The notes under the pieces were generated by a model that saw only the letters and a program-made list of their open reading frames with translations, made no database searches and was not told the origin of the DNA. A DNA stretch of 64,000 bases from the NCBI GenBank assembly GCA_027022365.1, contig JALVYU010000031.1, forward strand, positions 192,001-256,000, written 5' to 3'. The translations under genes and the position numbers were made by a program. Shown piece by piece: positions 1-64,000 of the stretch. Position 1 is the first letter of the stretch; every line of letters starts with the position of its first letter. The stretch is from Desulfurococcales archaeon (GTDB taxonomy: Archaea > Thermoproteota > Thermoprotei_A > Sulfolobales > Desulfurococcaceae).

Positions 1-1
1 G

Positions 2-685
2 ACAGCCGAGGACCTTCCAGAAGAAGCAAGAGAAGAGAATACGACAACGCATCAAGGCTTAGACTTCATCTATGAGATGGCGTCGAGGATACTGAGGAAA
101 CTACCGCCTAGAAACAAGGTTGTTAAAACATTTGCTGGTCTAAGACCAGAGCCCAGCACCGGGACATTTATTATAAGATTCCATGAAAAGCCGTGGGGCT
201 TCGTAGAAGCAGCCGGGATCAGGAGCCCCGGCCTCACAGCCGCACCAGCAATAGGAAAACATGTTTCAAAACTCATAATCGAGAGACTGGAGAATATCGA
301 GCCTAGAAAGGACTGGAGAAGCAAGAGACAAGCCATACCACGCCCAGCGTACATGGCTCCCCGTGAGAGGGATAAACTGATACGTGAGAACCCGGACTAT
401 GGCTGGATAATATGTGTCTGCAGAAAAGTAAGCCTTGGAGAGATCATGGAGGCGGTCAAGAGGATGAAAAAGATAGGTGTGCCCGAGATAACCCTCGACG
501 GTATAAAGTTTAGGACGCACAGCATGTACGGGGATTGCCAGGGCAGCCAGTGCCGTCCACACATAGCATACCTTCTCTGGAAACGCCTAGGAATACAGCC
601 CTGGAGGATCACCACTAAGGGTGACGGTTCAAAATATGCTTTCACCGAAGTCAAAGCCCTCCTACGGGGTGATCGTGGTGCCTGA
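2..685 (+). CDS. FAD-dependent glycerol-3-phosphate dehydrogenase-like protein (GlpA-like) with C-terminal BFD-like [2Fe-2S] domain, 5' truncated
   Basis: Frame is open from base 2 (TAEDLPEE...). Motifs FAGLRP and GIRSPGLTAAPAIG, plus CVC...CQGSQC BFD-like cysteines. First gene of the usual archaeal G3PDH trio. Confidence 0.85.
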   Translation, partial: TAEDLPEEAREENTTTHQGLDFIYEMASRILRKLPPRNKVVKTFAGLRPEPSTGTFIIRFHEKPWGFVEAAGIRSPGLTAAPAIGKHVSKLIIERLENIEPRKDWRSKRQAIPRPAYMAPRERDKLIRENPDYGWIICVCRKVSLGEIMEAVKRMKKIGVPEITLDGIKFRTHSMYGDCQGSQCRPHIAYLLWKRLGIQPWRITTKGDGSKYAFTEVKALLRGDRGA

Positions 686-1949
686 CAGGATAACCAAGAA
701 GGATTACGATACAGTAGTGATCGGTGGAGGCCCGGCAGGACTAGCAGCGGCACTCAAGGCACGGGAGAAAGGCCTAGAAACACTAGTGGTTGAAACCAGA
801 GATAGGCTCGGAGGCATACCACTACAGTGCATACACCCGGGTTTTGGTATACATTATTTTAAGGAGGACATGACGGGGCCTGAGTTCGTCTACAGGTTCA
901 TAGATAAACTATTATCAACGGATATAGACTACACGGTCAAATCCTACGTTAACATGGCCGAATACGTGTCCCCCATGGAGAAAAAGCTAGAGATCATAAC
1001 ACCCTACGGTACAGAGATAGTTAGAACAAAGACAATAATCTACGCGGCTGGAGCGAGGGAGAGAACCAGGTACGAGATAGGGATAACCGGGCCAAACCCA
1101 GCGGGGATCATGACCGCCGGGGAAGCACAGACGCTCATGGATATGTACGGGGTCATGCCGGGGAAGAAAATATTGATCGTGGGAAGCGGCGATGTAGGGC
1201 TCATAATGGCAAGAAGATTCGTTCTCGAAGGAGCCGAAGTCGTCGGAGTAGTCGAGATACTGCCTTATCCAAGCGGGCTAATTAGGAACGTCCAACAATG
1301 CCTCAAAGACTATGGAATACCGCTCCTGCTAAGCCACATGGTTATCTCGGTTAAACAACGTAATGGGAGAGTATCATCCGCAGTAGTAGTCAAGGTGGAC
1401 GAGAACTTCAAGCCTATACAAGGGACTGAAAATGAGATAGAATGCGATACGATAGTAATAGCGGCCGGGCTGAAGCCACGGACAAAATTACTGGAAAGCC
1501 TAGGAGCACAGATAGACCCCAGGACAAAAGGACCCGTAGTTAACGAATACTTCGAGACAACTATCCCAGGCGTTTTTGCCGCTGGGAATGCGCTGATAAT
1601 AAACGACTATGTAGACTATGCCGTCGAACAGGGAGAACTAGCTGCACTAGCAGCCACCAAGTACGTGGACGAGAAAGGTATCAGGATAAAGAAGCCTGTC
1701 AAGATTGTTCTAGGTAGAAACATGAGGCTAATCGTACCCCAGATGCTAACGCTGACGAGCGATGCCCTATTCTATGGACGGGTTGCAAGGCCTGAGGACA
1801 ATGTTTGGCTGAGCTTCAAGGAAATAGGTTTCAAGATTCCACAGCTCAAAGTCTTGCCGAGCATAATGATACGCCAAAAGATAAGGCTAGACAAGCTCAG
1901 GATGCTCGAGACCGATACGTTAACAGTGGAGGTGATACCACGTGACTAG
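678..1949 (+). CDS. FAD/NAD(P)-dependent oxidoreductase (pyridine nucleotide-disulfide family), G3PDH partner subunit
   Basis: GGGPAG FAD motif, GGIPLQCIHPGFG, GSGDVG NAD motif, GVFAAGN. GTG at 678 follows a GGGGTGA RBS and overlaps the upstream stop. Confidence 0.85.
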   Translation: MPDRITKKDYDTVVIGGGPAGLAAALKAREKGLETLVVETRDRLGGIPLQCIHPGFGIHYFKEDMTGPEFVYRFIDKLLSTDIDYTVKSYVNMAEYVSPMEKKLEIITPYGTEIVRTKTIIYAAGARERTRYEIGITGPNPAGIMTAGEAQTLMDMYGVMPGKKILIVGSGDVGLIMARRFVLEGAEVVGVVEILPYPSGLIRNVQQCLKDYGIPLLLSHMVISVKQRNGRVSSAVVVKVDENFKPIQGTENEIECDTIVIAAGLKPRTKLLESLGAQIDPRTKGPVVNEYFETTIPGVFAAGNALIINDYVDYAVEQGELAALAATKYVDEKGIRIKKPVKIVLGRNMRLIVPQMLTLTSDALFYGRVARPEDNVWLSFKEIGFKIPQLKVLPSIMIRQKIRLDKLRMLETDTLTVEVIPRD

Positions 1950-2319
1950 GCAGGTCAAGAAAATAATATGCATTGTGTGTCCAAGAGGATGCGAGATAAC
2001 CGTCGAGCTTGAAGACGGGAAAATAAAGAGTATAAAGGGCTACTCATGCCCCCTAGGCAAGCAGTACGCGGAGAAAGAAGTAGTGAACCCCGAGAGAATA
2101 CTTATGAGCATAGTTGAATGTGTTGGAGGAGACCTCCCAGTAGTAAGCGTTAAAACAGCCAAACCTATACCCCTCTCTAGAATGATAGAGGCGTCAAAAG
2201 CACTTGCTGACATAGCAGTAAAGGCCCCCGTGGAAATAGGTGATAAGATCTTTGAGAACCTATTAGGGCTCGGCGTCGATGTCATCGCCACAAGGCCTTG
2301 TCATGAACAGAGAGGATAA
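1942..2319 (+). CDS. DUF1667 family Cys-rich protein (third gene of the G3PDH trio)
   Basis: CIVCPRGC...CPLG...PERIL..., APVEIGD; overlaps the preceding stop. Confidence 0.85.
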   Translation: MTRQVKKIICIVCPRGCEITVELEDGKIKSIKGYSCPLGKQYAEKEVVNPERILMSIVECVGGDLPVVSVKTAKPIPLSRMIEASKALADIAVKAPVEIGDKIFENLLGLGVDVIATRPCHEQRG

Positions 2320-2328
2320 TAGTGTTCA

Positions 2329-3324
2329 CTATTTAATTATTTGTTTGCATTCATTGGGTGCACTTAGAGCTAAATCGATTGGATCTAATCCTGTTAAACG
2401 GGCAATTCCAGGATATACTACTGCACAAACCGGTTTAACAAGCTGAGGCTTTACTATAATATTAAGACATTTTCTCGACGCTATATCCTTGAATAAATGT
2501 TCTACTAGATCTTTTGAGCCATTGTAAAATCCGCCGACGATACCGGCTTCAATAGCCCCACTGAGACCGAGTCTCCTGGCAGCTGCCCAGATATGATTTA
2601 CGGCATCCTCGGCGACAGAGTGAATGATGCTACATGCAATCTTGTCATTTTCCCTGCAAGCCTTGACTACATAGGGTGCGAATCCGGCGATAATGCTTTT
2701 TGGATCATTTGATGAATAAATATGATCAATTATGTCATATATATTATTCGTACCCATGTACTCCATAAGGAGGGATAATAGAATAGTTTCGCCTCCCCTA
2801 CCGTCATAATACTCGAGAGCTGCTGTAATCCCATCTCTGCCAACACGGTACGCTCCCGCTTTATCGTTGAATAAATGTCCCCAACCACCCACAAGAACCG
2901 TTCTCCCTTCGTGGACACCTAAACAACTGCTCCCAGTACCCATTATCAGTACTATCCCTTCACCCTTCGGGAAACATGATAGCAGAGATGCATAAATATC
3001 GTGATAAACATCAATACGGGCATTGACAAAGTGCTTCCTAAATAGTTCAACATATCTTTGGACGTATTTCCCCCACCCAGTATAGGCCGCGCTTACCCCT
3101 ATAACCGAGACATCCAGTGGAGAAATATTGGCTTGATGAATAATCTCTAGTGCAGCATCCAATATGTTTCTTAACGCATTATCCCATCCAATACTCGCTG
3201 GATTGCCAGATCCTTTCTCCGAGATACCTATGACTAATTGATGTTCATCCATAAATTTTATCAGGACAGCCCTTGTAAGTGTTCCTCCAGCATCTATTCC
3301 TAATGCATAAAATATATTATTCAT
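2329..3324 (-). CDS. BadF/BadG/BcrA/BcrD-family N-acetylglucosamine/N-acetylmuramate kinase-like protein
   Basis: LGIDAGGT, IMGTGS, VGGWGHLFND(K)AG(A)Y motifs of the ASKHA NAGK/MurK group. ATG 3324 chosen over TTG 3372. Confidence 0.85.
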   Translation of the reverse strand: MNNIFYALGIDAGGTLTRAVLIKFMDEHQLVIGISEKGSGNPASIGWDNALRNILDAALEIIHQANISPLDVSVIGVSAAYTGWGKYVQRYVELFRKHFVNARIDVYHDIYASLLSCFPKGEGIVLIMGTGSSCLGVHEGRTVLVGGWGHLFNDKAGAYRVGRDGITAALEYYDGRGGETILLSLLMEYMGTNNIYDIIDHIYSSNDPKSIIAGFAPYVVKACRENDKIACSIIHSVAEDAVNHIWAAARRLGLSGAIEAGIVGGFYNGSKDLVEHLFKDIASRKCLNIIVKPQLVKPVCAVVYPGIARLTGLDPIDLALSAPNECKQIIK

Positions 3325-3505
3325 CTCCACAATGTGCACCCTTCGAGGATTCAGCAATAAACTTGTCTTCAATCTTACTGTAAATATTGTTTGTGTAATA
3401 AGGATGTAATAATATTATTAACCTCACTGTTTTACTACGCAATAAAACACTATATTCAAAACAAATGAAGTGTGCGTATACTAAATATGTGTTTGAGGGA
3501 TACAG

Positions 3506-4717
3506 TTGATCCTAGGATTATGGATTCATCCTTGGGACCTTATAGAGTATGGCATCGAAGAAACATTTGCTCTCGCTGAATCCCTAGGAATAAATCATCT
3601 AAGCCTACCAGTGAGATACATTGAGGAAAGACAAGCATACCCGGGAACCTCAATAATTTACAGAAACAACAAGAACAGGACATATCTGAGCATACGTGGC
3701 GGAGTCTATTGGAGACCTGAACCTAAATATTATGAAGATATTCCAGAGAAGTACAGGCCCCATTTAACATCTGACAAAGATATAGTGAAACAGTTCAGAG
3801 AAACAGCTACCAGTTATAGTGTAAAGCCCGTTTATTGGCTACCCGTCTTACGATGGGATAAGCTAGCGGGAGATTACCCAGAACTCGCCGTTAAGGACCT
3901 TTACGATCATGTAGCAGGCTACAAGGCCCAATTCCTGTGTCCCTCGAACCCCATTGTTAGGAAACTAGTGCTAGGTGTTATAGAAGAGCTATGTACACGG
4001 TATGAGGCCGAGGAAATAGAACTGGACTATATCAGGTATCCCGAGCCAGTTACATATTCTGTTTCTCCTCTTCATATGTTGGCCCAGATGCCGTGTCACT
4101 GCGGATATTGTAGGAAGAAATATTATGAGAAAGGAATTGATCTTGAGCTCCTCGAGGAAAAGCTCAAAGAGCTCGTTGAGCTTGCTGTTGAGGCTGAAGA
4201 CAAGACAGGAAGCGTTTGCGGGAAAAACGTGCCAGAATGTTGGGAGACAGTAGCCTCTATGGGATGGTATCTGTTGGGTGTTAGGACGCCGGAAGTATAT
4301 AAATGGCTTAAAGCCAGAGCTGAGATTATAGCTGAACTCGTGGCTGAGATAAAGGAGAAAACGAAGAGTTACGGAGTCGAGCTCTCAGCCGATATGACTC
4401 CCCCGAGTTTCAGCTGGATCGTTGGACAGGACTACGAACTGTTCTCACCAAACCTAGACCGGGTAAAGGTAATGGTTTATACGGAGCCCTTCCGCAGGTA
4501 CCCGGAGAAAATACCCTTAGATCTATATCTAGCCAAGAAACTGGGTTGCGGAGTACAATTAGTTGCTGGAATATCACTGTGGCCGCCCTCAACACCGCAG
4601 ACCATAGAGCGCGATGTAGAGCTGTCACGTCCCTACGTAGATGGTTTTTACGGTTATTGTTTCGGCTGGGCCCCGTTCAAGAACCTCGAGACCTTTACGG
4701 TTAAGGCCCGGAGGTGA
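3506..4717 (+). CDS. Cytoplasmic GHL10-like TIM-barrel glycoside hydrolase
   Basis: FLCPSNP, IELDYIRYP, CHCGYC, GQDY motifs typical of GHL10/YddW-like proteins; no signal peptide. Confidence 0.65.
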   Translation: MILGLWIHPWDLIEYGIEETFALAESLGINHLSLPVRYIEERQAYPGTSIIYRNNKNRTYLSIRGGVYWRPEPKYYEDIPEKYRPHLTSDKDIVKQFRETATSYSVKPVYWLPVLRWDKLAGDYPELAVKDLYDHVAGYKAQFLCPSNPIVRKLVLGVIEELCTRYEAEEIELDYIRYPEPVTYSVSPLHMLAQMPCHCGYCRKKYYEKGIDLELLEEKLKELVELAVEAEDKTGSVCGKNVPECWETVASMGWYLLGVRTPEVYKWLKARAEIIAELVAEIKEKTKSYGVELSADMTPPSFSWIVGQDYELFSPNLDRVKVMVYTEPFRRYPEKIPLDLYLAKKLGCGVQLVAGISLWPPSTPQTIERDVELSRPYVDGFYGYCFGWAPFKNLETFTVKARR

Positions 4718-4725
4718 GGTCCCCC

Positions 4726-5526
4726 ATGTTCAAGCTCGGAATAAATACTTGGAGTTACCCCAAAACTCTTTCTCTCGAAAAACAGATCGCTCATGCCGCT
4801 AAGACGGGGTTCGAGGCATTCGAGCCCCCGCTGACCCAGGAGGATCTAGAATTACATAGTAAGGGAGAGCTCAGAAAGAAGTGGAAGGCTATAAGAGAAG
4901 CAGCGGAGACCCACGGGATCAAGATACCCAGTGTTGCTACCGGTCTCTACTGGAGATACAATTGGGCGATTGAGCCTGATAAGGCTTTAAAAGTGCTTGA
5001 AGCAGAAGCACATGCCGCCAATACTGTCGGGGCGGACCTTATTCTAGTTGTTCCAGGAACAGGTGTGCCGGAGTTAGGATACGAGGAAATGATTGAGAGG
5101 GTTGCGTCGTCTCTAGGGAAGGCGGAGAAGATCGTTAGGAATTACGGCGTCAGAGTAGGGCTCGAGAATGTATGGAATAGATTCCTTGCAGGCCCTCTCG
5201 AGTTCAGAATGTTGCTTGATAAGTTAGACCCTGACGTTTTCGGCGCTTACTTCGACGCCGGCAATACGTTGCCTCATAGCCTGCCCGAGCACTGGATAAG
5301 AGTGCTTGGCAAAAGGATATTCCAGGTTCACGTCAAAGGCTTTAGCATGGCAGAGCTTAGATTCGGTATACCGTTATTTGGAGATATTAATTGGAAGCAG
5401 GTAAGAAGAGCCCTCGAGGAGATAGGTTATCAGGGCTATGTATTAGCGGAGGTGCCTCCTTACAGAGGGGATCCATACAAGGCTGTCGAGGACACATATA
5501 CCAGCTTGAAGAAGATCTTCGGCTAG
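4726..5526 (+). CDS. Sugar phosphate isomerase/epimerase (xylose isomerase-like/AP endonuclease 2 TIM barrel)
   Basis: GLENVW, YFDAGN, VHVK, GDINW..., GYQG...E metal motifs; GGAGGTGA RBS before ATG 4726. Confidence 0.85.
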   Translation: MFKLGINTWSYPKTLSLEKQIAHAAKTGFEAFEPPLTQEDLELHSKGELRKKWKAIREAAETHGIKIPSVATGLYWRYNWAIEPDKALKVLEAEAHAANTVGADLILVVPGTGVPELGYEEMIERVASSLGKAEKIVRNYGVRVGLENVWNRFLAGPLEFRMLLDKLDPDVFGAYFDAGNTLPHSLPEHWIRVLGKRIFQVHVKGFSMAELRFGIPLFGDINWKQVRRALEEIGYQGYVLAEVPPYRGDPYKAVEDTYTSLKKIFG

Positions 5527-6827
5527 GGCAGACTCGAGGCTATATCTATAATTTTTTCCATAATCTTTTCCCGATCCTCAGGCTCTACGAGGCTTACTAT
5601 TTCCTCATAATAGATATTGTTCACGCCTTGATGGGTTTCAATACTATAGGGTATATAGCCTATATATCCATCGGCATATCCAATAAATGCTAGATAATCA
5701 TATACACTATGTTTCTTAGCCTCCAGCTGGTACTCAATAAAAGCTTCGCCGGGGAAGAAGATAACGAGCACTTTACCACCGATCACACAGTACCTGATCC
5801 TAAAGCTTAATGCCCTTGATTTAAATGCTTTATATTTGTGAAGAAGACTCTTAATACCTTCGAGCACAGACTCAAGTCTCCTGATCTCTCCATGACTACC
5901 CCCACTTATCTTGAGGTTCTCAAGCTTTCTGGCAATATCTTCTTTTATCGAGAGAAGCCTCTCTAGGATCTTTTCAACGTTTTTAAGCCTCACAGTTATG
6001 TCAATATACCGGTTTACAATCCAAGGATCAGGTATGTTTTCAAGTCTTCCGTGCTCTACCGTTTCTGATACACTACGGGCAATCCTGTTCGCCAGCTCCA
6101 TTAATGCATCAATGTTCTGTCCTTTCCGCGTGTGCCGAGTACTAATATTGCCAGCTGCACCGTTCAAGTAAAGTGCTGGGCATCCTAGTTTTTCTTCTAG
6201 GATTATTGAAGTCACGCCTGCCAGATCACCGCTAATATATGTATTAGACGCTGGCAACACTGTAGGATGACAAGCATAATTTACAGCTATGAATTTTCTT
6301 TGGAGCTCGTTCTGAGATAACATTATGACGGCTTCATTGTCCACGGGCCCCCTTGGATCGATCCTATTAGATGCCACGCTTTCTATGATCGACTTACCCA
6401 TATACAATGAGGCTTTGCTAGGAACACTAAGTATGCTTGACACTAATTGATTAATTCTCTCTAGTAAGTATATCCTGTATTTTCGGATCTTACCGACAAT
6501 ATTATCATTTAAATGTAGCGTGCTCCATGTATCCAATGAGATCTCGGGCCCTGAATGAGTGTGAGTTGCAATTACATGTATGATATCTGGTCTTAAACCA
6601 TACTTGCGTGAAATAAGCTCCACTATGTCACTGTATAGCTCATCATCTATTCTGATTAGCTCTAGGCTTAGGAGAAGAATCTCGCCTTCTCCTTCTATAA
6701 ATGCTCCTCTAGCATAGATATTATGTAGTACTCCTTTGGAGTACTCACTACGCATTATATATCCAGCCATAGGAAGAGGTTCACGTGGTGTTATATCTAT
6801 TTTCGACGCCGAAATATTGAATGACAT
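5523..6827 (-). CDS. Neutral/alkaline ceramidase-family Zn amidohydrolase
   Basis: DITP..MAGY, ATHTHSGP, NYACHPT, ISGD, NGAAGNI, PGE.F, GYIP motifs. Confidence 0.8.
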   Translation of the reverse strand: MSFNISASKIDITPREPLPMAGYIMRSEYSKGVLHNIYARGAFIEGEGEILLLSLELIRIDDELYSDIVELISRKYGLRPDIIHVIATHTHSGPEISLDTWSTLHLNDNIVGKIRKYRIYLLERINQLVSSILSVPSKASLYMGKSIIESVASNRIDPRGPVDNEAVIMLSQNELQRKFIAVNYACHPTVLPASNTYISGDLAGVTSIILEEKLGCPALYLNGAAGNISTRHTRKGQNIDALMELANRIARSVSETVEHGRLENIPDPWIVNRYIDITVRLKNVEKILERLLSIKEDIARKLENLKISGGSHGEIRRLESVLEGIKSLLHKYKAFKSRALSFRIRYCVIGGKVLVIFFPGEAFIEYQLEAKKHSVYDYLAFIGYADGYIGYIPYSIETHQGVNNIYYEEIVSLVEPEDREKIMEKIIDIASSLP

Positions 6828-6987
6828 TAAAATGTCACCATGATTTACAATAAATATTTGAAAACGATATGTACAATTGATTGTTTTAGATTAATTTAGA
6901 AAAAAGAGCTATAGTAAAAACGAAAGTAATGTTTACAAAAATTAATAACATATTCTTAAATCAAGTAAAGTTATACAAGCCCTAATA

Positions 6988-8229
6988 ATGGGTGACTACT
7001 ACATTATGTGTTCCAATAAGTTGTTAAAACACATACTAAGACACCCAATATATCTGCGTCATGCATATGATTCGATCATTTCTGATAAACGTGAACAAAC
7101 ATTTTGTGGCTGGAGGAAGGTTTTACTCGGAAAAAGCAGCAATGGAGAGCCAATAGTGGCTTTCGAGAAACAAGTGAACCCGGAAAACCCTAAATTAGTA
7201 GTATTGGCTGGCCAACACGGCAATGAACCTGCTAGTATAGCCGCTGCCTTCGCCCTATTACTCCTATCGGATAATTATAAGTGGGTACTTCCTCATCGGT
7301 TCTGGAGATCAAAAAGTAATTCCATTAATATATACCTAGTACCGGTAGCTAATCCTGATGGTCTTATAAGCTATCTTGAATGTATCGAACACGACCCTAC
7401 ACCAATATGGCATAATACCTGCTCCGAAGCCAGGTATAATTCTAGATCAGCGGATATCAACAGGGACTGGATGTTCTTAATCCAAGATGAAACAAAGATA
7501 CTACATGAATACATTACAAGGATTAAACCAGACATCGTCCTTGATCTCCATGAGTTTTATGCATCAGGAGGATCTCCACCAAAGTGGAGCACGGAAACAG
7601 AAGGATTCGATACAACATTGACCGATGCACCATATGCTATGGTTGATGAGATCGTCTCGGAAACATCCCGCGAGGTAATGGATTATGTCTCAAAAACTTT
7701 GAAGAGGCTAATGGGCAGAAAAATACGTGAAAGACACTTTACCGGAAGCGACAAGCCTTACCCCCCGCCAAGTATCCTGGGTGCTCACCTGCCTCTCGAA
7801 TATTATCCTAAACTACTTGTCGAGACGTGGGGTGTGGGCCTCCACGGTTTTCTATGGAGGGAAAGAGTGGTAACTCACCTCGTAGCAATTTATTCTGTCA
7901 TAGAATACTTGGAGAGCTACCGTGAGAAAATATCTGAGCTACGCTCACGTATTCACGAGTTAGACAACAAAACACCAGGTTATTTGTATTATATTGAATG
8001 CAGTGATGTATGCTACGAGATCTCTGAGCTCTTAAGCATACATGGGATCAGGCATGAAATAAGAGGAGGTAATCTAGTCGTATATCCTGTTGGTAGGGGG
8101 GAGGTAGTTGCAGATATCTTGTTTGATAAATCCTGTAAGTACAATAGGGTTCTTGAGGAGAATGGGTACGGGCGTCATACGATCGATCTGCTTTATCCAG
8201 GTATACGTATTAAGAAACAATTCCTCTAA
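6988..8229 (+). CDS. M14 zinc carboxypeptidase/amidase (MpaA-like)
   Basis: GKSSNG, GQHGNEP (HxxE), VPVANPDG, DINRD, LDLHE Zn-ligand motifs; no signal peptide. Start uncertain. Confidence 0.8.
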   Translation: MGDYYIMCSNKLLKHILRHPIYLRHAYDSIISDKREQTFCGWRKVLLGKSSNGEPIVAFEKQVNPENPKLVVLAGQHGNEPASIAAAFALLLLSDNYKWVLPHRFWRSKSNSINIYLVPVANPDGLISYLECIEHDPTPIWHNTCSEARYNSRSADINRDWMFLIQDETKILHEYITRIKPDIVLDLHEFYASGGSPPKWSTETEGFDTTLTDAPYAMVDEIVSETSREVMDYVSKTLKRLMGRKIRERHFTGSDKPYPPPSILGAHLPLEYYPKLLVETWGVGLHGFLWRERVVTHLVAIYSVIEYLESYREKISELRSRIHELDNKTPGYLYYIECSDVCYEISELLSIHGIRHEIRGGNLVVYPVGRGEVVADILFDKSCKYNRVLEENGYGRHTIDLLYPGIRIKKQFL

Positions 8230-8647
8230 ATGAGCCTCTTATTTTCCATTCTCTTTTCACTGTATATACGAATCCTAATGCATACATAATTAGTATAAGA
8301 ATAGCTATTATTTTGTCCATGGTTGATGGAGTATAAACAAGGCTTGTCAAATAGCCGAGTATTCCCGGCGCGGCAAATAATGTATAGCTGAACAACTTGT
8401 GTCTGATCATTGATCTGATGGCTAGTATCTGTAGCATTATGAATACCATAGACGTGAAGACTAGACCATAGTATTTCTCTCGTATTAGCTCCGAGGATTC
8501 TATGTTATTTATTGTGAGTGGCGTTCCTCCAATCGACACGTTAGGTATGCCGATCGAGATCACTTGTGCAGCCATATAAATGCTATATGCTATGTAAGCG
8601 ATAAACATACACAATATAATTATTGGTAGGAGTTGTTCCCTACTCAT
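8210..8647 (-). CDS. Hypothetical membrane protein (about 4 TM)
   Basis: Hydrophobic segments; starts 3 nt after the dppC-like stop, so probably co-transcribed. Confidence 0.65.
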   Translation of the reverse strand: MSREQLLPIIILCMFIAYIAYSIYMAAQVISIGIPNVSIGGTPLTINNIESSELIREKYYGLVFTSMVFIMLQILAIRSMIRHKLFSYTLFAAPGILGYLTSLVYTPSTMDKIIAILILIMYALGFVYTVKREWKIRGSFRGIVS

Positions 8648-8650
8648 AGA

Positions 8651-9625
8651 TTATCTCCTCCTTAGCCTTGGATTATAGAACTCGATGAGAACCTCGCCAA
8701 TACTGATAAACCCTATTACCACGAGTGCGATGAAGAGCCCGGGCACAAGGAACCACGACCACATTCCCTTGCTGATCACATCGTTCCAGTTCGCATATGA
8801 ATCACTGATAACACTTCCCCAGTCAGCACCTTGTGTGGCAGCAGGTATTAAAAAGGCGAGCGATGTGACGGTCACTATTGCACCAGCCACGAGGATAGTT
8901 GCTCTCGCGAGGGCAAATGGAAGGACTTGTGGCCATACATGTCTCACCAGTATAAAGGTGTTGCTTGCACCTAGACAACGGGATGCCTCCACGTATCCTT
9001 CGCTCTTTATCTGAAGAACTTTGGCTCTGATTGCTCTTGCGGTGGAAGGCCATGATATAGCCGATATAAGCAGTATTGTGAGCCAAATATTCCATACATC
9101 TCTGAACAGGGAGGTGATCAGAATGAGTAGGAGAAGGCCTGGCAACATCATTATGGAGTCGCTTACCAGCATCAAGAAGGCATCGAATTTACTGCCGTAG
9201 TAGCCAGCCAAGCTGCCGATGACCAAGCCAATTAGTGTAGCTATGACTGCGCAGAGAAGACCTGTTGTCAAAGATACTCTGGCTCCATAGACTACTCTTG
9301 ACCAAATATCTCGCCATGCCTGATCGATGCCGAGCGGATGTCCTGGCATAGGCGGTAGAGGGACCGGTTTACCAGTTATTCCATGACTCCTTATCCACTC
9401 CATGATTTTCTGGAACTCCTGTGGCGCCTGCTGGTCTATCGGTACAGGCTTGTAAGGCGTAAACACCTGTGGGAACAAAGCCATGAAGGCAAAGAAAGCA
9501 ATTATCGCTACCCCTACTAGGCCTCTGGGGTCACTCAGGACTGCCTTGATAGGCGGGTATATCGCTTCATATATCTTCTTGTAGAGGGGTATACACACTA
9601 CTTTCTCCTTGCTCACACTGTTCAC
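8651..9625 (-). CDS. Peptide/oligosaccharide ABC transporter permease (DppC/OppC-like)
   Basis: HPLGID..RDIWSRVVYGARVSL, YVEASRCLGA (EAA motif), RHVWP, DWG. Confidence 0.9.
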   Translation of the reverse strand: MNSVSKEKVVCIPLYKKIYEAIYPPIKAVLSDPRGLVGVAIIAFFAFMALFPQVFTPYKPVPIDQQAPQEFQKIMEWIRSHGITGKPVPLPPMPGHPLGIDQAWRDIWSRVVYGARVSLTTGLLCAVIATLIGLVIGSLAGYYGSKFDAFLMLVSDSIMMLPGLLLLILITSLFRDVWNIWLTILLISAISWPSTARAIRAKVLQIKSEGYVEASRCLGASNTFILVRHVWPQVLPFALARATILVAGAIVTVTSLAFLIPAATQGADWGSVISDSYANWNDVISKGMWSWFLVPGLFIALVVIGFISIGEVLIEFYNPRLRRR

Positions 9626-11004
9626 CTCCTGATCCTCGGGTCTAGAACTGAATAGAGGATCTCCGCGATCGTTATCGATATCAGTACGGCTAACGTTACA
9701 ATCGTGAAAATGCCTATTATCAGTGGAGCGTCCCTGTTTACTATGGCGAGGTAGGTCAATCTGCCGATTCCTGGATAGTTAAACACGGTCTCGGTAACCA
9801 CTGCTCCGCCGAAAACAAATCCAAGGTCGATCGCCATCAACGTGATTACTGGCGGCGCTATTGTTCTCGCTATGAATTTATCCGCTATGTAGTTGTCATC
9901 GAATCCAGCGCCTCTGAACGTGATCACGTAGTCCTGGTACCACTCCTCCATTACTAGGCCTCTGATCGACAGCATGTACTGTACTACGTATATTTTCGAT
10001 AAAACTAGTGCGGGTAGTATTGTGAGCCAGAACCACGAGAATATATAGGTGGCTAGATTGGTTGGATGCTCAAAACCAATTATTATTCCTGACGGGAACC
10101 AGCCATACATGTAGGCGAGGAAATAAACAGCTATCATGCCGAGCCAGAAAACAGGCATTGACCTGATCGCTAAAATCATATTTGTCACAACAGCATCTAT
10201 CAGTGTACCTCTCTTCCTTGATAGATAGAATCCCAGTATGAACCCCGTCATAGAGCCTATGAAGAAAGCCATGCCGACAAGACCTATTGTGAAAGGAAGA
10301 TACGTCATTATAACGTCTATTACCGGTTTATGATATAAGGCTGATTCACCGAAATCGAACGTCGCGATACTGACAAATGTTGATGCAAGCCTCTCGTACC
10401 ATGGCTCCATAAACTTGATCTTCCTCGTTGTAGTTATGCTTGAGTTTGTATCGATAATTATCACAGTTCCCTGCCTATACTTGATGGTCTCGATCACCTT
10501 CTTCCCGCTGGGCGACTCTATAACAATAACATTATTTACTGCACGTGGTGCTCCAAGGACTATTGTCATGGTCTCTTGTTTCTCTTTCCCCCAGCGAATG
10601 ATCTCGTGAGCTACAACTGGTATCCTATCGTAACCTATAGTACGGTTAATATCATAGGCGAGAGATAACACTATGGATGGGTTTAACCCGTGCTCTCGGC
10701 ATAATTGGAGTAACAAGCTATACCAGTCATGATAGTTGCTCTCTACATATATCTTGTAGGTACCATTGATCGCTATGACTTGCTCCTGCATCAAGCCGAG
10801 CTTATAGATCCTATCGAGGTATTCGAAATAAACTGCTGGCTGTGTTTGAGCGGCTGATAAGAGGTAATCGTATGGTGTTGAGCCGGTAACACTTATTGAT
10901 AGATCGAGGAGAGCCCAGATAACAATAATTATAATGATAAATGTAATAATTTTATGAAGAATGCTCTTCGCTATAAAGTGTCCTAAACGAGCCAAAACAA
11001 TCAC
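9622..11004 (-). CDS. Peptide/oligosaccharide ABC transporter permease (DppB/OppB-like) with enlarged extracytoplasmic loop
   Basis: FDFGES, LPFT, PVFWLG, ETVFNYPGIGRL, RDAPL, LDPRIR. 460 aa because of a long hydrophilic segment after TM1. Confidence 0.9.
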   Translation of the reverse strand: MIVLARLGHFIAKSILHKIITFIIIIIVIWALLDLSISVTGSTPYDYLLSAAQTQPAVYFEYLDRIYKLGLMQEQVIAINGTYKIYVESNYHDWYSLLLQLCREHGLNPSIVLSLAYDINRTIGYDRIPVVAHEIIRWGKEKQETMTIVLGAPRAVNNVIVIESPSGKKVIETIKYRQGTVIIIDTNSSITTTRKIKFMEPWYERLASTFVSIATFDFGESALYHKPVIDVIMTYLPFTIGLVGMAFFIGSMTGFILGFYLSRKRGTLIDAVVTNMILAIRSMPVFWLGMIAVYFLAYMYGWFPSGIIIGFEHPTNLATYIFSWFWLTILPALVLSKIYVVQYMLSIRGLVMEEWYQDYVITFRGAGFDDNYIADKFIARTIAPPVITLMAIDLGFVFGGAVVTETVFNYPGIGRLTYLAIVNRDAPLIIGIFTIVTLAVLISITIAEILYSVLDPRIRR

Positions 11005-11201
11005 TCTCCAGATCGGCTGGAGGTCGACCAGTATCTGGTTTATCCAGTATTGTGGTTATTTCTTGGTAAGTATTCATAGTAAGTGTTAGTATCTTTTGTA
11101 ACTTATACCACATGTACTAACGTCCTTGAATAATATGTGATCTCGATAAAATAATGTCTGATAAGGGAATCCTATACATGAATGTCCGTGAGGGATAGGT
11201 A

Positions 11202-13205
11202 ATGAAACGAATAAGCAAGCCTTTAGCATCTATTATTCTACTAGTAATGATGGCTTTGAGCCTAGCATCCACGCTCTACTACTTACCGATCGCAAGCGCT
11301 GAGACGAGACCCACACTGGTAATAGGGCTTCCGGATCTTCCTGCGAACAGATTCAACCCTCTGAACTTCAAGATGGTATATACACAAGTAATAGCTGATG
11401 CTATGTTCGAGCCCCTTGTAAGAATTAGGTGGGACGGCAACGGATACATACCTAACCTCGCAGTCAGCTGGGAGACCAAGGATGATGGCAAAGTATGGAT
11501 ATTCCACCTAATACACAACGCGACATGGCATGATGGCAAACCAGTGACGGCCGATGATGTGGTTTATACGTACCAGCTGATAAAGAAGTACCAGGCACTA
11601 CAGGGAGGACGTGAGGACTTCGTTAAAAAACTAGTCGATGTCAAGAAGATCGATGATTATACTGTCGAATTCGACTTTAGCTCTGCTCCAGTCAACGCCT
11701 TCGTAGTATTCAGCGGAGTATACATAGTGCCTAAACACATATGGGAAACCCTATCAGACCCGACAGCTCCACTCCCATGGAGCAAACTTATAGGCTGCGG
11801 GCCATTCATGTACAAGTCCAGTAGCCCAACATCAATAACCCTGATTGCCTACGATAAGCACTTCAGAGGCGCCCCGGAGCCCAAGGAGCTACAATTCGTT
11901 AAGGTAAGCCAGTTCGTCGCTAAGCTAGTGGCTGGAGAGATAGATGCTGGCTACTTCACAACATACAAGGCCAGCGACGTCAAGCAGCTCGCCGAGCTAG
12001 CTGCCCAGGGCAAAGTAGTTCTCTACAAGACCCTCGGTAGCTCAACACATATGCTGATATTCAATATGGAGAAACCACCAATGAACTTCCTAGCATTCAG
12101 AATGGCTGTCGCCTACGCCATAAACGTTACGAGGATCATCGAGAAATACTATGGAAACCTAGCCCTGCCGGGCAACCAAGCACTTCTGAACCCGAAGGGA
12201 TATAACTGGACACTATACATACCGAAGGAGAAGATCTATCCATGCAACAAGACATTGGCTAAAGAGATACTGACAAAGGCCCTCGGCCTCAAGCCGGGGC
12301 CGAACGGCCTACTATTGGGTCCTGACGGCAAACCAATACATGTCAAGATACTTGCTAAGCAGAACGACGTATTCTGTAGAGACCTCATCGCCAAAGACAT
12401 TGCCGCCGACCTAAGATCAATCGGTATCGATGCAAAAGCATATATTGTGCCTGCAAGCCAGTTCGGCAGCGTATACAATGCTAGACAATGGGACATGGTG
12501 ATAGTAGGCTGGTTCCTGCCAGACCTAAAAGAAAGATATGGCAAACCACCAGTAGTAACCTTCGGTGAGTTCACCGCAGGTAGTGACGCCAACGTACCAA
12601 AGTTCAGCAACGCAACCTACGACAAGCTCTACCAGGAGTTCAAGACAGCTGTTGAGAACAAAGACTGGAACAAAGCCTACAAGCTCGCATGGGAAATGCA
12701 GATGATACTAGTTGAACAGATACCCGCTGTATCACTATACCATCCATACGTCGTTACAGCTGCTAGGATCGACAAGTACAAGGACTGGGTCTTCGGAATT
12801 AATTTAATGCTAAACTACTACAGCTATGTGGGTGCATCAAAGTTCGGGCTCAAAGGACCTGCCAAGTTCCACGAGCTGTCAGGTCAGTACCTATTATCTA
12901 AGGTGCATATGCCGACAACTGATGAAATGAAGGCTCTTCATGACTGGATATCGAATCATCTAATTTCGTGGGGCGTACTACCAAAAGCGACGACTACAAC
13001 TACAACCACAACTACCACGACCACAACACCGTCGCAGACCACAACAACTACGCCTCCAGCTTCACCAACGACAACGACGACAACCCCGACACAAACGCCG
13101 ACAACAACTCCTTCACAAGGTATGAGCCCAGCACTTATAGCGGGCATAATCATTGCTATAATCATTATCGTAGCGATCATAGCGATCTATGCTAAGAAGA
13201 AATAA
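11202..13205 (+). CDS. Family 5 ABC substrate-binding protein (OppA/DppA-like) with Thr/Pro linker and C-terminal membrane anchor
   Basis: Signal peptide; PNLAVSWE, WHDGKPVTADDVVYT, GCGPF; poly-Thr linker; TM followed by KKK tail. Confidence 0.92.
   Translation: MKRISKPLASIILLVMMALSLASTLYYLPIASAETRPTLVIGLPDLPANRFNPLNFKMVYTQVIADAMFEPLVRIRWDGNGYIPNLAVSWETKDDGKVWIFHLIHNATWHDGKPVTADDVVYTYQLIKKYQALQGGREDFVKKLVDVKKIDDYTVEFDFSSAPVNAFVVFSGVYIVPKHIWETLSDPTAPLPWSKLIGCGPFMYKSSSPTSITLIAYDKHFRGAPEPKELQFVKVSQFVAKLVAGEIDAGYFTTYKASDVKQLAELAAQGKVVLYKTLGSSTHMLIFNMEKPPMNFLAFRMAVAYAINVTRIIEKYYGNLALPGNQALLNPKGYNWTLYIPKEKIYPCNKTLAKEILTKALGLKPGPNGLLLGPDGKPIHVKILAKQNDVFCRDLIAKDIAADLRSIGIDAKAYIVPASQFGSVYNARQWDMVIVGWFLPDLKERYGKPPVVTFGEFTAGSDANVPKFSNATYDKLYQEFKTAVENKDWNKAYKLAWEMQMILVEQIPAVSLYHPYVVTAARIDKYKDWVFGINLMLNYYSYVGASKFGLKGPAKFHELSGQYLLSKVHMPTTDEMKALHDWISNHLISWGVLPKATTTTTTTTTTTTTPSQTTTTTPPASPTTTTTTPTQTPTTTPSQGMSPALIAGIIIAIIIIVAIIAIYAKKK
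12988..13110 (+). repeat. Low-complexity ACN-codon repeats encoding a Thr/Pro linker
   Basis: Encodes TTTTTTTTTTTTTTPSQTTTTTPPASPTTTTTTP inside the substrate-binding protein. Confidence 0.85.
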
Positions 13206-13269
13206 AAAACAGATATAGCTAGTTATCATCAAACAAGTCTTTTTCCCATAACGATTATAATGGATATAA

Positions 13270-13290
13270 TTTCTTTATAAGGTAAGTAAA
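13270..13290. promoter_or_regulatory. Repeated intergenic motif TTTCTTTA(T)AAGGTAAGTAAA (candidate operator/promoter), copy 1
   Basis: Near-identical copy at 16702-16721 and partial copy at 11059-11072, all intergenic within the accessory block. Confidence 0.5.
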
Positions 13291-13382
13291 TTATTTACAA
13301 AAACATAATCTCCTATCACCCTGCTATCCATATATAATTGGTACATAACATTAGTAACCCTTTAGAACATTTGGTGGACATT

Positions 13383-14357
13383 ATGTCCTGGATGGAGCCC
13401 CGTAAAATAATAAAAATAGGAGAGAAATCCTATGCGATCACACTCCCCAAGAAATGGGCTAAAATCCTAGGAATAAAGCCTGGGGACTCGGTAAATCTCA
13501 CCATGGATAAGAACGGAGTAATACATGTATACATGATAAACAAGAAGCCGAAGAAAGAAGAAGGCTTCGCAATAGTCCTCGACGCCTCAAAACTATCTCT
13601 CAATGAGCTGGAAGAATGTCTGCGTGGATGTTACATAGAGGGGCTTGATAGTATAATAATCAAAAACCTTAAGCGGGACGAGTTCAAGCCCCCCGTGCTA
13701 AACGATATAATAGTGAAGCTACCCGGAGTAATTATCCTTGAGCCTGGTCCCGAGGACATAGTACTAAAGATAGCAATAACCGAGGACATCATAGACTTAG
13801 ATGAAGTAGTTACAAGGATGTCGCATATCCTCGAGAACATGTTCGACTATATGGAGAGCTATATCAATACAGGAAAGAAGGATGAAGGTGAAACAATACT
13901 TAAACTAGACGATGAGCTAGACAGACTCTACCATCTGGGTCAGAGGCTGATCAGGAAAAAGATGCGTGCAAAAATAATGTCCTCGAGAAACTATCTCGAT
14001 CTACTCGACTACCTAATGATAATCACAAACCTGGAGCATATCGGTGATTGTCTAGACAGAGGCGTAAGGATACTCCTCGAGAAAGAATGGGGAGATATTC
14101 AGGACGAGCTTAGAGAGTCAGTACTGAAATCAAGGAAGATAGTCTTCGACACAATTGCAGGGATAAGATATCCCAACCTTAAAATACTCAGCAATCTAAG
14201 ACTACGGAGAAGAGAACTTAAACAATTACTTAGAAACATCGTGCTGAAAAAACCAGAGTTCAGCGGAGTAGTCAACGAGTTCGAGCTAATATCGACTCTG
14301 AGCACAGACATAGCCGAAGTAACCGTGTTCAGATATCTCAGGAAACAATCAGAGTAA
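13383..14357 (+). CDS. AbrB-PhoU family transcriptional regulator
   Basis: RKIIKIGEKSYAITLPKKW AbrB domain; DDELDRLY...LEHIGD PhoU domain; GGTGGA RBS before ATG 13383. Confidence 0.88.
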   Translation: MSWMEPRKIIKIGEKSYAITLPKKWAKILGIKPGDSVNLTMDKNGVIHVYMINKKPKKEEGFAIVLDASKLSLNELEECLRGCYIEGLDSIIIKNLKRDEFKPPVLNDIIVKLPGVIILEPGPEDIVLKIAITEDIIDLDEVVTRMSHILENMFDYMESYINTGKKDEGETILKLDDELDRLYHLGQRLIRKKMRAKIMSSRNYLDLLDYLMIITNLEHIGDCLDRGVRILLEKEWGDIQDELRESVLKSRKIVFDTIAGIRYPNLKILSNLRLRRRELKQLLRNIVLKKPEFSGVVNEFELISTLSTDIAEVTVFRYLRKQSE

Positions 14358-14447
14358 GTAATCTGAAAGTAATTTTGCATATTATATTCTAAATCATCGG
14401 TTCGCCAAACAGACTAGGTATCGGAACCAAGAATTATTGGTGGTATA

Positions 14448-15458
14448 ATGGTAAAGATCGGGATAATCGGGTATGGTTTTATGGGTTCAACACATGCTAG
14501 AGTATTGAAAACAATTGATGAAGTAGAAATAGTAGCGGTAGCCGATCTAAGTCCTGAGGCGAGAAGGAGAGCCGCCAAGGAACTTCCCAGGGCAAAGATC
14601 TATGATGACGCTGAAAAACTCATAAGAGACAAGGATGTAGAGGCAGTAATAATAGCGACACCTCCTGACACCCATGTAGATTACCTAATAAAGTCTGTGG
14701 TGGAAGGAAAACATGTTCTAGTAGAGAAACCACTTGCTCCATCATTCTCCCATCTAGAGAAGCTCCTCGATCTCGAGATTCCCGACAACATTGTCGTTAT
14801 GAGCGGTTTCAGTTTACGTTATCACAGAATGTATGTTGACCTATATAGACAGATCCAAGGGCTAGGAAGAATATTCATATTCCACCACACAGCCCTTGGA
14901 GGCCTTCCATCAAACGAGTGGCTCCTAGACACGAGGATTAGTGGTGGAATGCTCAACGAGAACGCAGTACATATCATATACTTGTTCCTATGGTACCTGG
15001 GCGAGCCGGAAAAAGTCTATGCAAAACTATACAGTAAGACAGGCAAGGACATGGATGATAACCTAGTTCTAGTGACAAGTATTAAAGGCTCAACTGCCTC
15101 CTTGCTACGTTCATGGACTGCTGGCCAGATAGTCAGATATTATGAGGTCTTGGGTGAAAAAGGGTCAATACATGTAGAGGGCTATTTGGGAGGAAAAATA
15201 ACATGTGTCATAGATGGCACGAAGGAGACCAGAGAATACCCGGTAATAGTTGACGAGATGTATCGGGAAGAACTAATGGATTATATCAACTCGATAAAGA
15301 AGGGTACTCGGCCTAAGACGGGCTTGAGAGAAGCGATACTAATACAGCTGATCGTGGAAGCGGCCAAACAGTCTGCAAAGGAAAACCAGCCAGTATCGAT
15401 AATGGAGGCGGGAGGAGAGCTCGCAAAAGAGCTACTGAGAAAATATCGTAATAGGTAG
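14448..15458 (+). CDS. Gfo/Idh/MocA family NAD(P)-dependent oxidoreductase
   Basis: GIIGYGFMG, IATPPDTH, GKHVLVEKP, SGGML...H motifs. Confidence 0.9.
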   Translation: MVKIGIIGYGFMGSTHARVLKTIDEVEIVAVADLSPEARRRAAKELPRAKIYDDAEKLIRDKDVEAVIIATPPDTHVDYLIKSVVEGKHVLVEKPLAPSFSHLEKLLDLEIPDNIVVMSGFSLRYHRMYVDLYRQIQGLGRIFIFHHTALGGLPSNEWLLDTRISGGMLNENAVHIIYLFLWYLGEPEKVYAKLYSKTGKDMDDNLVLVTSIKGSTASLLRSWTAGQIVRYYEVLGEKGSIHVEGYLGGKITCVIDGTKETREYPVIVDEMYREELMDYINSIKKGTRPKTGLREAILIQLIVEAAKQSAKENQPVSIMEAGGELAKELLRKYRNR

Positions 15459-15472
15459 AGGTAATTAGTACA

Positions 15473-16696
15473 TTGCAAATAAGGATAGCCGACCCAGAGG
15501 ATCTGGAAGGAATAACTAGTGTTCTCAGGGAATCATTCAACGTATACCGCTGCATAGGGATAGACAAGGAGTACTTAGAAAAGCTCTTCAGAGTAGACGA
15601 TAGTGTTACATCCAATGCCGTATTCGTAGTAGAGGAGGACGGCAGAATAGTCTCGGTAACAATGGTTGTTGAGCGAGAGATAAGGACTGCTATAGGATGG
15701 TTACCCTTCGCGGGAATCGCCAATGTTGCCACGCACCCTAAGTATAGAGGTAGAGGTCTTGCCTCGAAGCTTCTCGCATTCATAGAGAAGCACTATGAAG
15801 AGAAGCAATACCCGCTGATAGGCCTTCTGGCAGGCTATGGTGAGCCGGCCCATAGGCTGTATCGTCGCAGAGGATTTTATGACATCGCCTATTACAGGGA
15901 GAGAATATTCGTGCTAGACGATATACCTAAGCTGGTATCACAGCTAAGAATAAGAACCTATGGAGAAAAACTGGATGGATCAGTACTCCCGATAACGGAG
16001 GCAGGAGCAGAACAACTTTATAAGCTCTATAATTCATGGATAGCAGCCAGATATTATGGCGTCTTCAAACGCTCCCTGAGAAGATGGAGGGGGATCCTGG
16101 AGACTAACCAGTATGCTACATGGTTTCTCGGCGACCACGCTGAGGGATGGTACTATGAACTGGAAAGTGGCAAGGCATACTCTTTGGTCTACATGATCAA
16201 GAATTCTCCGCTGAGTGGATGCAGGGATCGTTATGCCGCATACATACTAGAGATTGTTGCAGAGCCGCGTCATTACCCGCTCGTTCTAGCGGATACTCTG
16301 GAGAAACTGGTCGATTCTGGCGCTAAAACCATATACTATAGGCCTCCTCCCGACAAGGAATACATGGTGGAGAAAACCCGGCTCATAGTACCCGATGAAA
16401 CCCTCATGGTGAAGCCATGTTGTGCGGAATGCTTGGTCAAGCTCCTCCAGAACCATTTTAAGGAAGCAACAATAAATGTGGACAGCCGAGCAAACATAGT
16501 CATGGAATACCCGTCCGGGGCGATAGAGTTTACACCTGATAGTCTGCTAAGGATAATCCTGGGCGTCTCGGATCCCTTCGAAGAATACTTTAATGGAAAG
16601 ATAAGAGTGAGGGGTGACTATAAGATATTGTTAGAGGGGTTCAGTGCGGACTTGATATTCAGACCGCACTATATCCCTCTCATAGACAAGTGGTAA
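15473..16696 (+). CDS. Eis/GlmA-like GNAT N-acetyltransferase with C-terminal SCP2-like domain
   Basis: GIANVATHPKYRGRGLAS acetyl-CoA motif, LYRRRGF; C-terminal DPFEEYFNGKIRVRGD resembles SCP2; about 400 aa. Confidence 0.8.
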   Translation: MQIRIADPEDLEGITSVLRESFNVYRCIGIDKEYLEKLFRVDDSVTSNAVFVVEEDGRIVSVTMVVEREIRTAIGWLPFAGIANVATHPKYRGRGLASKLLAFIEKHYEEKQYPLIGLLAGYGEPAHRLYRRRGFYDIAYYRERIFVLDDIPKLVSQLRIRTYGEKLDGSVLPITEAGAEQLYKLYNSWIAARYYGVFKRSLRRWRGILETNQYATWFLGDHAEGWYYELESGKAYSLVYMIKNSPLSGCRDRYAAYILEIVAEPRHYPLVLADTLEKLVDSGAKTIYYRPPPDKEYMVEKTRLIVPDETLMVKPCCAECLVKLLQNHFKEATINVDSRANIVMEYPSGAIEFTPDSLLRIILGVSDPFEEYFNGKIRVRGDYKILLEGFSADLIFRPHYIPLIDKW

Positions 16697-16701
16697 TGAA
16701 T

Positions 16702-16721
16702 TTTCTTTAAAGGTAAGTAAA
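16702..16721. promoter_or_regulatory. Repeated intergenic motif TTTCTTTAAAGGTAAGTAAA, copy 2
   Basis: Matches 13270-13290 except for one T; upstream of the large surface hydrolase gene. Confidence 0.5.
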
Positions 16722-16878
16722 ATAATATATTGTTTCTCACGACAGCCCATAAGGATTCCGGCCAGGCAGAGTACTGTAGCCCCGCATTCATGTATGTTAT
16801 AATGTTTCCCAGTCTTTTCAATAATTACTAACGTTACAATAATCGCATATGACTCCTCATAGAAGGATTGGTGGGAAT

Positions 16879-19800
16879 GTGAGATTATCGCCTAAACCTG
16901 TCCTGCTCGGTCTTCTGATAATAATTAGTCTTCTAGCACCCATTGCTACTCTAACGATGTCAAGCTCTACCGAAAAAGTGGGAATCGCACTGATCTTCCC
17001 GGATCACCGGCCCGGCAACCCGGCCTATGCTAATGCCACAGTCGACGTACTAATAACAATCAATAAACTGATCTATTCATCACAGCCCGAACTATACATG
17101 ATCACGGCTCCGGCCTCTCTACCCATAGCAATGCCTAAGGGCACTATCGTAGGGTACGTGACTCTACAGGAATACCAGGTAATAGCCGAAGCAGTAGCAA
17201 AGACTGGTGGTTACGTTAAGCTAGTTAAGATCAGTAAGCTACCAGCGGTGCCAGCTATACAGTTATTGCCTATAAGGATCGCCGTGTTCGACAATGGAGC
17301 TATTGGAGAAATAAGTCTCCCAGACGTGTTGACGAAAATGGGGTTCAAGTACAGTGTTCTTGAGAATTCTTCTATAACCGATTTACTCCGACATAAATAC
17401 GATCTTGTCATACTACCGCCCGGAAGCGGAACTGCAACGGCACGAGCTCTAGGTATTGGAGGATCTAAAATACTGGCCAAATTTGTCGCAACAGGAGGTG
17501 GCCTCATAGGCATATGTGCCGGAGCATATGCTGTGATAAAAGGATATAATGAACCGACATCATGGCTCCAGCTTGTCGCTGCAACCCTTAAGAACTGGCC
17601 AATATGGTATCTCGGCGTAGGAGTCGTAGAGATAAACATTACTGGCGATACTCCGGTAACCTATGGCTTCAAGGGCCCCGCGGAATTCATTTACTGGAAC
17701 GGCCCTGTCCTAGTACCCTATAACTTAGGCTCCGATACTACACTAGGACTAGCAGTCGAGCCGCCTACACCGCTTGCCTATTACATAGGACCCCTAGGAA
17801 CAGAATCCTTTAAGCCAGGCAGTGGTCTCAATCTCACCTATGTGGCCAACGTCATGAAGGACGGCTACGCCATTACCGTGTCCACTTATGGTAGTGGCAG
17901 AATAGTACTATTCTCTGTACACCCAGAGCTCATGGAGGGCCTAGTCTCAGAGACTCCAAAGGCTAGGCTCCAGGACGACTATAACTGGAGAATGCTCTGG
18001 AACGCGATCTACTATGTTGCTGGTAAGAGGGTGAACCTTGGACAGAGAATAATCGGTACATGGATGTGGCCATCACTAATAACACATGCATACCAAGCAT
18101 TGCTTAAGGAGAAATACCCGTCCGGCGCTACAGCCGAGGAGAAACTAGCCGTCCTAAAGGAGGCCCTTAACTATATAGCATTGGAGCTTAAATCCTACAA
18201 CATAACCGACGTATTCCTCGAAGTAAAACTCTTGTCAGGAACACTTATCTGGCCCAGTAGTCTCGCCGAGAAATACCGTGTTCCTACACTATGCGGAAAA
18301 GACGGTGAAGAGCCATGGAACCTGACAAACGTAGTCAAGCTATTCGCTGATACACTGCATAAATACGGGATAAGGCTCCATGCATGGATTATAGTATGGT
18401 ATGATATGACATGGGGTAAGCGCGACCCCATGTATCATTGTGCTAAATGGTACTCAGCCACAAAGTATAGGCCGCCTTACCCCGTAACAAGCCGTGTACG
18501 ATTATTCAACACAACATACCAGGAATACATCGCGGAACTAGCCCGCGACCTAGTACTAAACTGTGACGTGGACGGAATTCAGCTAGACTACATAAGGTGG
18601 CCACACGTTGTCTATAGTTTCGGGCCAAGAGACTTCAAACTAGCAGAAGAACACGGCATTAACCTGACCAAAGTACAATGGTATGTTATGCTGACCTACT
18701 ACGGTATGCCTAACATGTCGATTCCCCCGAACCCAAGCCTGATCTTCGAGAAATACTACGTAGAGAAAGACCTCGATGTCGTTAAATGGTTTGAACTCAG
18801 AAGACAAGCTGTTGTAAACATCACAGTCAAAGTAAGAGATGCTGTCCTCTCCACTGGAAAGCACCTAATATTATCGGCCGCGCTAATGCCTGAAGAGGGC
18901 ACACCCTACGTAATACAGACAGTAACCGATCCTGCGACTGGGAAGAAATATACTGCCGAAATACCGGGCAAGGCATGGCAGTGGGTCCACTATGGACAGC
19001 ACTACTCTGACTTTGCCCGCGAAGGATACTGGCTGATCCCTATGACATACTATCTCGACTGGGGACAGCCTCCAAGCTGGATAGAAACGGTGGCCCGCTA
19101 CGCACTAAGCGTTGTCTCGAACATTAACCCGGAAGACAAAGTACTTTCAGGAATACAGGCATATGGTGGTGTGACGTATAATGATGTTCAGAACGAGATA
19201 TCATACGCCATCGAATCCGGAGCGCAGGGATGGGTATACTTCGTATGGAACGACTACCGTGACATAGCGTGGAGCTACCTCTCGAAACAATACATGCCAG
19301 AGATTGATGAGGCTAAAAACTTATTGGTAGGACCACTAATGCTCCAGGCAGAGGTTCTTAACGATACAAGTCTTGAAAAACAAATAAACGATATGGTAGC
19401 CACGATAAGATCGATTGGTACATCCTACTACAAACCATACCTGCCGACAATAGCGGGCGAAATTATAAGTAAAACAATGATGCTTGTAAAGGCATCAGCA
19501 CAAGGGCTGCTCAAGAAACTCGAAGAACAGGAAACAGTAGCAAAGGCAATAGCACCATCGCTGGCCAGCTACTATGACCATATCCTCGGCGAAGCCAGGG
19601 ATATGGTCTCAGAGATTATGTCGACGAGGAAGTTATCAGAGCTAACACCGCTCTACATGGAGCTGATCGAGAAGACTGTTCCAGCATACATCATAGTAGC
19701 AACAGCCTATAACCTATCATCGAAAATAACAGACTTAACAGGTTATACGAAGACACTGGCATTCAAGCTCTCCAGCATGATCAGTAGCGAAGAGAACAAA

Positions 19801-20088
19801 ATAGCCGAGCTAGGGAAAGTAGCCGAGAAACTATCGAGTACTCTGAGCAGCATTGAGAAGTCGATAGCCACGAATAAGGCAGAGATTACCAGCATAGAGC
19901 AAGAACTGGCAAATATGAAGAAAAATATCGATAGCTTATCTAAGGACACGTCATCGCTACAAGAAGAGCTGTCAAAGATAAAGAACAGCATAAACAACCA
20001 GTTGATCCTTGGACTTGTAGTATTAACGCTGATAATATCTATTGTAGCCCTCATAGCCGGGCTATATGCAGTGGTCAGGAAACATTAG
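16879..20088 (+). CDS. Cell-surface multidomain hydrolase: class I GATase-like (BPL_N-type) domain + GHL10-like glycosidase + coiled-coil stalk + C-terminal TM
   Basis: Signal peptide; LPPGSG, GICAGAY (Cys nucleophile elbow), YWNGP, SVHPE (His-x-Glu); GIRLHAW, DGIQLDYIRWP, YGQHY, IPMTY; heptad-rich C-terminus; TM plus RKH. GTG 16879 follows a GGTGG RBS. Confidence 0.75.
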   Translation: MRLSPKPVLLGLLIIISLLAPIATLTMSSSTEKVGIALIFPDHRPGNPAYANATVDVLITINKLIYSSQPELYMITAPASLPIAMPKGTIVGYVTLQEYQVIAEAVAKTGGYVKLVKISKLPAVPAIQLLPIRIAVFDNGAIGEISLPDVLTKMGFKYSVLENSSITDLLRHKYDLVILPPGSGTATARALGIGGSKILAKFVATGGGLIGICAGAYAVIKGYNEPTSWLQLVAATLKNWPIWYLGVGVVEINITGDTPVTYGFKGPAEFIYWNGPVLVPYNLGSDTTLGLAVEPPTPLAYYIGPLGTESFKPGSGLNLTYVANVMKDGYAITVSTYGSGRIVLFSVHPELMEGLVSETPKARLQDDYNWRMLWNAIYYVAGKRVNLGQRIIGTWMWPSLITHAYQALLKEKYPSGATAEEKLAVLKEALNYIALELKSYNITDVFLEVKLLSGTLIWPSSLAEKYRVPTLCGKDGEEPWNLTNVVKLFADTLHKYGIRLHAWIIVWYDMTWGKRDPMYHCAKWYSATKYRPPYPVTSRVRLFNTTYQEYIAELARDLVLNCDVDGIQLDYIRWPHVVYSFGPRDFKLAEEHGINLTKVQWYVMLTYYGMPNMSIPPNPSLIFEKYYVEKDLDVVKWFELRRQAVVNITVKVRDAVLSTGKHLILSAALMPEEGTPYVIQTVTDPATGKKYTAEIPGKAWQWVHYGQHYSDFAREGYWLIPMTYYLDWGQPPSWIETVARYALSVVSNINPEDKVLSGIQAYGGVTYNDVQNEISYAIESGAQGWVYFVWNDYRDIAWSYLSKQYMPEIDEAKNLLVGPLMLQAEVLNDTSLEKQINDMVATIRSIGTSYYKPYLPTIAGEIISKTMMLVKASAQGLLKKLEEQETVAKAIAPSLASYYDHILGEARDMVSEIMSTRKLSELTPLYMELIEKTVPAYIIVATAYNLSSKITDLTGYTKTLAFKLSSMISSEENKIAELGKVAEKLSSTLSSIEKSIATNKAEITSIEQELANMKKNIDSLSKDTSSLQEELSKIKNSINNQLILGLVVLTLIISIVALIAGLYAVVRKH

Positions 20089-20136
20089 GTTATTTATCCG
20101 TAAAACCGTTTTTTCCCTTATGGGTGTAAAGCTGTT

Positions 20137-21093
20137 TTGCGGGAATTACATCGTTTGACTAGATCTATTAGCGAATTGATCACAGCAAACGATCCGAGCC
20201 ATCGCGGGGTAATTTACCTTTTAGCCGAAGCCCTAAAGAGGAAAATAGAGGATCCACTCGGTAATGCTCTCGGATTGCTGGCGGATACTTCTTCATTAGT
20301 GATAGTAACAGGGTTTAATGTACCTCCGGATTATCGTCCTGAGACCGATGGGATAATAGGTGCGGCTGTGCTTGCAAGAGCATTTCTCGATATAGGTTCT
20401 AATGAGGTTGTGATAGTTCTTGATGATAAGGAACAGAGAATGATTATGGAACATCTTATAAAGATACTTTTGAATGTGAATGCCGTCTCGGAAAAAATAG
20501 TGTTCTTGACCCGTATTGATAACGAGTACTTATTCAGAGAGATTCTCGCCGAGGAGATCTCTTCTAGGGATATCGGGCTCGGAATATTCATCGAGAAACC
20601 ATCACCTAATAGGGAGGGAGTAATACATAATATGCGCGGCATTGACGTGACGCAACACCATCTAGACCCAAGAATATTGCTGTGTGTTTTCAAGGAAATG
20701 GGTGTCAAAACAATAGGTATAGGTGATGGCGGCAATGAAGTCGGGCTAGGAATAATAGAGGAAGATGTAAGGAAATACGTACCATATGGGAACATGTGTG
20801 CATGTCCATGTAGATCAGGTATAGCTTCATCGACCCTCACAGACACTGTGATAGTATCGACAGTCAGTAACTGGGGAGCATATGCGCTCGAAGCCCTGCT
20901 CCTAGCGATTAACGACAAGCCCGAATACATCCATAGCGGGAACGAAGAGAAAATGCTTATCGAGGAAAGCATACGAAAAGGCGCCATTGACGGAGTCCGT
21001 GGCAGAGGCTTCGTAGGCGTTGATGGAATACCGCCTAGTTTTCATGCAAATATAGTTGATACTATCAAGATGATCACTTTATCGCTTTTATAG
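20137..21093 (+). CDS. D-glutamate cyclase family protein (DUF4392/DGLUCY-like)
   Basis: IVTGF, PETDG..GA, IEKP, HNMRG, GIGDGGNEVGLG, VSNWGAY motifs. Confidence 0.85.
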   Translation: MRELHRLTRSISELITANDPSHRGVIYLLAEALKRKIEDPLGNALGLLADTSSLVIVTGFNVPPDYRPETDGIIGAAVLARAFLDIGSNEVVIVLDDKEQRMIMEHLIKILLNVNAVSEKIVFLTRIDNEYLFREILAEEISSRDIGLGIFIEKPSPNREGVIHNMRGIDVTQHHLDPRILLCVFKEMGVKTIGIGDGGNEVGLGIIEEDVRKYVPYGNMCACPCRSGIASSTLTDTVIVSTVSNWGAYALEALLLAINDKPEYIHSGNEEKMLIEESIRKGAIDGVRGRGFVGVDGIPPSFHANIVDTIKMITLSLL

Positions 21094-21186
21094 TTATCTT
21101 AACTGTTTTAAAGCTACTCGACAAGATAGTGATATATACAGTTGGGGATAATGCATGCAATAAACTGTTGAATAGCTAAGGCGATA

Positions 21187-21555
21187 ATGTTGGAAATACT
21201 AATCGACAAAAAAGCGATGAAATACATTAGGAAACTAGACGAGAACCTTAGAAAAGCGGTTGAATCACTGAATGATCCCAGCCTCGTCGATAAGTTTCTC
21301 AAGAAAGCAAGTAGAATCGTTGATAAAATACATAATGAATACTGTATAGACTCTGAGTGCGACAGCCTAGTACTCGTTATAGACAATATATACTATAATA
21401 TCCTCCAGATCTTGGATGAAGCAGTTAAAAACAATATCACTTCAGACAAAGCAATAGAGCTTGTCGAAAAATACTTGTCCAAGCTTGAAAGATTACTTCC
21501 CAAAGAACACATAGAAGAGGGATCACTTATAAGAAGGTTATTTGAACTATTCTAA
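21187..21555 (+). CDS. Hypothetical helical protein
   Basis: 122-aa ORF with charged, coding-like composition; no family recognised. Confidence 0.55.
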   Translation: MLEILIDKKAMKYIRKLDENLRKAVESLNDPSLVDKFLKKASRIVDKIHNEYCIDSECDSLVLVIDNIYYNILQILDEAVKNNITSDKAIELVEKYLSKLERLLPKEHIEEGSLIRRLFELF

Positions 21556-21966
21556 TGCTAGTGTTCCAGAGAAATAACCGTTCGTAATTCTATGGGTTAA
21601 TTTATTCGGTTCTTTCCTAATTATGATCAGTATTCCACCCAACTATCTCATGGCTGTATTGATCAAATTAAGTCTCTGGACAATACCGCTATAGTGATGT
21701 CTACGACTTCTTACTCCTCGTAGACACTCTCATTTTGAAGTCTGCTAACAAATTTATAGAATAAGTATTTGGGGACAGCATAGATTGTTGTACAAATGAT
21801 ATGACGGCGTGAGAGCTTATTACTAGCATTTTTCGCGGTATTTTCGCACCTTCTGTGTTTTATAGTCCATAATAATCATTGTTGTCATGAACGCACTTTA
21901 CCATGTAGAATTTGATTTAATATGTGTGTTTAATGATTACATAGTATTGGAGGAATGGTGTCCTCC

Positions 21967-23514
21967 ATGAAATATCTATTATCTGTCGACCAGGGCACGA
22001 CTGGTACTAGGGCCGCTATATATGATGAGAAAGGAGAAATTATTGCTTGGTCCTATGTTAAGCATCATCAAATACTGCCTAAGCCGGGATGGGTTGAACA
22101 CGATCCTCTCGAGATATGGCATAATACAGTTCAGGTAATGAGAGATGCTGTAAAGAGAGCAGGCATTAGTCCAAGAGAGATCGTTGGCATAGGTGTCACC
22201 AACCAGAGAGAAACAACGGTCGTATGGGAGAAAGATACGGGTAGACCAGTATACAATGCAATAGTCTGGCAAGACTCCAGAACTATTAATAGATGTGACA
22301 GCCTTAAATACGAGGGGATAGAAGACGAGATAATAAGGCCTCTCACGGGCCTCTACGCCCATACATATTTCTCGGCAACAAAGCTGGAATGGATACTCAA
22401 ACACACACGCGACGGTGTCGAGAGGGCCAAGAAAGGAGAACTATTGTTCGGAACCATAGATTCATGGCTTATATGGAACATGACCAGAGGCTCGGAAAAC
22501 ATAACTCCAGAACGTGGAGGTGCACACGTTACAGACCCAAGCAATGCCTCTAGGACAATGCTTATGGATATAGAGAAGCTAAGGTGGAGTCCAGAGCTAC
22601 TTGAGGTATTCGGTATACCCGAGAACATGCTCCCCGTAATAAAGCCTAGTAGCTACCCTGAATCCTACGGTCTACTAAGGAAAGATATTCTAGGCGTGGA
22701 AATACCCGTCCTAGGAGATCTCGGCGACCAGCAAGCAGCGCTCGTCGGCCAAGCAGCTTTCGAGTCGGGAGAAGTCAAGTGTACCTATGGCACTGGTAGT
22801 TTCATCCTGATGAATATAGGTGGCACACCCAAACTAAGTAGCCAGGGCCTACTAACTACTGTTGCCTACCAGTTCTCGGGCCATCCACCTCGTTACGCGT
22901 TAGAGGGGAGTATAGCCTATTCTGGCGCAGCCATCGAGTGGCTGAGAGAAGGCTTGGGCTTGATAAAAGATCCCGGGGAAACCGAGGAAATATGCATGAA
23001 GACATACGAGGAAGGCTCTGCCGGAGTATACTTTGTTCCAGCCTTTAGTGGTTTGTTCGCGCCCTACTGGGACACTAAGGCGAGAGGACTGATAATAGGT
23101 ATTACGAGATACACTAAGAAACACCACATAGTTTTCGCGGTTCTAGAATCCATAGCTTTTAGAGTTAGGGACGTCGTAGATGCTATGGCGATTGACTCCG
23201 GTATAGAGCCTCTGGTCATAAAAGCGGATGGTGGAGTATCGAGGAACGACTGCCTGTTACAGCTTCAAGCCGATATATTGGGCAAACGCGTTGTTAGACC
23301 AGTAAACATAGAAACCACAAGCCTAGGAGCAGCATTCGCAGCGGGTCTTGCCTCGAGGGTTTGGAAGAGCATCGACGAACTCAAAAAGATATGGAGACCC
23401 GACAAGATATTCGAGCCTAAGATGACGCGGGAGAAAAGGGAAGAAAAGTACAAATGGTGGTTGAGAGCGGTTGAGAGAGCACTAAAATGGCTAAATACAG
23501 AGGAAGAAGTCTAG
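21967..23514 (+). CDS. glpK: Glycerol kinase
   Basis: SVDQGTTGTRA, GWVEHDP, TNQRETT, AIVWQD, YFSATK, DPSNASRT, GDQQAAL, TYGTGSF, PAFSGLFAPYW. Confidence 0.97.
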   Translation: MKYLLSVDQGTTGTRAAIYDEKGEIIAWSYVKHHQILPKPGWVEHDPLEIWHNTVQVMRDAVKRAGISPREIVGIGVTNQRETTVVWEKDTGRPVYNAIVWQDSRTINRCDSLKYEGIEDEIIRPLTGLYAHTYFSATKLEWILKHTRDGVERAKKGELLFGTIDSWLIWNMTRGSENITPERGGAHVTDPSNASRTMLMDIEKLRWSPELLEVFGIPENMLPVIKPSSYPESYGLLRKDILGVEIPVLGDLGDQQAALVGQAAFESGEVKCTYGTGSFILMNIGGTPKLSSQGLLTTVAYQFSGHPPRYALEGSIAYSGAAIEWLREGLGLIKDPGETEEICMKTYEEGSAGVYFVPAFSGLFAPYWDTKARGLIIGITRYTKKHHIVFAVLESIAFRVRDVVDAMAIDSGIEPLVIKADGGVSRNDCLLQLQADILGKRVVRPVNIETTSLGAAFAAGLASRVWKSIDELKKIWRPDKIFEPKMTREKREEKYKWWLRAVERALKWLNTEEEV

Positions 23515-23520
23515 GCTTGC

Positions 23521-23572
23521 GGTCAAAACTCCCTGTTCATCATCTTTTCAGCCGCGTCATCATCTATCATCC
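23521..23572 (-). ncRNA. Candidate box C/D guide sRNA
   Basis: Minus strand reads gg-ATGATAG(C-like)-atgatgacgcgg-CTGA(D')-aaag-ATGATGA(C')-acagggagtt-TTGA(D-like)-cc. Intergenic, with the typical ~50-nt archaeal layout. Confidence 0.55.
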
Positions 23573-23679
23573 CTTATCAGAAATATATTATATGGTACAT
23601 GGTTTTTTAGAAAACGATTTGCTAGCCATCAACATAACTAGGAAAAAGTAAGGAAAAACGTTCTATCCTTAGTTTATGC

Positions 23680-24972
23680 TTATCCGCTCGTCCTCAGCCT
23701 CTTGTAGTCTGTCGGATAATATTTTGCTAGCAGTATCCATGCAACAATACATAGTAGCCAGAGGCTCACAAGGCTTACTGCCGCATAGAGTAGTGACAAT
23801 GATTTCGTGAGGCCGCTCGAGAGGAAGAAGTACACTAGTGCTCCATATATTGTCGGCCCTATAGCCCATCCCGCGCTGTTCAGTATATTGTATATCGAGA
23901 ATATAGTGCCCCTATACTCTGGCTTTACGCAATCACTTATAACTGTGCTTATATTGGGATATGCGAATGTCGTGAACATCATGCCGGCCACCGCCAATAA
24001 GGCTGGTGGTAGGAGAGCAGTGAACGATACTTCTCCGTAAGGATACGGGTAGGCGAGCATGGCGATCATTGCCAGGTAGCCTATTATGATACCTGCAATG
24101 CTTACCTGCACTCTCCCTATGGGCCCCTTCTTTTTCGCGAGCCTATCACTGAGGGTTCCGCCGATGATGTGCCCGAAAGCTATGCTTATCGTCGCAACTA
24201 TCAGTACTAGGCTTGCATATGTTTTCGGTATTCCCCATCTCGTCATGATGTAATCCACCGAGAAATAAGCCAACATACCCCACGGAATAGTCCATGCAAT
24301 GATCTGCACCATGACTATCAGGACGCTCCTGGTGAGAGCGCCTCTCACGGCTTCACGTAAACTATACTTCTTGGTGGTCTCCGGCGAATCACTATAGCCT
24401 ACGGTGACACCTTTACTGGACAAGTATAGACCGACGACGAATACAAGCACGAACACGCCGGCGATAAGGTATGCTGTCCTCCAGTTCAGCAGTATACCAG
24501 CCATGAGCAGGCCGAGCACCATGCCGAACACGCTGGAAGCGTAGTATGTAGCGTATCCCTTACCCCTCTTCTCGCTCGGCACGACATCAGCGATGAACGC
24601 ATATATGACAGGGCTTATACCGAGGAGGGCGACACCGAATATTATGAGATAAGCCATTATCTCGAAATAGCTCGTCACGCTCGATACGAGTATTAACGAT
24701 ATACCCATGGCGAGGCCGAGGGCGAGCAATAGCCTTCTGCGCCCAAGCTTATCTCCTAGAACGCCCCACAGGAACGTCAGTGCTAATCCAATAAATCCCG
24801 GCACGGTTTTCAAGAAGCCGGCGTAGAGCCTCCACGTCTCCTCGTTACCGGGTATGATTCCTTCTTTGTGGAGAGTGTCCAGTATTGGGGCCAGCATGTA
24901 GTTGCCGGAGAAGTAGAAGAGTACCATGAGGGCGAGGAACAGGAGTATAAGGTTAGTTTTGACTTCAGCCAT
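23680..24972 (-). CDS. MFS transporter
   Basis: About 12 TM; GVLGDKLGRR and GTLSDRL motif A; RGKG and YRGT motifs. Confidence 0.9.
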   Translation of the reverse strand: MAEVKTNLILLFLALMVLFYFSGNYMLAPILDTLHKEGIIPGNEETWRLYAGFLKTVPGFIGLALTFLWGVLGDKLGRRRLLLALGLAMGISLILVSSVTSYFEIMAYLIIFGVALLGISPVIYAFIADVVPSEKRGKGYATYYASSVFGMVLGLLMAGILLNWRTAYLIAGVFVLVFVVGLYLSSKGVTVGYSDSPETTKKYSLREAVRGALTRSVLIVMVQIIAWTIPWGMLAYFSVDYIMTRWGIPKTYASLVLIVATISIAFGHIIGGTLSDRLAKKKGPIGRVQVSIAGIIIGYLAMIAMLAYPYPYGEVSFTALLPPALLAVAGMMFTTFAYPNISTVISDCVKPEYRGTIFSIYNILNSAGWAIGPTIYGALVYFFLSSGLTKSLSLLYAAVSLVSLWLLCIVAWILLAKYYPTDYKRLRTSG

Positions 24973-24976
24973 TCTG

Positions 24977-25888
24977 TCACCCCAGGTATTCTTTGAAGAA
25001 ACCGATTACCTTTTCTTCGTACTCACGAGGATGATCCTTTATGGTGTGGACATGGCCACTGTCGGTTACCCAAAGAATAGCTTTCGGGTTATTTCTTCTC
25101 AGCTTATCGTAGAATTTCTTGATCTCGCTTAGTGCGACTAGGTCATCATTCCTTCCGGCTATTATCATGAAGGGGATCTTTATGTTATCAGCGTATTTGT
25201 ACATGATTAGATCATCTATATTGATACCTGCTCTGGAAGCTGTAAACCTTACTATTAACGGGTATACAAGGAGGAGCAATGACCTCATTATCCCCTTAAG
25301 CCTCATTATCCATCTCCGGCCCGACTCCCTAATGTCTATATAGGGGCTGTCGGCTACTGCGGCGTTGATTCTCTTGTCTTTAGCCGACAACATGATCGTG
25401 ACTGCGCCGCCCATAGAGTAACCTATAACCCCGATCTTCCCGGCCCTATCGGGCTTCTCGGATTTAAGCCAATCAATAATCCTCATATAGTCTTCAACTT
25501 CCTTCAAACCAAGCGTTGTTATCTCGCCGTCGCTGTCTCCATGCGCTCTGAAATCGAAGGCTACAACATTATAGCCGTTCCTGGCTAGCATGTCTATAAC
25601 AGGCTTCATATAGTCCTCTTCATACTTTGAAGCCGTATATCCATGTATCGCTACTATCGTGGTATCTGATCCTTTATCGATAAACCATCCTCTAAGCCTA
25701 TAACCGTCGCTCGTCGTAACCTCTACATTCTCATAATCGTGGCCGAGATCCTTTGGTGTCCAGTTCTTCTTTAGACGTGGCGGGCTCAGCATCTTATATG
25801 AAGCTAGCCTAGCTAGTCCCACTAGGAAAAGTATAATAGCGATAATAATACTGGCAACTACACCGACAACGATGAAGAGGCTCTGCAA
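24977..25888 (-). CDS. Membrane-anchored alpha/beta hydrolase (esterase/lysophospholipase-like)
   Basis: N-terminal TM, IHGY, DFRAHGDS, GYSMGG nucleophile, GRNDDLV, SGH triad. TTG 25888 chosen to avoid overlap with the divergent gene. Confidence 0.88.
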   Translation of the reverse strand: MQSLFIVVGVVASIIIAIILFLVGLARLASYKMLSPPRLKKNWTPKDLGHDYENVEVTTSDGYRLRGWFIDKGSDTTIVAIHGYTASKYEEDYMKPVIDMLARNGYNVVAFDFRAHGDSDGEITTLGLKEVEDYMRIIDWLKSEKPDRAGKIGVIGYSMGGAVTIMLSAKDKRINAAVADSPYIDIRESGRRWIMRLKGIMRSLLLLVYPLIVRFTASRAGINIDDLIMYKYADNIKIPFMIIAGRNDDLVALSEIKKFYDKLRRNNPKAILWVTDSGHVHTIKDHPREYEEKVIGFFKEYLG

Positions 25889-25967
25889 GGATATTGCACC
25901 GTTATTAAAATCTACCACCAAGAAATAAATTCTCTTTGTATAACCATATCCAGTATAGGTGCGAGAC

Positions 25968-26675
25968 ATGAAGCCTATTCTGATCGGACATAGGGGTTTT
26001 CCCGCGAAATACCCTGAAAATACTATTGCTTCATTCCTTGCAGCCCTCTACTATGGCGCTGATGGGATAGAGCTCGATGTATGGCTCGACCGAGACAGGG
26101 ACTTAGTCGTAATACATGATCCAGACACACAGCGGGTAGCCGGAGAAAAGCTTTACGTCAAAGAAACAAGCACATCAGAACTTAGAAGCCTAGACCTCGG
26201 ACTCGCTCAGAGAATACCTTTACTCGAAGAGGTACTGGAAGCGATACCTAGTACCGTCCCCTTATTTGTAGAGATAAAAGATGTCGAAGCAGCAGTCCCA
26301 GCTTACGAACTCGTAAAGAAGTACGATAGACTCGACAAAACAATGTTCATAAGCTTCCATCCAGAAGCCCTCGAAAAAATAAGGAAAGCTAGCGAAGATG
26401 CTAGATTAGGCTTTATAATAGGAAGCATTGAGGCCGCAGAGAAAGCGCCCAGGCTTGCCGAGAGGCTTCGCTTACAAGCCATCGCGCCTCCAGTTCTCGG
26501 AGCAAAATACCTCGGTAAAGAGAAGTTCATCGAATACCTTAAAACGATCAAGAGCCTGGGTCTGTATACGGCTGTATGGGTCATTAATACGGAGGAAGAA
26601 TATAGGCTCGTTAAAGACTATGTAGACGCAATAATCACTGATAACATAGAGTACATAAGAACTCTTCAACACTAA
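25968..26675 (+). CDS. Glycerophosphodiester phosphodiesterase (GDPD/UgpQ family)
   Basis: IGHRG, PENT, IELDV, VIHD, VEIK, ISF, AIITD motifs. Confidence 0.93.
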   Translation: MKPILIGHRGFPAKYPENTIASFLAALYYGADGIELDVWLDRDRDLVVIHDPDTQRVAGEKLYVKETSTSELRSLDLGLAQRIPLLEEVLEAIPSTVPLFVEIKDVEAAVPAYELVKKYDRLDKTMFISFHPEALEKIRKASEDARLGFIIGSIEAAEKAPRLAERLRLQAIAPPVLGAKYLGKEKFIEYLKTIKSLGLYTAVWVINTEEEYRLVKDYVDAIITDNIEYIRTLQH

Positions 26676-26723
26676 TTTTTCCCTAAGATGAGTTTGCGCG
26701 TCGATCCATGGGATATCTTATGG

Positions 26724-26787
26724 TCGTGATGAAAGTACCCTCGAATGACCGGCGAGTCCGGGATGAAGAACCGGAATTATGCTGAAA
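26724..26787 (+). ncRNA. Box C/D guide sRNA
   Basis: GTGATGA (C, 26726-32), 12-nt guide aagtaccctcga, ATGA (D'), ccgg-cgagt-ccgg hairpin, ATGAAGA (C', 26763-69), 12-nt guide accggaattatg, CTGA (D, 26782-85). Intergenic. Confidence 0.78.
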
Positions 26788-26997
26788 TTATGCTTGATTC
26801 TTTTCTTTTATCCTACTATATGGGTCCTCGAGGAAGAATCCTTTCCTACACCTGGGACATATAACGAGGATAGGTCTCTCACGTTCCTCGTGGAAAACCT
26901 CGTGGTCGGCCATGTATAGTACGGATTCATACATGTAGTCGAAATCTTTCGGATCACCCTCGTATCCGCAGAATGGACACCTTATTCTACTAACCAT
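26788..26997 (-). CDS. Small zinc-ribbon protein
   Basis: CPFCG...CPRC; GAGGTG RBS before ATG 26997. Confidence 0.8.
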   Translation of the reverse strand: MVSRIRCPFCGYEGDPKDFDYMYESVLYMADHEVFHEERERPILVICPRCRKGFFLEDPYSRIKEKNQA

Positions 26998-27080
26998 AGC
27001 CAACACCTCTTAAGACCAACCCATGTATAGTTCTATATAAAACCAGGTTATTACGTGAATGGTTGCGTGAAGACTTGTAC

Positions 27081-27452
27081 TTACTGCTCGTAAAGCTCTA
27101 CTTCAACGAATGGCTTAACCCTGGACTTGATCAAATGTCCAGCGTATACTTTGTAACCCTTCTCGGTATATGTTGCGAGGACGACGTGTAGGTGTATGCG
27201 GAGTCCTTCGTCATTATTCCTGTAATTCCCCAGTAGCGATCCGATCTCTATGATGAAAGGCTCACGAGGCCTGATCTGGATCTCATGGTATTTCTCGCCG
27301 TCATAAACGCCTATAATAGCTTCACTGAGGCCACCTATGCCTGCTATTGCTCCATTTCTCAAGCCTAGCCTCTTAATCTCTTCTACAAGGAATTGGTGGA
27401 TGTCTCTGCCTTCCGGAATTCTGGTCTTGACGAGCTTCATCCTCTCGCCCAA
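27081..27452 (-). CDS. PPC/DUF296 domain protein
   Basis: GIGGL, EIGSLLGN, HLHVVL, AGHL. Confidence 0.88.
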   Translation of the reverse strand: MGERMKLVKTRIPEGRDIHQFLVEEIKRLGLRNGAIAGIGGLSEAIIGVYDGEKYHEIQIRPREPFIIEIGSLLGNYRNNDEGLRIHLHVVLATYTEKGYKVYAGHLIKSRVKPFVEVELYEQ

Positions 27453-27457
27453 CTTAT

Positions 27458-27880
27458 CTAGTTGTTTTCGTCGGTTAATGACTCCTTTCCACGCACGAGG
27501 AAGATGATCTTTCTCCTATGATTATGCACAGGCCTTGTCTCAAGGAAATACAGTCTGTTTCCCCCTAGGAGAGGCTCGCCATTAATTATCGGTATTCTTT
27601 TATGTGTGCCTAGGAGGGCTGATCTTAGGTGAGCATACGCGTTACCATGCTTCCATCCCGTAACGGGTATGTATTCTTTAACGAATCTATCAAGATGATC
27701 GAGTACTTCGCTCTCAATGAGTACTAGTGCCGGGGTAGCGCCTACCGCATGTATGTCCACAATTCCCTGCTTAACACCGGATTCTGATACTATGTCGTGT
27801 AGAACGCTGGTTAGATCAAAGTATTTCATAGGCCCTCTAGTTATGATCTCAATCTCTATTGAAAACACCCTCAAGAACAA
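27458..27880 (-). CDS. YjbQ/UPF0047 family protein
   Basis: DLT, SGVKQG, H.GNAYAHLRSALLG, YFLE. Confidence 0.8.
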   Translation of the reverse strand: MFLRVFSIEIEIITRGPMKYFDLTSVLHDIVSESGVKQGIVDIHAVGATPALVLIESEVLDHLDRFVKEYIPVTGWKHGNAYAHLRSALLGTHKRIPIINGEPLLGGNRLYFLETRPVHNHRRKIIFLVRGKESLTDENN

Positions 27881-28247
27881 CTACCACCTTCTTCTCTCCC
27901 TCAATACCGCTAACGTCTATAAGGACAGGGTGCTTGAATATGCCCTGACACGTCTCGCCATTATCTACGGGTAGTGAAGCGTCTTTACCGTATAGTGCTT
28001 CAGCAACACAACATCTTACCTCGGCCTCTATTCTGTCTAAGAGCTGTTCAAGGTCATGCATGAGACCCGGCTCGTATTCTGTCAGGACTACAAAGCAACA
28101 CTGATCATTAGGATAGAGGGTTATGATGCCCTTGAGGAGTCCGTGTCTCCTGATGATCTCATCTACTTGTTCTTGTAGATTCACAGCTGTATAGCCGCTG
28201 GTTGGGACGACGATATGGTCTATACGTATGTCTAGGGATTCGCTCAT
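27849..28247 (-). CDS. Divergent YjbQ-like paralog
   Basis: EYEPGLMHDL, LPVDNG, C-terminal RxVxV-like strand; lacks the NAxAH histidine motif. Confidence 0.65.
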   Translation of the reverse strand: MSESLDIRIDHIVVPTSGYTAVNLQEQVDEIIRRHGLLKGIITLYPNDQCCFVVLTEYEPGLMHDLEQLLDRIEAEVRCCVAEALYGKDASLPVDNGETCQGIFKHPVLIDVSGIEGEKKVVVVLEGVFNRD

Positions 28248-28792
28248 TTCTTTTCCTCTAGCTCTTTAACCTTCTCTAGGAACTCGTCTATTTTCTTTGT
28301 CAGTACATCGAGGGACTTGCTCCCCTCAAGCTTATCTTTCAGCACTACTTCACCGTTTTTGACGTATAATAGATACGTTGTCGGCGATGCGTGTACATCA
28401 TATTCTTTGAAGCTGTTCTTCGCGGCCTCAGATTCACAGTTTCTTGCGAACCAACTGCACAGTATTATTACGAACTTCACGTTCTCGAGATTTCTTCCCA
28501 CTAGCTTGATGTAGGGATACCAGGAAAGATCATATATTCTGCATGCTGGGCACCTAGTGTTATCGAAATAGATAACGTAGACGCCGTCTTCTTCGGGCTT
28601 GAACGCCTCTCCCTCTGTTCTCACTAGCACCCACTTGTCCTTTTCCTTATCGTAGATGTAGATGCCGTGGGGGGAGTTCACGTCTACTATATCGAGCTCG
28701 ACCCTCTCCTGCTTCATGGATTTCTCATCCCCTTTACCTACTAGTTTTTTGGCGAGCTCCTCAAGTATTCTGTCCAGATCATTTTCAACCAT
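28244..28792 (-). CDS. Thioredoxin-fold protein (CPAC)
   Basis: YFDNTRCPACR, ASPT cis-Pro motif; GAGGTGA RBS before ATG 28792. Confidence 0.82.
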   Translation of the reverse strand: MVENDLDRILEELAKKLVGKGDEKSMKQERVELDIVDVNSPHGIYIYDKEKDKWVLVRTEGEAFKPEEDGVYVIYFDNTRCPACRIYDLSWYPYIKLVGRNLENVKFVIILCSWFARNCESEAAKNSFKEYDVHASPTTYLLYVKNGEVVLKDKLEGSKSLDVLTKKIDEFLEKVKELEEKK

Positions 28793-28821
28793 ATGGGGTC
28801 TCACCTCTATAACTATATGGT

Positions 28822-29103
28822 TTATCCTACTTGCATACAACGACATGTACACTCAAGATCGAGAACCAAGTAATCCCTTATCCCCTTCTCCTCGGCCAGC
28901 CTCAGGAAATCATATAATTTACTTACAGGAACGAGATATGTTCCCGGGCACAGGCGGATCCCCTCGACGTGTTTCAGCATGCCATGTGACCTGTATTTTC
29001 TACCTTTGACAACCACGGTTGTCCCGAGGAGGGTCTTGGCTACTTTGCTCCTTGACCGTTTGTCCATTCCTTTCTTCAACCTGATGATGGCATATACTGT
29101 CAT
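28822..29103 (-). CDS. Small basic hypothetical protein
   Basis: 93-aa ORF in the same-strand gene string; GRKYRSHGML, GTYLVP. Confidence 0.65.
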   Translation of the reverse strand: MTVYAIIRLKKGMDKRSRSKVAKTLLGTTVVVKGRKYRSHGMLKHVEGIRLCPGTYLVPVSKLYDFLRLAEEKGIRDYLVLDLECTCRCMQVG

Positions 29104-29149
29104 TACTGTGCGCCGGTGTTACGTTTATGCCACTAGTGGCATAAAAGAC

Positions 29150-30568
29150 TTATTTTGTCTTGCCAAGCCACTTCATTATACCTTCGCCACTCCCCTGTTT
29201 ACGTTTCAAAACCTTCTCCACAAATCTATCTCTCACAGGCTCGTATACCTCCTTGTAGAACAGCTGCGGATCACGAAGCACGGTCTTGGGGAATCTCCTG
29301 ACATATTCTAGGGCCGCTCTCCAGGCCTCCTCAGCCTTTATTCCAGCCTCCTCGAACTTTCTCAGAACATATCTATCGAAGTCCTCCGGCCTCTGCTCTA
29401 TTCCTCCCATAACGAAATAGCCTCTGGGGGAGATCTGTAGTTTTTCTCCAACCTCCTCGACGCGTTTCAACTCCCCGGTTACCCTAACGCCGTATATCCT
29501 CCCTCGAGGCCTATAGGCCGCAACCCCCCTCTTCGCCGGGCCATAGTATTTCGCCCATGCATAGAATATTGCGCGGTTCAGCCCGAAGCTCTTGGCTTTT
29601 TCAAGATCACCGGTCAGGATATAGTATCTTGCAGCCTGTAGTAACGCCATGACGGGAAATCTGCCTGGCTCAGAAACGTTCCTACTTACAGGCTTCCCCA
29701 CAGTCGGGGGTTCCCTTGTTTCAACACCAATCCTTGTCGCACGGGCCTCCAATAGGCTGTGCTTCCGCACAATGCCTATGTGCTTGATAGCCTTGTATGC
29801 TAGCTCGTCGAGCCCGCTTTTCTCGTAGATCCTCCATGAGTCAGGGTCATGCCGTGGATTCGATGGATCACTCCATTCTAGCTTGAAGTCTTCAAGATCT
29901 CTGGGCCTGAAGAATACAACGGCCCTATCCAGTCTTCTATGAAGGCTTAATGGTGCGGTGAAGACCCTCTTCATGGAGACCAGGTTCTCGATCTTCACTA
30001 TTCCCCCGGATTCCCTGATAGCATCTATAAGCCTGGGCTTTAATACTTCGAGGACATACTCGACGAGGCAGAAAGCCACGTCCAGGGGATGATATTCTTT
30101 TAGCGGCTCATCTATGCATTTCTCGTTGAACCTTACATGTATACCCGCTCCGCTCCAGGCTAGATAGACGCATTTCTCAAAGTTATTCTCTATCACGTAC
30201 TCCGCTATGATCTTTGTTGTCCTGACTATGTACACGTATCTTTTCTCGAGTTCCCTCTCATCTATTAAGTCTATGTCTATGAATGGCGTGACCCTGACAA
30301 CGTTTTCCGCGTATTTCTCCATAACGTCAGCTTTCTTCTCGAGGGTTTTGAACACCTCTATTGTGCCGTAGATACTCCGTGGCTTGATGAAATGGTATTT
30401 CTTGAAGAGCCGCGGTATATCTTCCGGCTTGCTGATGATCAGGGGCTTATCGTCTTCCCATCGTACCCATTTCCTGTTCTCGCCCTCGAGGCCTATCCAT
30501 CTACCTTTCAGATACTCGGTTATCTCTCTTAGCTTTAAGGGATCGTTATAGTACTTAGCAATGTCCAC
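29150..30568 (-). CDS. Archaeo-eukaryotic primase (AEP)-superfamily protein with additional C-terminal helical domain
   Basis: PFIDID (motif I DxD), AWSGAGIHV (motif II SGxGxH), KIEN...RVFTAPLSLH (motif III region); C-terminal RFPVMALLQAAR...GLNRAIFYAWAK domain. Confidence 0.65.
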   Translation of the reverse strand: MDIAKYYNDPLKLREITEYLKGRWIGLEGENRKWVRWEDDKPLIISKPEDIPRLFKKYHFIKPRSIYGTIEVFKTLEKKADVMEKYAENVVRVTPFIDIDLIDERELEKRYVYIVRTTKIIAEYVIENNFEKCVYLAWSGAGIHVRFNEKCIDEPLKEYHPLDVAFCLVEYVLEVLKPRLIDAIRESGGIVKIENLVSMKRVFTAPLSLHRRLDRAVVFFRPRDLEDFKLEWSDPSNPRHDPDSWRIYEKSGLDELAYKAIKHIGIVRKHSLLEARATRIGVETREPPTVGKPVSRNVSEPGRFPVMALLQAARYYILTGDLEKAKSFGLNRAIFYAWAKYYGPAKRGVAAYRPRGRIYGVRVTGELKRVEEVGEKLQISPRGYFVMGGIEQRPEDFDRYVLRKFEEAGIKAEEAWRAALEYVRRFPKTVLRDPQLFYKEVYEPVRDRFVEKVLKRKQGSGEGIMKWLGKTK

Positions 30569-30632
30569 GGCTTATCCCATGAGAATAATATTGCATGCTC
30601 AGAGATTTAAGGGAGAAGAAACTAGGGATTCC

Positions 30633-31325
30633 TTACTCCTTGAGTATTTTCATCATGGTTCGAGCGTTCTCCAGCATCCAGTGGTCATTATTGAAGAAAA
30701 CATATGTTTTCGCGGGATTAAGAACACGTATTTTCTCGGCCACCTCGCGGAGTTCTTCCTCGGTGTATTCGTGGGCGTACCAGCTACTCCTCCCATGCAT
30801 GCGGAGATAGACTATGTCGTTACTGCTCCGAATCCATACTCCGATAGGGCTATCTATGCTGACGAGGGTTACGCCGATCCTTCTACAAAGAGATATTGTT
30901 TCCTCATCGAACCAGCTCGGATCACGGAACTCGACTGCAAGCCTTGGGCCCAGCCCGAACCTCTCCGAGAACTTTATGAGACGCTCAATATTTGCCGGAC
31001 TACGCTTGAATGTTGGAGGGAGCTGTAAGAGATAGAAGTCGATCTTATCATCAAGCGGCTGGAAAAGCCTCAGAAACTTCTCGAATGTCGGATAAGATGT
31101 TTCACTGAGCCGCTTGTAATGCGTTATTATACGGTTGACCTTGACCGCCCATCGTAGGCCCCGGGATTTCCGGGCCCAAGATCTAACCTGGTTCGGGAAG
31201 GGGAACCTGTAAAAACTGGCATTGAGCTCTACGGCGTTGAGGCCTGAGTACTTGACGTACCAGTCTAGGTTGCCCCACTCATTCCAGTCGTAGGCCCAGC
31301 CGCTTGTCCCTACGTATACCTCCAT
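30633..31325 (-). CDS. DUF72 (UPF0759) family protein
   Basis: VGTSGW, VELNASFYR, ITHYKRL, LLQLPP, VEFRDPSW, YLRMHGR, YVFFNND. Confidence 0.93.
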   Translation of the reverse strand: MEVYVGTSGWAYDWNEWGNLDWYVKYSGLNAVELNASFYRFPFPNQVRSWARKSRGLRWAVKVNRIITHYKRLSETSYPTFEKFLRLFQPLDDKIDFYLLQLPPTFKRSPANIERLIKFSERFGLGPRLAVEFRDPSWFDEETISLCRRIGVTLVSIDSPIGVWIRSSNDIVYLRMHGRSSWYAHEYTEEELREVAEKIRVLNPAKTYVFFNNDHWMLENARTMMKILKE

Positions 31326-31336
31326 GAATCCTCGCT

Positions 31337-31987
31337 TCACGGGGTTGTTGAGGCTTGCTCGGGCTTTCTAAGTATGCCCTCGATTTCGCTGATCTCTATT
31401 CCGAGCTTCTCTGAGACTTTCCTGAGAGCCTGCCTCGACAGCATGTTCTCAAGCCTAGATACGATCTTTCTTGTCTCCTTATCGATATGAAGGGCTTCCC
31501 GGACTGCTTCTCTAACGCGTGATTCTAGCGGGAAGGTTTTCTCCGCCTCTATGATCAATATTTTTTCCTCGGGGAGAACCTCGACGGTATAGCCGTGCTT
31601 CTCAGCTATCTTTGACGCTATCAATGAGTAGAGGCCAAGGGGCATCCAGGCCCTATACGCGTACTCATAACCTATTACCGTCTTCTCGAGATATATATGG
31701 CCTTTCCCCTCGTCACGCCACAGTGTCAGGTTATCGTAGAATTCTAGGCCCTCAACCCTATAGGTATAGCTTTCCTCCTCTAGGACGGCGAGGGGCATTA
31801 CCTCCATCACCACTGGCTCACCATTAATAGTCTTGAATGGCAGATCCAGAAACTTCATCTTCATAACGGTTCTTAGTGGGATGAAGACGTGTATGTGGTT
31901 CTCGTCAACGATCTCAGCCGGATACCTTCGTTTACGGACTTTAACGTACTTTAGAGTCTTATCGACCTCAATTGATCGCTGCGACAT
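31337..31987 (-). CDS. Hypothetical protein
   Basis: Long ORF in the same-strand string ahead of DUF72; GGGTGA RBS before ATG 31987. Confidence 0.7.
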   Translation of the reverse strand: MSQRSIEVDKTLKYVKVRKRRYPAEIVDENHIHVFIPLRTVMKMKFLDLPFKTINGEPVVMEVMPLAVLEEESYTYRVEGLEFYDNLTLWRDEGKGHIYLEKTVIGYEYAYRAWMPLGLYSLIASKIAEKHGYTVEVLPEEKILIIEAEKTFPLESRVREAVREALHIDKETRKIVSRLENMLSRQALRKVSEKLGIEISEIEGILRKPEQASTTP

Positions 31988-32050
31988 AGATCTTTCACCC
32001 AACCCTACTCTAGACTTGAGAAACAAAGCCTTATAATGGTTACAATATGT

Positions 32051-32122
32051 GCTTCATCGGCCCGGGGCCTCCGGATGAGGCCTCGGTCCACATTAATGCT
32101 TCGGTGGATCAGGCCTCTTCAT
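32051..32122. ncRNA. GC-rich structured intergenic element (possible sRNA)
   Basis: Stems GCTTCATC/GATGAGGC and GAGGCCT-GGTCCAC/GTGGATC-AGGCCTC. The minus strand starts with C-like ATGAAGA, 11 nt, then CCGA. Confidence 0.35.
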
Positions 32123-32143
32123 AAAACTATTTTCTTTCCGATG

Positions 32144-32689
32144 CTATTTAATTTCAATCGCTTCATCAATATCGATCAGTTCTTTATAATCTGCTAGTTC
32201 GCCCCCTACTCTCTTCATCCAGCCTTTATTCTTAGCAGCAACATCCATGCTAGTCAGGATCGCAAATGCTTTAAGTGCGTGTGGTAGTTCTTCAGGGAAC
32301 ACCCTGCGTGGATCATTTGTTCTTATAAACTCGATGTTTTCTCTCACCCACGGACAGCTACCGCTTACACGTAATGTATTGTCTCCCCAGCCTATGATCA
32401 ATGGGTACATCTTGCATGCCAGCGGCTTCTCCTCATGAATTAAACACTTATATCCATCTAGGAACGGGCATTTTCCCCTGATGACCCATTTGTAGAGTAG
32501 AACATATGCTTTACCGCCAGAAACATACCCAGCATATGGCCTGAACTCGAGGCTCCCAACCCCTTTCTCTGCGGCGAGCCGCTCCAATAACCTCTTCTCC
32601 CACGGAAAAACTAGAGGGGCATCCTCAATATTATTGAAGGTGCAGCACTCTTTACCGCATATAATAAGGCATTTAAACACATTATCCAT
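32144..32689 (-). CDS. YkgJ family (CxxCxxCC) cysteine-cluster protein
   Basis: FKCLIICGKECC, CPFL...CLIHEEKPLACKMYP. Confidence 0.88.
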   Translation of the reverse strand: MDNVFKCLIICGKECCTFNNIEDAPLVFPWEKRLLERLAAEKGVGSLEFRPYAGYVSGGKAYVLLYKWVIRGKCPFLDGYKCLIHEEKPLACKMYPLIIGWGDNTLRVSGSCPWVRENIEFIRTNDPRRVFPEELPHALKAFAILTSMDVAAKNKGWMKRVGGELADYKELIDIDEAIEIK

Positions 32690-32698
32690 ATCCGCGGA

Positions 32699-33766
32699 TC
32701 ACCTGTATGGTATTATGCACGGGCTACCGAACTTGCCTAGCCTTACTCTCGATCCAATGCTTCCGTTGACCGGTATAGCTCTGAGGGCGACTGGCTTCTT
32801 CTTTGTGAGCCAAACCGTGTATGTATCAAGAATATAGTTTGCTAACATCTCTCTATTAGCTGGCACTACCAACATGTCCGGGCCCGCGACACAGGCTATT
32901 GATGCCAGAAGGAAGTCCTGCGCCTTGATCCTACCGCGGCATCCCGCGTCTACCAATACTTTGTCCTCGGCGTAAGGAAGCATTACCTCGTTGAACCCTG
33001 TCACCCATGCGATGCGGGCTGCAAGCTCCGATATTATCTTGTTCAAGGACCGTACAGCACTGAGGAACCCTGGCTCGAATACTCCTGTCCTGGATAAATT
33101 CATTATCAGTCTCGCCGTGCTATCGCTCATCCATGGTGAAAGGCTTAGATCCGCGAACGCTGTGACACCCCTAGATCTAATAATCGATAATGGTTTCTCA
33201 AGCATGTCTAGGAAGTCCTCGAACCTTAGCTCTCCCTTAACATGTTTCTCCATCAGATCATTGTAGAGATATGCCAGGCCGTAAGTCCAGCCCAGAGCGT
33301 AGCTAGTGCTATCGGGAAAATATGGTGTCCTGATGGGCTCATTATGTATGGCCACAGCTATCCGGGTAGCCAGGACGGGATCGTGTGAGGCTGCCTCATG
33401 GATTATCCAGCTAGCTGCTCGGGCCCCCTCGGCCGGGCTCCTCGTTATACCGTGTAGGGGAACATAGTATCCTTTCTCGATTAGCTCAGTCACGAGTTTT
33501 GGAGAGACACTTGTTATCTCTAGACCACCGATAGAGACTAGGGTGTGCTGCGGGGGATCGGGGAGAATCGATACTAGGGCTCTGTATGTCTCGACAGGAG
33601 GCTTAGGTAATGTGATCCTGAACGTCCATACATCGTAGCCGTTCTCATGCAGAATATCCTTTATCTCCCCGAGCCTAGTCACGGCTTCCTCGAAGAGGCC
33701 AGCAATGGAATCCCTGCTCCACTCCTCAGGGAAAGGAGTGAAAACTGTAAGCGCCCGTATCTTCAA
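32699..33766 (-). CDS. DUF711/UPF0210 family protein
   Basis: MKIRALT, TPYFP, DLSLSPW, GFNEVMLPYAED, CVAGPDM. TTG 33766 chosen after a GTGGTGG RBS. Confidence 0.8.
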   Translation of the reverse strand: MKIRALTVFTPFPEEWSRDSIAGLFEEAVTRLGEIKDILHENGYDVWTFRITLPKPPVETYRALVSILPDPPQHTLVSIGGLEITSVSPKLVTELIEKGYYVPLHGITRSPAEGARAASWIIHEAASHDPVLATRIAVAIHNEPIRTPYFPDSTSYALGWTYGLAYLYNDLMEKHVKGELRFEDFLDMLEKPLSIIRSRGVTAFADLSLSPWMSDSTARLIMNLSRTGVFEPGFLSAVRSLNKIISELAARIAWVTGFNEVMLPYAEDKVLVDAGCRGRIKAQDFLLASIACVAGPDMLVVPANREMLANYILDTYTVWLTKKKPVALRAIPVNGSIGSRVRLGKFGSPCIIPYR

Positions 33767-33806
33767 AACCGCCACCACGCTAGAACTACAGGGATTCATT
33801 AAATAA

Positions 33807-34379
33807 ATGACGTTTATAACACTATCCGTGGGGACAGATTTGCAACTACTAGGAATTGCAAACAAGATAGTGTTTGTACATGACGACTTCATATACGCCT
33901 CGGTCACAGCAGGCCAGATCTACAGGGAGCTCCCATCAATAATACTGAGAAGTATGGATGACAAATCATTCAACAACACGGTCTTTAAGCATCTATTAAA
34001 CATCACGGGAGACGATAAGACAAGGGCCAAAGACCTCTACGGCCCATCCTCTGATGAGACAGACAAGAGGCTGAGAGGATTCATCGAAGAATATAACTCT
34101 GCAAGGCCTTCATCCTCAATAGAGTATTGCCTGAGAGGCCTTCCACGAGAAATCCTTGTTGACCTGATATCAAGGGATCTAATATGGGTTGTCCCCTACG
34201 ACAAGATAGAATCCATAAAGGTAAGGAAGGTAGGCACCCACAAGATCATAGAGATAATTTATCTCTGTCCATACACAATGACCAGACGAGCACTCAGACT
34301 ACTCTATAACGAGGACTTCTATAGGCTAGTAATGAGCCTGATTGGTGAGAAAAATGAGAATGTCCATCGAACTAGCTAA
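33807..34379 (+). CDS. Hypothetical protein
   Basis: 190-aa ORF divergent from DUF711. Confidence 0.6.
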   Translation: MTFITLSVGTDLQLLGIANKIVFVHDDFIYASVTAGQIYRELPSIILRSMDDKSFNNTVFKHLLNITGDDKTRAKDLYGPSSDETDKRLRGFIEEYNSARPSSSIEYCLRGLPREILVDLISRDLIWVVPYDKIESIKVRKVGTHKIIEIIYLCPYTMTRRALRLLYNEDFYRLVMSLIGEKNENVHRTS

Positions 34380-35478
34380 GCCTCCATATACCAGAGAGAA
34401 GATAAAGGAGCTGCTGAAAACGATAGAGAGGCTAAATCCCGCCCAACAGTTGGAGGCCCTAGCAGGATTATCTGTGATTATCGATCGCCAAGGAGCTGCT
34501 CCGGATATATATAGGCTTGGAATAAGAGGAGAACTGGCCGAGATCGGCGAAGAATATCTCAATAGGCTACCTCTTAATCTATGCCCACATATATTCAAAT
34601 CAACGCTGATCTCATTCTTGGCAAATAGAATAAGGAAACCAATATCATCCGCCGCATTCCTCGACTCTCTCCGAAGATTACACGGATACATGACATACAT
34701 GAACCCGTTGGCCATACTCTATGTTCTCTGGAAAAACCCTACAGCCGCCAAGAAGTATTTCATTGGCTTCATCGATAAAAGCCTATTAATAGATCTGGCC
34801 AACCCGGATCTAAGATATACCGTTCTATACAGAGACCTCCTAGTTGCATTATCACCAATACTATCCATGGAGCTGTTTAGGAAATATTATGAACCAGTAT
34901 CTATCCCTGAGGAAATCCTCGAGACAGCGGGAGAGATCAACGATAAAGATCTGATGGAACTCCTTGTTAGAACACTAAGATCATATATAAAAACACTTAT
35001 TTCGACCATACAAGTCCTAAGAGCCGCCATTAGAGCTGAGGAGTACTTAGACAAAATGAAGCTTGAGACCACAGGATTAGTGAAATATAGGGATGTACTC
35101 GGCAGGCTCGTGAAAACTAGTAGGAACCTAATGTTGACGAGCCTTGAAACCCTGACAATCCATCCCGAGCCAGTGACCGCGGAAGCACTAGCTGGTATTG
35201 TAAGTGAAGGATTAAAGTTGTTGAGGGAACCGGAGGAACTAAGGTTAGCTCTAAACTTGATACTCGAGGCCAGCCTCACCCCAGAGGATCACGTCAGAGG
35301 TCTAACGTATATTCTTGAGAAACTCGTAGAGATAATCAAAGGTATTGGAAGGAAAGAACTGACAAAACTATGTGGAAACGTTAAGGGCAGAGTATTGCTT
35401 AAGAGGCTCGCCAGACATAATGATAAAAAATGGGTCTCAATGCTGGGGGTTAAATGGGATAAAATATGTACCGATTAG
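34354..35478 (+). CDS. Hypothetical helical protein
   Basis: Long Leu/Glu/Arg-rich ORF; no family recognised. Confidence 0.7.
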   Translation: MRMSIELAKPPYTREKIKELLKTIERLNPAQQLEALAGLSVIIDRQGAAPDIYRLGIRGELAEIGEEYLNRLPLNLCPHIFKSTLISFLANRIRKPISSAAFLDSLRRLHGYMTYMNPLAILYVLWKNPTAAKKYFIGFIDKSLLIDLANPDLRYTVLYRDLLVALSPILSMELFRKYYEPVSIPEEILETAGEINDKDLMELLVRTLRSYIKTLISTIQVLRAAIRAEEYLDKMKLETTGLVKYRDVLGRLVKTSRNLMLTSLETLTIHPEPVTAEALAGIVSEGLKLLREPEELRLALNLILEASLTPEDHVRGLTYILEKLVEIIKGIGRKELTKLCGNVKGRVLLKRLARHNDKKWVSMLGVKWDKICTD

Positions 35479-38400
35479 ATCCTCTCTAGCATTATGGTCT
35501 TTACCTCGAATCCCCTCAGCCTGACGGGGTTTTCTGTCGTCCCGCGGTTCTTACCGATCAGGTCTGTTTCTCCTACGACTCTGTATTTACCAGTTATCTC
35601 AACCTCTCTTTCTATAGGGTATGGGTTGTAGATGTTAGCGTAAACTATGTTGCCTGACCCCCTTAACCCAGTGATAATAGCCGACTTCTCGGGCTCAATA
35701 GATATGATCCTCTCTCCTATTAACGGCTGTCCCCGCAATATCTTCAGGGGACTCCAGAGCTCATAAGTTATAGCTGGTACCATCGCCCTCCACGTGTCTC
35801 CCTTGTGAGGATACAAGTAGTATGTGACCCTGAACCTACCTATACCGCTATAGGGGTCAGGGATTGTCGGCGCCTTGTGTATTGTCAAGCCAATCTTGCC
35901 GCCGAGCACGCTGTAGCCGTGCTTATGCATAGATATTACCGCTAAGCCTTTCTCTCCATCATTTATATCCATCCATCTAAGTGCAGGGACCTCGTAGAGC
36001 AGAGCATATTTTCTGGGATCCTCCGGCATTGTTGGCCTAGCGACCGCACCGAACGGTATCTCGAACCACGCCTTATCAGCCCATATATCTGGTTCGAACC
36101 ATGCCTTCAAGTACCTGAGCCTGTCCCTCCAATCCAGGTCTAGATCTACCCTGACCGTGTCCACTCCGCTGAACAGGCAAACCCTCATCCTAACCTTTGA
36201 TCTGCCGGTCTTCTTCGAGAATTCGATACAGGCGGCCCCGCCTCCGCCCGCTAGTATTTGTGGCTTGCCGTTAGGCTCTAATGGCTGGCCGTTCATAAGC
36301 CCTGATGGGTCAAGCTCCCATGCATCAAAAACCGGGGGCCTGTCAAGATGTACTAGCAAGAGGTTGCTTGGCTCATTGAGATAGTTGATCCCGCTCTTGT
36401 CTCTGAGCCTGAGTATTTCGCCGGTATCAGACACTGTGAGTTCAAGCGACTCATTACCAAGCCTAATGATTTCTCCGAGATCCACGTATGTGTTTCCTGT
36501 CTCGTTTACTTCTCCGGGCTTGCTCCATGATGCTCCTATACCGGGCACTTTCTTGATCTTTACAGCGTATTCTCCCCATCCTATTGGTACGCAGTACTCG
36601 ATCTTATCCCCGCCTATACAGTGATCTCTAAGCAGTACTATTCCTGAACGGTGCCATGGAAGATCATTATAGATCGTGTATCCCTCACTACCCGATACAA
36701 CATTCCTCCTAATAATCCCGGAAGCAGTATCCAGTAACCCCTCGATCTCCCTTAAGGCATACTCATAGGTTCTAGGAACACTAGTACCCGGTAGAACATC
36801 GTGGAACGCGTGGAGTAAGAGCTTCCTCCACATCTCATCGAGAGCCCTGCCCGCTGTTAGTGCTTCGGATATCTCGGCACTTCTAACCGTCATTTCAGCT
36901 CTGGCGAAACAGTCTTTGATCCGATGATTTGTGGTAAGAGTCCCCTTATGGATCTCTAGGAGAAGATCGCCAGTGATAACCGGTAGTTTGTCTTTGGCTT
37001 TCCTATAAGCCTCGACAAGCTCCTCTTCATCGATATCCTTCACTTTATTCGTCGCGCCGAGCAATTGTTCCCTATAGATCATCATTTCCCATGAGGGGCC
37101 GCCTCCTCCATCGCTGTATCCGTAAGACATGATGATGGGGATTTCCCGGGGGGCCTTTGCTTTTCTATCATACTCTAAGATATGTGATGGTGTGAGGGCC
37201 TCTGCATAGTTTGTCGGTATAGTGTATACGGGTATCTCCGTACCATCAACGCCTCTCCATATAAATGCATGGTGGACAGGCTTGTTTATGATATTCCAAG
37301 TGTTCTTATGGATTACGAGGAGCTCTATGCCTGCTTTAACAAGTAGTTGCGGCAGACTCGACGGGTAGCCAAAACTATCGGGTAGCCAGCCGATCCTAGA
37401 AGGTCTCCCTAGACGCTCAATGAACTCCCTCTGGCCCAGCACCAACAGCCTAGCGAGAGACTCTCCATCAACCATCCACAGGTCGGGCTCTACCAGCATC
37501 CCCCCAACTGGTATCCAGCTCCCCTTCCTTACCAGCTCTTTCACCCTCTGGTACAGCTCAGGTGATTCTTGCTCAAGCCAGTCAAGGTAGAGGCTGCTCG
37601 ACTGGATAAACCTCATGTCGTTCTTCTCGGCAAACATAGCTGCAGTGCTGAATGTTCTCCTTATTTTGCGTCTCGTCTCGAGATAATCCCATAGCCATGC
37701 TGCGTCGAGGTGGCTATGGCCGGCAACGTGTATTGTGTGTTCTAATTTATCTGCAAGGATGCTGGAGAGTAGCTTGTCTAGTTCTTCATTGATCTGATTT
37801 GCCCGCTCTCTCACAGCAGGGTCTGGCTCAAAGACATGGTGTTCTCCAGCAAGGATCTCTGAGCCATAAAGGCCTGCGGCGAGGAAATGATCAAGAACGG
37901 GCTCCGGTATATCAACGCGTTTATTGAACACGTACGGCGATCCGATCCACAGGGTTATTAGGGCGGCAGCCATCTGGATATGGTTTGGGGTTTGACCTGC
38001 TTCGATGATCTTATATAGCCTGTCTATGATTGATCGTTTCTCTTGTTCGCCTAGTTTTTCCGCCAGATCCAGTATTCCCAGCGCCTTTATTCCTGCTTTA
38101 AACAAGTTATTATCTATCCTGGCTAGGTATGAATTGTAGAGGATAAGGTAGGGCTCGTGATCCCCGAAGAGCCTCGTGTTATCGAGGAGGAGCTCCACCT
38201 TGTGCTCTCCCGGCTCGACCGGATAGTACGTGTGATAATCATCTATCCCAGCATAGTCGTTTCCGTCTATCCGTAGGAGGGCATTCCCATTTGTTATGAT
38301 CTTCAAAACCCATGACTGCATGCTCTCGTTCATACTCTCGTTCATAGGAACTTCTATCCTAGTTCTGAGCGTAGCCATCGTTGCTCCTTTTATAACTACT

Positions 38401-38528
38401 GGGAGCTCGTAGTGTTTATCCTCGTATATCCAGTCCGTGACAGGTTTTATCTCGAGGATGCTTGAGGCGATTAAGTCGTAGGCGGCCCGCTTCGCCTTGA
38501 GAACAAGTATCTCTAGGGGGAGCTCCAA
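35475..38528 (-). CDS. Alpha-mannosidase, glycoside hydrolase family 38
   Basis: GHSHLDAAWLW, GESLAR, GWLPDSFG, GYSDGGGG, FHDVLPGTS motifs. Confidence 0.93.
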   Translation of the reverse strand: MELPLEILVLKAKRAAYDLIASSILEIKPVTDWIYEDKHYELPVVIKGATMATLRTRIEVPMNESMNESMQSWVLKIITNGNALLRIDGNDYAGIDDYHTYYPVEPGEHKVELLLDNTRLFGDHEPYLILYNSYLARIDNNLFKAGIKALGILDLAEKLGEQEKRSIIDRLYKIIEAGQTPNHIQMAAALITLWIGSPYVFNKRVDIPEPVLDHFLAAGLYGSEILAGEHHVFEPDPAVRERANQINEELDKLLSSILADKLEHTIHVAGHSHLDAAWLWDYLETRRKIRRTFSTAAMFAEKNDMRFIQSSSLYLDWLEQESPELYQRVKELVRKGSWIPVGGMLVEPDLWMVDGESLARLLVLGQREFIERLGRPSRIGWLPDSFGYPSSLPQLLVKAGIELLVIHKNTWNIINKPVHHAFIWRGVDGTEIPVYTIPTNYAEALTPSHILEYDRKAKAPREIPIIMSYGYSDGGGGPSWEMMIYREQLLGATNKVKDIDEEELVEAYRKAKDKLPVITGDLLLEIHKGTLTTNHRIKDCFARAEMTVRSAEISEALTAGRALDEMWRKLLLHAFHDVLPGTSVPRTYEYALREIEGLLDTASGIIRRNVVSGSEGYTIYNDLPWHRSGIVLLRDHCIGGDKIEYCVPIGWGEYAVKIKKVPGIGASWSKPGEVNETGNTYVDLGEIIRLGNESLELTVSDTGEILRLRDKSGINYLNEPSNLLLVHLDRPPVFDAWELDPSGLMNGQPLEPNGKPQILAGGGGAACIEFSKKTGRSKVRMRVCLFSGVDTVRVDLDLDWRDRLRYLKAWFEPDIWADKAWFEIPFGAVARPTMPEDPRKYALLYEVPALRWMDINDGEKGLAVISMHKHGYSVLGGKIGLTIHKAPTIPDPYSGIGRFRVTYYLYPHKGDTWRAMVPAITYELWSPLKILRGQPLIGERIISIEPEKSAIITGLRGSGNIVYANIYNPYPIEREVEITGKYRVVGETDLIGKNRGTTENPVRLRGFEVKTIMLERI

Positions 38529-38682
38529 TTACGGAACACCTACTTACGACGGACTATTACGTGATCCTGGGTTGTACTCCTTATATTTTAACATAGGGAC
38601 TCCTTTATCCGTAAATAGTTTTATCCCGACAATTTACTAGATTTAATCTATAATACATTATCTGCACCGTGGTAGCTCGGCC

Positions 38683-39966
38683 TTGAAGCTCTCGAGGGCC
38701 AAGGCGATCTATTACGGTCTAGGAAATCTTATGGGTGTTGGCTCAGGACTTATAGTGCAGTGGCTAATGTACTATTATTCACCTCCTAAGAACGCTGGCC
38801 TTACTCCTCTGGCCCCAATAGTTGTCATGGGTATAGTCTTCCTGTTCGGCCGAGCAATAGACGCAGTATCTGATCCATTGATCGGATGGTGGAGCGATCG
38901 GACATACACGAGATGGGGTAGGAGGAAACCATTCATTGTCGCAGGCTGTATTCTGATGGCTTTGAGCCAGACACTGATATGGCTATCACCAGTCCATACT
39001 GTATCGTTGATAAATGCTGTTTATGCCGCTATTATGCTCGGAATATTCTGGTTCGGGTACACGGCCGCGATAGCGCCTTACCTAGCGCTTCTACCGGAAA
39101 TCGCGGAGGATGATGCTGAGAGGATCAGGCTGACGACTTATCAAGCCTTGTTTCTCCAGGTAAGCGTGGTGATTACCGGGCTCATTGTCCCGTTGTTCCT
39201 GCTCCGATACTTGGGGTTCTTCCTGACGTCCGTCGTGCTGACAGCTATTATGTTTTTCGCGATGACGCCTCTTGTACTGACGATCAAGGAGAGGATTACG
39301 CCCGACAAGGTGGCGAAGAAGCTCGGGTTCTTAGAGGCGATTAAGCTCACACTGAAAAACAGGGTTTTCGTAACGTATCTGATCATGATATTTTTCCTGC
39401 AGCTAGCAATTAACATGATGAACCTCGTCCTCCCGTATGGTGTGACTGTGCTGGGAGGGCTGCAGAAGTACTATGTCGGCTACTTCTACATCCCGTTGCT
39501 CATTGTGTCGCTCATCACTCTACCAATATATAGGTCGATATCGGTTAAGTGGGGGAAGAAGAAAGTATTCATGATGAGCATGATCGGTCTATCAGTGGCA
39601 TCTATTGTTGCCTCCTTCATAGGCATAATTCCGGTTAATCCGCTCATAATGATAATAGTCATCGGGGGATTCGTGGGTGTTTTTATTATCCCGCAGTTCA
39701 TGATGCCCAATGCATTCATAGCGGAGATATCCGATCTGGATGAATCGATAACCGGGTATAGGAGGGAAGCAATATATTTCGGCGTACAGGGCCTCATATG
39801 GAAGAGCGCTGCGGGCGTTGCCGCCCTCCTCTCCGGATTTGTTATGAGTAAATACGGCTATAATCCCGGCCATGACCTAGGCGTTAGGCTGGTCTACATA
39901 ATATCGTCTGTATTGCTCGTAGTTGCCGCCGCCATTCTGACTAGGTATAGGGTGGATAAGCACTAG
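38683..39966 (+). CDS. GPH/MFS_2 sugar-glycoside:cation symporter
   Basis: IDAVSDPLIGWWSDRTYTRWGRRKPF, PYLALLPE, DLDE..TGYRREA. Confidence 0.9.
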   Translation: MKLSRAKAIYYGLGNLMGVGSGLIVQWLMYYYSPPKNAGLTPLAPIVVMGIVFLFGRAIDAVSDPLIGWWSDRTYTRWGRRKPFIVAGCILMALSQTLIWLSPVHTVSLINAVYAAIMLGIFWFGYTAAIAPYLALLPEIAEDDAERIRLTTYQALFLQVSVVITGLIVPLFLLRYLGFFLTSVVLTAIMFFAMTPLVLTIKERITPDKVAKKLGFLEAIKLTLKNRVFVTYLIMIFFLQLAINMMNLVLPYGVTVLGGLQKYYVGYFYIPLLIVSLITLPIYRSISVKWGKKKVFMMSMIGLSVASIVASFIGIIPVNPLIMIIVIGGFVGVFIIPQFMMPNAFIAEISDLDESITGYRREAIYFGVQGLIWKSAAGVAALLSGFVMSKYGYNPGHDLGVRLVYIISSVLLVVAAAILTRYRVDKH

Positions 39967-40886
39967 ATCCTAATGATGCTACCGGTGTGGGCCTCCAAAT
40001 AGTGTTCGGGATAAAGCTTATCTAGAACCTCCTTGATCGTAGCACCACTACAATGTATGGGTGCGATCTTTCCTACGCCTAGATCAACGAGTTTCTCAGC
40101 AATCCTCACACACTCGGAATAACTATATCCTAGCAGGTGGAAGCCGCCTATCACGAGGCGAGGCGGTTCGCCTGTGAAATTTATTTCTTCCTGGACTATC
40201 CTAACTATTCCGGGATGACTACAGCCCACCAGCAGGATCGGCCCCTTATCGCTTATTATGAGCAGTGATTCCTCCCAGGGCGGTCCATATAGTTCTCCCA
40301 GTACGTAGACGCCCTTCATTATCCTTGTTGTATTGTATACCGGGACAGATCTACCACCATACCTTCTTATCTCAGGGGCTAGATAACCTGAATCTTTGCC
40401 CGGAACGTAAACTGGTATACCGGGGTGTACCTTAAGGATGTACGGTAGACCGCCGGTATGGTCACCGTGCAGATGACTGATAACAACAGCCACGATCTGC
40501 TTGGGATTTATTCCTAGCTCCATAAGATTATGCTTCAGTATTGAAGGACTAGGCCCTGTATCAAATAATACATAGCCGCTACTCGTTTCAACAAGTATGG
40601 ATAAACCCCAGGCTGACTCGAGCAGACCATTTGGATCGGGATCATTATCCACAACTACTATCAAGGTTACATTGCCTCCACTAGTAAGCGTGGTAGTGGT
40701 CGGCTTAAATTTCCAAATAATTATTGAAGTACTTGTCTCTTGAATAGTGTTCGTTCCACTGGAGCCGCTGTATGTTGTCGTCTTGGAAATATTGGTTCGA
40801 ACCATAGAAACTTCTTCCATGATATAAGTAGCCACGCTGAGAAGAATGATCAGCAGGAATAGGGCTACGAGATATGATCTCCTCAT
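39963..40886 (-). CDS. Membrane-anchored metallo-beta-lactamase-fold hydrolase
   Basis: N-terminal TM and Thr/Ser linker; LFDTG, SHLHGDHTGG, GCSHPG, GGFH, IHCSG. Confidence 0.85.
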   Translation of the reverse strand: MRRSYLVALFLLIILLSVATYIMEEVSMVRTNISKTTTYSGSSGTNTIQETSTSIIIWKFKPTTTTLTSGGNVTLIVVVDNDPDPNGLLESAWGLSILVETSSGYVLFDTGPSPSILKHNLMELGINPKQIVAVVISHLHGDHTGGLPYILKVHPGIPVYVPGKDSGYLAPEIRRYGGRSVPVYNTTRIMKGVYVLGELYGPPWEESLLIISDKGPILLVGCSHPGIVRIVQEEINFTGEPPRLVIGGFHLLGYSYSECVRIAEKLVDLGVGKIAPIHCSGATIKEVLDKLYPEHYLEAHTGSIIRI

Positions 40887-40982
40887 GTCTTCTCATAATA
40901 ATGCTATGTTTTTTCCTAACAAAAATTTTTATAGTTTGTTAGGAGATACAATAATGTAAAACCTAACTTAGGTGATTAAAGA

Positions 40983-41567
40983 GTGTTAGACTATATAGGC
41001 ATGATGGTAGTATCGCCGAGGAAGAGCATACAGATACTAGTGGCCGAGAAAAGATCAATACTTCTGGGACTGGCAATAGTTATCTTGGCATCACTTGTCG
41101 GCGGCTTAAACCTAGCATACATAGTATCTATTAAGGGTCTTGGATTCGTTGGCTTAAAACTACCTTTCCTGGTAAGTCTATCATCTGTTGGCATAGTGGG
41201 TGGATACATAATACTCAATATCGTCCTCTGGCTAGTTCTCGGAGTCCTCATATATGCGTTTGATAAAATACTTGGGGGAAAAGCATCTCTGGAAACAGTA
41301 TTGCTAGCCTATAGCTACCAATGGCTACCAGTACTCATCACAGGGTTGTTCTCCCCGATATTCTATTACCTAGATACTCTCACGAGTATAGTGGTATACG
41401 TATTACTGCTACTAATAGCACTTGTCTGGGGATATGTATATACTCTTATCACAAATGCTGAAGTAAACAAGTTCTCACTCGGACAATCATTCGCCTCAGT
41501 GCTAATAGCCTACATTATTATCGTGATTACGGCGTTGCCGGTGTCTATGGTAGGAGGTGTGCATTAA
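40983..41567 (+). CDS. Yip1-family membrane protein
   Basis: About 5 TM; N-terminal SPRK, LGGKAS...AYS..P pattern. Confidence 0.7.
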   Translation: MLDYIGMMVVSPRKSIQILVAEKRSILLGLAIVILASLVGGLNLAYIVSIKGLGFVGLKLPFLVSLSSVGIVGGYIILNIVLWLVLGVLIYAFDKILGGKASLETVLLAYSYQWLPVLITGLFSPIFYYLDTLTSIVVYVLLLLIALVWGYVYTLITNAEVNKFSLGQSFASVLIAYIIIVITALPVSMVGGVH

Positions 41568-42415
41568 TGGCGGATGATGTGATCCTTAGGGTTATAGGCG
41601 CACTTGTCATAGCAGGCCTAATAATAGGCATAACAACTCCAATCTACCTTATTGCAAACAATATGTCCGGCAATAACACCTCTCTAGTTGATCTGACTGG
41701 TATGCTGACCAGACTAAACGGCCTGGCCCATCATATAAGCTATAATTTTATCGAGGAGAAAGAGATCGGTGTCAACGGTGCCCATGCATTAAGACTCGAC
41801 ATAAACTTGCTGGACGGATACATAGAAGTCGGCAGGGGTTCTGTGAACACCATAGTTATTGAAGTATATTCCACATCGTATACAGCGGATGGATATGAAG
41901 CATCATTTAATGTTCAAAGCGGAGACTTGCATATAATGGTTAAAAGCCCCACAATCAAACTAGTCGTACAGATACCGAGCGAAATGATTGTTAAAGGAGT
42001 AAACCTTGACATGAGCAACGGAATAGCCAAGATAAACATGGCGGAGATAAAAGGCCCGATATCATTTGTCATTGATAACGGAATACTTGAGTCCGAGCTC
42101 AAGAATATCGTTTCAAATAATACCTTGATAAAAATGAGTAATGGCGTCGTAAAACTCTCTCTACAATACAGCCACATTGATCTGTCGGAGATAAAGATCC
42201 AGATCAACGACGGGATATTTAAGGCCAGTATCAGAGTGCCCAATAACACCATGCTAAAAGTAACTCCTAATATACTAAATGGCGTCGTCCACGTAAGCCT
42301 CAATGGTAAAAACATAACAATCTACGAGGACCCAGGATACAATGTTAGTTCTTCAAGACTAGATTGCGGAATAACGGTGCTGAACGGTTATGCGAAAATA
42401 GACTTCGAGAGATGA
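41567..42415 (+). CDS. Membrane-anchored beta-repeat protein (DUF4097/adhesin-like)
   Basis: N-terminal TM; repeated xNGxxxx units (SNGIAKI, DNGILES, SNGVVKL, NDGIFKA, LNGVVHV, LNGYAKI). Confidence 0.65.
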   Translation: MADDVILRVIGALVIAGLIIGITTPIYLIANNMSGNNTSLVDLTGMLTRLNGLAHHISYNFIEEKEIGVNGAHALRLDINLLDGYIEVGRGSVNTIVIEVYSTSYTADGYEASFNVQSGDLHIMVKSPTIKLVVQIPSEMIVKGVNLDMSNGIAKINMAEIKGPISFVIDNGILESELKNIVSNNTLIKMSNGVVKLSLQYSHIDLSEIKIQINDGIFKASIRVPNNTMLKVTPNILNGVVHVSLNGKNITIYEDPGYNVSSSRLDCGITVLNGYAKIDFER

Positions 42416-42422
42416 GGCTATA

Positions 42423-43088
42423 ATGGATTCAATAAAGATAGCGAGAGATAGGCCTCTAGCTGGATACAGGTTAATACAAGCACTGAACAGCGGGCCAAAA
42501 ATATCTATTTTAAGAGCCCTCATAAACTATCCGGAAGGATTAACCGCAAAAGAGATCGCTAGGCTTCTCGGAGTAAAATTACCAACAGCAATGGAGCACC
42601 TATCGGATCTTATAAAGACAGGGATCGTTAGGGTGAAGTACGAGGGGAGACATAAGAAGTATGTTCTTCTAGCCAAGAACATTGTGGTCGAGGTAAACCT
42701 GCCATTATATGTAAGTCTCCTGGAAAAAAAGGAAGAAGCTGAGCTATATGAGCTAGAGGTTATGGCAATAGAATACCTAAAGACAAAGATAAGCAGCGGC
42801 GGCCTTCCCATGAATATAACTGTGAAGGATGTTGCTAGAACGATAGGGGTTGACACAGCAACAGCTATAAGTATCGTTGATTTTATCAACACATACCCTG
42901 ATCGCTTCATCCATGCAGTCGAGCAGATCATACTTGAAGAACTACATAGAAGCAAGGGTCCGAAGAAGATAGCGGATATATCGAGAAGCACTAAGATCCA
43001 TAAGTATTGGGTTATACTAGCTGTTCAAAATCTTGTCTCCAAATCCCTTGCCAAGCTAGAAGGAGATCAAGTAATTCTGATTAGTTGA
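42423..43088 (+). CDS. ArsR-type winged-HTH transcriptional regulator with extra HTH-like repeats
   Basis: LTAKEIARLLG...AMEHLSDL..GIV; further TVKDVARTIG and IADISR elements. Confidence 0.8.
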   Translation: MDSIKIARDRPLAGYRLIQALNSGPKISILRALINYPEGLTAKEIARLLGVKLPTAMEHLSDLIKTGIVRVKYEGRHKKYVLLAKNIVVEVNLPLYVSLLEKKEEAELYELEVMAIEYLKTKISSGGLPMNITVKDVARTIGVDTATAISIVDFINTYPDRFIHAVEQIILEELHRSKGPKKIADISRSTKIHKYWVILAVQNLVSKSLAKLEGDQVILIS

Positions 43089-43095
43089 CCTGATC

Positions 43096-43464
43096 TTAGG
43101 ATAGCGATGCATAGAGGAAGCCTATGCCTATGAGTATCAAGATGAACGCTCCTAAATGTTGCCAGAATGTTCCAGGCATGTTTACTATCCCGAGCATGTC
43201 GAGGCCCCAGAGTATAAAGCCTATACCGATAACGCCTATGAAAAGCCTAGTGGAACTAATTATTCTTCTTGAACCTGGATGTATTTTTCTCGAATAAGAA
43301 GTGCTAGGAGCAAGTGCTATGAGTAATAGACCAGTGCCTATACCCATGACAGTGCCTACATCAATACGACCGAATAACGTACCTATACCCATTCCCAAGA
43401 ATACACAAGCTAGGAAGAACAATACTTTATTCATTGTCATAAACACCCTTACATTCTCGTCCAT
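43096..43464 (-). CDS. Small Gly-rich membrane protein
   Basis: Four hydrophobic segments. Confidence 0.7.
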   Translation of the reverse strand: MDENVRVFMTMNKVLFFLACVFLGMGIGTLFGRIDVGTVMGIGTGLLLIALAPSTSYSRKIHPGSRRIISSTRLFIGVIGIGFILWGLDMLGIVNMPGTFWQHLGAFILILIGIGFLYASLS

Positions 43465-43538
43465 AGATGAATAATTATTTAATATGGTTTTATTATCTAT
43501 TGAACGTTGTATGGAATATTATTTATATGATAATGTAG

Positions 43539-44090
43539 TTATTTATTTCCATTACACTCCGGTATTTGCCCGGGTTCAACTATTTTTCCTAGAAGATAGC
43601 ACTTATGCGTTATTCTTTCAAAGAATAAGCATTTGTTACAATTTATCCAGATGTTCTTTTCACCAGGATATACCAGTTGAATTTTCTTGAGGCACTTGGA
43701 AAGTATATCATCGATTAATGACTCAATAAATGAGACAAATTTCTTTTTGCCCACTAATCCTTTGAATAACCCCGTCTCTGCCTCCCCTGTTACATGTATC
43801 TCGGTAGCCCCATCATCTTTTTCTCTAAACCAGATCACAAGGTGGAAGTAGTCGCCATCATATGGCTCCATGGTGAAAGAGGTTTCCGTAGTCTTCACTC
43901 TTATTTTAGAGGAGAGTTTATTCCAGTAGAGTTTCAAGCTATACTTGTCTTCCTCTATGAAGGACAAGTTCTCTATGTACTTCTCGGAGCCGATCCAGTT
44001 GTTCAAATCGCTTATACATCTCAGCAACAATCGCTTGTCAACAAGTAGTTCCCTATAAAATGTATGCGTCAGCCTCAAATTTATCTCCAA
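43539..44090 (-). CDS. Hypothetical protein (SRPBCC/CoxG-like N-terminus, Cys-rich C-terminus)
   Basis: Strand/helix pattern like the START fold; CNKC...C...C tail. Confidence 0.55.
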   Translation of the reverse strand: MEINLRLTHTFYRELLVDKRLLLRCISDLNNWIGSEKYIENLSFIEEDKYSLKLYWNKLSSKIRVKTTETSFTMEPYDGDYFHLVIWFREKDDGATEIHVTGEAETGLFKGLVGKKKFVSFIESLIDDILSKCLKKIQLVYPGEKNIWINCNKCLFFERITHKCYLLGKIVEPGQIPECNGNK

Positions 44091-44117
44091 TACAACGGTG
44101 TTACCTCGATAGGTATG

Positions 44118-44124
44118 TTTAAAT
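44118..44124 (+). promoter_or_regulatory. Candidate TATA box for cc1
   Basis: TTTAAAT about 40 nt upstream of ATG 44160. Confidence 0.4.
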
Positions 44125-44159
44125 CTTTCTTCGGATCAAGATTATAGATAGTGATAGCC

Positions 44160-44354
44160 ATGCCCGAAAAGCTGAAGTTCTTCGACATAAAGGCGAAGAA
44201 GCCGTTCTATACCGACAAGTATGAGGTAAAGATCGTCGAGAAGAAGAAAGGTGGTAAAGTCAAAATAGCCTTCGCTATCAGCCCCTATACGGGCATCAGG
44301 GTTGCAAGGATTATCGGCCCCGTTAAGGAAGAGGGGAAGAAAAAGAAGAAGTAA
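44160..44354 (+). CDS. cc1: Crenarchaeal chromatin protein CC1
   Basis: KLKFFDIKAK..F.TD.YEV...AISPYTGIRV.R..G matches my recollection of the CC1 consensus; small and Lys-rich. Confidence 0.85.
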   Translation: MPEKLKFFDIKAKKPFYTDKYEVKIVEKKKGGKVKIAFAISPYTGIRVARIIGPVKEEGKKKKK

Positions 44355-44489
44355 GGGAGCCGGGTCTTACTTAAGAGATAACACTGTTTTTTCCCCGACC
44401 TTAACCCCCTCTTAACAAATACTGGCACCATCCTTAAAAATCCTAATTATCTATGATAACTAAGCCTGTTCTATGGGAGGAACAAAGGA

Positions 44490-45746
44490 TTGGAAAAATT
44501 CTATATGTTCAACATTATAGTGAGCGAGGGTTTAAAGCCTCGTATCGAACGGGTGGTTCGGAGATTCTTTGGTAAATGGATGCATATAAGCAGTAGAAAG
44601 AATCGAGGAGCATATAACATTGTCGTACTTGAAGATAAGGTCAAGGACCATAGCCTTGTCGATCCTTTGACCGCTGAGCTCAAGATCACAGAGGATATGA
44701 TGGATATTGAAATAGCTAAAGCCATAGAACACGCCCGTAGCCTAATCAGGCTATCCGTTGGATGGCGGAAAGGATATGTGATAGGTGTTCGTAACCACTT
44801 GGATGGACTAGAGATTCATCCAGCCTATGATGTATTCATGGCGTGGCTCGGATTGAACCAGTTGATGAAAATACATATTCCGCCTCACGCTGTCTTGGTC
44901 GAAAAACTATTCGGTGGCAAATACAGGGTCTTCTGCAGTGGTGTTAAGGCGGGAGAACTATTCATACCAGATGATGGGTGCGAGGTCTCGACAAATATCG
45001 ATCACCAGCGGTGCATGGAGTATAGTGGCGAGAAGCCCGAGCGTCTTAACAGGAATTCGATGCTGCAACACATAAATGTAGCGAGGAGATTCCTAGATAG
45101 CCTTGGAAAGCCGGATAGAGTAATAGTTAGCTTTAGTGGCGGTAAAGACAGTCTCGTTGCTCTAGATCTAGCAGTTAAGCATTATGGGGCCGAACACGTA
45201 GAGGCGATATATGTCGATACAGGAGTAGACTTTCCATCCACCAGAGACTATGTCAAGCAAATGGAGGAGGAGCTAGGCGTGACAGTTTATTCAGCCTATG
45301 CCCCGGTGAAAGAGCAACTGAGCACCAGGGGGTTACCGAGCAAAAATAACCGATGGTGTACTCTTCTAAAAACCCGTGCTTTCAAGGAGAAGCTCAGAGA
45401 GATCACGAGGCGTGACGAGAAAATACTCGTAATAGTTGGTGATAGAGATACGGAGTCAGAAACAAGGTCTAGGAAGCCGCCCGTGAGGCGTAGGAAATGG
45501 TATCTTGAGGCCGCCCCTATTAAACAGTGGAGCACGCTCATGGTACAATTATACATTAAGATGTACGAGTTACCACTTAATCCCCTCTATGAGGCAGGAT
45601 TCTATAGGCTCGGATGCTACATCTGCCCGGCTTTGACCAGTCTAGAAAGGAGAATTATGTTCGAAAAACTATGGTCTCACATAAACACTCTACCGTGGAT
45701 CAACGAGTATTTTGACCTACACTGCCCCGGAGCATGCCCGAAGTGA
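44490..45746 (+). CDS. PAPS reductase-family (PP-loop) protein
   Basis: SFSGGKDS, VDTG, RWCT..K, RDTES..R, PI..W, PLY..GFYRLGCYICP. Confidence 0.88.
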   Translation: MEKFYMFNIIVSEGLKPRIERVVRRFFGKWMHISSRKNRGAYNIVVLEDKVKDHSLVDPLTAELKITEDMMDIEIAKAIEHARSLIRLSVGWRKGYVIGVRNHLDGLEIHPAYDVFMAWLGLNQLMKIHIPPHAVLVEKLFGGKYRVFCSGVKAGELFIPDDGCEVSTNIDHQRCMEYSGEKPERLNRNSMLQHINVARRFLDSLGKPDRVIVSFSGGKDSLVALDLAVKHYGAEHVEAIYVDTGVDFPSTRDYVKQMEEELGVTVYSAYAPVKEQLSTRGLPSKNNRWCTLLKTRAFKEKLREITRRDEKILVIVGDRDTESETRSRKPPVRRRKWYLEAAPIKQWSTLMVQLYIKMYELPLNPLYEAGFYRLGCYICPALTSLERRIMFEKLWSHINTLPWINEYFDLHCPGACPK

Positions 45747-46578
45747 TGGGTTTCGACAACAATGCTAGTAGTGCGAATACCAGGCCACCGATCAGAATCA
45801 GGGGGTATTCGCCTGAAGCCTCAAGCTTTAAGGCTACTACTAATCCGATGAACGATATTATTAAACTAGCTATCCTTATTCTCCAGTTATTATCGGTTAA
45901 TGATTCGTTAGGGATCCTTAGCAGTATAATTGCTGATACAAGGCTTCCCAGACATATGCCTGTCAGTAGAGGGGAGTCAGTATAGCTTGGCATCTCTAAC
46001 GATGCTATAACTGATAGGGCCAGGCCCGGGATACTTACGATCAGCAAATATTTCGCGACATCCTCGGCACGCCTGTAGATCATGATCGAAATAATAGCTA
46101 TAACTACACCTATGACAGCACCACCCACGACATCGACAGGATAATGCACGTGAAGGACTAGTCTTGAGCCGCTAACTGCGAGGGCGTGAATAAAGAGCGC
46201 CATCCCGAGCAAAGGATCCCCTGACAGATATCCTATAAGTAATGCGAAGGAAAAGCTCATGGCGGCATGACCGCTGGGAAAGCCTGGACCCTCAGCTTTT
46301 ACCAGCCATTCTGACGCGGGCGGACGCGGCATCTTGAGGATTGTTTTAAGCATTACATCGGTTGAAGCAGTTAGGCCCAGCCCGCCAATCAGGAATACTC
46401 CTTTGTCCCCACGATATAACGTATATATCAGTATTCCTAGAACCATGTAGAAACCACTTTTACCGATAGTGCTTGCGATCTTTGCGACGCCGACATCGCC
46501 GAGATAGACTCCTATCAACTCCACAATAGCTCCCATAAATAATAGATAGACCAGTATTCTCCTCAGGATGCTCGTCAA
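45700..46578 (-). CDS. PAP2 family membrane phosphatase
   Basis: K......RP, FPSGHA, SRLVLHVHYPVDVVGG. Confidence 0.9.
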   Translation of the reverse strand: MTSILRRILVYLLFMGAIVELIGVYLGDVGVAKIASTIGKSGFYMVLGILIYTLYRGDKGVFLIGGLGLTASTDVMLKTILKMPRPPASEWLVKAEGPGFPSGHAAMSFSFALLIGYLSGDPLLGMALFIHALAVSGSRLVLHVHYPVDVVGGAVIGVVIAIISIMIYRRAEDVAKYLLIVSIPGLALSVIASLEMPSYTDSPLLTGICLGSLVSAIILLRIPNESLTDNNWRIRIASLIISFIGLVVALKLEASGEYPLILIGGLVFALLALLSKPITSGMLRGSVGQNTR

Positions 46579-46663
46579 GATAGTTCACCGGAGACCATCG
46601 ATCAATAATCTTTAACTCGTGATGACAGTATATTATGGTTGTGTAATAGGATAAATACCATTA

Positions 46664-47149
46664 TTATTTCCCGCTCACGGAGAACTGCTTGGCCTTGGCC
46701 GCTTTTTCAATCACTTCCCTTATTTCATCTAGTCTTCCCTCTTCGACTCTGAAAACATAGCGTATCCCATCGAACCCATATATTACAACCACATCTACAG
46801 GCCTAGTTCTCCTTAATGAAAACACGCTTGCTACTATGAAGAACGCTATTGTAACCATGTATACGTAAAGAATGTACTGGGCTACAGTAGGGCCAAGAGT
46901 ATAGTTTGCTATGATGAAAATAACTATGAGTGCCACGAAAACAGCGAGGGAAATCTTCCTCACCAAGAAGTATGTACTACTGGGAACCCTCATAAGGCCA
47001 AGACTTACCTGGTAAGCCTTAATCCTGTATATCCTGCCATTGCTTAGCTCAACATCAACCACTCCCTCGCGGGGAACTGCGAGTGAGCGTAGAGTTCCGG
47101 CGAACCTTGTTTTCTTAACATAAGACTGTGCCATATCCTGAAGCCCCAA
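46664..47149 (-). CDS. Hypothetical 2-TM membrane protein
   Basis: 161-aa ORF with two central hydrophobic helices. Confidence 0.65.
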   Translation of the reverse strand: MGLQDMAQSYVKKTRFAGTLRSLAVPREGVVDVELSNGRIYRIKAYQVSLGLMRVPSSTYFLVRKISLAVFVALIVIFIIANYTLGPTVAQYILYVYMVTIAFFIVASVFSLRRTRPVDVVVIYGFDGIRYVFRVEEGRLDEIREVIEKAAKAKQFSVSGK

Positions 47150-47204
47150 ATGAGAACGTGTTACTACTAGTACAATCGTCGTTGGGGTAAATTATTGGTT
47201 CTGT

Positions 47205-47903
47205 TCAATCTCCGGACATACCGCTTGACTCTATGCGTCCATCACGTATGACTACCAAGTGTTCCGCAAGCCTCTTTGCCTGATCATGATTATGTGTTAC
47301 GAGAACTATCGTCATCTCATCTTTCAGCCTCTTCAGTACCTCTTCTATTCTGTGCGTGTTCTCAGGGTCAATGTTCGCAGTGGGCTCATCAAGTAATAAT
47401 ATCTGAGGCTTGAGGGCAAGTGCTCTCGCAATACATAGCCTCTGCTGCTGACCCCCACTGAGCACTCCCGGTTTTTCATCCAATCTATCCTTGACTTCGT
47501 CCCATAGCATAGCCTCCTCCAGAGCCCACCGGACTATTCTGTCTAAATCAGCCTTATCCTTGACCATGTCATGGAGAATGGGGCCAATAGCGACATTCTC
47601 ATAGATGGTCATATGGGGGAACGGGTTAGGGGTCTGCGCCACATAAACCGCTGTTCTACGTAGCTCATACACATCCCAGTCCATTATATCCCTGCCAAGT
47701 ACTCTGATCACCCCAGTGTATCTTACGCTTTCCGTGAGCTCTATCAGTCTATTGATCGTTCTTAGGAGTGTTGATTTCCCGCTACCGCTCGGACCTATTA
47801 CGACTGTGATCTTATAAGCTGGTACGCGGAGACTTATGTTATGCAGTATCTGCCTATTCTTTATCCAGAGATTTAGATCCGCGATATTTACTGCTGGATT
47901 CAT
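47205..47903 (-). CDS. pstB: Phosphate ABC transporter ATPase
   Basis: GPSGSGKST, QTPNPFP, LSGGQQQRLCIARAL, LLDEPT. Confidence 0.93.
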   Translation of the reverse strand: MNPAVNIADLNLWIKNRQILHNISLRVPAYKITVVIGPSGSGKSTLLRTINRLIELTESVRYTGVIRVLGRDIMDWDVYELRRTAVYVAQTPNPFPHMTIYENVAIGPILHDMVKDKADLDRIVRWALEEAMLWDEVKDRLDEKPGVLSGGQQQRLCIARALALKPQILLLDEPTANIDPENTHRIEEVLKRLKDEMTIVLVTHNHDQAKRLAEHLVVIRDGRIESSGMSGD

Positions 47904-48736
47904 GGTTTTGAAAGCCTCCGGAATACTGCAAATAAGCTGAGATATATCATAAGCAATACAAGACTAGCACCCCAAGCTGCCTCATGGTAATTCGTATAGG
48001 GCGTAAGCGTGTAAGTGTAGATGAGAAGCGGGACAGCCCCTATAGGCTTGCTGAGTCCCTGGAAATACGTGAACCAGTTGCCTCCAATAGTGAACAATAA
48101 TGGTGCTGTCTCACCGGACGCCCTAGCAAGCCCTATTAGCATCGCTGTCAATAATCCTCTTTTAGCCTCGCAGGTGAAGACGTAAAATATAGATTTAGCT
48201 CTAGATAAGCCGAGGCTGTAGCTCGCAAGCCTTACATCCACGGGTATGCTTCTCAAAGCGTTCTCGACATGTGTATAGATATAGGGAAGAACCACTATTG
48301 CAAGGGCTACTGCTCCCGCCCATGCGGAGAAATTCCCTGTCGGCACAACTAGTAAACTGTAAACCAGGACGCCTATGAGGATAGTCGGTATCTCCAATAA
48401 GCTCTTGACAAGAACATCTATGAACCTACCAAGCAGGGATTCCGGGAACTCGACAGCCAGAACCGCTGTCATGAACGCGAGTGGGTAGCCAATAATTATG
48501 GAGAGAAACATCAGGATAAGCGAGCCTACAAGGGCAGGTCCTATTCCGCCGGGACTGCTGGATAAAGGGCTTGAAGGTAAGCCGTAGAAGAAGACGGGCC
48601 CGACCGACAATATGGTTTTCCCGCCGTTCACTACTATGGCTGACATTATGACGAATAATGGAGTAATCCCGGCCATAGCGAATAAGAATACCGTTATCTT
48701 GAACAATTTGTCCTTGAAATACCTGTGCCTAGACAC
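47900..48736 (-). CDS. pstA: Phosphate ABC transporter permease
   Basis: GGIGPALVGS, IPTI, ARASGETAPLLFT, AWGA. Confidence 0.92.
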   Translation of the reverse strand: MSRHRYFKDKLFKITVFLFAMAGITPLFVIMSAIVVNGGKTILSVGPVFFYGLPSSPLSSSPGGIGPALVGSLILMFLSIIIGYPLAFMTAVLAVEFPESLLGRFIDVLVKSLLEIPTILIGVLVYSLLVVPTGNFSAWAGAVALAIVVLPYIYTHVENALRSIPVDVRLASYSLGLSRAKSIFYVFTCEAKRGLLTAMLIGLARASGETAPLLFTIGGNWFTYFQGLSKPIGAVPLLIYTYTLTPYTNYHEAAWGASLVLLMIYLSLFAVFRRLSKP

Positions 48737-50768
48737 TGGTCTTCCACCTCCTCATGAGATAGAGTCCTGTGCTACTCGTGATCACCCCTAAGAGCAGGAG
48801 GAATAGACCGCCCGCATACAGGGCGCTCGTCATGTAGACGTAGAAACCCGAGTTGCCGAACTGGTCCGCAATAAGTGATGAGATGGTGTACCCTGGTGTG
48901 AAGAGGCACTCGGGTATATTGTAGGTATTGCCTATCGTTAGAGAAACCGCTATCGTTTCCCCCGCAGCTCTTCCTAGACTTAATAGTAGTGACGCTATTA
49001 TCACAGGCCTCATAAGCCTTAATAGGATTCTTATTGTTTCATACTTGGTCATGCCTAGGCTATAGCAAGCCTCTCTGATCTTTCCTGGGATCTGTCTTAT
49101 TCCATCAAGTATGAGGCCAACCATGTATGGCATGATCATGATTCCGAGAATTATTCCGGCAGTAAAGACTGTGTAAGGTGATTCAGGCATACACCCGAAT
49201 ATTGGGATGAACCAAAGTGCTTTATGTGATGGGATCATCAAATCGGATTTTAGATAGTTTGCGAGGAAGAGGGACGCCCACATACCATAAAGGACTGTTG
49301 GTAAACCGGCCATAACCTCTATAATGGTCTCCATGACGCTTTTCAACCCGGTGGGGAGATACTCCTCGATCATTATGGCTAACGATAATCCTGGAGGGAA
49401 TGATATAATTATTGCTAGAAATGAAACCTCTAGAGTACCGATCATAGGGGCGAGAAGACCATAAGCCTCAGCACCTGGGTTATTCTCCACAGGCCTCCAC
49501 GTGCTCGAAGTATAAACCATTAATCCCTCGTGTAGAAAAATTGGGAGTGAGTTATATAGTAGTGTTGATATGAATACAATAAATATTGCCACGACGATTG
49601 CTCCAAATGGTAATAACGCTAGGAAGAATAACCTGTCTCCCTTCATAGGGGGTTCATCCCCCGCTTTTATGAGTTTGACAGCTCTGACAATAATCTCCTT
49701 GACCGGGCCAGGTAGAGGTGCATAGCCGGGTATTATGTGCTTATCGCCCGAACTGACTATCCAGGAGAGAAAATCCCCGATAGCCTCCGCCTTGTGAAGC
49801 GGGTATTTTGCCCATATAATTATGTGTGTGAAACAAGTAATCGGATAGGATAGCTTTCCAGGTGAATACACTATTGCTTCCAGCTCCCTGCTGAAATCCC
49901 CGGTAGGACTACCTGGGAGGAGGCCTGTTCTGGCAGCGTTTTCACCAGCAGTTATTATCGTCGTAGTGTTCGGCTCCACATAGTACCCGGCTCTATTCCT
50001 AAGGAGAGCTATATCCAGCCCATATCTAATGGCGTAGGATAGTTCGACATAACCTATACTATACGGCGTGTTCTTTACGATCGAGACTATTCCTGCATTG
50101 CCCTTCCCGCCAAGCCCCCTACCTGTCCTATCGACGGGCCATTCGATATCCTTGCCGACAAGTCTCTCTGGCCATAGACCATTGCTTGATCTATAGAGGT
50201 AATACGTAAATATTTCCGTTGTCCCGCTAGAGTCACTTCTATGAACAACTATTATTTTAGCATGAGGTAGCAGATTCGATATGCCTGGATTAGATTTCTT
50301 GATGTAACTATTATCCCAGTATTTTATCTTTCCGAGATAAATCATAGATAATACCTCGCCGTCGAGTCTTAACCTATGGCCTCCTAGTCCCGGAATATTG
50401 TAGATCACGGCTACTGCGCCCAGAACAATGGGTAATTGTAGTATTCGTCCCTTGTACTCTAGCCATGTCTTGTGGCTTAGCGGTGGATCACTACCGCAGA
50501 AATCTGTTAGGTGTTCAAAGAACTGTTGCTGACCTGCGCCACTACCTACTCCATTGTATTCTATAGTTATAGACGGGTGGACTTTATGGAAGAGTGTCAT
50601 CCATGCCATGAGCTGTAGTTGCAGGAACGTTGAACCGGACCCCCGGATATGGATGGTCTCCTTGTTTCCAGCTATTAGGCCCGGGGTCGTGAGGCTTAAT
50701 ATGAGGGCGAGGATGAAGAGTATTGTTAGAAATAATATTCTCCTTCTATGCATCCATATAGTGATCAT
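48729..50768 (-). CDS. pstS/pstC: In-frame PstS-PstC fusion (phosphate-binding protein + permease); PstC part begins at ATG 49646
   Basis: PstS motifs GSGSTF, GSGAG, GSDPPL, RSDSSGTT, IGYVE, YPI; PstC motifs PTVLYG, GRAAGETIAV, IADQF. Confidence 0.88.
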   Translation of the reverse strand: MITIWMHRRRILFLTILFILALILSLTTPGLIAGNKETIHIRGSGSTFLQLQLMAWMTLFHKVHPSITIEYNGVGSGAGQQQFFEHLTDFCGSDPPLSHKTWLEYKGRILQLPIVLGAVAVIYNIPGLGGHRLRLDGEVLSMIYLGKIKYWDNSYIKKSNPGISNLLPHAKIIVVHRSDSSGTTEIFTYYLYRSSNGLWPERLVGKDIEWPVDRTGRGLGGKGNAGIVSIVKNTPYSIGYVELSYAIRYGLDIALLRNRAGYYVEPNTTTIITAGENAARTGLLPGSPTGDFSRELEAIVYSPGKLSYPITCFTHIIIWAKYPLHKAEAIGDFLSWIVSSGDKHIIPGYAPLPGPVKEIIVRAVKLIKAGDEPPMKGDRLFFLALLPFGAIVVAIFIVFISTLLYNSLPIFLHEGLMVYTSSTWRPVENNPGAEAYGLLAPMIGTLEVSFLAIIISFPPGLSLAIMIEEYLPTGLKSVMETIIEVMAGLPTVLYGMWASLFLANYLKSDLMIPSHKALWFIPIFGCMPESPYTVFTAGIILGIMIMPYMVGLILDGIRQIPGKIREACYSLGMTKYETIRILLRLMRPVIIASLLLSLGRAAGETIAVSLTIGNTYNIPECLFTPGYTISSLIADQFGNSGFYVYMTSALYAGGLFLLLLGVITSSTGLYLMRRWKTSV

Positions 50769-50836
50769 CCTTTGCCCTGTTAACTCTCTGTCAGCTTATA
50801 GAGTTTTTAACGGGCATCCATGGAGGATCACTGGTG

Positions 50837-50873
50837 TATGTAGGGCATGGTTAGTTTATATAGATGTATATAG
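50837..50873. promoter_or_regulatory. Helically phased TAT(A/G)TAG repeats between the divergent pst and phoU genes (candidate phosphate-regulator boxes)
   Basis: TATGTAG 50837, TATATAG 50857, TATATAG 50867, all in a 10-bp register. Confidence 0.45.
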
Positions 50874-50905
50874 GTAGAATAGAGGTTAGAACACCTATAG
50901 CGGAT

Positions 50906-51961
50906 ATGAAGGGACCCGTATTGGACAACAAGTACAAGCGGAAAGTACAGCTGACGGGGAGCTCAACCTATATCGTCAGCCTACCAAAAGACTGGATCAG
51001 AAGACTAGGTATAAAGCAGGGATGCGAAGTACTGATCAATATCATGCCGGACAACTCGCTCAAAATCACGCCCCTGATATCTAGGGAGAAGGGAAAAGAA
51101 CCTCCACGTATAAAGTTGATCCAAGTCAAAGACATCTGTGGAGACGCATTAGTAATAGAGATGATCTCCGCCTACCTCGCAGGCTACGATCAGATAATTC
51201 TTGAGTACCCAGTCGAGCTAGAACACAAGATCCTCGAACAGATCGAGAAGGTACAGGCGAAGACTGTTGGGCTCGAGGTCCTCGAGGAAGAGCCTGGCCG
51301 GCTGAAACTCTATATGATAGTTGACAACACTAGTCTAAGCATCCACGAGTCATTAGAGAAGATGATGAGCATAGCTGTTCTCATGATAGATAATGCTCTC
51401 AAGTTCTTAAAGGAGGGAAAAGAAGTTCTTTTGCAGAGTATTGTCAGGAAGGATGACACGGTCGACAAGCTATTTTTGCTTATTATGAGGCAACTGAACC
51501 AGGTGCTTTCAGGTAGAATAGGCCTGGATAAGACCGGGCTGAAGACTTATCCCGAGATAACATATCTAGTGATTGTGGCTAAGAGTATCGAGAGAATAGC
51601 TGATCATGCCGTACTGTTGTCCAAGTATATAACCAAGATAGACCGTGCAATGGATGTATATCGGGACGTCTACGAGCTACTCGACCTGGCCAAACAAGCA
51701 TACATGTTATCAATAAGAGGATTCAGACTACATGATACAAAACTAGCTCTTAAAGCACTTAACAAGATAAGCGAAGCAGAAAAACGCCTCGATAACTTCA
51801 GGGAAACTCTACCCCCGACCGACGGTCTTAACGCAATATATCCAGTACTAGAGAGCATCAACAGGATAATCGCTTACAGCAGAGATATTGTGGAAGCAAC
51901 ATATAATCTAGCAACATACAGGGAACTGATCGGCTATGCAGAACACAAGGAGAAAGTCTGA
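50906..51961 (+). CDS. phoU: AbrB-PhoU phosphate uptake regulator
   Basis: RKVQLTGSSTYIVSLPKDW, SAYLAGYD, DDTVDKL, IERIADHA; divergent from the pst operon. Confidence 0.9.
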   Translation: MKGPVLDNKYKRKVQLTGSSTYIVSLPKDWIRRLGIKQGCEVLINIMPDNSLKITPLISREKGKEPPRIKLIQVKDICGDALVIEMISAYLAGYDQIILEYPVELEHKILEQIEKVQAKTVGLEVLEEEPGRLKLYMIVDNTSLSIHESLEKMMSIAVLMIDNALKFLKEGKEVLLQSIVRKDDTVDKLFLLIMRQLNQVLSGRIGLDKTGLKTYPEITYLVIVAKSIERIADHAVLLSKYITKIDRAMDVYRDVYELLDLAKQAYMLSIRGFRLHDTKLALKALNKISEAEKRLDNFRETLPPTDGLNAIYPVLESINRIIAYSRDIVEATYNLATYRELIGYAEHKEKV

Positions 51962-52805
51962 ACTAAGACTCCTTGAGGGGGAACCAGTACAGTATAAGGG
52001 CGCAATATGGATTGTCAAGGGAGAGCAACACCCTCCCGGATACTTGGTGGCTTATCCCCGCTATGATCTAGTAAGAAGAGACAAGCTATCAAGTCATGAG
52101 AAGAATATACTTATCCGAGAACATCTCTTCTATTGGGACTGCCTTGACCTACGTGTACCCGTTATACCTCTTCATAATACGGTACAATACTATAGGGGAT
52201 CATCGTGGCAAGCCGATTTGACAAAAACTATTATGGAGCAGATCATAGGTGATCTGGGCGAGGTAATTGTCTCGGGATCATCAATAATTATGAGAGGCAA
52301 CGATGTAGACCTAGTCATTTACACAATCAAGCCTGCATTGGCAGTAGAGAAGATAAAGGAGAACCTAGGTGTTCTAATCGAAGAAGCAGGGACAGGCGAT
52401 CTGTATAGGGAGTGGTTGTTGAAGCATAAATCTACTCTGTCTTTCCAAGAATATCTTAGTTTAAAGATGAATAGCCTGCTACACACTAAGATACTAGGCT
52501 ATCCTGTTAGCTTGAGAATAGTCCCCTATTATCACGGCTTCTCATCATGTATAGATCCCGTCTTTTTACGGAAAAGATACTCTGGTTATCTGGATATTGT
52601 AAAGCCCCTCAGCCCATATACTACTCCTGCGAGATTCCTTGCCAAGCTATCCGATGGAGAAAATATTGTCCTTGAGACCCGGAGAATACTGTATGCAGAG
52701 GCGCAGATCGGCAGGTACTTCTTAGAAAACGGTTATATCGAAGTGAGGGAGACTGGTAAGTATATTGTACCTGATCACGGTATACTTCACCCGGTCAATG
52801 TATAA
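51936..52805 (+). CDS. Predicted archaeal nucleotidyltransferase (Pol beta superfamily, COG1665-like)
   Basis: VKGEQHPPGYLVAYPRY; VSGS.....NDVDLVIY. Start uncertain. Confidence 0.65.
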   Translation: MQNTRRKSELRLLEGEPVQYKGAIWIVKGEQHPPGYLVAYPRYDLVRRDKLSSHEKNILIREHLFYWDCLDLRVPVIPLHNTVQYYRGSSWQADLTKTIMEQIIGDLGEVIVSGSSIIMRGNDVDLVIYTIKPALAVEKIKENLGVLIEEAGTGDLYREWLLKHKSTLSFQEYLSLKMNSLLHTKILGYPVSLRIVPYYHGFSSCIDPVFLRKRYSGYLDIVKPLSPYTTPARFLAKLSDGENIVLETRRILYAEAQIGRYFLENGYIEVRETGKYIVPDHGILHPVNV

Positions 52806-53535
52806 GTGACCTTATCCTATCCAACGCTACTTTGAGGTAGGGTTCGATCTCATCTACGAGTTCATATGGTTTACCGATAAGCAGGTCCATGTTGCTGATA
52901 TAAGGTATATTGCCGAGGTACTCCAAGCCGTATTTCTCAGCCAATTGTTTTAAGGGGCCCGGCTCAGACGCCATGTTCTCGATCAAACCGATTATCTCGT
53001 GGCCGAGATCAATGAGAACCTTGACGAGTTTCTCAACGCTTTTTATTGCTAGGGGGCTGGGGGTGCCGACTATTAAGGGTCTCGGTGAAGGTATATATGT
53101 TAATATGTCGAGGGCTTCGTCCCGGATTCCGGGCGGTGTATCGATAATGAGGACTTTTACTCCCGGCCAATTCGTGATACATAGTATTTCTTTGAATACT
53201 TCATCTACATACTTCCCTCTGAGAGGCATTGGCTCGTCACCGCTATAGTATGCGGTCGTCATGAATCTCACACCAGCAACCCTTGGAGGCACGACCCCCT
53301 TCTCCTCCTCAGGCCACGAGCTAATATCGGCGCCTAGTAATACGTGTAGACCGGGATTAGTAAAGTCAAGATCCAATAGCCCTGTCTCGACACCGCTACG
53401 TGCCAGCAGAACCGCTAGTGATCCCGCAATAACTGTTTTGCCTACCCCGCCCTTACTGCTCATGACGGGTACAATAACCTTTATCTCAGAGAGCTTCTCT
53501 CTTGCAGCCAGAAGCCTCGGATCTATCCTTATCAC
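52795..53535 (-). CDS. hypB: Mrp/MinD-type ATPase, probably hydrogenase maturation mmHypB
   Basis: IDPR.....L, KGGVGKT, DLDF, EEEKGVVPP, DTPPG, ENM without CxxC; directly downstream of hypA as in Thermococcales. Confidence 0.75.
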   Translation of the reverse strand: MIRIDPRLLAAREKLSEIKVIVPVMSSKGGVGKTVIAGSLAVLLARSGVETGLLDLDFTNPGLHVLLGADISSWPEEEKGVVPPRVAGVRFMTTAYYSGDEPMPLRGKYVDEVFKEILCITNWPGVKVLIIDTPPGIRDEALDILTYIPSPRPLIVGTPSPLAIKSVEKLVKVLIDLGHEIIGLIENMASEPGPLKQLAEKYGLEYLGNIPYISNMDLLIGKPYELVDEIEPYLKVALDRIRSLIH

Positions 53536-53537
53536 GG

Positions 53538-53936
53538 CTACTCCACCTCGATCAGGGTCACATCTACTCCTCTCCCCTTCACTATGTCAAAGTCACGACT
53601 ACCACACACCGGGCATTTGTAGTATGAGAAAATAGTCTCGGGGACAAAATGTATGGCTTCTCTGACTGTGTCGTCGAAAACACTCATGTCAGGCTTCCAC
53701 TCGTGCCCGCATTTCCTGCACCGTAGGACAGGTTCTTCGTCCTCGAAATCTATCTTCTCAACTGTATAACCCATGCTCTCTAGTATTTCTTTCAATGCGA
53801 AGCCGAGTATCTCCTTATCGATGCTTTGAAGAACCCCTAATTTCACGATAATCCTCTTGATAATCTTTTTCTCGCCACCGATCCTATGCATGATATATCT
53901 TGCTAGGGCATCGGCGAGAGCCCATTCATGAACCAT
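53538..53936 (-). CDS. hypA: Hydrogenase nickel incorporation protein
   Basis: M(V)HEWALA, CRKCG, AIHFVPE, CPVCGSRDF...GRGV. Confidence 0.93.
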   Translation of the reverse strand: MVHEWALADALARYIMHRIGGEKKIIKRIIVKLGVLQSIDKEILGFALKEILESMGYTVEKIDFEDEEPVLRCRKCGHEWKPDMSVFDDTVREAIHFVPETIFSYYKCPVCGSRDFDIVKGRGVDVTLIEVE

Positions 53937-54055
53937 AGGGGGTCCACCAATCACGGAATATGATGTTGTGGGATAAAATAAATATCATGTAGTGTCTTAA
54001 ATAGGATATATGATCATCCTATAACTGGCGAGTAATTAGCTAGGGAGATAACATT

Positions 54056-54667
54056 ATGGTTGACATTCACAAAGTATATTTATGGATCGATAGATACCCT
54101 GATTTCGCTTTCTACATGATTGCTGCGGTGAATATTATAATTCAATTATTCCTAGGAGTCGGCCTTCATTTCGTGGTCTCTGTACTGGCCCTTATGTTTT
54201 GTAACTTCTTGATTGTGCTGGCGACAAATCTCTTAATGAAGAACTTGTTAAGGGCGAGCAGACCACCTGCATACTATAGGGTTCACGGAGATGGTTCGAG
54301 GATTTTCAGAGGATCATTTCCCAGCCTCCATGCTCAGTTCGCCTTCGCGATGGCCACTACATTTGTTGTGGCCCTATATATCTATGAGGGATGCCGTTTA
54401 CTGACGCCTCGAATGATGGTAGCAATACCTATTGTATACTCTATGGCGTTCATTGTTGCGATGTCTAGGTACTTGATAGTGGTTCATCATCTCCAAGACG
54501 TTTTGGGCGGAATAATATTCGGGGTAGTCTTCTCGCTTCCACTCACATTGTATATTTATGGAGCATTCGACGAGCTCCCCCTCGTCCTCCAAGCGTTCTT
54601 CGGCTTGTTCTTCTTACTCCTGGTCTTTCTCCTATCGCATTATGAGAGGAGGCATGTGTCAGCCTAG
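54056..54667 (+). CDS. PAP2 family membrane phosphatase
   Basis: KNLLRASRP, SFPSLHA, SRYLIVVHHLQDVLGG. Confidence 0.85.
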   Translation: MVDIHKVYLWIDRYPDFAFYMIAAVNIIIQLFLGVGLHFVVSVLALMFCNFLIVLATNLLMKNLLRASRPPAYYRVHGDGSRIFRGSFPSLHAQFAFAMATTFVVALYIYEGCRLLTPRMMVAIPIVYSMAFIVAMSRYLIVVHHLQDVLGGIIFGVVFSLPLTLYIYGAFDELPLVLQAFFGLFFLLLVFLLSHYERRHVSA

Positions 54668-55812
54668 ATGATCAACGGCATGTTCTCCGCCCATATCCTG
54701 CACGTTCCCTCACTGCTAACCATACAGGGCCCGTAAGGGTTCTCGGGCGTGCATCTCTTCATGAATAATGGGCAGTCCGTTGGCTTGGCTGCTCCCAAGA
54801 CTACGTCTGGGCAACGGCATCCCGGGAGGTGCTCGCGTGGACCGGGTTTCTCCTCGATGCCTAGGACTGCGGCGAGGTCTCTATTCCTGTATTCTTTCTT
54901 TGGATAGGCACCGCTATCGGGGATGTAGCCTATGGCTCTCCAATAGGCGGTTCTAGCCTCGTATACTTTCTGAATGGCTTTTTTCGCCGAGATGTTTCCC
55001 TCGGGCCTGACAACCCTCGTGTACTCGTTTACTAGGCGCGGCTTGTCCTCGAGCTTCATCTCGAGGATATACTTTACTGCGAGGAGCACGTCCACGGGCT
55101 CAAAACCCGAGACGACGACTGGTATGTTGTATTCTTCTGGGAGGAAAACCCATGCATTGGCGCCAATAATGGATGATACATGTCCAGGGGCTATTACTCC
55201 GTCTAAACGTATGTCTGGCCTGTTTTCCAGTAGGTGCTTCATCACAGGCGGTGTGAGCCTGTAGGCGTGGAGGATCAGGAGATTTTCCGGGACGCTGTGG
55301 GCCATGAGGGGGAAAGCGGTTGTAGGCATCGTGGTCTCGAAGCCTACTGCGAAGAACACGTGCTTCTCATCCTTCTCTCTTAACGCGTGTTTTAGTGAGT
55401 CGAGGAAACTATAGACAACCCTAACCTTACCGCCAGAAGCATGCGCCTCATACAGGCTCCTAACGCCTCTGATCCTTGTTCCCGGCAGCTTGTATGCGTC
55501 GCCATATGTATGTATAACGTATTCCTCAAAACTCAGGTCGATGAGCAGATCGACATAGTACCCCGGAGTGATACATACAGGGCATCCAGGCCCAGCGATA
55601 AGCTCTACGTTATCCGGCATTAATGTCCTGAGACCGTAATGCGATATTGTCCACTCGTGGGTTCCACAGAAATTCATTATTTTCAGAACATCACCGTATT
55701 CCCTCGCGAGAAGATGGATCTCATCAACTATTTTATTTGCCCTCGGGTTTCTCTCGAAGACATGTTTAATAGTCCCGATAATATTGTCTCCCGGCAAAAC
55801 GATAAGCACCAT
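54664..55812 (-). CDS. hypD: Hydrogenase maturation protein
   Basis: CGTHE, GPGCPVC, GFETT, PGHVS, GFEP, CPLF..CTP..PYGPCMVSSEGTC. Confidence 0.96.
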   Translation of the reverse strand: MVLIVLPGDNIIGTIKHVFERNPRANKIVDEIHLLAREYGDVLKIMNFCGTHEWTISHYGLRTLMPDNVELIAGPGCPVCITPGYYVDLLIDLSFEEYVIHTYGDAYKLPGTRIRGVRSLYEAHASGGKVRVVYSFLDSLKHALREKDEKHVFFAVGFETTMPTTAFPLMAHSVPENLLILHAYRLTPPVMKHLLENRPDIRLDGVIAPGHVSSIIGANAWVFLPEEYNIPVVVSGFEPVDVLLAVKYILEMKLEDKPRLVNEYTRVVRPEGNISAKKAIQKVYEARTAYWRAIGYIPDSGAYPKKEYRNRDLAAVLGIEEKPGPREHLPGCRCPDVVLGAAKPTDCPLFMKRCTPENPYGPCMVSSEGTCRIWAENMPLII

Positions 55813-55946
55813 CCGCTCAACGAGTGTTCGAGGATCTTATATGGTTAATGCCCTCTATTATAGGAATATCGTTATCTACCCCTTTGTGTAACGTTTTGTA
55901 TACAGCTTTATATGAGCCTACCAAGTAAGCATTGTTCATCTATACG

Positions 55947-57182
55947 TTATTTTATTAATTTAACAAGCACTTTTTCTCCCTCGGCGTATCCTTCGATATG
56001 CCCAGGTATGATCACGTAGCCATCGCTTCTCGATAGACTGGACAGTATACCGCTTCCCTTCAGCATGTAGGGCTCCGCATAGATTATATCGTCCCCATAT
56101 GTCAGCCTAACCCTTATGAGGCTAGTATACCCGACACGGTTAGGCAGGCTCCTACGGAGAACCGCTACAGCTACAGGTCTCTCCAGCCCCCTTAATCCAT
56201 ACTTGTTTATCATGGCTTGTCTCAGGATAAGCTCCAGGCCCGTCCACGCGGCGACAGGGTATCCGCTGAGCATTAGCACGGGCTTATCGTTCACGAGCGC
56301 CAAGCTGGTGGGCCTCCCCGGCCTCATCGCCACTCCTCGGAAAACCCATTCTCCCAGATCCTCGACAACATCCCTTACGATATCGCCCTCGCTTACGCTC
56401 GTGCCTCCAGTGGTCAATACTATGTCGTAGCGCCATGTAGCGTACTCGATAGCCTCCCGTATCGCATCGTAGTCGTCCGGATAGATCCCGAGGTAATCGG
56501 CCTTGAAAAGCCCTGTCTCCTCAAGATACGCTTTGACGAGATATCCTGTGGAGGCATATATTTTCCCCTCAATGTACGGTTTCCCCGGTTCTAGTAGCTC
56601 ATTACCAGTACTGATGATCGCGGCCGATAGTCTCCCATATACTCTGACCCTATCAATCCCGTTACTAGCGATTATCCCTATGTGCTGGGCCCTGATCCTC
56701 TCGCCTCTCGGAACGATAACTGAGCCTTTGGAGAAGTCCTCGCCTTTCCTCGAGACGTTAGCATACGGGCTGACAGGAGAGTATACCTCTACCTCGTCGC
56801 CCATCTTCATTGTGTCCTCATACATTACCACCGCGTCCGCCCCCCTAGGCAGAGGCGCACCAGTATGTATCTCGACGGCTTCTCCAGGGCCAACCACGTG
56901 TTTGTCGGGCTTATCCCCCGGCTTCATCGAGCCCACTATTCTGAGCACGGCCGGGTTGTTTACACTGGCTCCTTGGACATCTATCGATCTAACAGCATAG
57001 CCGTCGACAGCACTACGGTCGAACTCCGGCATATCGATCCTCGCCACTATGTCCTCGGCGGAGTAGCACCCCAGCGAATTAATTAGCTCAACACTCCTGA
57101 TAGGAAGATTCTTGGGTAGTACCTTGGCTAATCTATTGATCGCTTCATCCACACCGATTAGTTTCCCTAGGAACCTGGGCAT
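55947..57182 (-). CDS. moeA: Molybdopterin molybdenum/tungsten transferase
   Basis: FDRSAVDGYAV, TGAPLP.GADAVVM.E, STGNEL, TGGTS, MRPGRP, GSG..SSL. Confidence 0.95.
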   Translation of the reverse strand: MPRFLGKLIGVDEAINRLAKVLPKNLPIRSVELINSLGCYSAEDIVARIDMPEFDRSAVDGYAVRSIDVQGASVNNPAVLRIVGSMKPGDKPDKHVVGPGEAVEIHTGAPLPRGADAVVMYEDTMKMGDEVEVYSPVSPYANVSRKGEDFSKGSVIVPRGERIRAQHIGIIASNGIDRVRVYGRLSAAIISTGNELLEPGKPYIEGKIYASTGYLVKAYLEETGLFKADYLGIYPDDYDAIREAIEYATWRYDIVLTTGGTSVSEGDIVRDVVEDLGEWVFRGVAMRPGRPTSLALVNDKPVLMLSGYPVAAWTGLELILRQAMINKYGLRGLERPVAVAVLRRSLPNRVGYTSLIRVRLTYGDDIIYAEPYMLKGSGILSSLSRSDGYVIIPGHIEGYAEGEKVLVKLIK

Positions 57183-57310
57183 ATCTGTCACACCATGTCC
57201 TCTCATGGCTTGCCCTTTCCGCTCCTGAATAGGTTTAGCCTGGAAACAATTAATAATAGATATGATATGACTATATGGTTGAAGCCCGTAATTTATGTAA
57301 GTGATGCCAA

Positions 57311-58246
57311 ATGACCAACAAATACATTAAGTTGCTGGCGGCGGCCCTAGTGGGGATAGCCCTCCTTTCAGCAATTATTTATGTATCAATATCCAATAAA
57401 CCTCAGGGAACCAGCAATAGTGTCCAATATGTTCCTAGAGAACTTCTCAAACTCTATGTTTTATCCAGCCTATACCTAGATAGGGCGAGCTCATCACTAT
57501 ACCATACAATCTATGATTTACCTTTATCAACCAACATAACTATGGATAATATAGACCAGCTGCTTTCCCGCTATAAACAAGACGAGAAGTATCTCCCCCT
57601 GGTTCCCGTCACAGGCATTGATCGATATCTCGTTGGAACCTATGAAACATACAGAGAGATAGCGTTCATAGCCAGGGATATAATAACCATAAATAATAGT
57701 GTTTCGGAGATAATGCCGAAAATGAAAAAGACACTAAGATCTCTGGTGAACTGCAACTATACTGAGGCCATGAGGATCTATCAAGGAATCAGAGACAAGG
57801 TAGTCCGCCTCGATGAAAACATCAGTAATACGCTACTTAACCTCACGAGCATCAATACATCCTATATCTTGTCGCCAAAACATGTACAAGTAATCAATAG
57901 GACTATAGCACTGCTCAGACATCTAGACGAAATACTTAACAAATACATCACGATAATGGATGAGATCCAGAAAAACCCGATCATACTGCAAAAAGCATGT
58001 ATGATAACATCAGGGAAACATCCGGGTATCGACAAACAACTGATCGAACAGGCACAGGAACTAGTCAACCAGATGAGTAACTCGCAGCTCGGCGGCCTCG
58101 ATCCCGAGAAGGACGCACTCGTGGCCCTCATAAGCAACATATTGTCTCAGAACAGTAATGGTGGTCAAGGACAATCAAGTGGTAATGCAAGTGGTAATGG
58201 AGAGGGCGGAGGCGCAGGCTCATATAACTACACGGAGACGGACTAG
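57311..58246 (+). CDS. Membrane-anchored helical protein with Gly/Ser/Asn-rich tail
   Basis: N-terminal TM; several NxT/S sequons; C-terminal GGQGQSSGNASGNGEGGGAG. Confidence 0.75.
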   Translation: MTNKYIKLLAAALVGIALLSAIIYVSISNKPQGTSNSVQYVPRELLKLYVLSSLYLDRASSSLYHTIYDLPLSTNITMDNIDQLLSRYKQDEKYLPLVPVTGIDRYLVGTYETYREIAFIARDIITINNSVSEIMPKMKKTLRSLVNCNYTEAMRIYQGIRDKVVRLDENISNTLLNLTSINTSYILSPKHVQVINRTIALLRHLDEILNKYITIMDEIQKNPIILQKACMITSGKHPGIDKQLIEQAQELVNQMSNSQLGGLDPEKDALVALISNILSQNSNGGQGQSSGNASGNGEGGGAGSYNYTETD

Positions 58247-58248
58247 TA

Positions 58249-59163
58249 ATGATGGCTTTCACGAGGCCCTGGATCCTCCCCCTTCTACCAGTTATAGTTG
58301 CGATAATTGTATTCATCCATAAACGATCCACTGGGAGAAAAGCTCGTCTTGCCAGTGCTCTCCAGGGAAAGGTAGGGCCTAGTGCATGGAAGCTATTATC
58401 AGCAGCTATGGCGGCCTCGATGCTGATCATTGCATTGTCCCAGCCAGTTGTCTCTTACCGAGAAAAAATACCTGTTAACTCAATAGAGGATATGATTAAG
58501 TACAATGAAAAGCTTCCAGCCCAGTACATTATACTAGTAGACGTGTCCCCAAGCATGCATACTGGAAACCCTCCACGCCTTGATACCGCGCTGAAAGTTG
58601 TCAGAATGATCGTGGACGATATAAAAGATAATGGAACAATTATGCTGAGTGTTTTCGGTGGCCGTGTAGAACAATTATATGTCGGGGCACCCTCCAACAT
58701 ATCAAGGATACTGTACATGATCAGGAATTATGATATAAAATACACAGCCATAGGGGACGCCATAGGATACGCGGTATCATGCGCCCACGCATCACGCCTC
58801 CCAAGCATTGCAGTGATAATAACTGATGGAGCCAACAACTACGGCCCCGATCCAGTACAGACCTATATTTACGCCAACAAGACACATCTACCCATACTCT
58901 TCATAAGAATAGACAGCGACCCCAGGGCTAACCAGCTGTTCGCGGAGCTAGCAAGGCATGACGCATATATTGTTTCAGCATCAAGTTTTAACCTAAAATC
59001 CCTTGAGCCGGTCATAGAGCATGCGATACAGCGGATGAAATACACTGCATTAGTAGAGACTGGTAAGAACTACATAGTAGTGAACAGGATCACTAATCTT
59101 CCAACAATGATATTAGGCGCAGTGGCAGTGGTAGCCATCATCTTATCGAGGATGACGTGGTGA
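58249..59163 (+). CDS. Membrane vWA-domain protein (BatA/BatB-like)
   Basis: N-terminal F..PW TM; MIDAS DVSPSM, TAIGDA, ITDG; C-terminal TM. Confidence 0.85.
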   Translation: MMAFTRPWILPLLPVIVAIIVFIHKRSTGRKARLASALQGKVGPSAWKLLSAAMAASMLIIALSQPVVSYREKIPVNSIEDMIKYNEKLPAQYIILVDVSPSMHTGNPPRLDTALKVVRMIVDDIKDNGTIMLSVFGGRVEQLYVGAPSNISRILYMIRNYDIKYTAIGDAIGYAVSCAHASRLPSIAVIITDGANNYGPDPVQTYIYANKTHLPILFIRIDSDPRANQLFAELARHDAYIVSASSFNLKSLEPVIEHAIQRMKYTALVETGKNYIVVNRITNLPTMILGAVAVVAIILSRMTW

Positions 59164-59167
59164 GAAA

Positions 59168-60142
59168 ATGATTGTTTTCGAGCACCCAGTAGTGTTCATA
59201 ATCGCTATAGTCTCTGCAGCGACATATTTCGTCGTATCGTTGAGGAAGTCCGAGAAACTCTACATTAAATACAATAGATTCTACAATCCGTTGATAAAGT
59301 ATGTAGAATACAAGACTGGTAGCCGGACAACCAAGACCTTCTTCGAACAAGCCCTGGTCGCCCTATCGATCTTCTTAGTAATATCGGCTCTTGCTAATCC
59401 CTACCTAGTTATCACGGAGTACAAGACAGTCAACATTGTGGCGCAGGCAAACCTTAGGATCAAGGTTAAGCCAGCCATAGTATTGATAATAGATACTTCA
59501 GGCAGCATGTATGGGGAAAAGATCGAGGAAGCTAAACAAGCACTAACAAAGTTTGTCGAGATAATAGATGGCAAAGCCGATATCGGCCTTATATCGTTTG
59601 CTTCAACCGTGAAAACAGCGATACCGCCCACAGGAGATACAGGCTTGATCATCAATGCGATCAACAGGCTCAAAGCAGTAGGAGGAACAATGTACCAGTA
59701 CCCCCTAACAACAGCGCTCAACTGGCTGAAAACCTATAGGTACTTCAACGTATCCGCATATGTCGTATTTGCATCCGATGGACTACCCGCAGATCTTCCA
59801 ATGGCAGAGGATATAGTTAAGCAGTTCGCATCGCTGGGGATACCAATATACACGATATTCATAGGTAAGTCGAACATAGGATATAAGACCCTAGAGGAAA
59901 TAGCTAGGGAAACCCATGGAAAGTGCTTCCGGGCAAAGAATGCCGCCGAGATAATGGAGAAATATATTGAGGCGGCAAAAGATGTTAAAACAAGTATTTT
60001 ACGATCTGTAAACGTCACCGTCACAGATAAAATAAGACTTCAGAAAAAACTATACCTGTCATGGTATTTTTACGTAGGCGGATTAACGGCTTACATTCTA
60101 GCCATAATCATATCTTATAAGACTAGGAGAATCACCTATTAG
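59168..60142 (+). CDS. Membrane vWA-domain protein (BatA/BatB-like)
   Basis: FEHP TM, ALANP, MIDAS DTSGSM, GGT, SDG; C-terminal TM. Confidence 0.88.
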   Translation: MIVFEHPVVFIIAIVSAATYFVVSLRKSEKLYIKYNRFYNPLIKYVEYKTGSRTTKTFFEQALVALSIFLVISALANPYLVITEYKTVNIVAQANLRIKVKPAIVLIIDTSGSMYGEKIEEAKQALTKFVEIIDGKADIGLISFASTVKTAIPPTGDTGLIINAINRLKAVGGTMYQYPLTTALNWLKTYRYFNVSAYVVFASDGLPADLPMAEDIVKQFASLGIPIYTIFIGKSNIGYKTLEEIARETHGKCFRAKNAAEIMEKYIEAAKDVKTSILRSVNVTVTDKIRLQKKLYLSWYFYVGGLTAYILAIIISYKTRRITY

Positions 60143-60950
60143 ATCTCCTTCTTCTCACCAACCACCTAAAAGTCTCCTTGACTGCCTCGGGATCCCTTTT
60201 ATAATCAATAAATATCAGCGCCAAGCCCACGAAAGCCACTGCTGCAGTTCTGAGAACAGCATCCCTGCCTACCTCAATATAGCCTATGAACCGGAACGTT
60301 AAAGGATTGATATAGTAGATATCAATGTTCTTCACAACCGAGTTCAATATTCCATTGGCGGCCCAGCTACCGTTGAGGGCTGAGTCTACCACCTGTCCTA
60401 TACGGTACAGGTTTTGCGACGGCATAACATTAAGATCTCTTACAAGCGTATTCCTATCTACAACATAGATTATCACCATATAAACGTATCGATAGCTTGT
60501 TAACTTGTTCTCGCTGATCCTTAGATCGATGCTCATGCCGGGTAATATATTTACTTCATATATGATATTACTGTAAGCGACTGCGAGAAATCTATTCATA
60601 ATCTGCGGTTTAACAGCACCCGTTATATGTGGAACAGGCATGTAGGTTCCAATGATCAGGAGCTTATTTTCAAGAGGAGTATTAAGGATTACAGGAGAAC
60701 CAGATATCTCTAGGGAAAACACGTAGGGTAGGTTCGGGTTTCCGTAGTTTCTGAGAATACTCTTGAAGTCGGTGCTTACAATTGCGAAGTAGGTTTTATT
60801 CCCTATATTGGATGCTATAGAAGCTATGGTTGATGGGCCGCTTATACTGTACATTGTTAGTTCAGGCTTTTGAAGAGTGGCCACAGCCATTGCTATAATG
60901 CCTACTAGTGATAGCAATATTATTAATATGCCTAGGTAGCGAAGCATCAT
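60132..60950 (-). CDS. Hypothetical membrane protein (N- and C-terminal TM)
   Basis: Last gene of the MoxR-ABC string; overlaps the permease stop. Confidence 0.7.
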   Translation of the reverse strand: MMLRYLGILIILLSLVGIIAMAVATLQKPELTMYSISGPSTIASIASNIGNKTYFAIVSTDFKSILRNYGNPNLPYVFSLEISGSPVILNTPLENKLLIIGTYMPVPHITGAVKPQIMNRFLAVAYSNIIYEVNILPGMSIDLRISENKLTSYRYVYMVIIYVVDRNTLVRDLNVMPSQNLYRIGQVVDSALNGSWAANGILNSVVKNIDIYYINPLTFRFIGYIEVGRDAVLRTAAVAFVGLALIFIDYKRDPEAVKETFRWLVRRRRSNR

Positions 60951-61714
60951 ACCTCGACCTCTCTCCAAGACATATAGCTAAGTAATATGAATATAATGTC
61001 AAGAAATACAAGAACAACAGCCGATTCTAAGAAGGGATTCATTCCGAACACGCCTACCATACTATATGAAGATATTGCCACATAGAGTAGCTGATTACAT
61101 ATGAGGGTTATACTCTTAAAGATCCCCTCTCCAAGGCTTGGTGTGAATATTGATGCTAGTAGTCCTACTGAAAAAGGAATTATTACCATAAGCAGAAATA
61201 CTGCGAAAACAGCTAAGGATCTCCGTTTAGTGAAAGCTCCAATAGTCATCCCTATGGTGCCATAATATATCGTCTGTAGAGCACAAATTATGAGAAGTTG
61301 TCCTAGAGATATGTTTAATCCATACTGTCTAACAGGAATAACTAGCATTGATGGATCAATTATTAGTGCTGGTATGGAGTATATGAGTAGAAAGACTATG
61401 GTTTGGAACACTACACCACCAAATAACCAGGCGCTATAATACTCTTTACGTGTCAGTCCGGTTGCCAGATAAACTTGTATAGTCCCCTTAGACAGTTCGT
61501 CAACCGGCTCAGTGGCTAGAGCACTGATCAACGCCACATATATGAAGAAAAAGAATGGGAGAAGGGATAAGCTCATTGATGGTGAGGAATAGAAAGCATA
61601 TGATATTATAGCGGAGAATATGAGTGTAAATACATAAAATATTCTTATCTGTAGCCCAACAATGTAATCTATGTGGTTTATTATTCTTCTAATTGAGTCC
61701 TGCAAGCTTTTCAT
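60947..61714 (-). CDS. ABC-2 type exporter permease
   Basis: About 6 TM; ELSKGTIQVYLATGLTR motif. Confidence 0.8.
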   Translation of the reverse strand: MKSLQDSIRRIINHIDYIVGLQIRIFYVFTLIFSAIISYAFYSSPSMSLSLLPFFFFIYVALISALATEPVDELSKGTIQVYLATGLTRKEYYSAWLFGGVVFQTIVFLLIYSIPALIIDPSMLVIPVRQYGLNISLGQLLIICALQTIYYGTIGMTIGAFTKRRSLAVFAVFLLMVIIPFSVGLLASIFTPSLGEGIFKSITLICNQLLYVAISSYSMVGVFGMNPFLESAVVLVFLDIIFILLSYMSWREVEV

Positions 61715-62600
61715 ATAGTTCACCCAGCTCACTGGATACAAGTTCTAATCTGGTCTCGTCCCCGACGATCTCTCTGAGGAAATACTGGATCTCATCCACG
61801 TCTTCTCCAGTGGCTTTTACGAGCAGGGTATCGCCGGCTATCTCAACGGCTTTTATCTTATCAAATAGAATTAGCTTCGAAGCAAGCCTTCTTGGATCGG
61901 AAACACGTATTCTGAATATGGCTGTAACCCTATATCTTGCAACAATTGTGTTAATGTCGCCGTACTCTACTACTTGGCCCTTTCTGATAAACACTATATA
62001 GTTAGCTACCTGCTGGAGCTCAGGCAAGATATGAGTAGCAATAATAACTGTGACGCCGAGCTCGCTCATGAGATCTCTGATTAAACTTATGATTTCCTTC
62101 CTAGAAATAGGGTCGAGATTAGCGGTAGGCTCGTCGAGAAGCAGTATCTCGGGATCGCCTAGGAGAGCTATTGCTAGGCCAAGTCTTTGGATATATCCTC
62201 TAGACAGAGATTTTATGTTGAAATCAAGATACCTCGTAATACCCGTCAGCCTAGCTATCCTAAACACATCCTGTGAAGCAACGTTCCTAAGCCTGGCGAT
62301 GTGTCTGAGAAGAGTCCACACTTTAACCTGGGGATAAATGGGTTTCTCCTGCAGATACCCTATTTTTGAGCGCACCTTGAGCTCTTCCTTAACAGGGTCT
62401 TGTCCGAATACGTATACTTTTCCACGGGTTGGTTTTATGAACCCTAATATAAGTTTGAAGCTCGTCGTCTTGCCGGAGCCATTTGGTCCGAGAAGGCCAG
62501 CGGCTACGCCGCCCGGGATTTTGAAACTAGCGTTTCTCAATGCGTAGATGCTCCCTGCTCTTGAACGATATATTTTTGTGACATTATCGAACACGATCAA
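61689..62600 (-). CDS. ABC-2 type exporter ATPase
   Basis: GPNGSGKTT, LSRGYIQRL, LLDEPTANLD, ATH. Confidence 0.92.
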   Translation of the reverse strand: MIVFDNVTKIYRSRAGSIYALRNASFKIPGGVAAGLLGPNGSGKTTSFKLILGFIKPTRGKVYVFGQDPVKEELKVRSKIGYLQEKPIYPQVKVWTLLRHIARLRNVASQDVFRIARLTGITRYLDFNIKSLSRGYIQRLGLAIALLGDPEILLLDEPTANLDPISRKEIISLIRDLMSELGVTVIIATHILPELQQVANYIVFIRKGQVVEYGDINTIVARYRVTAIFRIRVSDPRRLASKLILFDKIKAVEIAGDTLLVKATGEDVDEIQYFLREIVGDETRLELVSSELGELYEKLAGLN

Positions 62601-62607
62601 TGGGTCT

Positions 62608-63663
62608 TCACCCCGGAGTGTTCTTCAGAACGAACTCGAGCCCCTCTTTTATGACGCGCATTCGTGCCGACGCGGAGCCACCGTACTCTATTATTGTCTC
62701 CATGTTCGGGATGACCCTATGGTTAGCCACAGGGTAGAACACAGCATTGACATCTACGGGCTCCACGATATCCGCTCCCCTCACTGCAGCGTGTGCCTTA
62801 GCAGCTTTCATAAGTGCTATGCCTGCACGTGGGCTCAGCCCTAGCTCGAAATACTTGGATACAGGCTCCATGATCTCTGGTCTTGTTGCTCGGACAAGCC
62901 TAGCAGTGTAGTCGAGCATGTCTTCAGGGACAACTATCTTCTCTGCGACTATTTCCTGGGATTTAACAACCCACTCGGGCTCGACGACTGGTTCGAGCTC
63001 TTCAAGGGGTTCTCCAAGCCTCCTGGAGTGAAGTCTGAGGATTTCCTTCTCTTCCTCGAGGCTCTCTGGATAACCAATTATTATTCTCGTGAGAAACCTG
63101 TCGAGCTGGGCTTCGGGAAGGGGATATGTTCCCTCCTGCTCAATAGGGTTCTGGGTTGCGAGAACAAAGAAGAACTTGTTTCTTGCTCTGTCTTCGAGTG
63201 GGTAGGTCTTGCCCCCTATGGTTACCTCTCGTTCCTGCATCGCCTGTAGCATGGCGGACTGAGTTCTAGGAGTTGCGCGGTTTATCTCATCAGCCAAGAC
63301 TATATAGGCAAAGATCGGACCGAGCCTCGGCTCGAAGTTTAGCGTTTTGGGATTGTATATGAGACTACCTATTATGTCGGATGGCATGAGATCCGGAGTA
63401 AACTGTATTCTAGAGAAACCCTTATAGGGAACACCATTTATCTCAACGATTTCCGTCTCGTCAAGCCCCAGCAGTCTTGTGAGGGATCGAGCCATGGTCG
63501 TCTTGGCTACTCCTGGGACTCCCTCCAACAATACATGTCCATTAGCTAGCAGGGATATGAGGATATACTTGATCTCTTCATCATATCCTATGACTGTTTT
63601 CCTCATATTTTCAAGAATTTCTTTTGCGCCTCTAACCACATAGTCTATATCATGAGATTTCAT
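62608..63663 (-). CDS. moxR: MoxR family AAA+ ATPase
   Basis: GHVLLEGVPGVAKT, RIQFTPDLMPSD, ADEINRA.PRTQSAML, ATQNPIEQEGTYPLPEAQLDRF, SPRA. Confidence 0.95.
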   Translation of the reverse strand: MKSHDIDYVVRGAKEILENMRKTVIGYDEEIKYILISLLANGHVLLEGVPGVAKTTMARSLTRLLGLDETEIVEINGVPYKGFSRIQFTPDLMPSDIIGSLIYNPKTLNFEPRLGPIFAYIVLADEINRATPRTQSAMLQAMQEREVTIGGKTYPLEDRARNKFFFVLATQNPIEQEGTYPLPEAQLDRFLTRIIIGYPESLEEEKEILRLHSRRLGEPLEELEPVVEPEWVVKSQEIVAEKIVVPEDMLDYTARLVRATRPEIMEPVSKYFELGLSPRAGIALMKAAKAHAAVRGADIVEPVDVNAVFYPVANHRVIPNMETIIEYGGSASARMRVIKEGLEFVLKNTPG

Positions 63664-63681
63664 GGTTCCCGTAACACCCTG

Positions 63682-63999
63682 CTACTTTGTCAATATGGTA
63701 TCGCCGATTTTGAGAACTGATGACCAGGGGACATCATGGAATGCGAGAGGAGATTCCTCAACATATTCTTCGAGAATATTCAGGGCATCACCATGTTTAT
63801 GTTTCATGATAATTCTTTTCACATCATCTAGTAAGGCGAGCGGTAACTTCCTATTGATTAGTGGGTCCCGCCACTCCGTTAAAGCCTCGTAGAGCTTTGA
63901 ATATCCTTTTTCCTTCAATCGGCGCAGGAAAGCAAGCCACTTGATCTCGCCCCGTCTCTCTAGGCTTTCACATCTTAATCCGGGCTCGCCTGGGCCAAC
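63682..63999 (-). CDS. Hypothetical protein, 5' end outside the window
   Basis: The frame of the 63682-63918 ORF stays open to the window edge (VGPGEPGLRCESLERRGEIKWLAFLRRLKEKGY...). Confidence 0.65.
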   Translation of the reverse strand, partial: VGPGEPGLRCESLERRGEIKWLAFLRRLKEKGYSKLYEALTEWRDPLINRKLPLALLDDVKRIIMKHKHGDALNILEEYVEESPLAFHDVPWSSVLKIGDTILTK

Positions 64000-64000
64000 C

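Follow-up and report, generated by a model that had tools for sequence, protein, structure and literature searches.

Does this Desulfurococcales genome (completeness 99.97%) encode a system for scavenging the murein of bacteria? An initial annotation proposed such a system for a gene block in the window, by which we mean the whole 64,000-nucleotide stretch of DNA analysed, and knew of no earlier description; our full-text literature searches likewise found no description of this locus. The host is a hydrothermal-vent archaeon.

An optional island of thirteen genes

All genes named in the initial annotation are present as intact open reading frames where it had placed them, and their families could be assigned by profile match (Table 1). 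Missing from its list was g06, a 145-amino-acid membrane protein for which family and profile searches gave no family match. The range from 2,329 to 21,093 stood as a single unit only in part: g01 to g13 are co-inherited as one accessory island of 17.8 kb, but the last gene, g14, lies outside it. Two genomes of the same genus (G005 and G004) are collinear with the window over positions 1 to 2,354 and again from 20,036/20,080 onward, the middle being absent. A contig of run X6 fuses position 2,311 to 20,113 at a depth of 93; in this run, the flanks are covered 93-115x versus 1.3-9x for the island, and about 90% of one vent sample's population lacks it. From an independent study (run X4), a single contig of 47,173 bases crosses both island junctions. 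The island is optional: genomes of the genus, and members of one sampled population, differ in whether they carry it.

Genes on both strands and a transporter without ATPases could suggest that unrelated genes lie together by chance, or that the assembly is artefactual. This explanation is extremely improbable, given that the X4 contig covers the whole block, that the block is gained or lost in one piece, and that its core genes are syntenic in two domains of life; same-genus comparison, synteny over 24 loci and junction-spanning contigs together refute it.

Table 1. Positions of the island and its genes, and of the neighbouring g14, in the window.
Feature	Position	Strand	Assignment	Basis
Island	2312..20112	.	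accessory island g01-g13	genome collinearity and read-assembly junctions
g01	2329..3372	-	BadF/BcrAD-type sugar kinase, GlcNAc/MurNAc-kinase-like	PF01869, 7.8e-28
g02	3506..4717	+	predicted cytoplasmic GHL-type TIM-barrel glycosidase, DUF4015	PF13200, 7e-07, 29.1 bits (cut-off 27)
g03	4714..5526	+	xylose-isomerase-like TIM barrel, sugar or sugar-phosphate isomerase/epimerase	PF01261, 3.3e-34
g04	5523..6827	-	neutral-ceramidase-fold Zn amidohydrolase without C-terminal domain	PF04734, 2.4e-11
g05	6988..8229	+	cytoplasmic M14 metallocarboxypeptidase with extra C-terminal domain	PF00246 (Peptidase_M14), 3e-11
g06	8210..8647	-	145-aa hydrophobic protein	conserved in same-genus copies only
g07	8651..9625	-	Opp/Dpp-type permease, OppC-like	PF00528 and OppC_N; Opp4C 1.8e-53
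g08	9622..11004	-	Opp/Dpp-type permease, OppB-like	PF00528 at residues 254-460
g09	11202..13205	+	family-5 solute-binding protein	PF00496 (SBP_bac_5), 5.6e-61
g10	13338..14357	+	AbrB/MazE-type DNA-binding domain and PhoU domain, putative regulator	domain matches
g11	14448..15458	+	Gfo/Idh/MocA NAD(P) sugar oxidoreductase	PF01408 and C-terminal domains
g12	15473..16696	+	GNAT acetyltransferase, 407 aa	PF13527 (Acetyltransf_9, N-terminal), 2.4e-19
g13	16849..20088	+	surface-anchored two-domain enzyme, 1079 aa	domain matches, translation
g14	20137..21093	+	D-glutamate-cyclase-like, outside island	PF14336 (GLUCM-like_C), 5.9e-62

Synteny in archaea and bacteria

Synteny was counted over 24 loci of the M14 clade to which g05 belongs (15 archaeal and 9 bacterial, many ending at contig edges), and 36 loci holding more distant M14 genes served as a comparison set. 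A core of M14 peptidase, ceramidase-fold amidase, GHL glycosidase and Gfo/Idh/MocA oxidoreductase is syntenic in archaea and bacteria. Beside the M14 gene we found ceramidase-like and GHL genes at 13 of the 24 loci each and Gfo genes at 11, followed by the TIM barrel (8/24), the kinase (5/24) and the GNAT enzyme (5/24); the more distant loci yielded five matches in all (two ceramidase-like, two Gfo, one g13-like). The clustering of the core genes is not due to chance. Homologues of g10 adjoin the M14 gene at L018, L019, L020 and L024, and those of g02 at L019-L023 and L038. In bacteria, the partner of Gfo is a DegT sugar aminotransferase rather than the TIM barrel seen in archaea, and module-bearing bacteria span six phyla, so it would be wrong to see the module as an archaeal innovation directed at a foreign wall.

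The neighbours at annotated related loci include NagA, a SIS sugar isomerase, a GlmS-like protein, NagZ-type GH3, GH84, transporters of the CUT1, SSF and TonB types, and an RpiR/SIS regulator. NagA, SIS and GH84 also occur on the island's own contig, where the genes for NagA and a SIS-type deaminase lie 67 kb from the island; an Asp/Glu racemase, which points towards murein, adjoins NagA at L022 and L031. Core synteny and GlcNAc-catabolic neighbours argue for a real cross-domain module that would act on an N-acetylhexosamine glycoconjugate bearing amide-linked amino acids, and support the initial annotation in so far as the block is a functional, conserved unit that takes up and degrades an amino-sugar conjugate. 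The D-glutamate cyclase, assigned to the same system by the initial annotation, does not belong to it: homologues of g14 are kept in G005, G004 and G002, which have no island genes, occur near the related M14 genes at none of the 24 loci, and in G034, from another family, sit among housekeeping genes.

Predicted enzymes and transporter

From its N terminus, the surface enzyme g13 runs through a hydrophobic segment, a GATase-type domain (residues ~130-395), a GHL10-like TIM barrel (~400-820) and a coiled-coil stalk to a transmembrane anchor at the C terminus; bacterial homologues carry the two domains in reverse order. The BPL_N (GATase-like) match exceeds its cut-off when the domain is searched in isolation, and a Cys-His-Glu triad is present, with GICAG and HPE motifs invariant in 7/7 homologues. 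Being secreted, this domain cannot be an amidotransferase partner, yet its triad is kept. While the barrel matches GHL10/DUF4015 weakly and GHL10 only distantly (20.3 and 22.2 bits, under the Pfam cut-off of 27.9), the best solved structure for a profile of its relatives is Cwp19 (5oq2, 1.1e-9; next match 3e-5), described as a GHL10 peptidoglycan lytic transglycosylase (PMC6016235). The suggested likeness to peptidoglycan-cleaving GHL10 enzymes thus holds for the nearest relatives of the barrel; the DigH enzyme is described as a glycosyl hydrolase in cell separation (PMC12288456). PgaB is among the weak PDB matches of this profile. Neither LysM nor another murein-binding module is listed in the precomputed Pfam annotation of 35 homologues of g13, which counts against murein.

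The coiled coil of g13 resembles an S-layer stalk (SlaB-like match, 6e-4) and would tether the enzyme to its producer's surface, and crenarchaeal N-glycans have chitobiose cores. The island might therefore recycle or remodel the host's own envelope, that is S-layer N-glycans or an exopolymer rather than foreign material. We consider this improbable, given that the two same-genus genomes and most of one sample's population dispense with the island, that the M14 clade of g05 is rare (found in 7 of the 151 genomes sampled from the order and in none of 18 others from the family), and that TonB receptors and symporters at the bacterial loci indicate nutrient-acquisition settings.

Binding protein g09 has a linker rich in Thr and ends in a membrane anchor, and g08 has ~150 additional N-terminal residues, NCBIfam models matching from about residue 186 only. 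The island contains no ATPase genes for this transporter; the nearest pair of Opp ATPases is encoded outside the window, 5-6 kb upstream of its start. Among PDB relatives of g09, peptide binders and oligosaccharide binders are equally close: it matches DppA at 2e-22, another binding protein at 3e-21 and the next-listed relative, 4pfu, named a mannoside binder, at 3.2e-19, and it is equidistant from binders of chitin oligosaccharides, mannosides and cellobiose. MppA (1.5e-13) scores below both groups, which speaks against the MppA precedent named in the initial annotation.

Kinase g01 had been likened to MurK, and its nearest solved relative is indeed a 'MurNAc/GlcNAc kinase' (8zo3, 7.3e-23), followed by a 'hexokinase' (2e2n, 2.1e-20); its match to NagK_SO3507 (5.3e-28) is under the model cut-off. 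The "second GHL10-like enzyme", g02, is a putative GHL-type glycosidase, but of the DUF4015 family and with weak similarity to g13 (E 5e-4); no N-terminal signal sequence was seen in its translation. Weak sub-threshold NCBIfam matches link g03 to L-ribulose-5-P 3-epimerase and IolO, and the best ones for g11, also sub-cut-off, are IolG (3.4e-41) and UDP-GlcNAc 3-dehydrogenase (6.2e-27). Of the "Eis-like" label for g12, the N-terminal GNAT domain stood, but the Eis model matches at 1.4e-4, PDB matches are weak, and domain and PDB-relative searches detected no SCP2 domain.

The families of g04 and g05 were confirmed and, judged from sequence, both keep complete catalytic residue sets. The g04 family profile matches 2zws at 1.4e-22, both sharing the motif AATHTHSGP, and H89, H91, R155, H187, E361, Y384 and Y388 are invariant. 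In Foldseek searches with its AF2 model (pLDDT 88.6), the four top rows are neutral ceramidases, the sole rows at E < 1e-20 (TMq 0.72-0.74); two more rows reach E <= 0.001, with TMq no higher than 0.15. In g05 (AF2 pLDDT 90.4), H77/E80/H188, R149, N158-R159 and E279 are invariant in 35 relatives. Its proposed likeness to MpaA was not borne out: MpaA is the weakest of its M14 matches (8e-4), and ordinary carboxypeptidases rank first in Foldseek (TMt ~0.6).

Substrate and proposed course

The island probably allows a vent archaeon to use as food debris that combines amino sugars with peptides, bacterial cell wall for example. Our tentative reading, to which we give somewhat less than even confidence, is the harvest of an environmental N-acetylhexosamine glycopeptide, most likely bacterial murein fragments. 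Murein would fit best, a choice we make with similar confidence, because of the Cwp19-like barrel and GATase triad domain of g13 and the MurNAc/GlcNAc-kinase-like g01. Against crenarchaeal murein scavenging as first proposed stands the absence of known MurNAc-specific steps. The best match to the MurQ etherase in the genome reaches 38 bits (cut-off 302); NamZ, GH3 and OPT homologues were not found with the queries used, nor Amidase_2, Amidase_3 or Peptidase_S66 (LdcA) by family profile searches, nor a homologue of the L022 racemase. In favour of murein, a true MurQ is present in two of five archaeal carrier genomes, one in a cluster of OPT, DAP-Orn decarboxylase, GH3, kinase, MurQ and NamZ genes (L092); the beta-lactamase-family (AmiE-type) protein of that locus, used as a query, had no match in the island's genome.

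It is also possible, at odds somewhat below even and only slightly lower than for murein, that the same machinery serves another hexosamine glycoconjugate with amide-linked substituents, the Gfo pair handling an unusual sugar. Such a conjugate might come from the pseudomurein of vent methanogens, from glycopeptides of S-layer or N-glycoproteins with their GlcNAc-Asn cores, or from a PNAG- or chitosan-like exopolysaccharide that has lost part of its N-acetyl groups; glycans whose sugars are amino-acid-amidated or of the 3-amino type are further candidates. Besides the missing MurNAc steps, the general GlcNAc enzymes at related loci, the range of oligosaccharide binders near g09, the sub-threshold matches of g11 and the DegT partner of Gfo favour this alternative, and CUT1, SSF and TonB transporters suggest a sugar-like cargo, which counts against murein. 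PgaB, the PNAG enzyme, belongs to the GHL-clan relatives, and a ceramidase fold would suit N-acyl removal from a 2-amino-1,3-diol such as hexosamine. On the other side, a murein enzyme is the surface barrel's best solved relative by four orders of magnitude, g01 is closest to a MurNAc/GlcNAc kinase, and the matches listed for the scanned proteins include no chitinase-type or ENGase-type family; moreover, chitin, PNAG and chitosan carry no peptide, yet one is implied by the M14 carboxypeptidase and by a secreted amidase domain whose Cys-His-Glu triad is conserved.

Based on family membership at every step, harvest of a murein-like glycopeptide could proceed as follows. Outside the membrane, the stalked g13 would cut the glycan with its barrel and hydrolyse an amide or gamma-glutamyl bond with its Cys-His-Glu domain, releasing soluble glycopeptides for import by anchored g09 and permeases g07/g08, powered by ATPases from another Opp operon. 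In the cytoplasm, g02 would split the sugars, g04 may take off the amide-linked acyl or peptide group and g05 may shorten the peptide, starting at the free carboxyl terminus. De-N-acetylated hexosamine would be re-acetylated by g12 and phosphorylated by g01 to GlcNAc-6-P, from which NagA and the SIS-type deaminase would yield fructose-6-P, and a second, non-GlcNAc sugar could be oxidised and isomerised by g11 and g03, with the divergent operons under the putative control of g10. The g11/g03 pair is without a place in the known murein pathway, and neither the Gfo/TIM-barrel pair of archaea nor the Gfo/DegT pair of bacteria has a role in any that has been described.

Gene content and polymorphism of the island

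The stretch from 2329 to 21093 holds fourteen intact ORFs, and Pfam and NCBIfam scans recovered every family that the initial annotation had named there; one small membrane protein (g06) was missing from its list (Table). The island, g01-g13, codes for six cytoplasmic enzymes, an importer of the Opp family and a two-domain enzyme at the surface. Catalytic residues were checked in g04, in g05 and in the GATase-type domain of g13, and the sets are intact.

Table. Genes and other features of the island, its surroundings and related loci. Coordinates are those of the window unless a contig or locus is named (G000, the window's own genome; C31, its own contig; L, compared loci); families of g01-g05, g07-g12 and g14 are from Pfam and NCBIfam scans. 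The last column counts the close M14 loci (n = 24) with a tblastn match.
Feature	Coordinates	Description	Close M14 loci with a match
Left flank	621-2319	Pyr_redox_2 / DUF1667 gene pair	
Island (g01-g13)	2312-20112		
g01		BadF-type kinase	5
g02		DUF4015 putative glycosidase	13 (g02- or g13-like GHL gene)
g03		Xylose-isomerase-like TIM barrel	8
g04		Neutral-ceramidase N-domain protein	13
g05		M14 peptidase	
g06		145-aa membrane protein	
g07, g08		Two Opp-type permeases	6
g08	9622-11004	OppB-like, 460 aa	
g09		Family-5 binding protein	2
g10		AbrB+PhoU regulator	4
g11		Gfo/Idh/MocA oxidoreductase	11
g12		407-aa GNAT	5
g13		1079 aa; GATase-like BPL_N, weak GHL10/DUF4015 match, coiled coil, terminal hydrophobic segments	counted with g02
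21-base insertion	behind 19890	In contigs of three other runs; g13 coiled-coil stalk	
1-base deletion	20109	In contigs of three other runs; spacer ahead of g14	
g14	20137-21093	GLUCM-like_C protein	0
FGGY carbohydrate kinase	21955-23514	Beyond g14	
g01 3'-end-like stretch	L009 19500-19860 (versus window 2320-2354, 20086-20112)	In island-less G005	
SIS_2 protein	C31:279326-280075	Outside window	
NagA homologue	C31:280190-281353	Outside window	
oligo_HPY ATPase pairs	C31:185.8-187.0 kb; C31:369.5-370.7 kb; C7:158.3-159.6 kb	Own genome	
GHL10-like ORF	G000:C11:141193-141756	766 aa, outside window	
Asp/Glu/hydantoin racemase genes	L022 17962-18801; L031 7854-8585	Beside NagA and SIS isomerase	
MurQ cluster	L092 (G176:C1:210001-230000) 3458-15044	OPT transporter, C39-like peptidase, Orn/DAP decarboxylase, GH3, BadF kinase, MurQ, NamZ	
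Ribonucleotide reductase gene	L092 15528-18905	Anaerobic type, split by intein with LAGLIDADG domain	
MurQ-NamZ pair	L093 (G177:C7:6501-26500) 8538-10644	MurQ adjoins NamZ	

Two genomes of the same genus, G005 and G004, are collinear with the window over 1-2354 (93-94% identity by blastn) and again from 20036/20080 onwards (84-90% identity), the stretch between being absent, and the whole block is present in two copies in G001. One 47,173-base contig from the public sequencing run X4 spans 1500-21499 with 184 differences, and the island context is therefore no artefact of assembly. Run X6 has a contig that connects 2311 straight to 20113 at a depth of 93, skipping 17,801 bases, and depth there is 1.3-9x over the island versus 93-115x over the flanks. 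Together, junction contig and depth contrast indicate that the island is polymorphic inside one vent population. All 12 runs listed with the window sequence are DNA, and the nine with an organism label are hydrothermal-vent metagenomes. The island is co-inherited and horizontally shared.

The island sits between the DUF1667/pyridine-nucleotide oxidoreductase pair and g14. Its flanks resemble what we take to be a glycerol-type utilisation neighbourhood. Inspection of the junction sequences for repeats or an integrase at the borders revealed nothing obvious. At the island's place, G005 carries about 300 bases of unrelated sequence besides a short stretch like the 3' end of the kinase gene g01; this remnant hints at loss rather than gain and would be compatible with an old deletion. 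Contigs of other runs differ from the window near the right border, and the 21-base insertion found there is strain variation in the length of the g13 stalk.

The D-glutamate cyclase-like gene g14 (PF14336), which the initial annotation had counted as a member of the system, has to be removed from it. It lies just beyond the right border and is not co-inherited with the island: island-less G005, G004 and G002 all carry it, homologues occur in only seven of 41 relatives (the G034 copy among housekeeping genes), and none of the 24 related loci has it.

Catalytic sites and nearest relatives of the island proteins

The surface enzyme g13 matches PF02638 (GHL10) at 20.3 and 22.2 bits, under the Pfam gathering cut-off of 27.9, and its relatives carry PF02638, PF13200 (DUF4015) and PF14871 (GHL6) in varying combinations. 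A homologue search with the isolated barrel gave only two proteins; the barrel profile (A2) was assembled from nine sequences taken from locus homologues. Compared with the PDB, this profile found Cwp19 as the best solved relative (5oq2, 1.1e-9; next match 3e-5), in an alignment that covers the DG(I/V)H(L/F)D strand motif. Cwp19 is a GHL10 lytic transglycosylase of C. difficile (PMC6016235); the other characterised GHL10 enzyme, DigH of E. coli, is described as a glycosyl hydrolase of cell separation (PMC12288456). Like Cwp19, g13 is surface-located; unlike it, g13 stays below the GHL10 cut-off and has, joined to its barrel, a GATase-type domain with a triad and a coiled-coil anchor, in the place of which Cwp19 carries CWB2 repeats. 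A 766-aa ORF elsewhere in the genome also has a sub-threshold GHL10 match (21.8 bits).

The N-terminal domain of g13 scores 34.5-52.8 bits against BPL_N, above the Pfam cut-off, and 4.6e-4 against GATase class I, below it. A G-I/V-C-A-G nucleophile elbow and an H-P-E motif are kept in all seven homologues compared (four archaeal, three bacterial), giving g13 the nucleophile-elbow Cys and His-x-Glu expected of class I glutamine amidotransferase-like hydrolases. A profile of this domain with its flanks found nothing meaningful in the PDB (best E 0.029, in the coiled-coil region). Bacterial homologues have the two domains in reverse order, which argues that GATase-type and barrel domains work together. 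Given that the GATase-type domain is secreted and has no synthase partner, we infer a putative hydrolase of an amide or gamma-glutamyl bond. The 35 homologues of g13 include proteins of Thermococcus barophilus, T. gammatolerans, Pyrococcus kukulkanii and Desulfurococcaceae archaeon MEX13E-LK6-19, the last with the g13 homologue J4526_08700 and the M14 gene J4526_08710; LysM or other wall-binding modules are not listed among their Pfam domains.

The neutral ceramidase of P. aeruginosa is matched at 1.4e-22 by a profile of 12 homologues of g04; the AATHTHSGP motif is identical, and H89, H91, R155, H187, E361, Y384 and Y388 are invariant. Neutral ceramidases also occupied the four top Foldseek rows for its AF2 model (pLDDT 88.6), the only rows at E < 1e-20. 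By these comparisons, g04 possesses the neutral ceramidase catalytic domain and its His/His/Glu/Tyr zinc site; the residue roles are predicted from the literature and from alignment to 2zws. While g04 shares the catalytic-domain fold and the zinc and catalytic residues with the P. aeruginosa (2zws) and human (4wgk) enzymes, it is cytoplasmic, lies within an amino-sugar locus and lacks the C-terminal immunoglobulin-like domain (434 aa versus 646-688 aa, the catalytic domain alone aligning). We know of no sphingolipid makers among the organisms that carry it.

In the M14 peptidase g05, H77-x-x-E80, H188, E279, R149 and N158-R159 are invariant in 35 sequences and make up the M14 catalytic set; by carboxypeptidase A numbering, these are presumably the zinc ligands, the catalytic Glu, and the Arg and Asn-Arg carboxylate clamp. 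Against the MpaA model, g05 reaches 22.5 bits (cut-off 157), and MpaA is the weakest profile match listed (8e-4). Foldseek ranked CPA-type or generic carboxypeptidases first for the g05 model (pLDDT 90.4), a fold that points to no particular substrate. The kinase g01 has as its best solved relative 8zo3, named a MurNAc/GlcNAc kinase (7.3e-23), followed by the hexokinase 2e2n (2.1e-20), scores from which specificity cannot be read. The acetyltransferase g12 carries an Acetyltransf_9 N-domain (2.4e-19) and its length suits the Eis/GlmA type; Pfam and PDB searches detected neither a second-GNAT nor an SCP2 C-terminal domain, the PDB giving weak GNAT matches.

The binding protein g09 is equidistant from DppA (2e-22), oligosaccharide binders (3e-21 to 3e-19; a mannoside binder by the name of the relative 4pfu) and a chitin-oligosaccharide binder, with no match better than 2e-22, and MppA is a poorer match (1.5e-13) than all of these. 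Opp/Dpp-family oligosaccharide importers of thermophiles, such as the mannoside and cellobiose binders of Thermotoga and the chitin-oligosaccharide binding protein, share the SBP_bac_5 fold with g09 and score equally with peptide binders; g09 is near none of them, and its sequence does not disclose its specificity. Opp/Dpp operons combine a binding protein, two permeases and two ATPases, and the ATPases are missing from this one. The only three oligo_HPY ATPase pairs of the genome accompany its three other Opp-like operons, the nearest pair lying 5-6 kb upstream of the first base of the window. In the permease g08, family models start at about residue 186, leaving about 150 extra N-terminal residues with no assigned family.

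Linkage of the module core to GlcNAc catabolism

The close relatives of g05 form a compact clade (about 48 proteins at E < 1e-36, then a gap to E ~1e-13). Scanning one genome per species with an alignment of 35 of these proteins gave 60 loci, of which 24 lie at E <= 1e-41: 15 archaeal, including the two G001 copies from the same genus, and nine bacterial (Acetothermia, Thermotogaceae, three Bacteroidota, Caldithrix, two KSB1 and Melioribacter). The fourteen window proteins were searched in these 24 by tblastn (Table); the counts are lower bounds, since many contigs are only 6-12 kb long. The 36 loci with more distant M14 genes gave five such matches altogether. Co-occurrence of the core genes in other archaeal and bacterial genomes, on which the initial annotation had made its reading depend, is thus borne out.

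In FCB bacteria, the genes follow a fixed order (GHL10-like, GNAT, ceramidase-like, DegT aminotransferase, Gfo, M14, GH3, Na+/solute symporter and CBM9-like protein), with an RpiR/SIS regulator and a TonB-dependent receptor close by. Archaeal, Acetothermia and Thermotogaceae representatives have NagA (TIGR00221, 345 bits) and an SIS_2 sugar isomerase (PRK02947; not MurQ), as well as a GlmS-like protein, GH84 and a CUT1 sugar transporter. NagZ-type GH3 occurs in six bacterial loci. The module core is conserved in linkage to GlcNAc catabolism. Two of the Desulfurococcales loci with the M14 module (L022 and L031) also have a racemase gene adjoining NagA and the SIS isomerase; a homologue of this racemase was not found in the window's own genome.

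The module is spread over Thermoproteota, Thermococcales, Thermotogota, Bipolaricaulota, Bacteroidota, Ignavibacteriota, Calditrichota and KSB1. In the M14 tree, FCB bacteria form one clade (100/100), and Acetothermia and Thermotogaceae are nested among archaea. Within the window's own order the clade is rare (seven of 151 sampled genomes, including its own; none of 18 other genomes of the family). M14 homologues occur in P. kukulkanii and a Thermococcus sp., and given that named Thermococcus and Pyrococcus species carry g13 or M14 homologues, the question is directly testable at the bench.

Candidate substrates and known murein recycling

The murein-related barrel of the island, its two amidases (one secreted and with a triad, the other cytoplasmic), its carboxypeptidase, its GNAT and its MurK-like kinase would together suit a hexosamine glycopeptide, and reaction order and substrate are what we infer from this set. 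Murein is the commonest hexosamine glycopeptide polymer where bacteria die, and bacterial murein is the substrate that we tentatively favour. The initial annotation had proposed an archaeal system for scavenging bacterial murein; a catabolic unit linked to GlcNAc genes is the part of this claim that stands. Because the MurQ and amidase steps that define the known murein pathway were looked for and not found, we do not claim membership of it.

The window's own genome (99.97% complete) has both a GlcNAc-6-P deacetylase and a GlcN-6-P deaminase candidate, the NagA homologue and the SIS_2 protein. Along with two GlmS-like genes and GH84, they are found 56-96 kb past the island on its own contig, the surroundings of NagA and SIS being unrelated genes. 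Against murein, MurQ is absent from this genome (TIGR00274, best 38.3 bits versus a cut-off of 302), neither NamZ (query from L092) nor GH3 (queries from L092 and L037) turned up by tblastn, and the L092 OPT and beta-lactamase-family (AmiE-type) proteins likewise had no homologue. Neither Amidase_2 (PF01510), Amidase_3 (PF01520) nor LdcA (Peptidase_S66, PF02016) gave a match. With this complement, GlcNAc should be usable, and MurNAc by no known route. The ceramidase-fold g04 could stand in for the MurNAc-L-Ala amidase.

A different hexosamine glycoconjugate, such as pseudomurein, S-layer glycopeptides or amino-acid-amidated or 3-amino sugars, is an only slightly less likely alternative. It would better account for the pairing of the g11 oxidoreductase with the xylose-isomerase-like g03, or of Gfo with DegT in bacteria, and for the sugar-type transporters of the relatives. 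That the island serves to recycle the cell's own envelope appears improbable. Inositol or inosamine conjugates (IolG is the best match of g11), lipid A-type N-acyl glucosamine and poly-gamma-glutamate were considered and set aside, as none of them would explain every gene of the set.

If murein is the substrate, the findings might combine into a MurQ-independent cell-wall-eating route, common to hyperthermophilic archaea and several bacterial phyla and built on three new enzyme activities; we consider this joint reading rather unlikely to hold in full. It would comprise a surface-tethered bifunctional enzyme, in which a Cys-His-Glu gamma-glutamyl/iso-glutaminyl amidase is joined to a muramidase or lytic transglycosylase of GHL10-like type, a ceramidase-fold MurNAc-peptide amidase, and a Gfo/Idh/MocA and TIM-barrel pair (in bacteria, Gfo and an aminotransferase) that would dispose of MurNAc with no etherase. 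In favour of murein as the substrate, true MurQ is present in three of five bacterial and two of five archaeal carrier genomes. Complementarity between MurQ and the Gfo/TIM-barrel pair was considered and set aside, the sample being too small and the pattern not clean: the locus holds the pair, wholly or in part, in three archaeal genomes that lack MurQ, one of the two with MurQ is without it, and MurQ and Gfo occur together in three bacterial carriers.

In vent and sediment necromass, much carbon and nitrogen is stored as bacterial murein. To our knowledge, its use by archaea has barely been described. The initial annotation knew of no description of such a locus in Desulfurococcales, and our search of article full texts likewise yielded no account of the locus, of ceramidase-like and M14 genes as a pair or of MurQ/NamZ clusters in archaea. 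If the murein reading is true, a wall-less archaeon would have at its disposal an optional, horizontally shared set of tools with which to feed on the walls of bacteria, drawn mostly from families without assigned function: short ceramidase-fold amidases, the M14 clade of g05, and GHL/DUF4015 barrels with a triad GATase domain. Even with another substrate, the module would be a conserved, uncharacterised catabolic pathway.

Canonical murein-sugar genes do occur in the phylum. The L092 cluster, whose contig measures 647 kb and whose genome has a listed completeness of 99%, includes a MurQ above the cut-off (336 bits) and has a beta-lactamase-family gene two genes past its end; the same contig also carries an intein-split ribonucleotide reductase gene. 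With the MurQ-NamZ pair of the other archaeal carrier that has MurQ (L093) and with 31 sampled Thermoproteota genomes out of 301 having MurQ above the cut-off, mostly within a few families and in none of the sampled families of the window's own order, these clusters indicate that archaea of this phylum hold murein-sugar catabolic genes. The L092 genome also bears an M14-ceramidase-kinase trio (L035), to which the cluster is not adjacent, and its canonical bacterial enzymes are all missing from the window's genome. The organism of the window carries solely the uncharacterised module, not MurQ-type genes.

Bacterial layouts are Opp-MppA/AmpG-NagZ-AmpD-LdcA-MpaA-MurQ in E. coli, NamZ-NagZ-AmiE-MurQ in B. 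subtilis and MurK-GlmA in C. acetobutylicum. In contrast to these, the genome described here is that of a host without murein of its own and lacks MurQ, NamZ, GH3, Amidase_2/3, LdcA and an AmiE-type enzyme; its island has an amidase of ceramidase fold, an M14 enzyme with no special likeness to MpaA and an unexplained Gfo/TIM-barrel pair. Similar to them, it joins a predicted glycan cleaver at the surface to an Opp-family importer; for the cytoplasm there are a glycosidase, an amidase, an M14 peptidase and a GNAT, and a BadF-type kinase leads on to NagA and a deaminase. The overall plan follows the wall recycling known from bacteria, with most of its parts non-orthologous.
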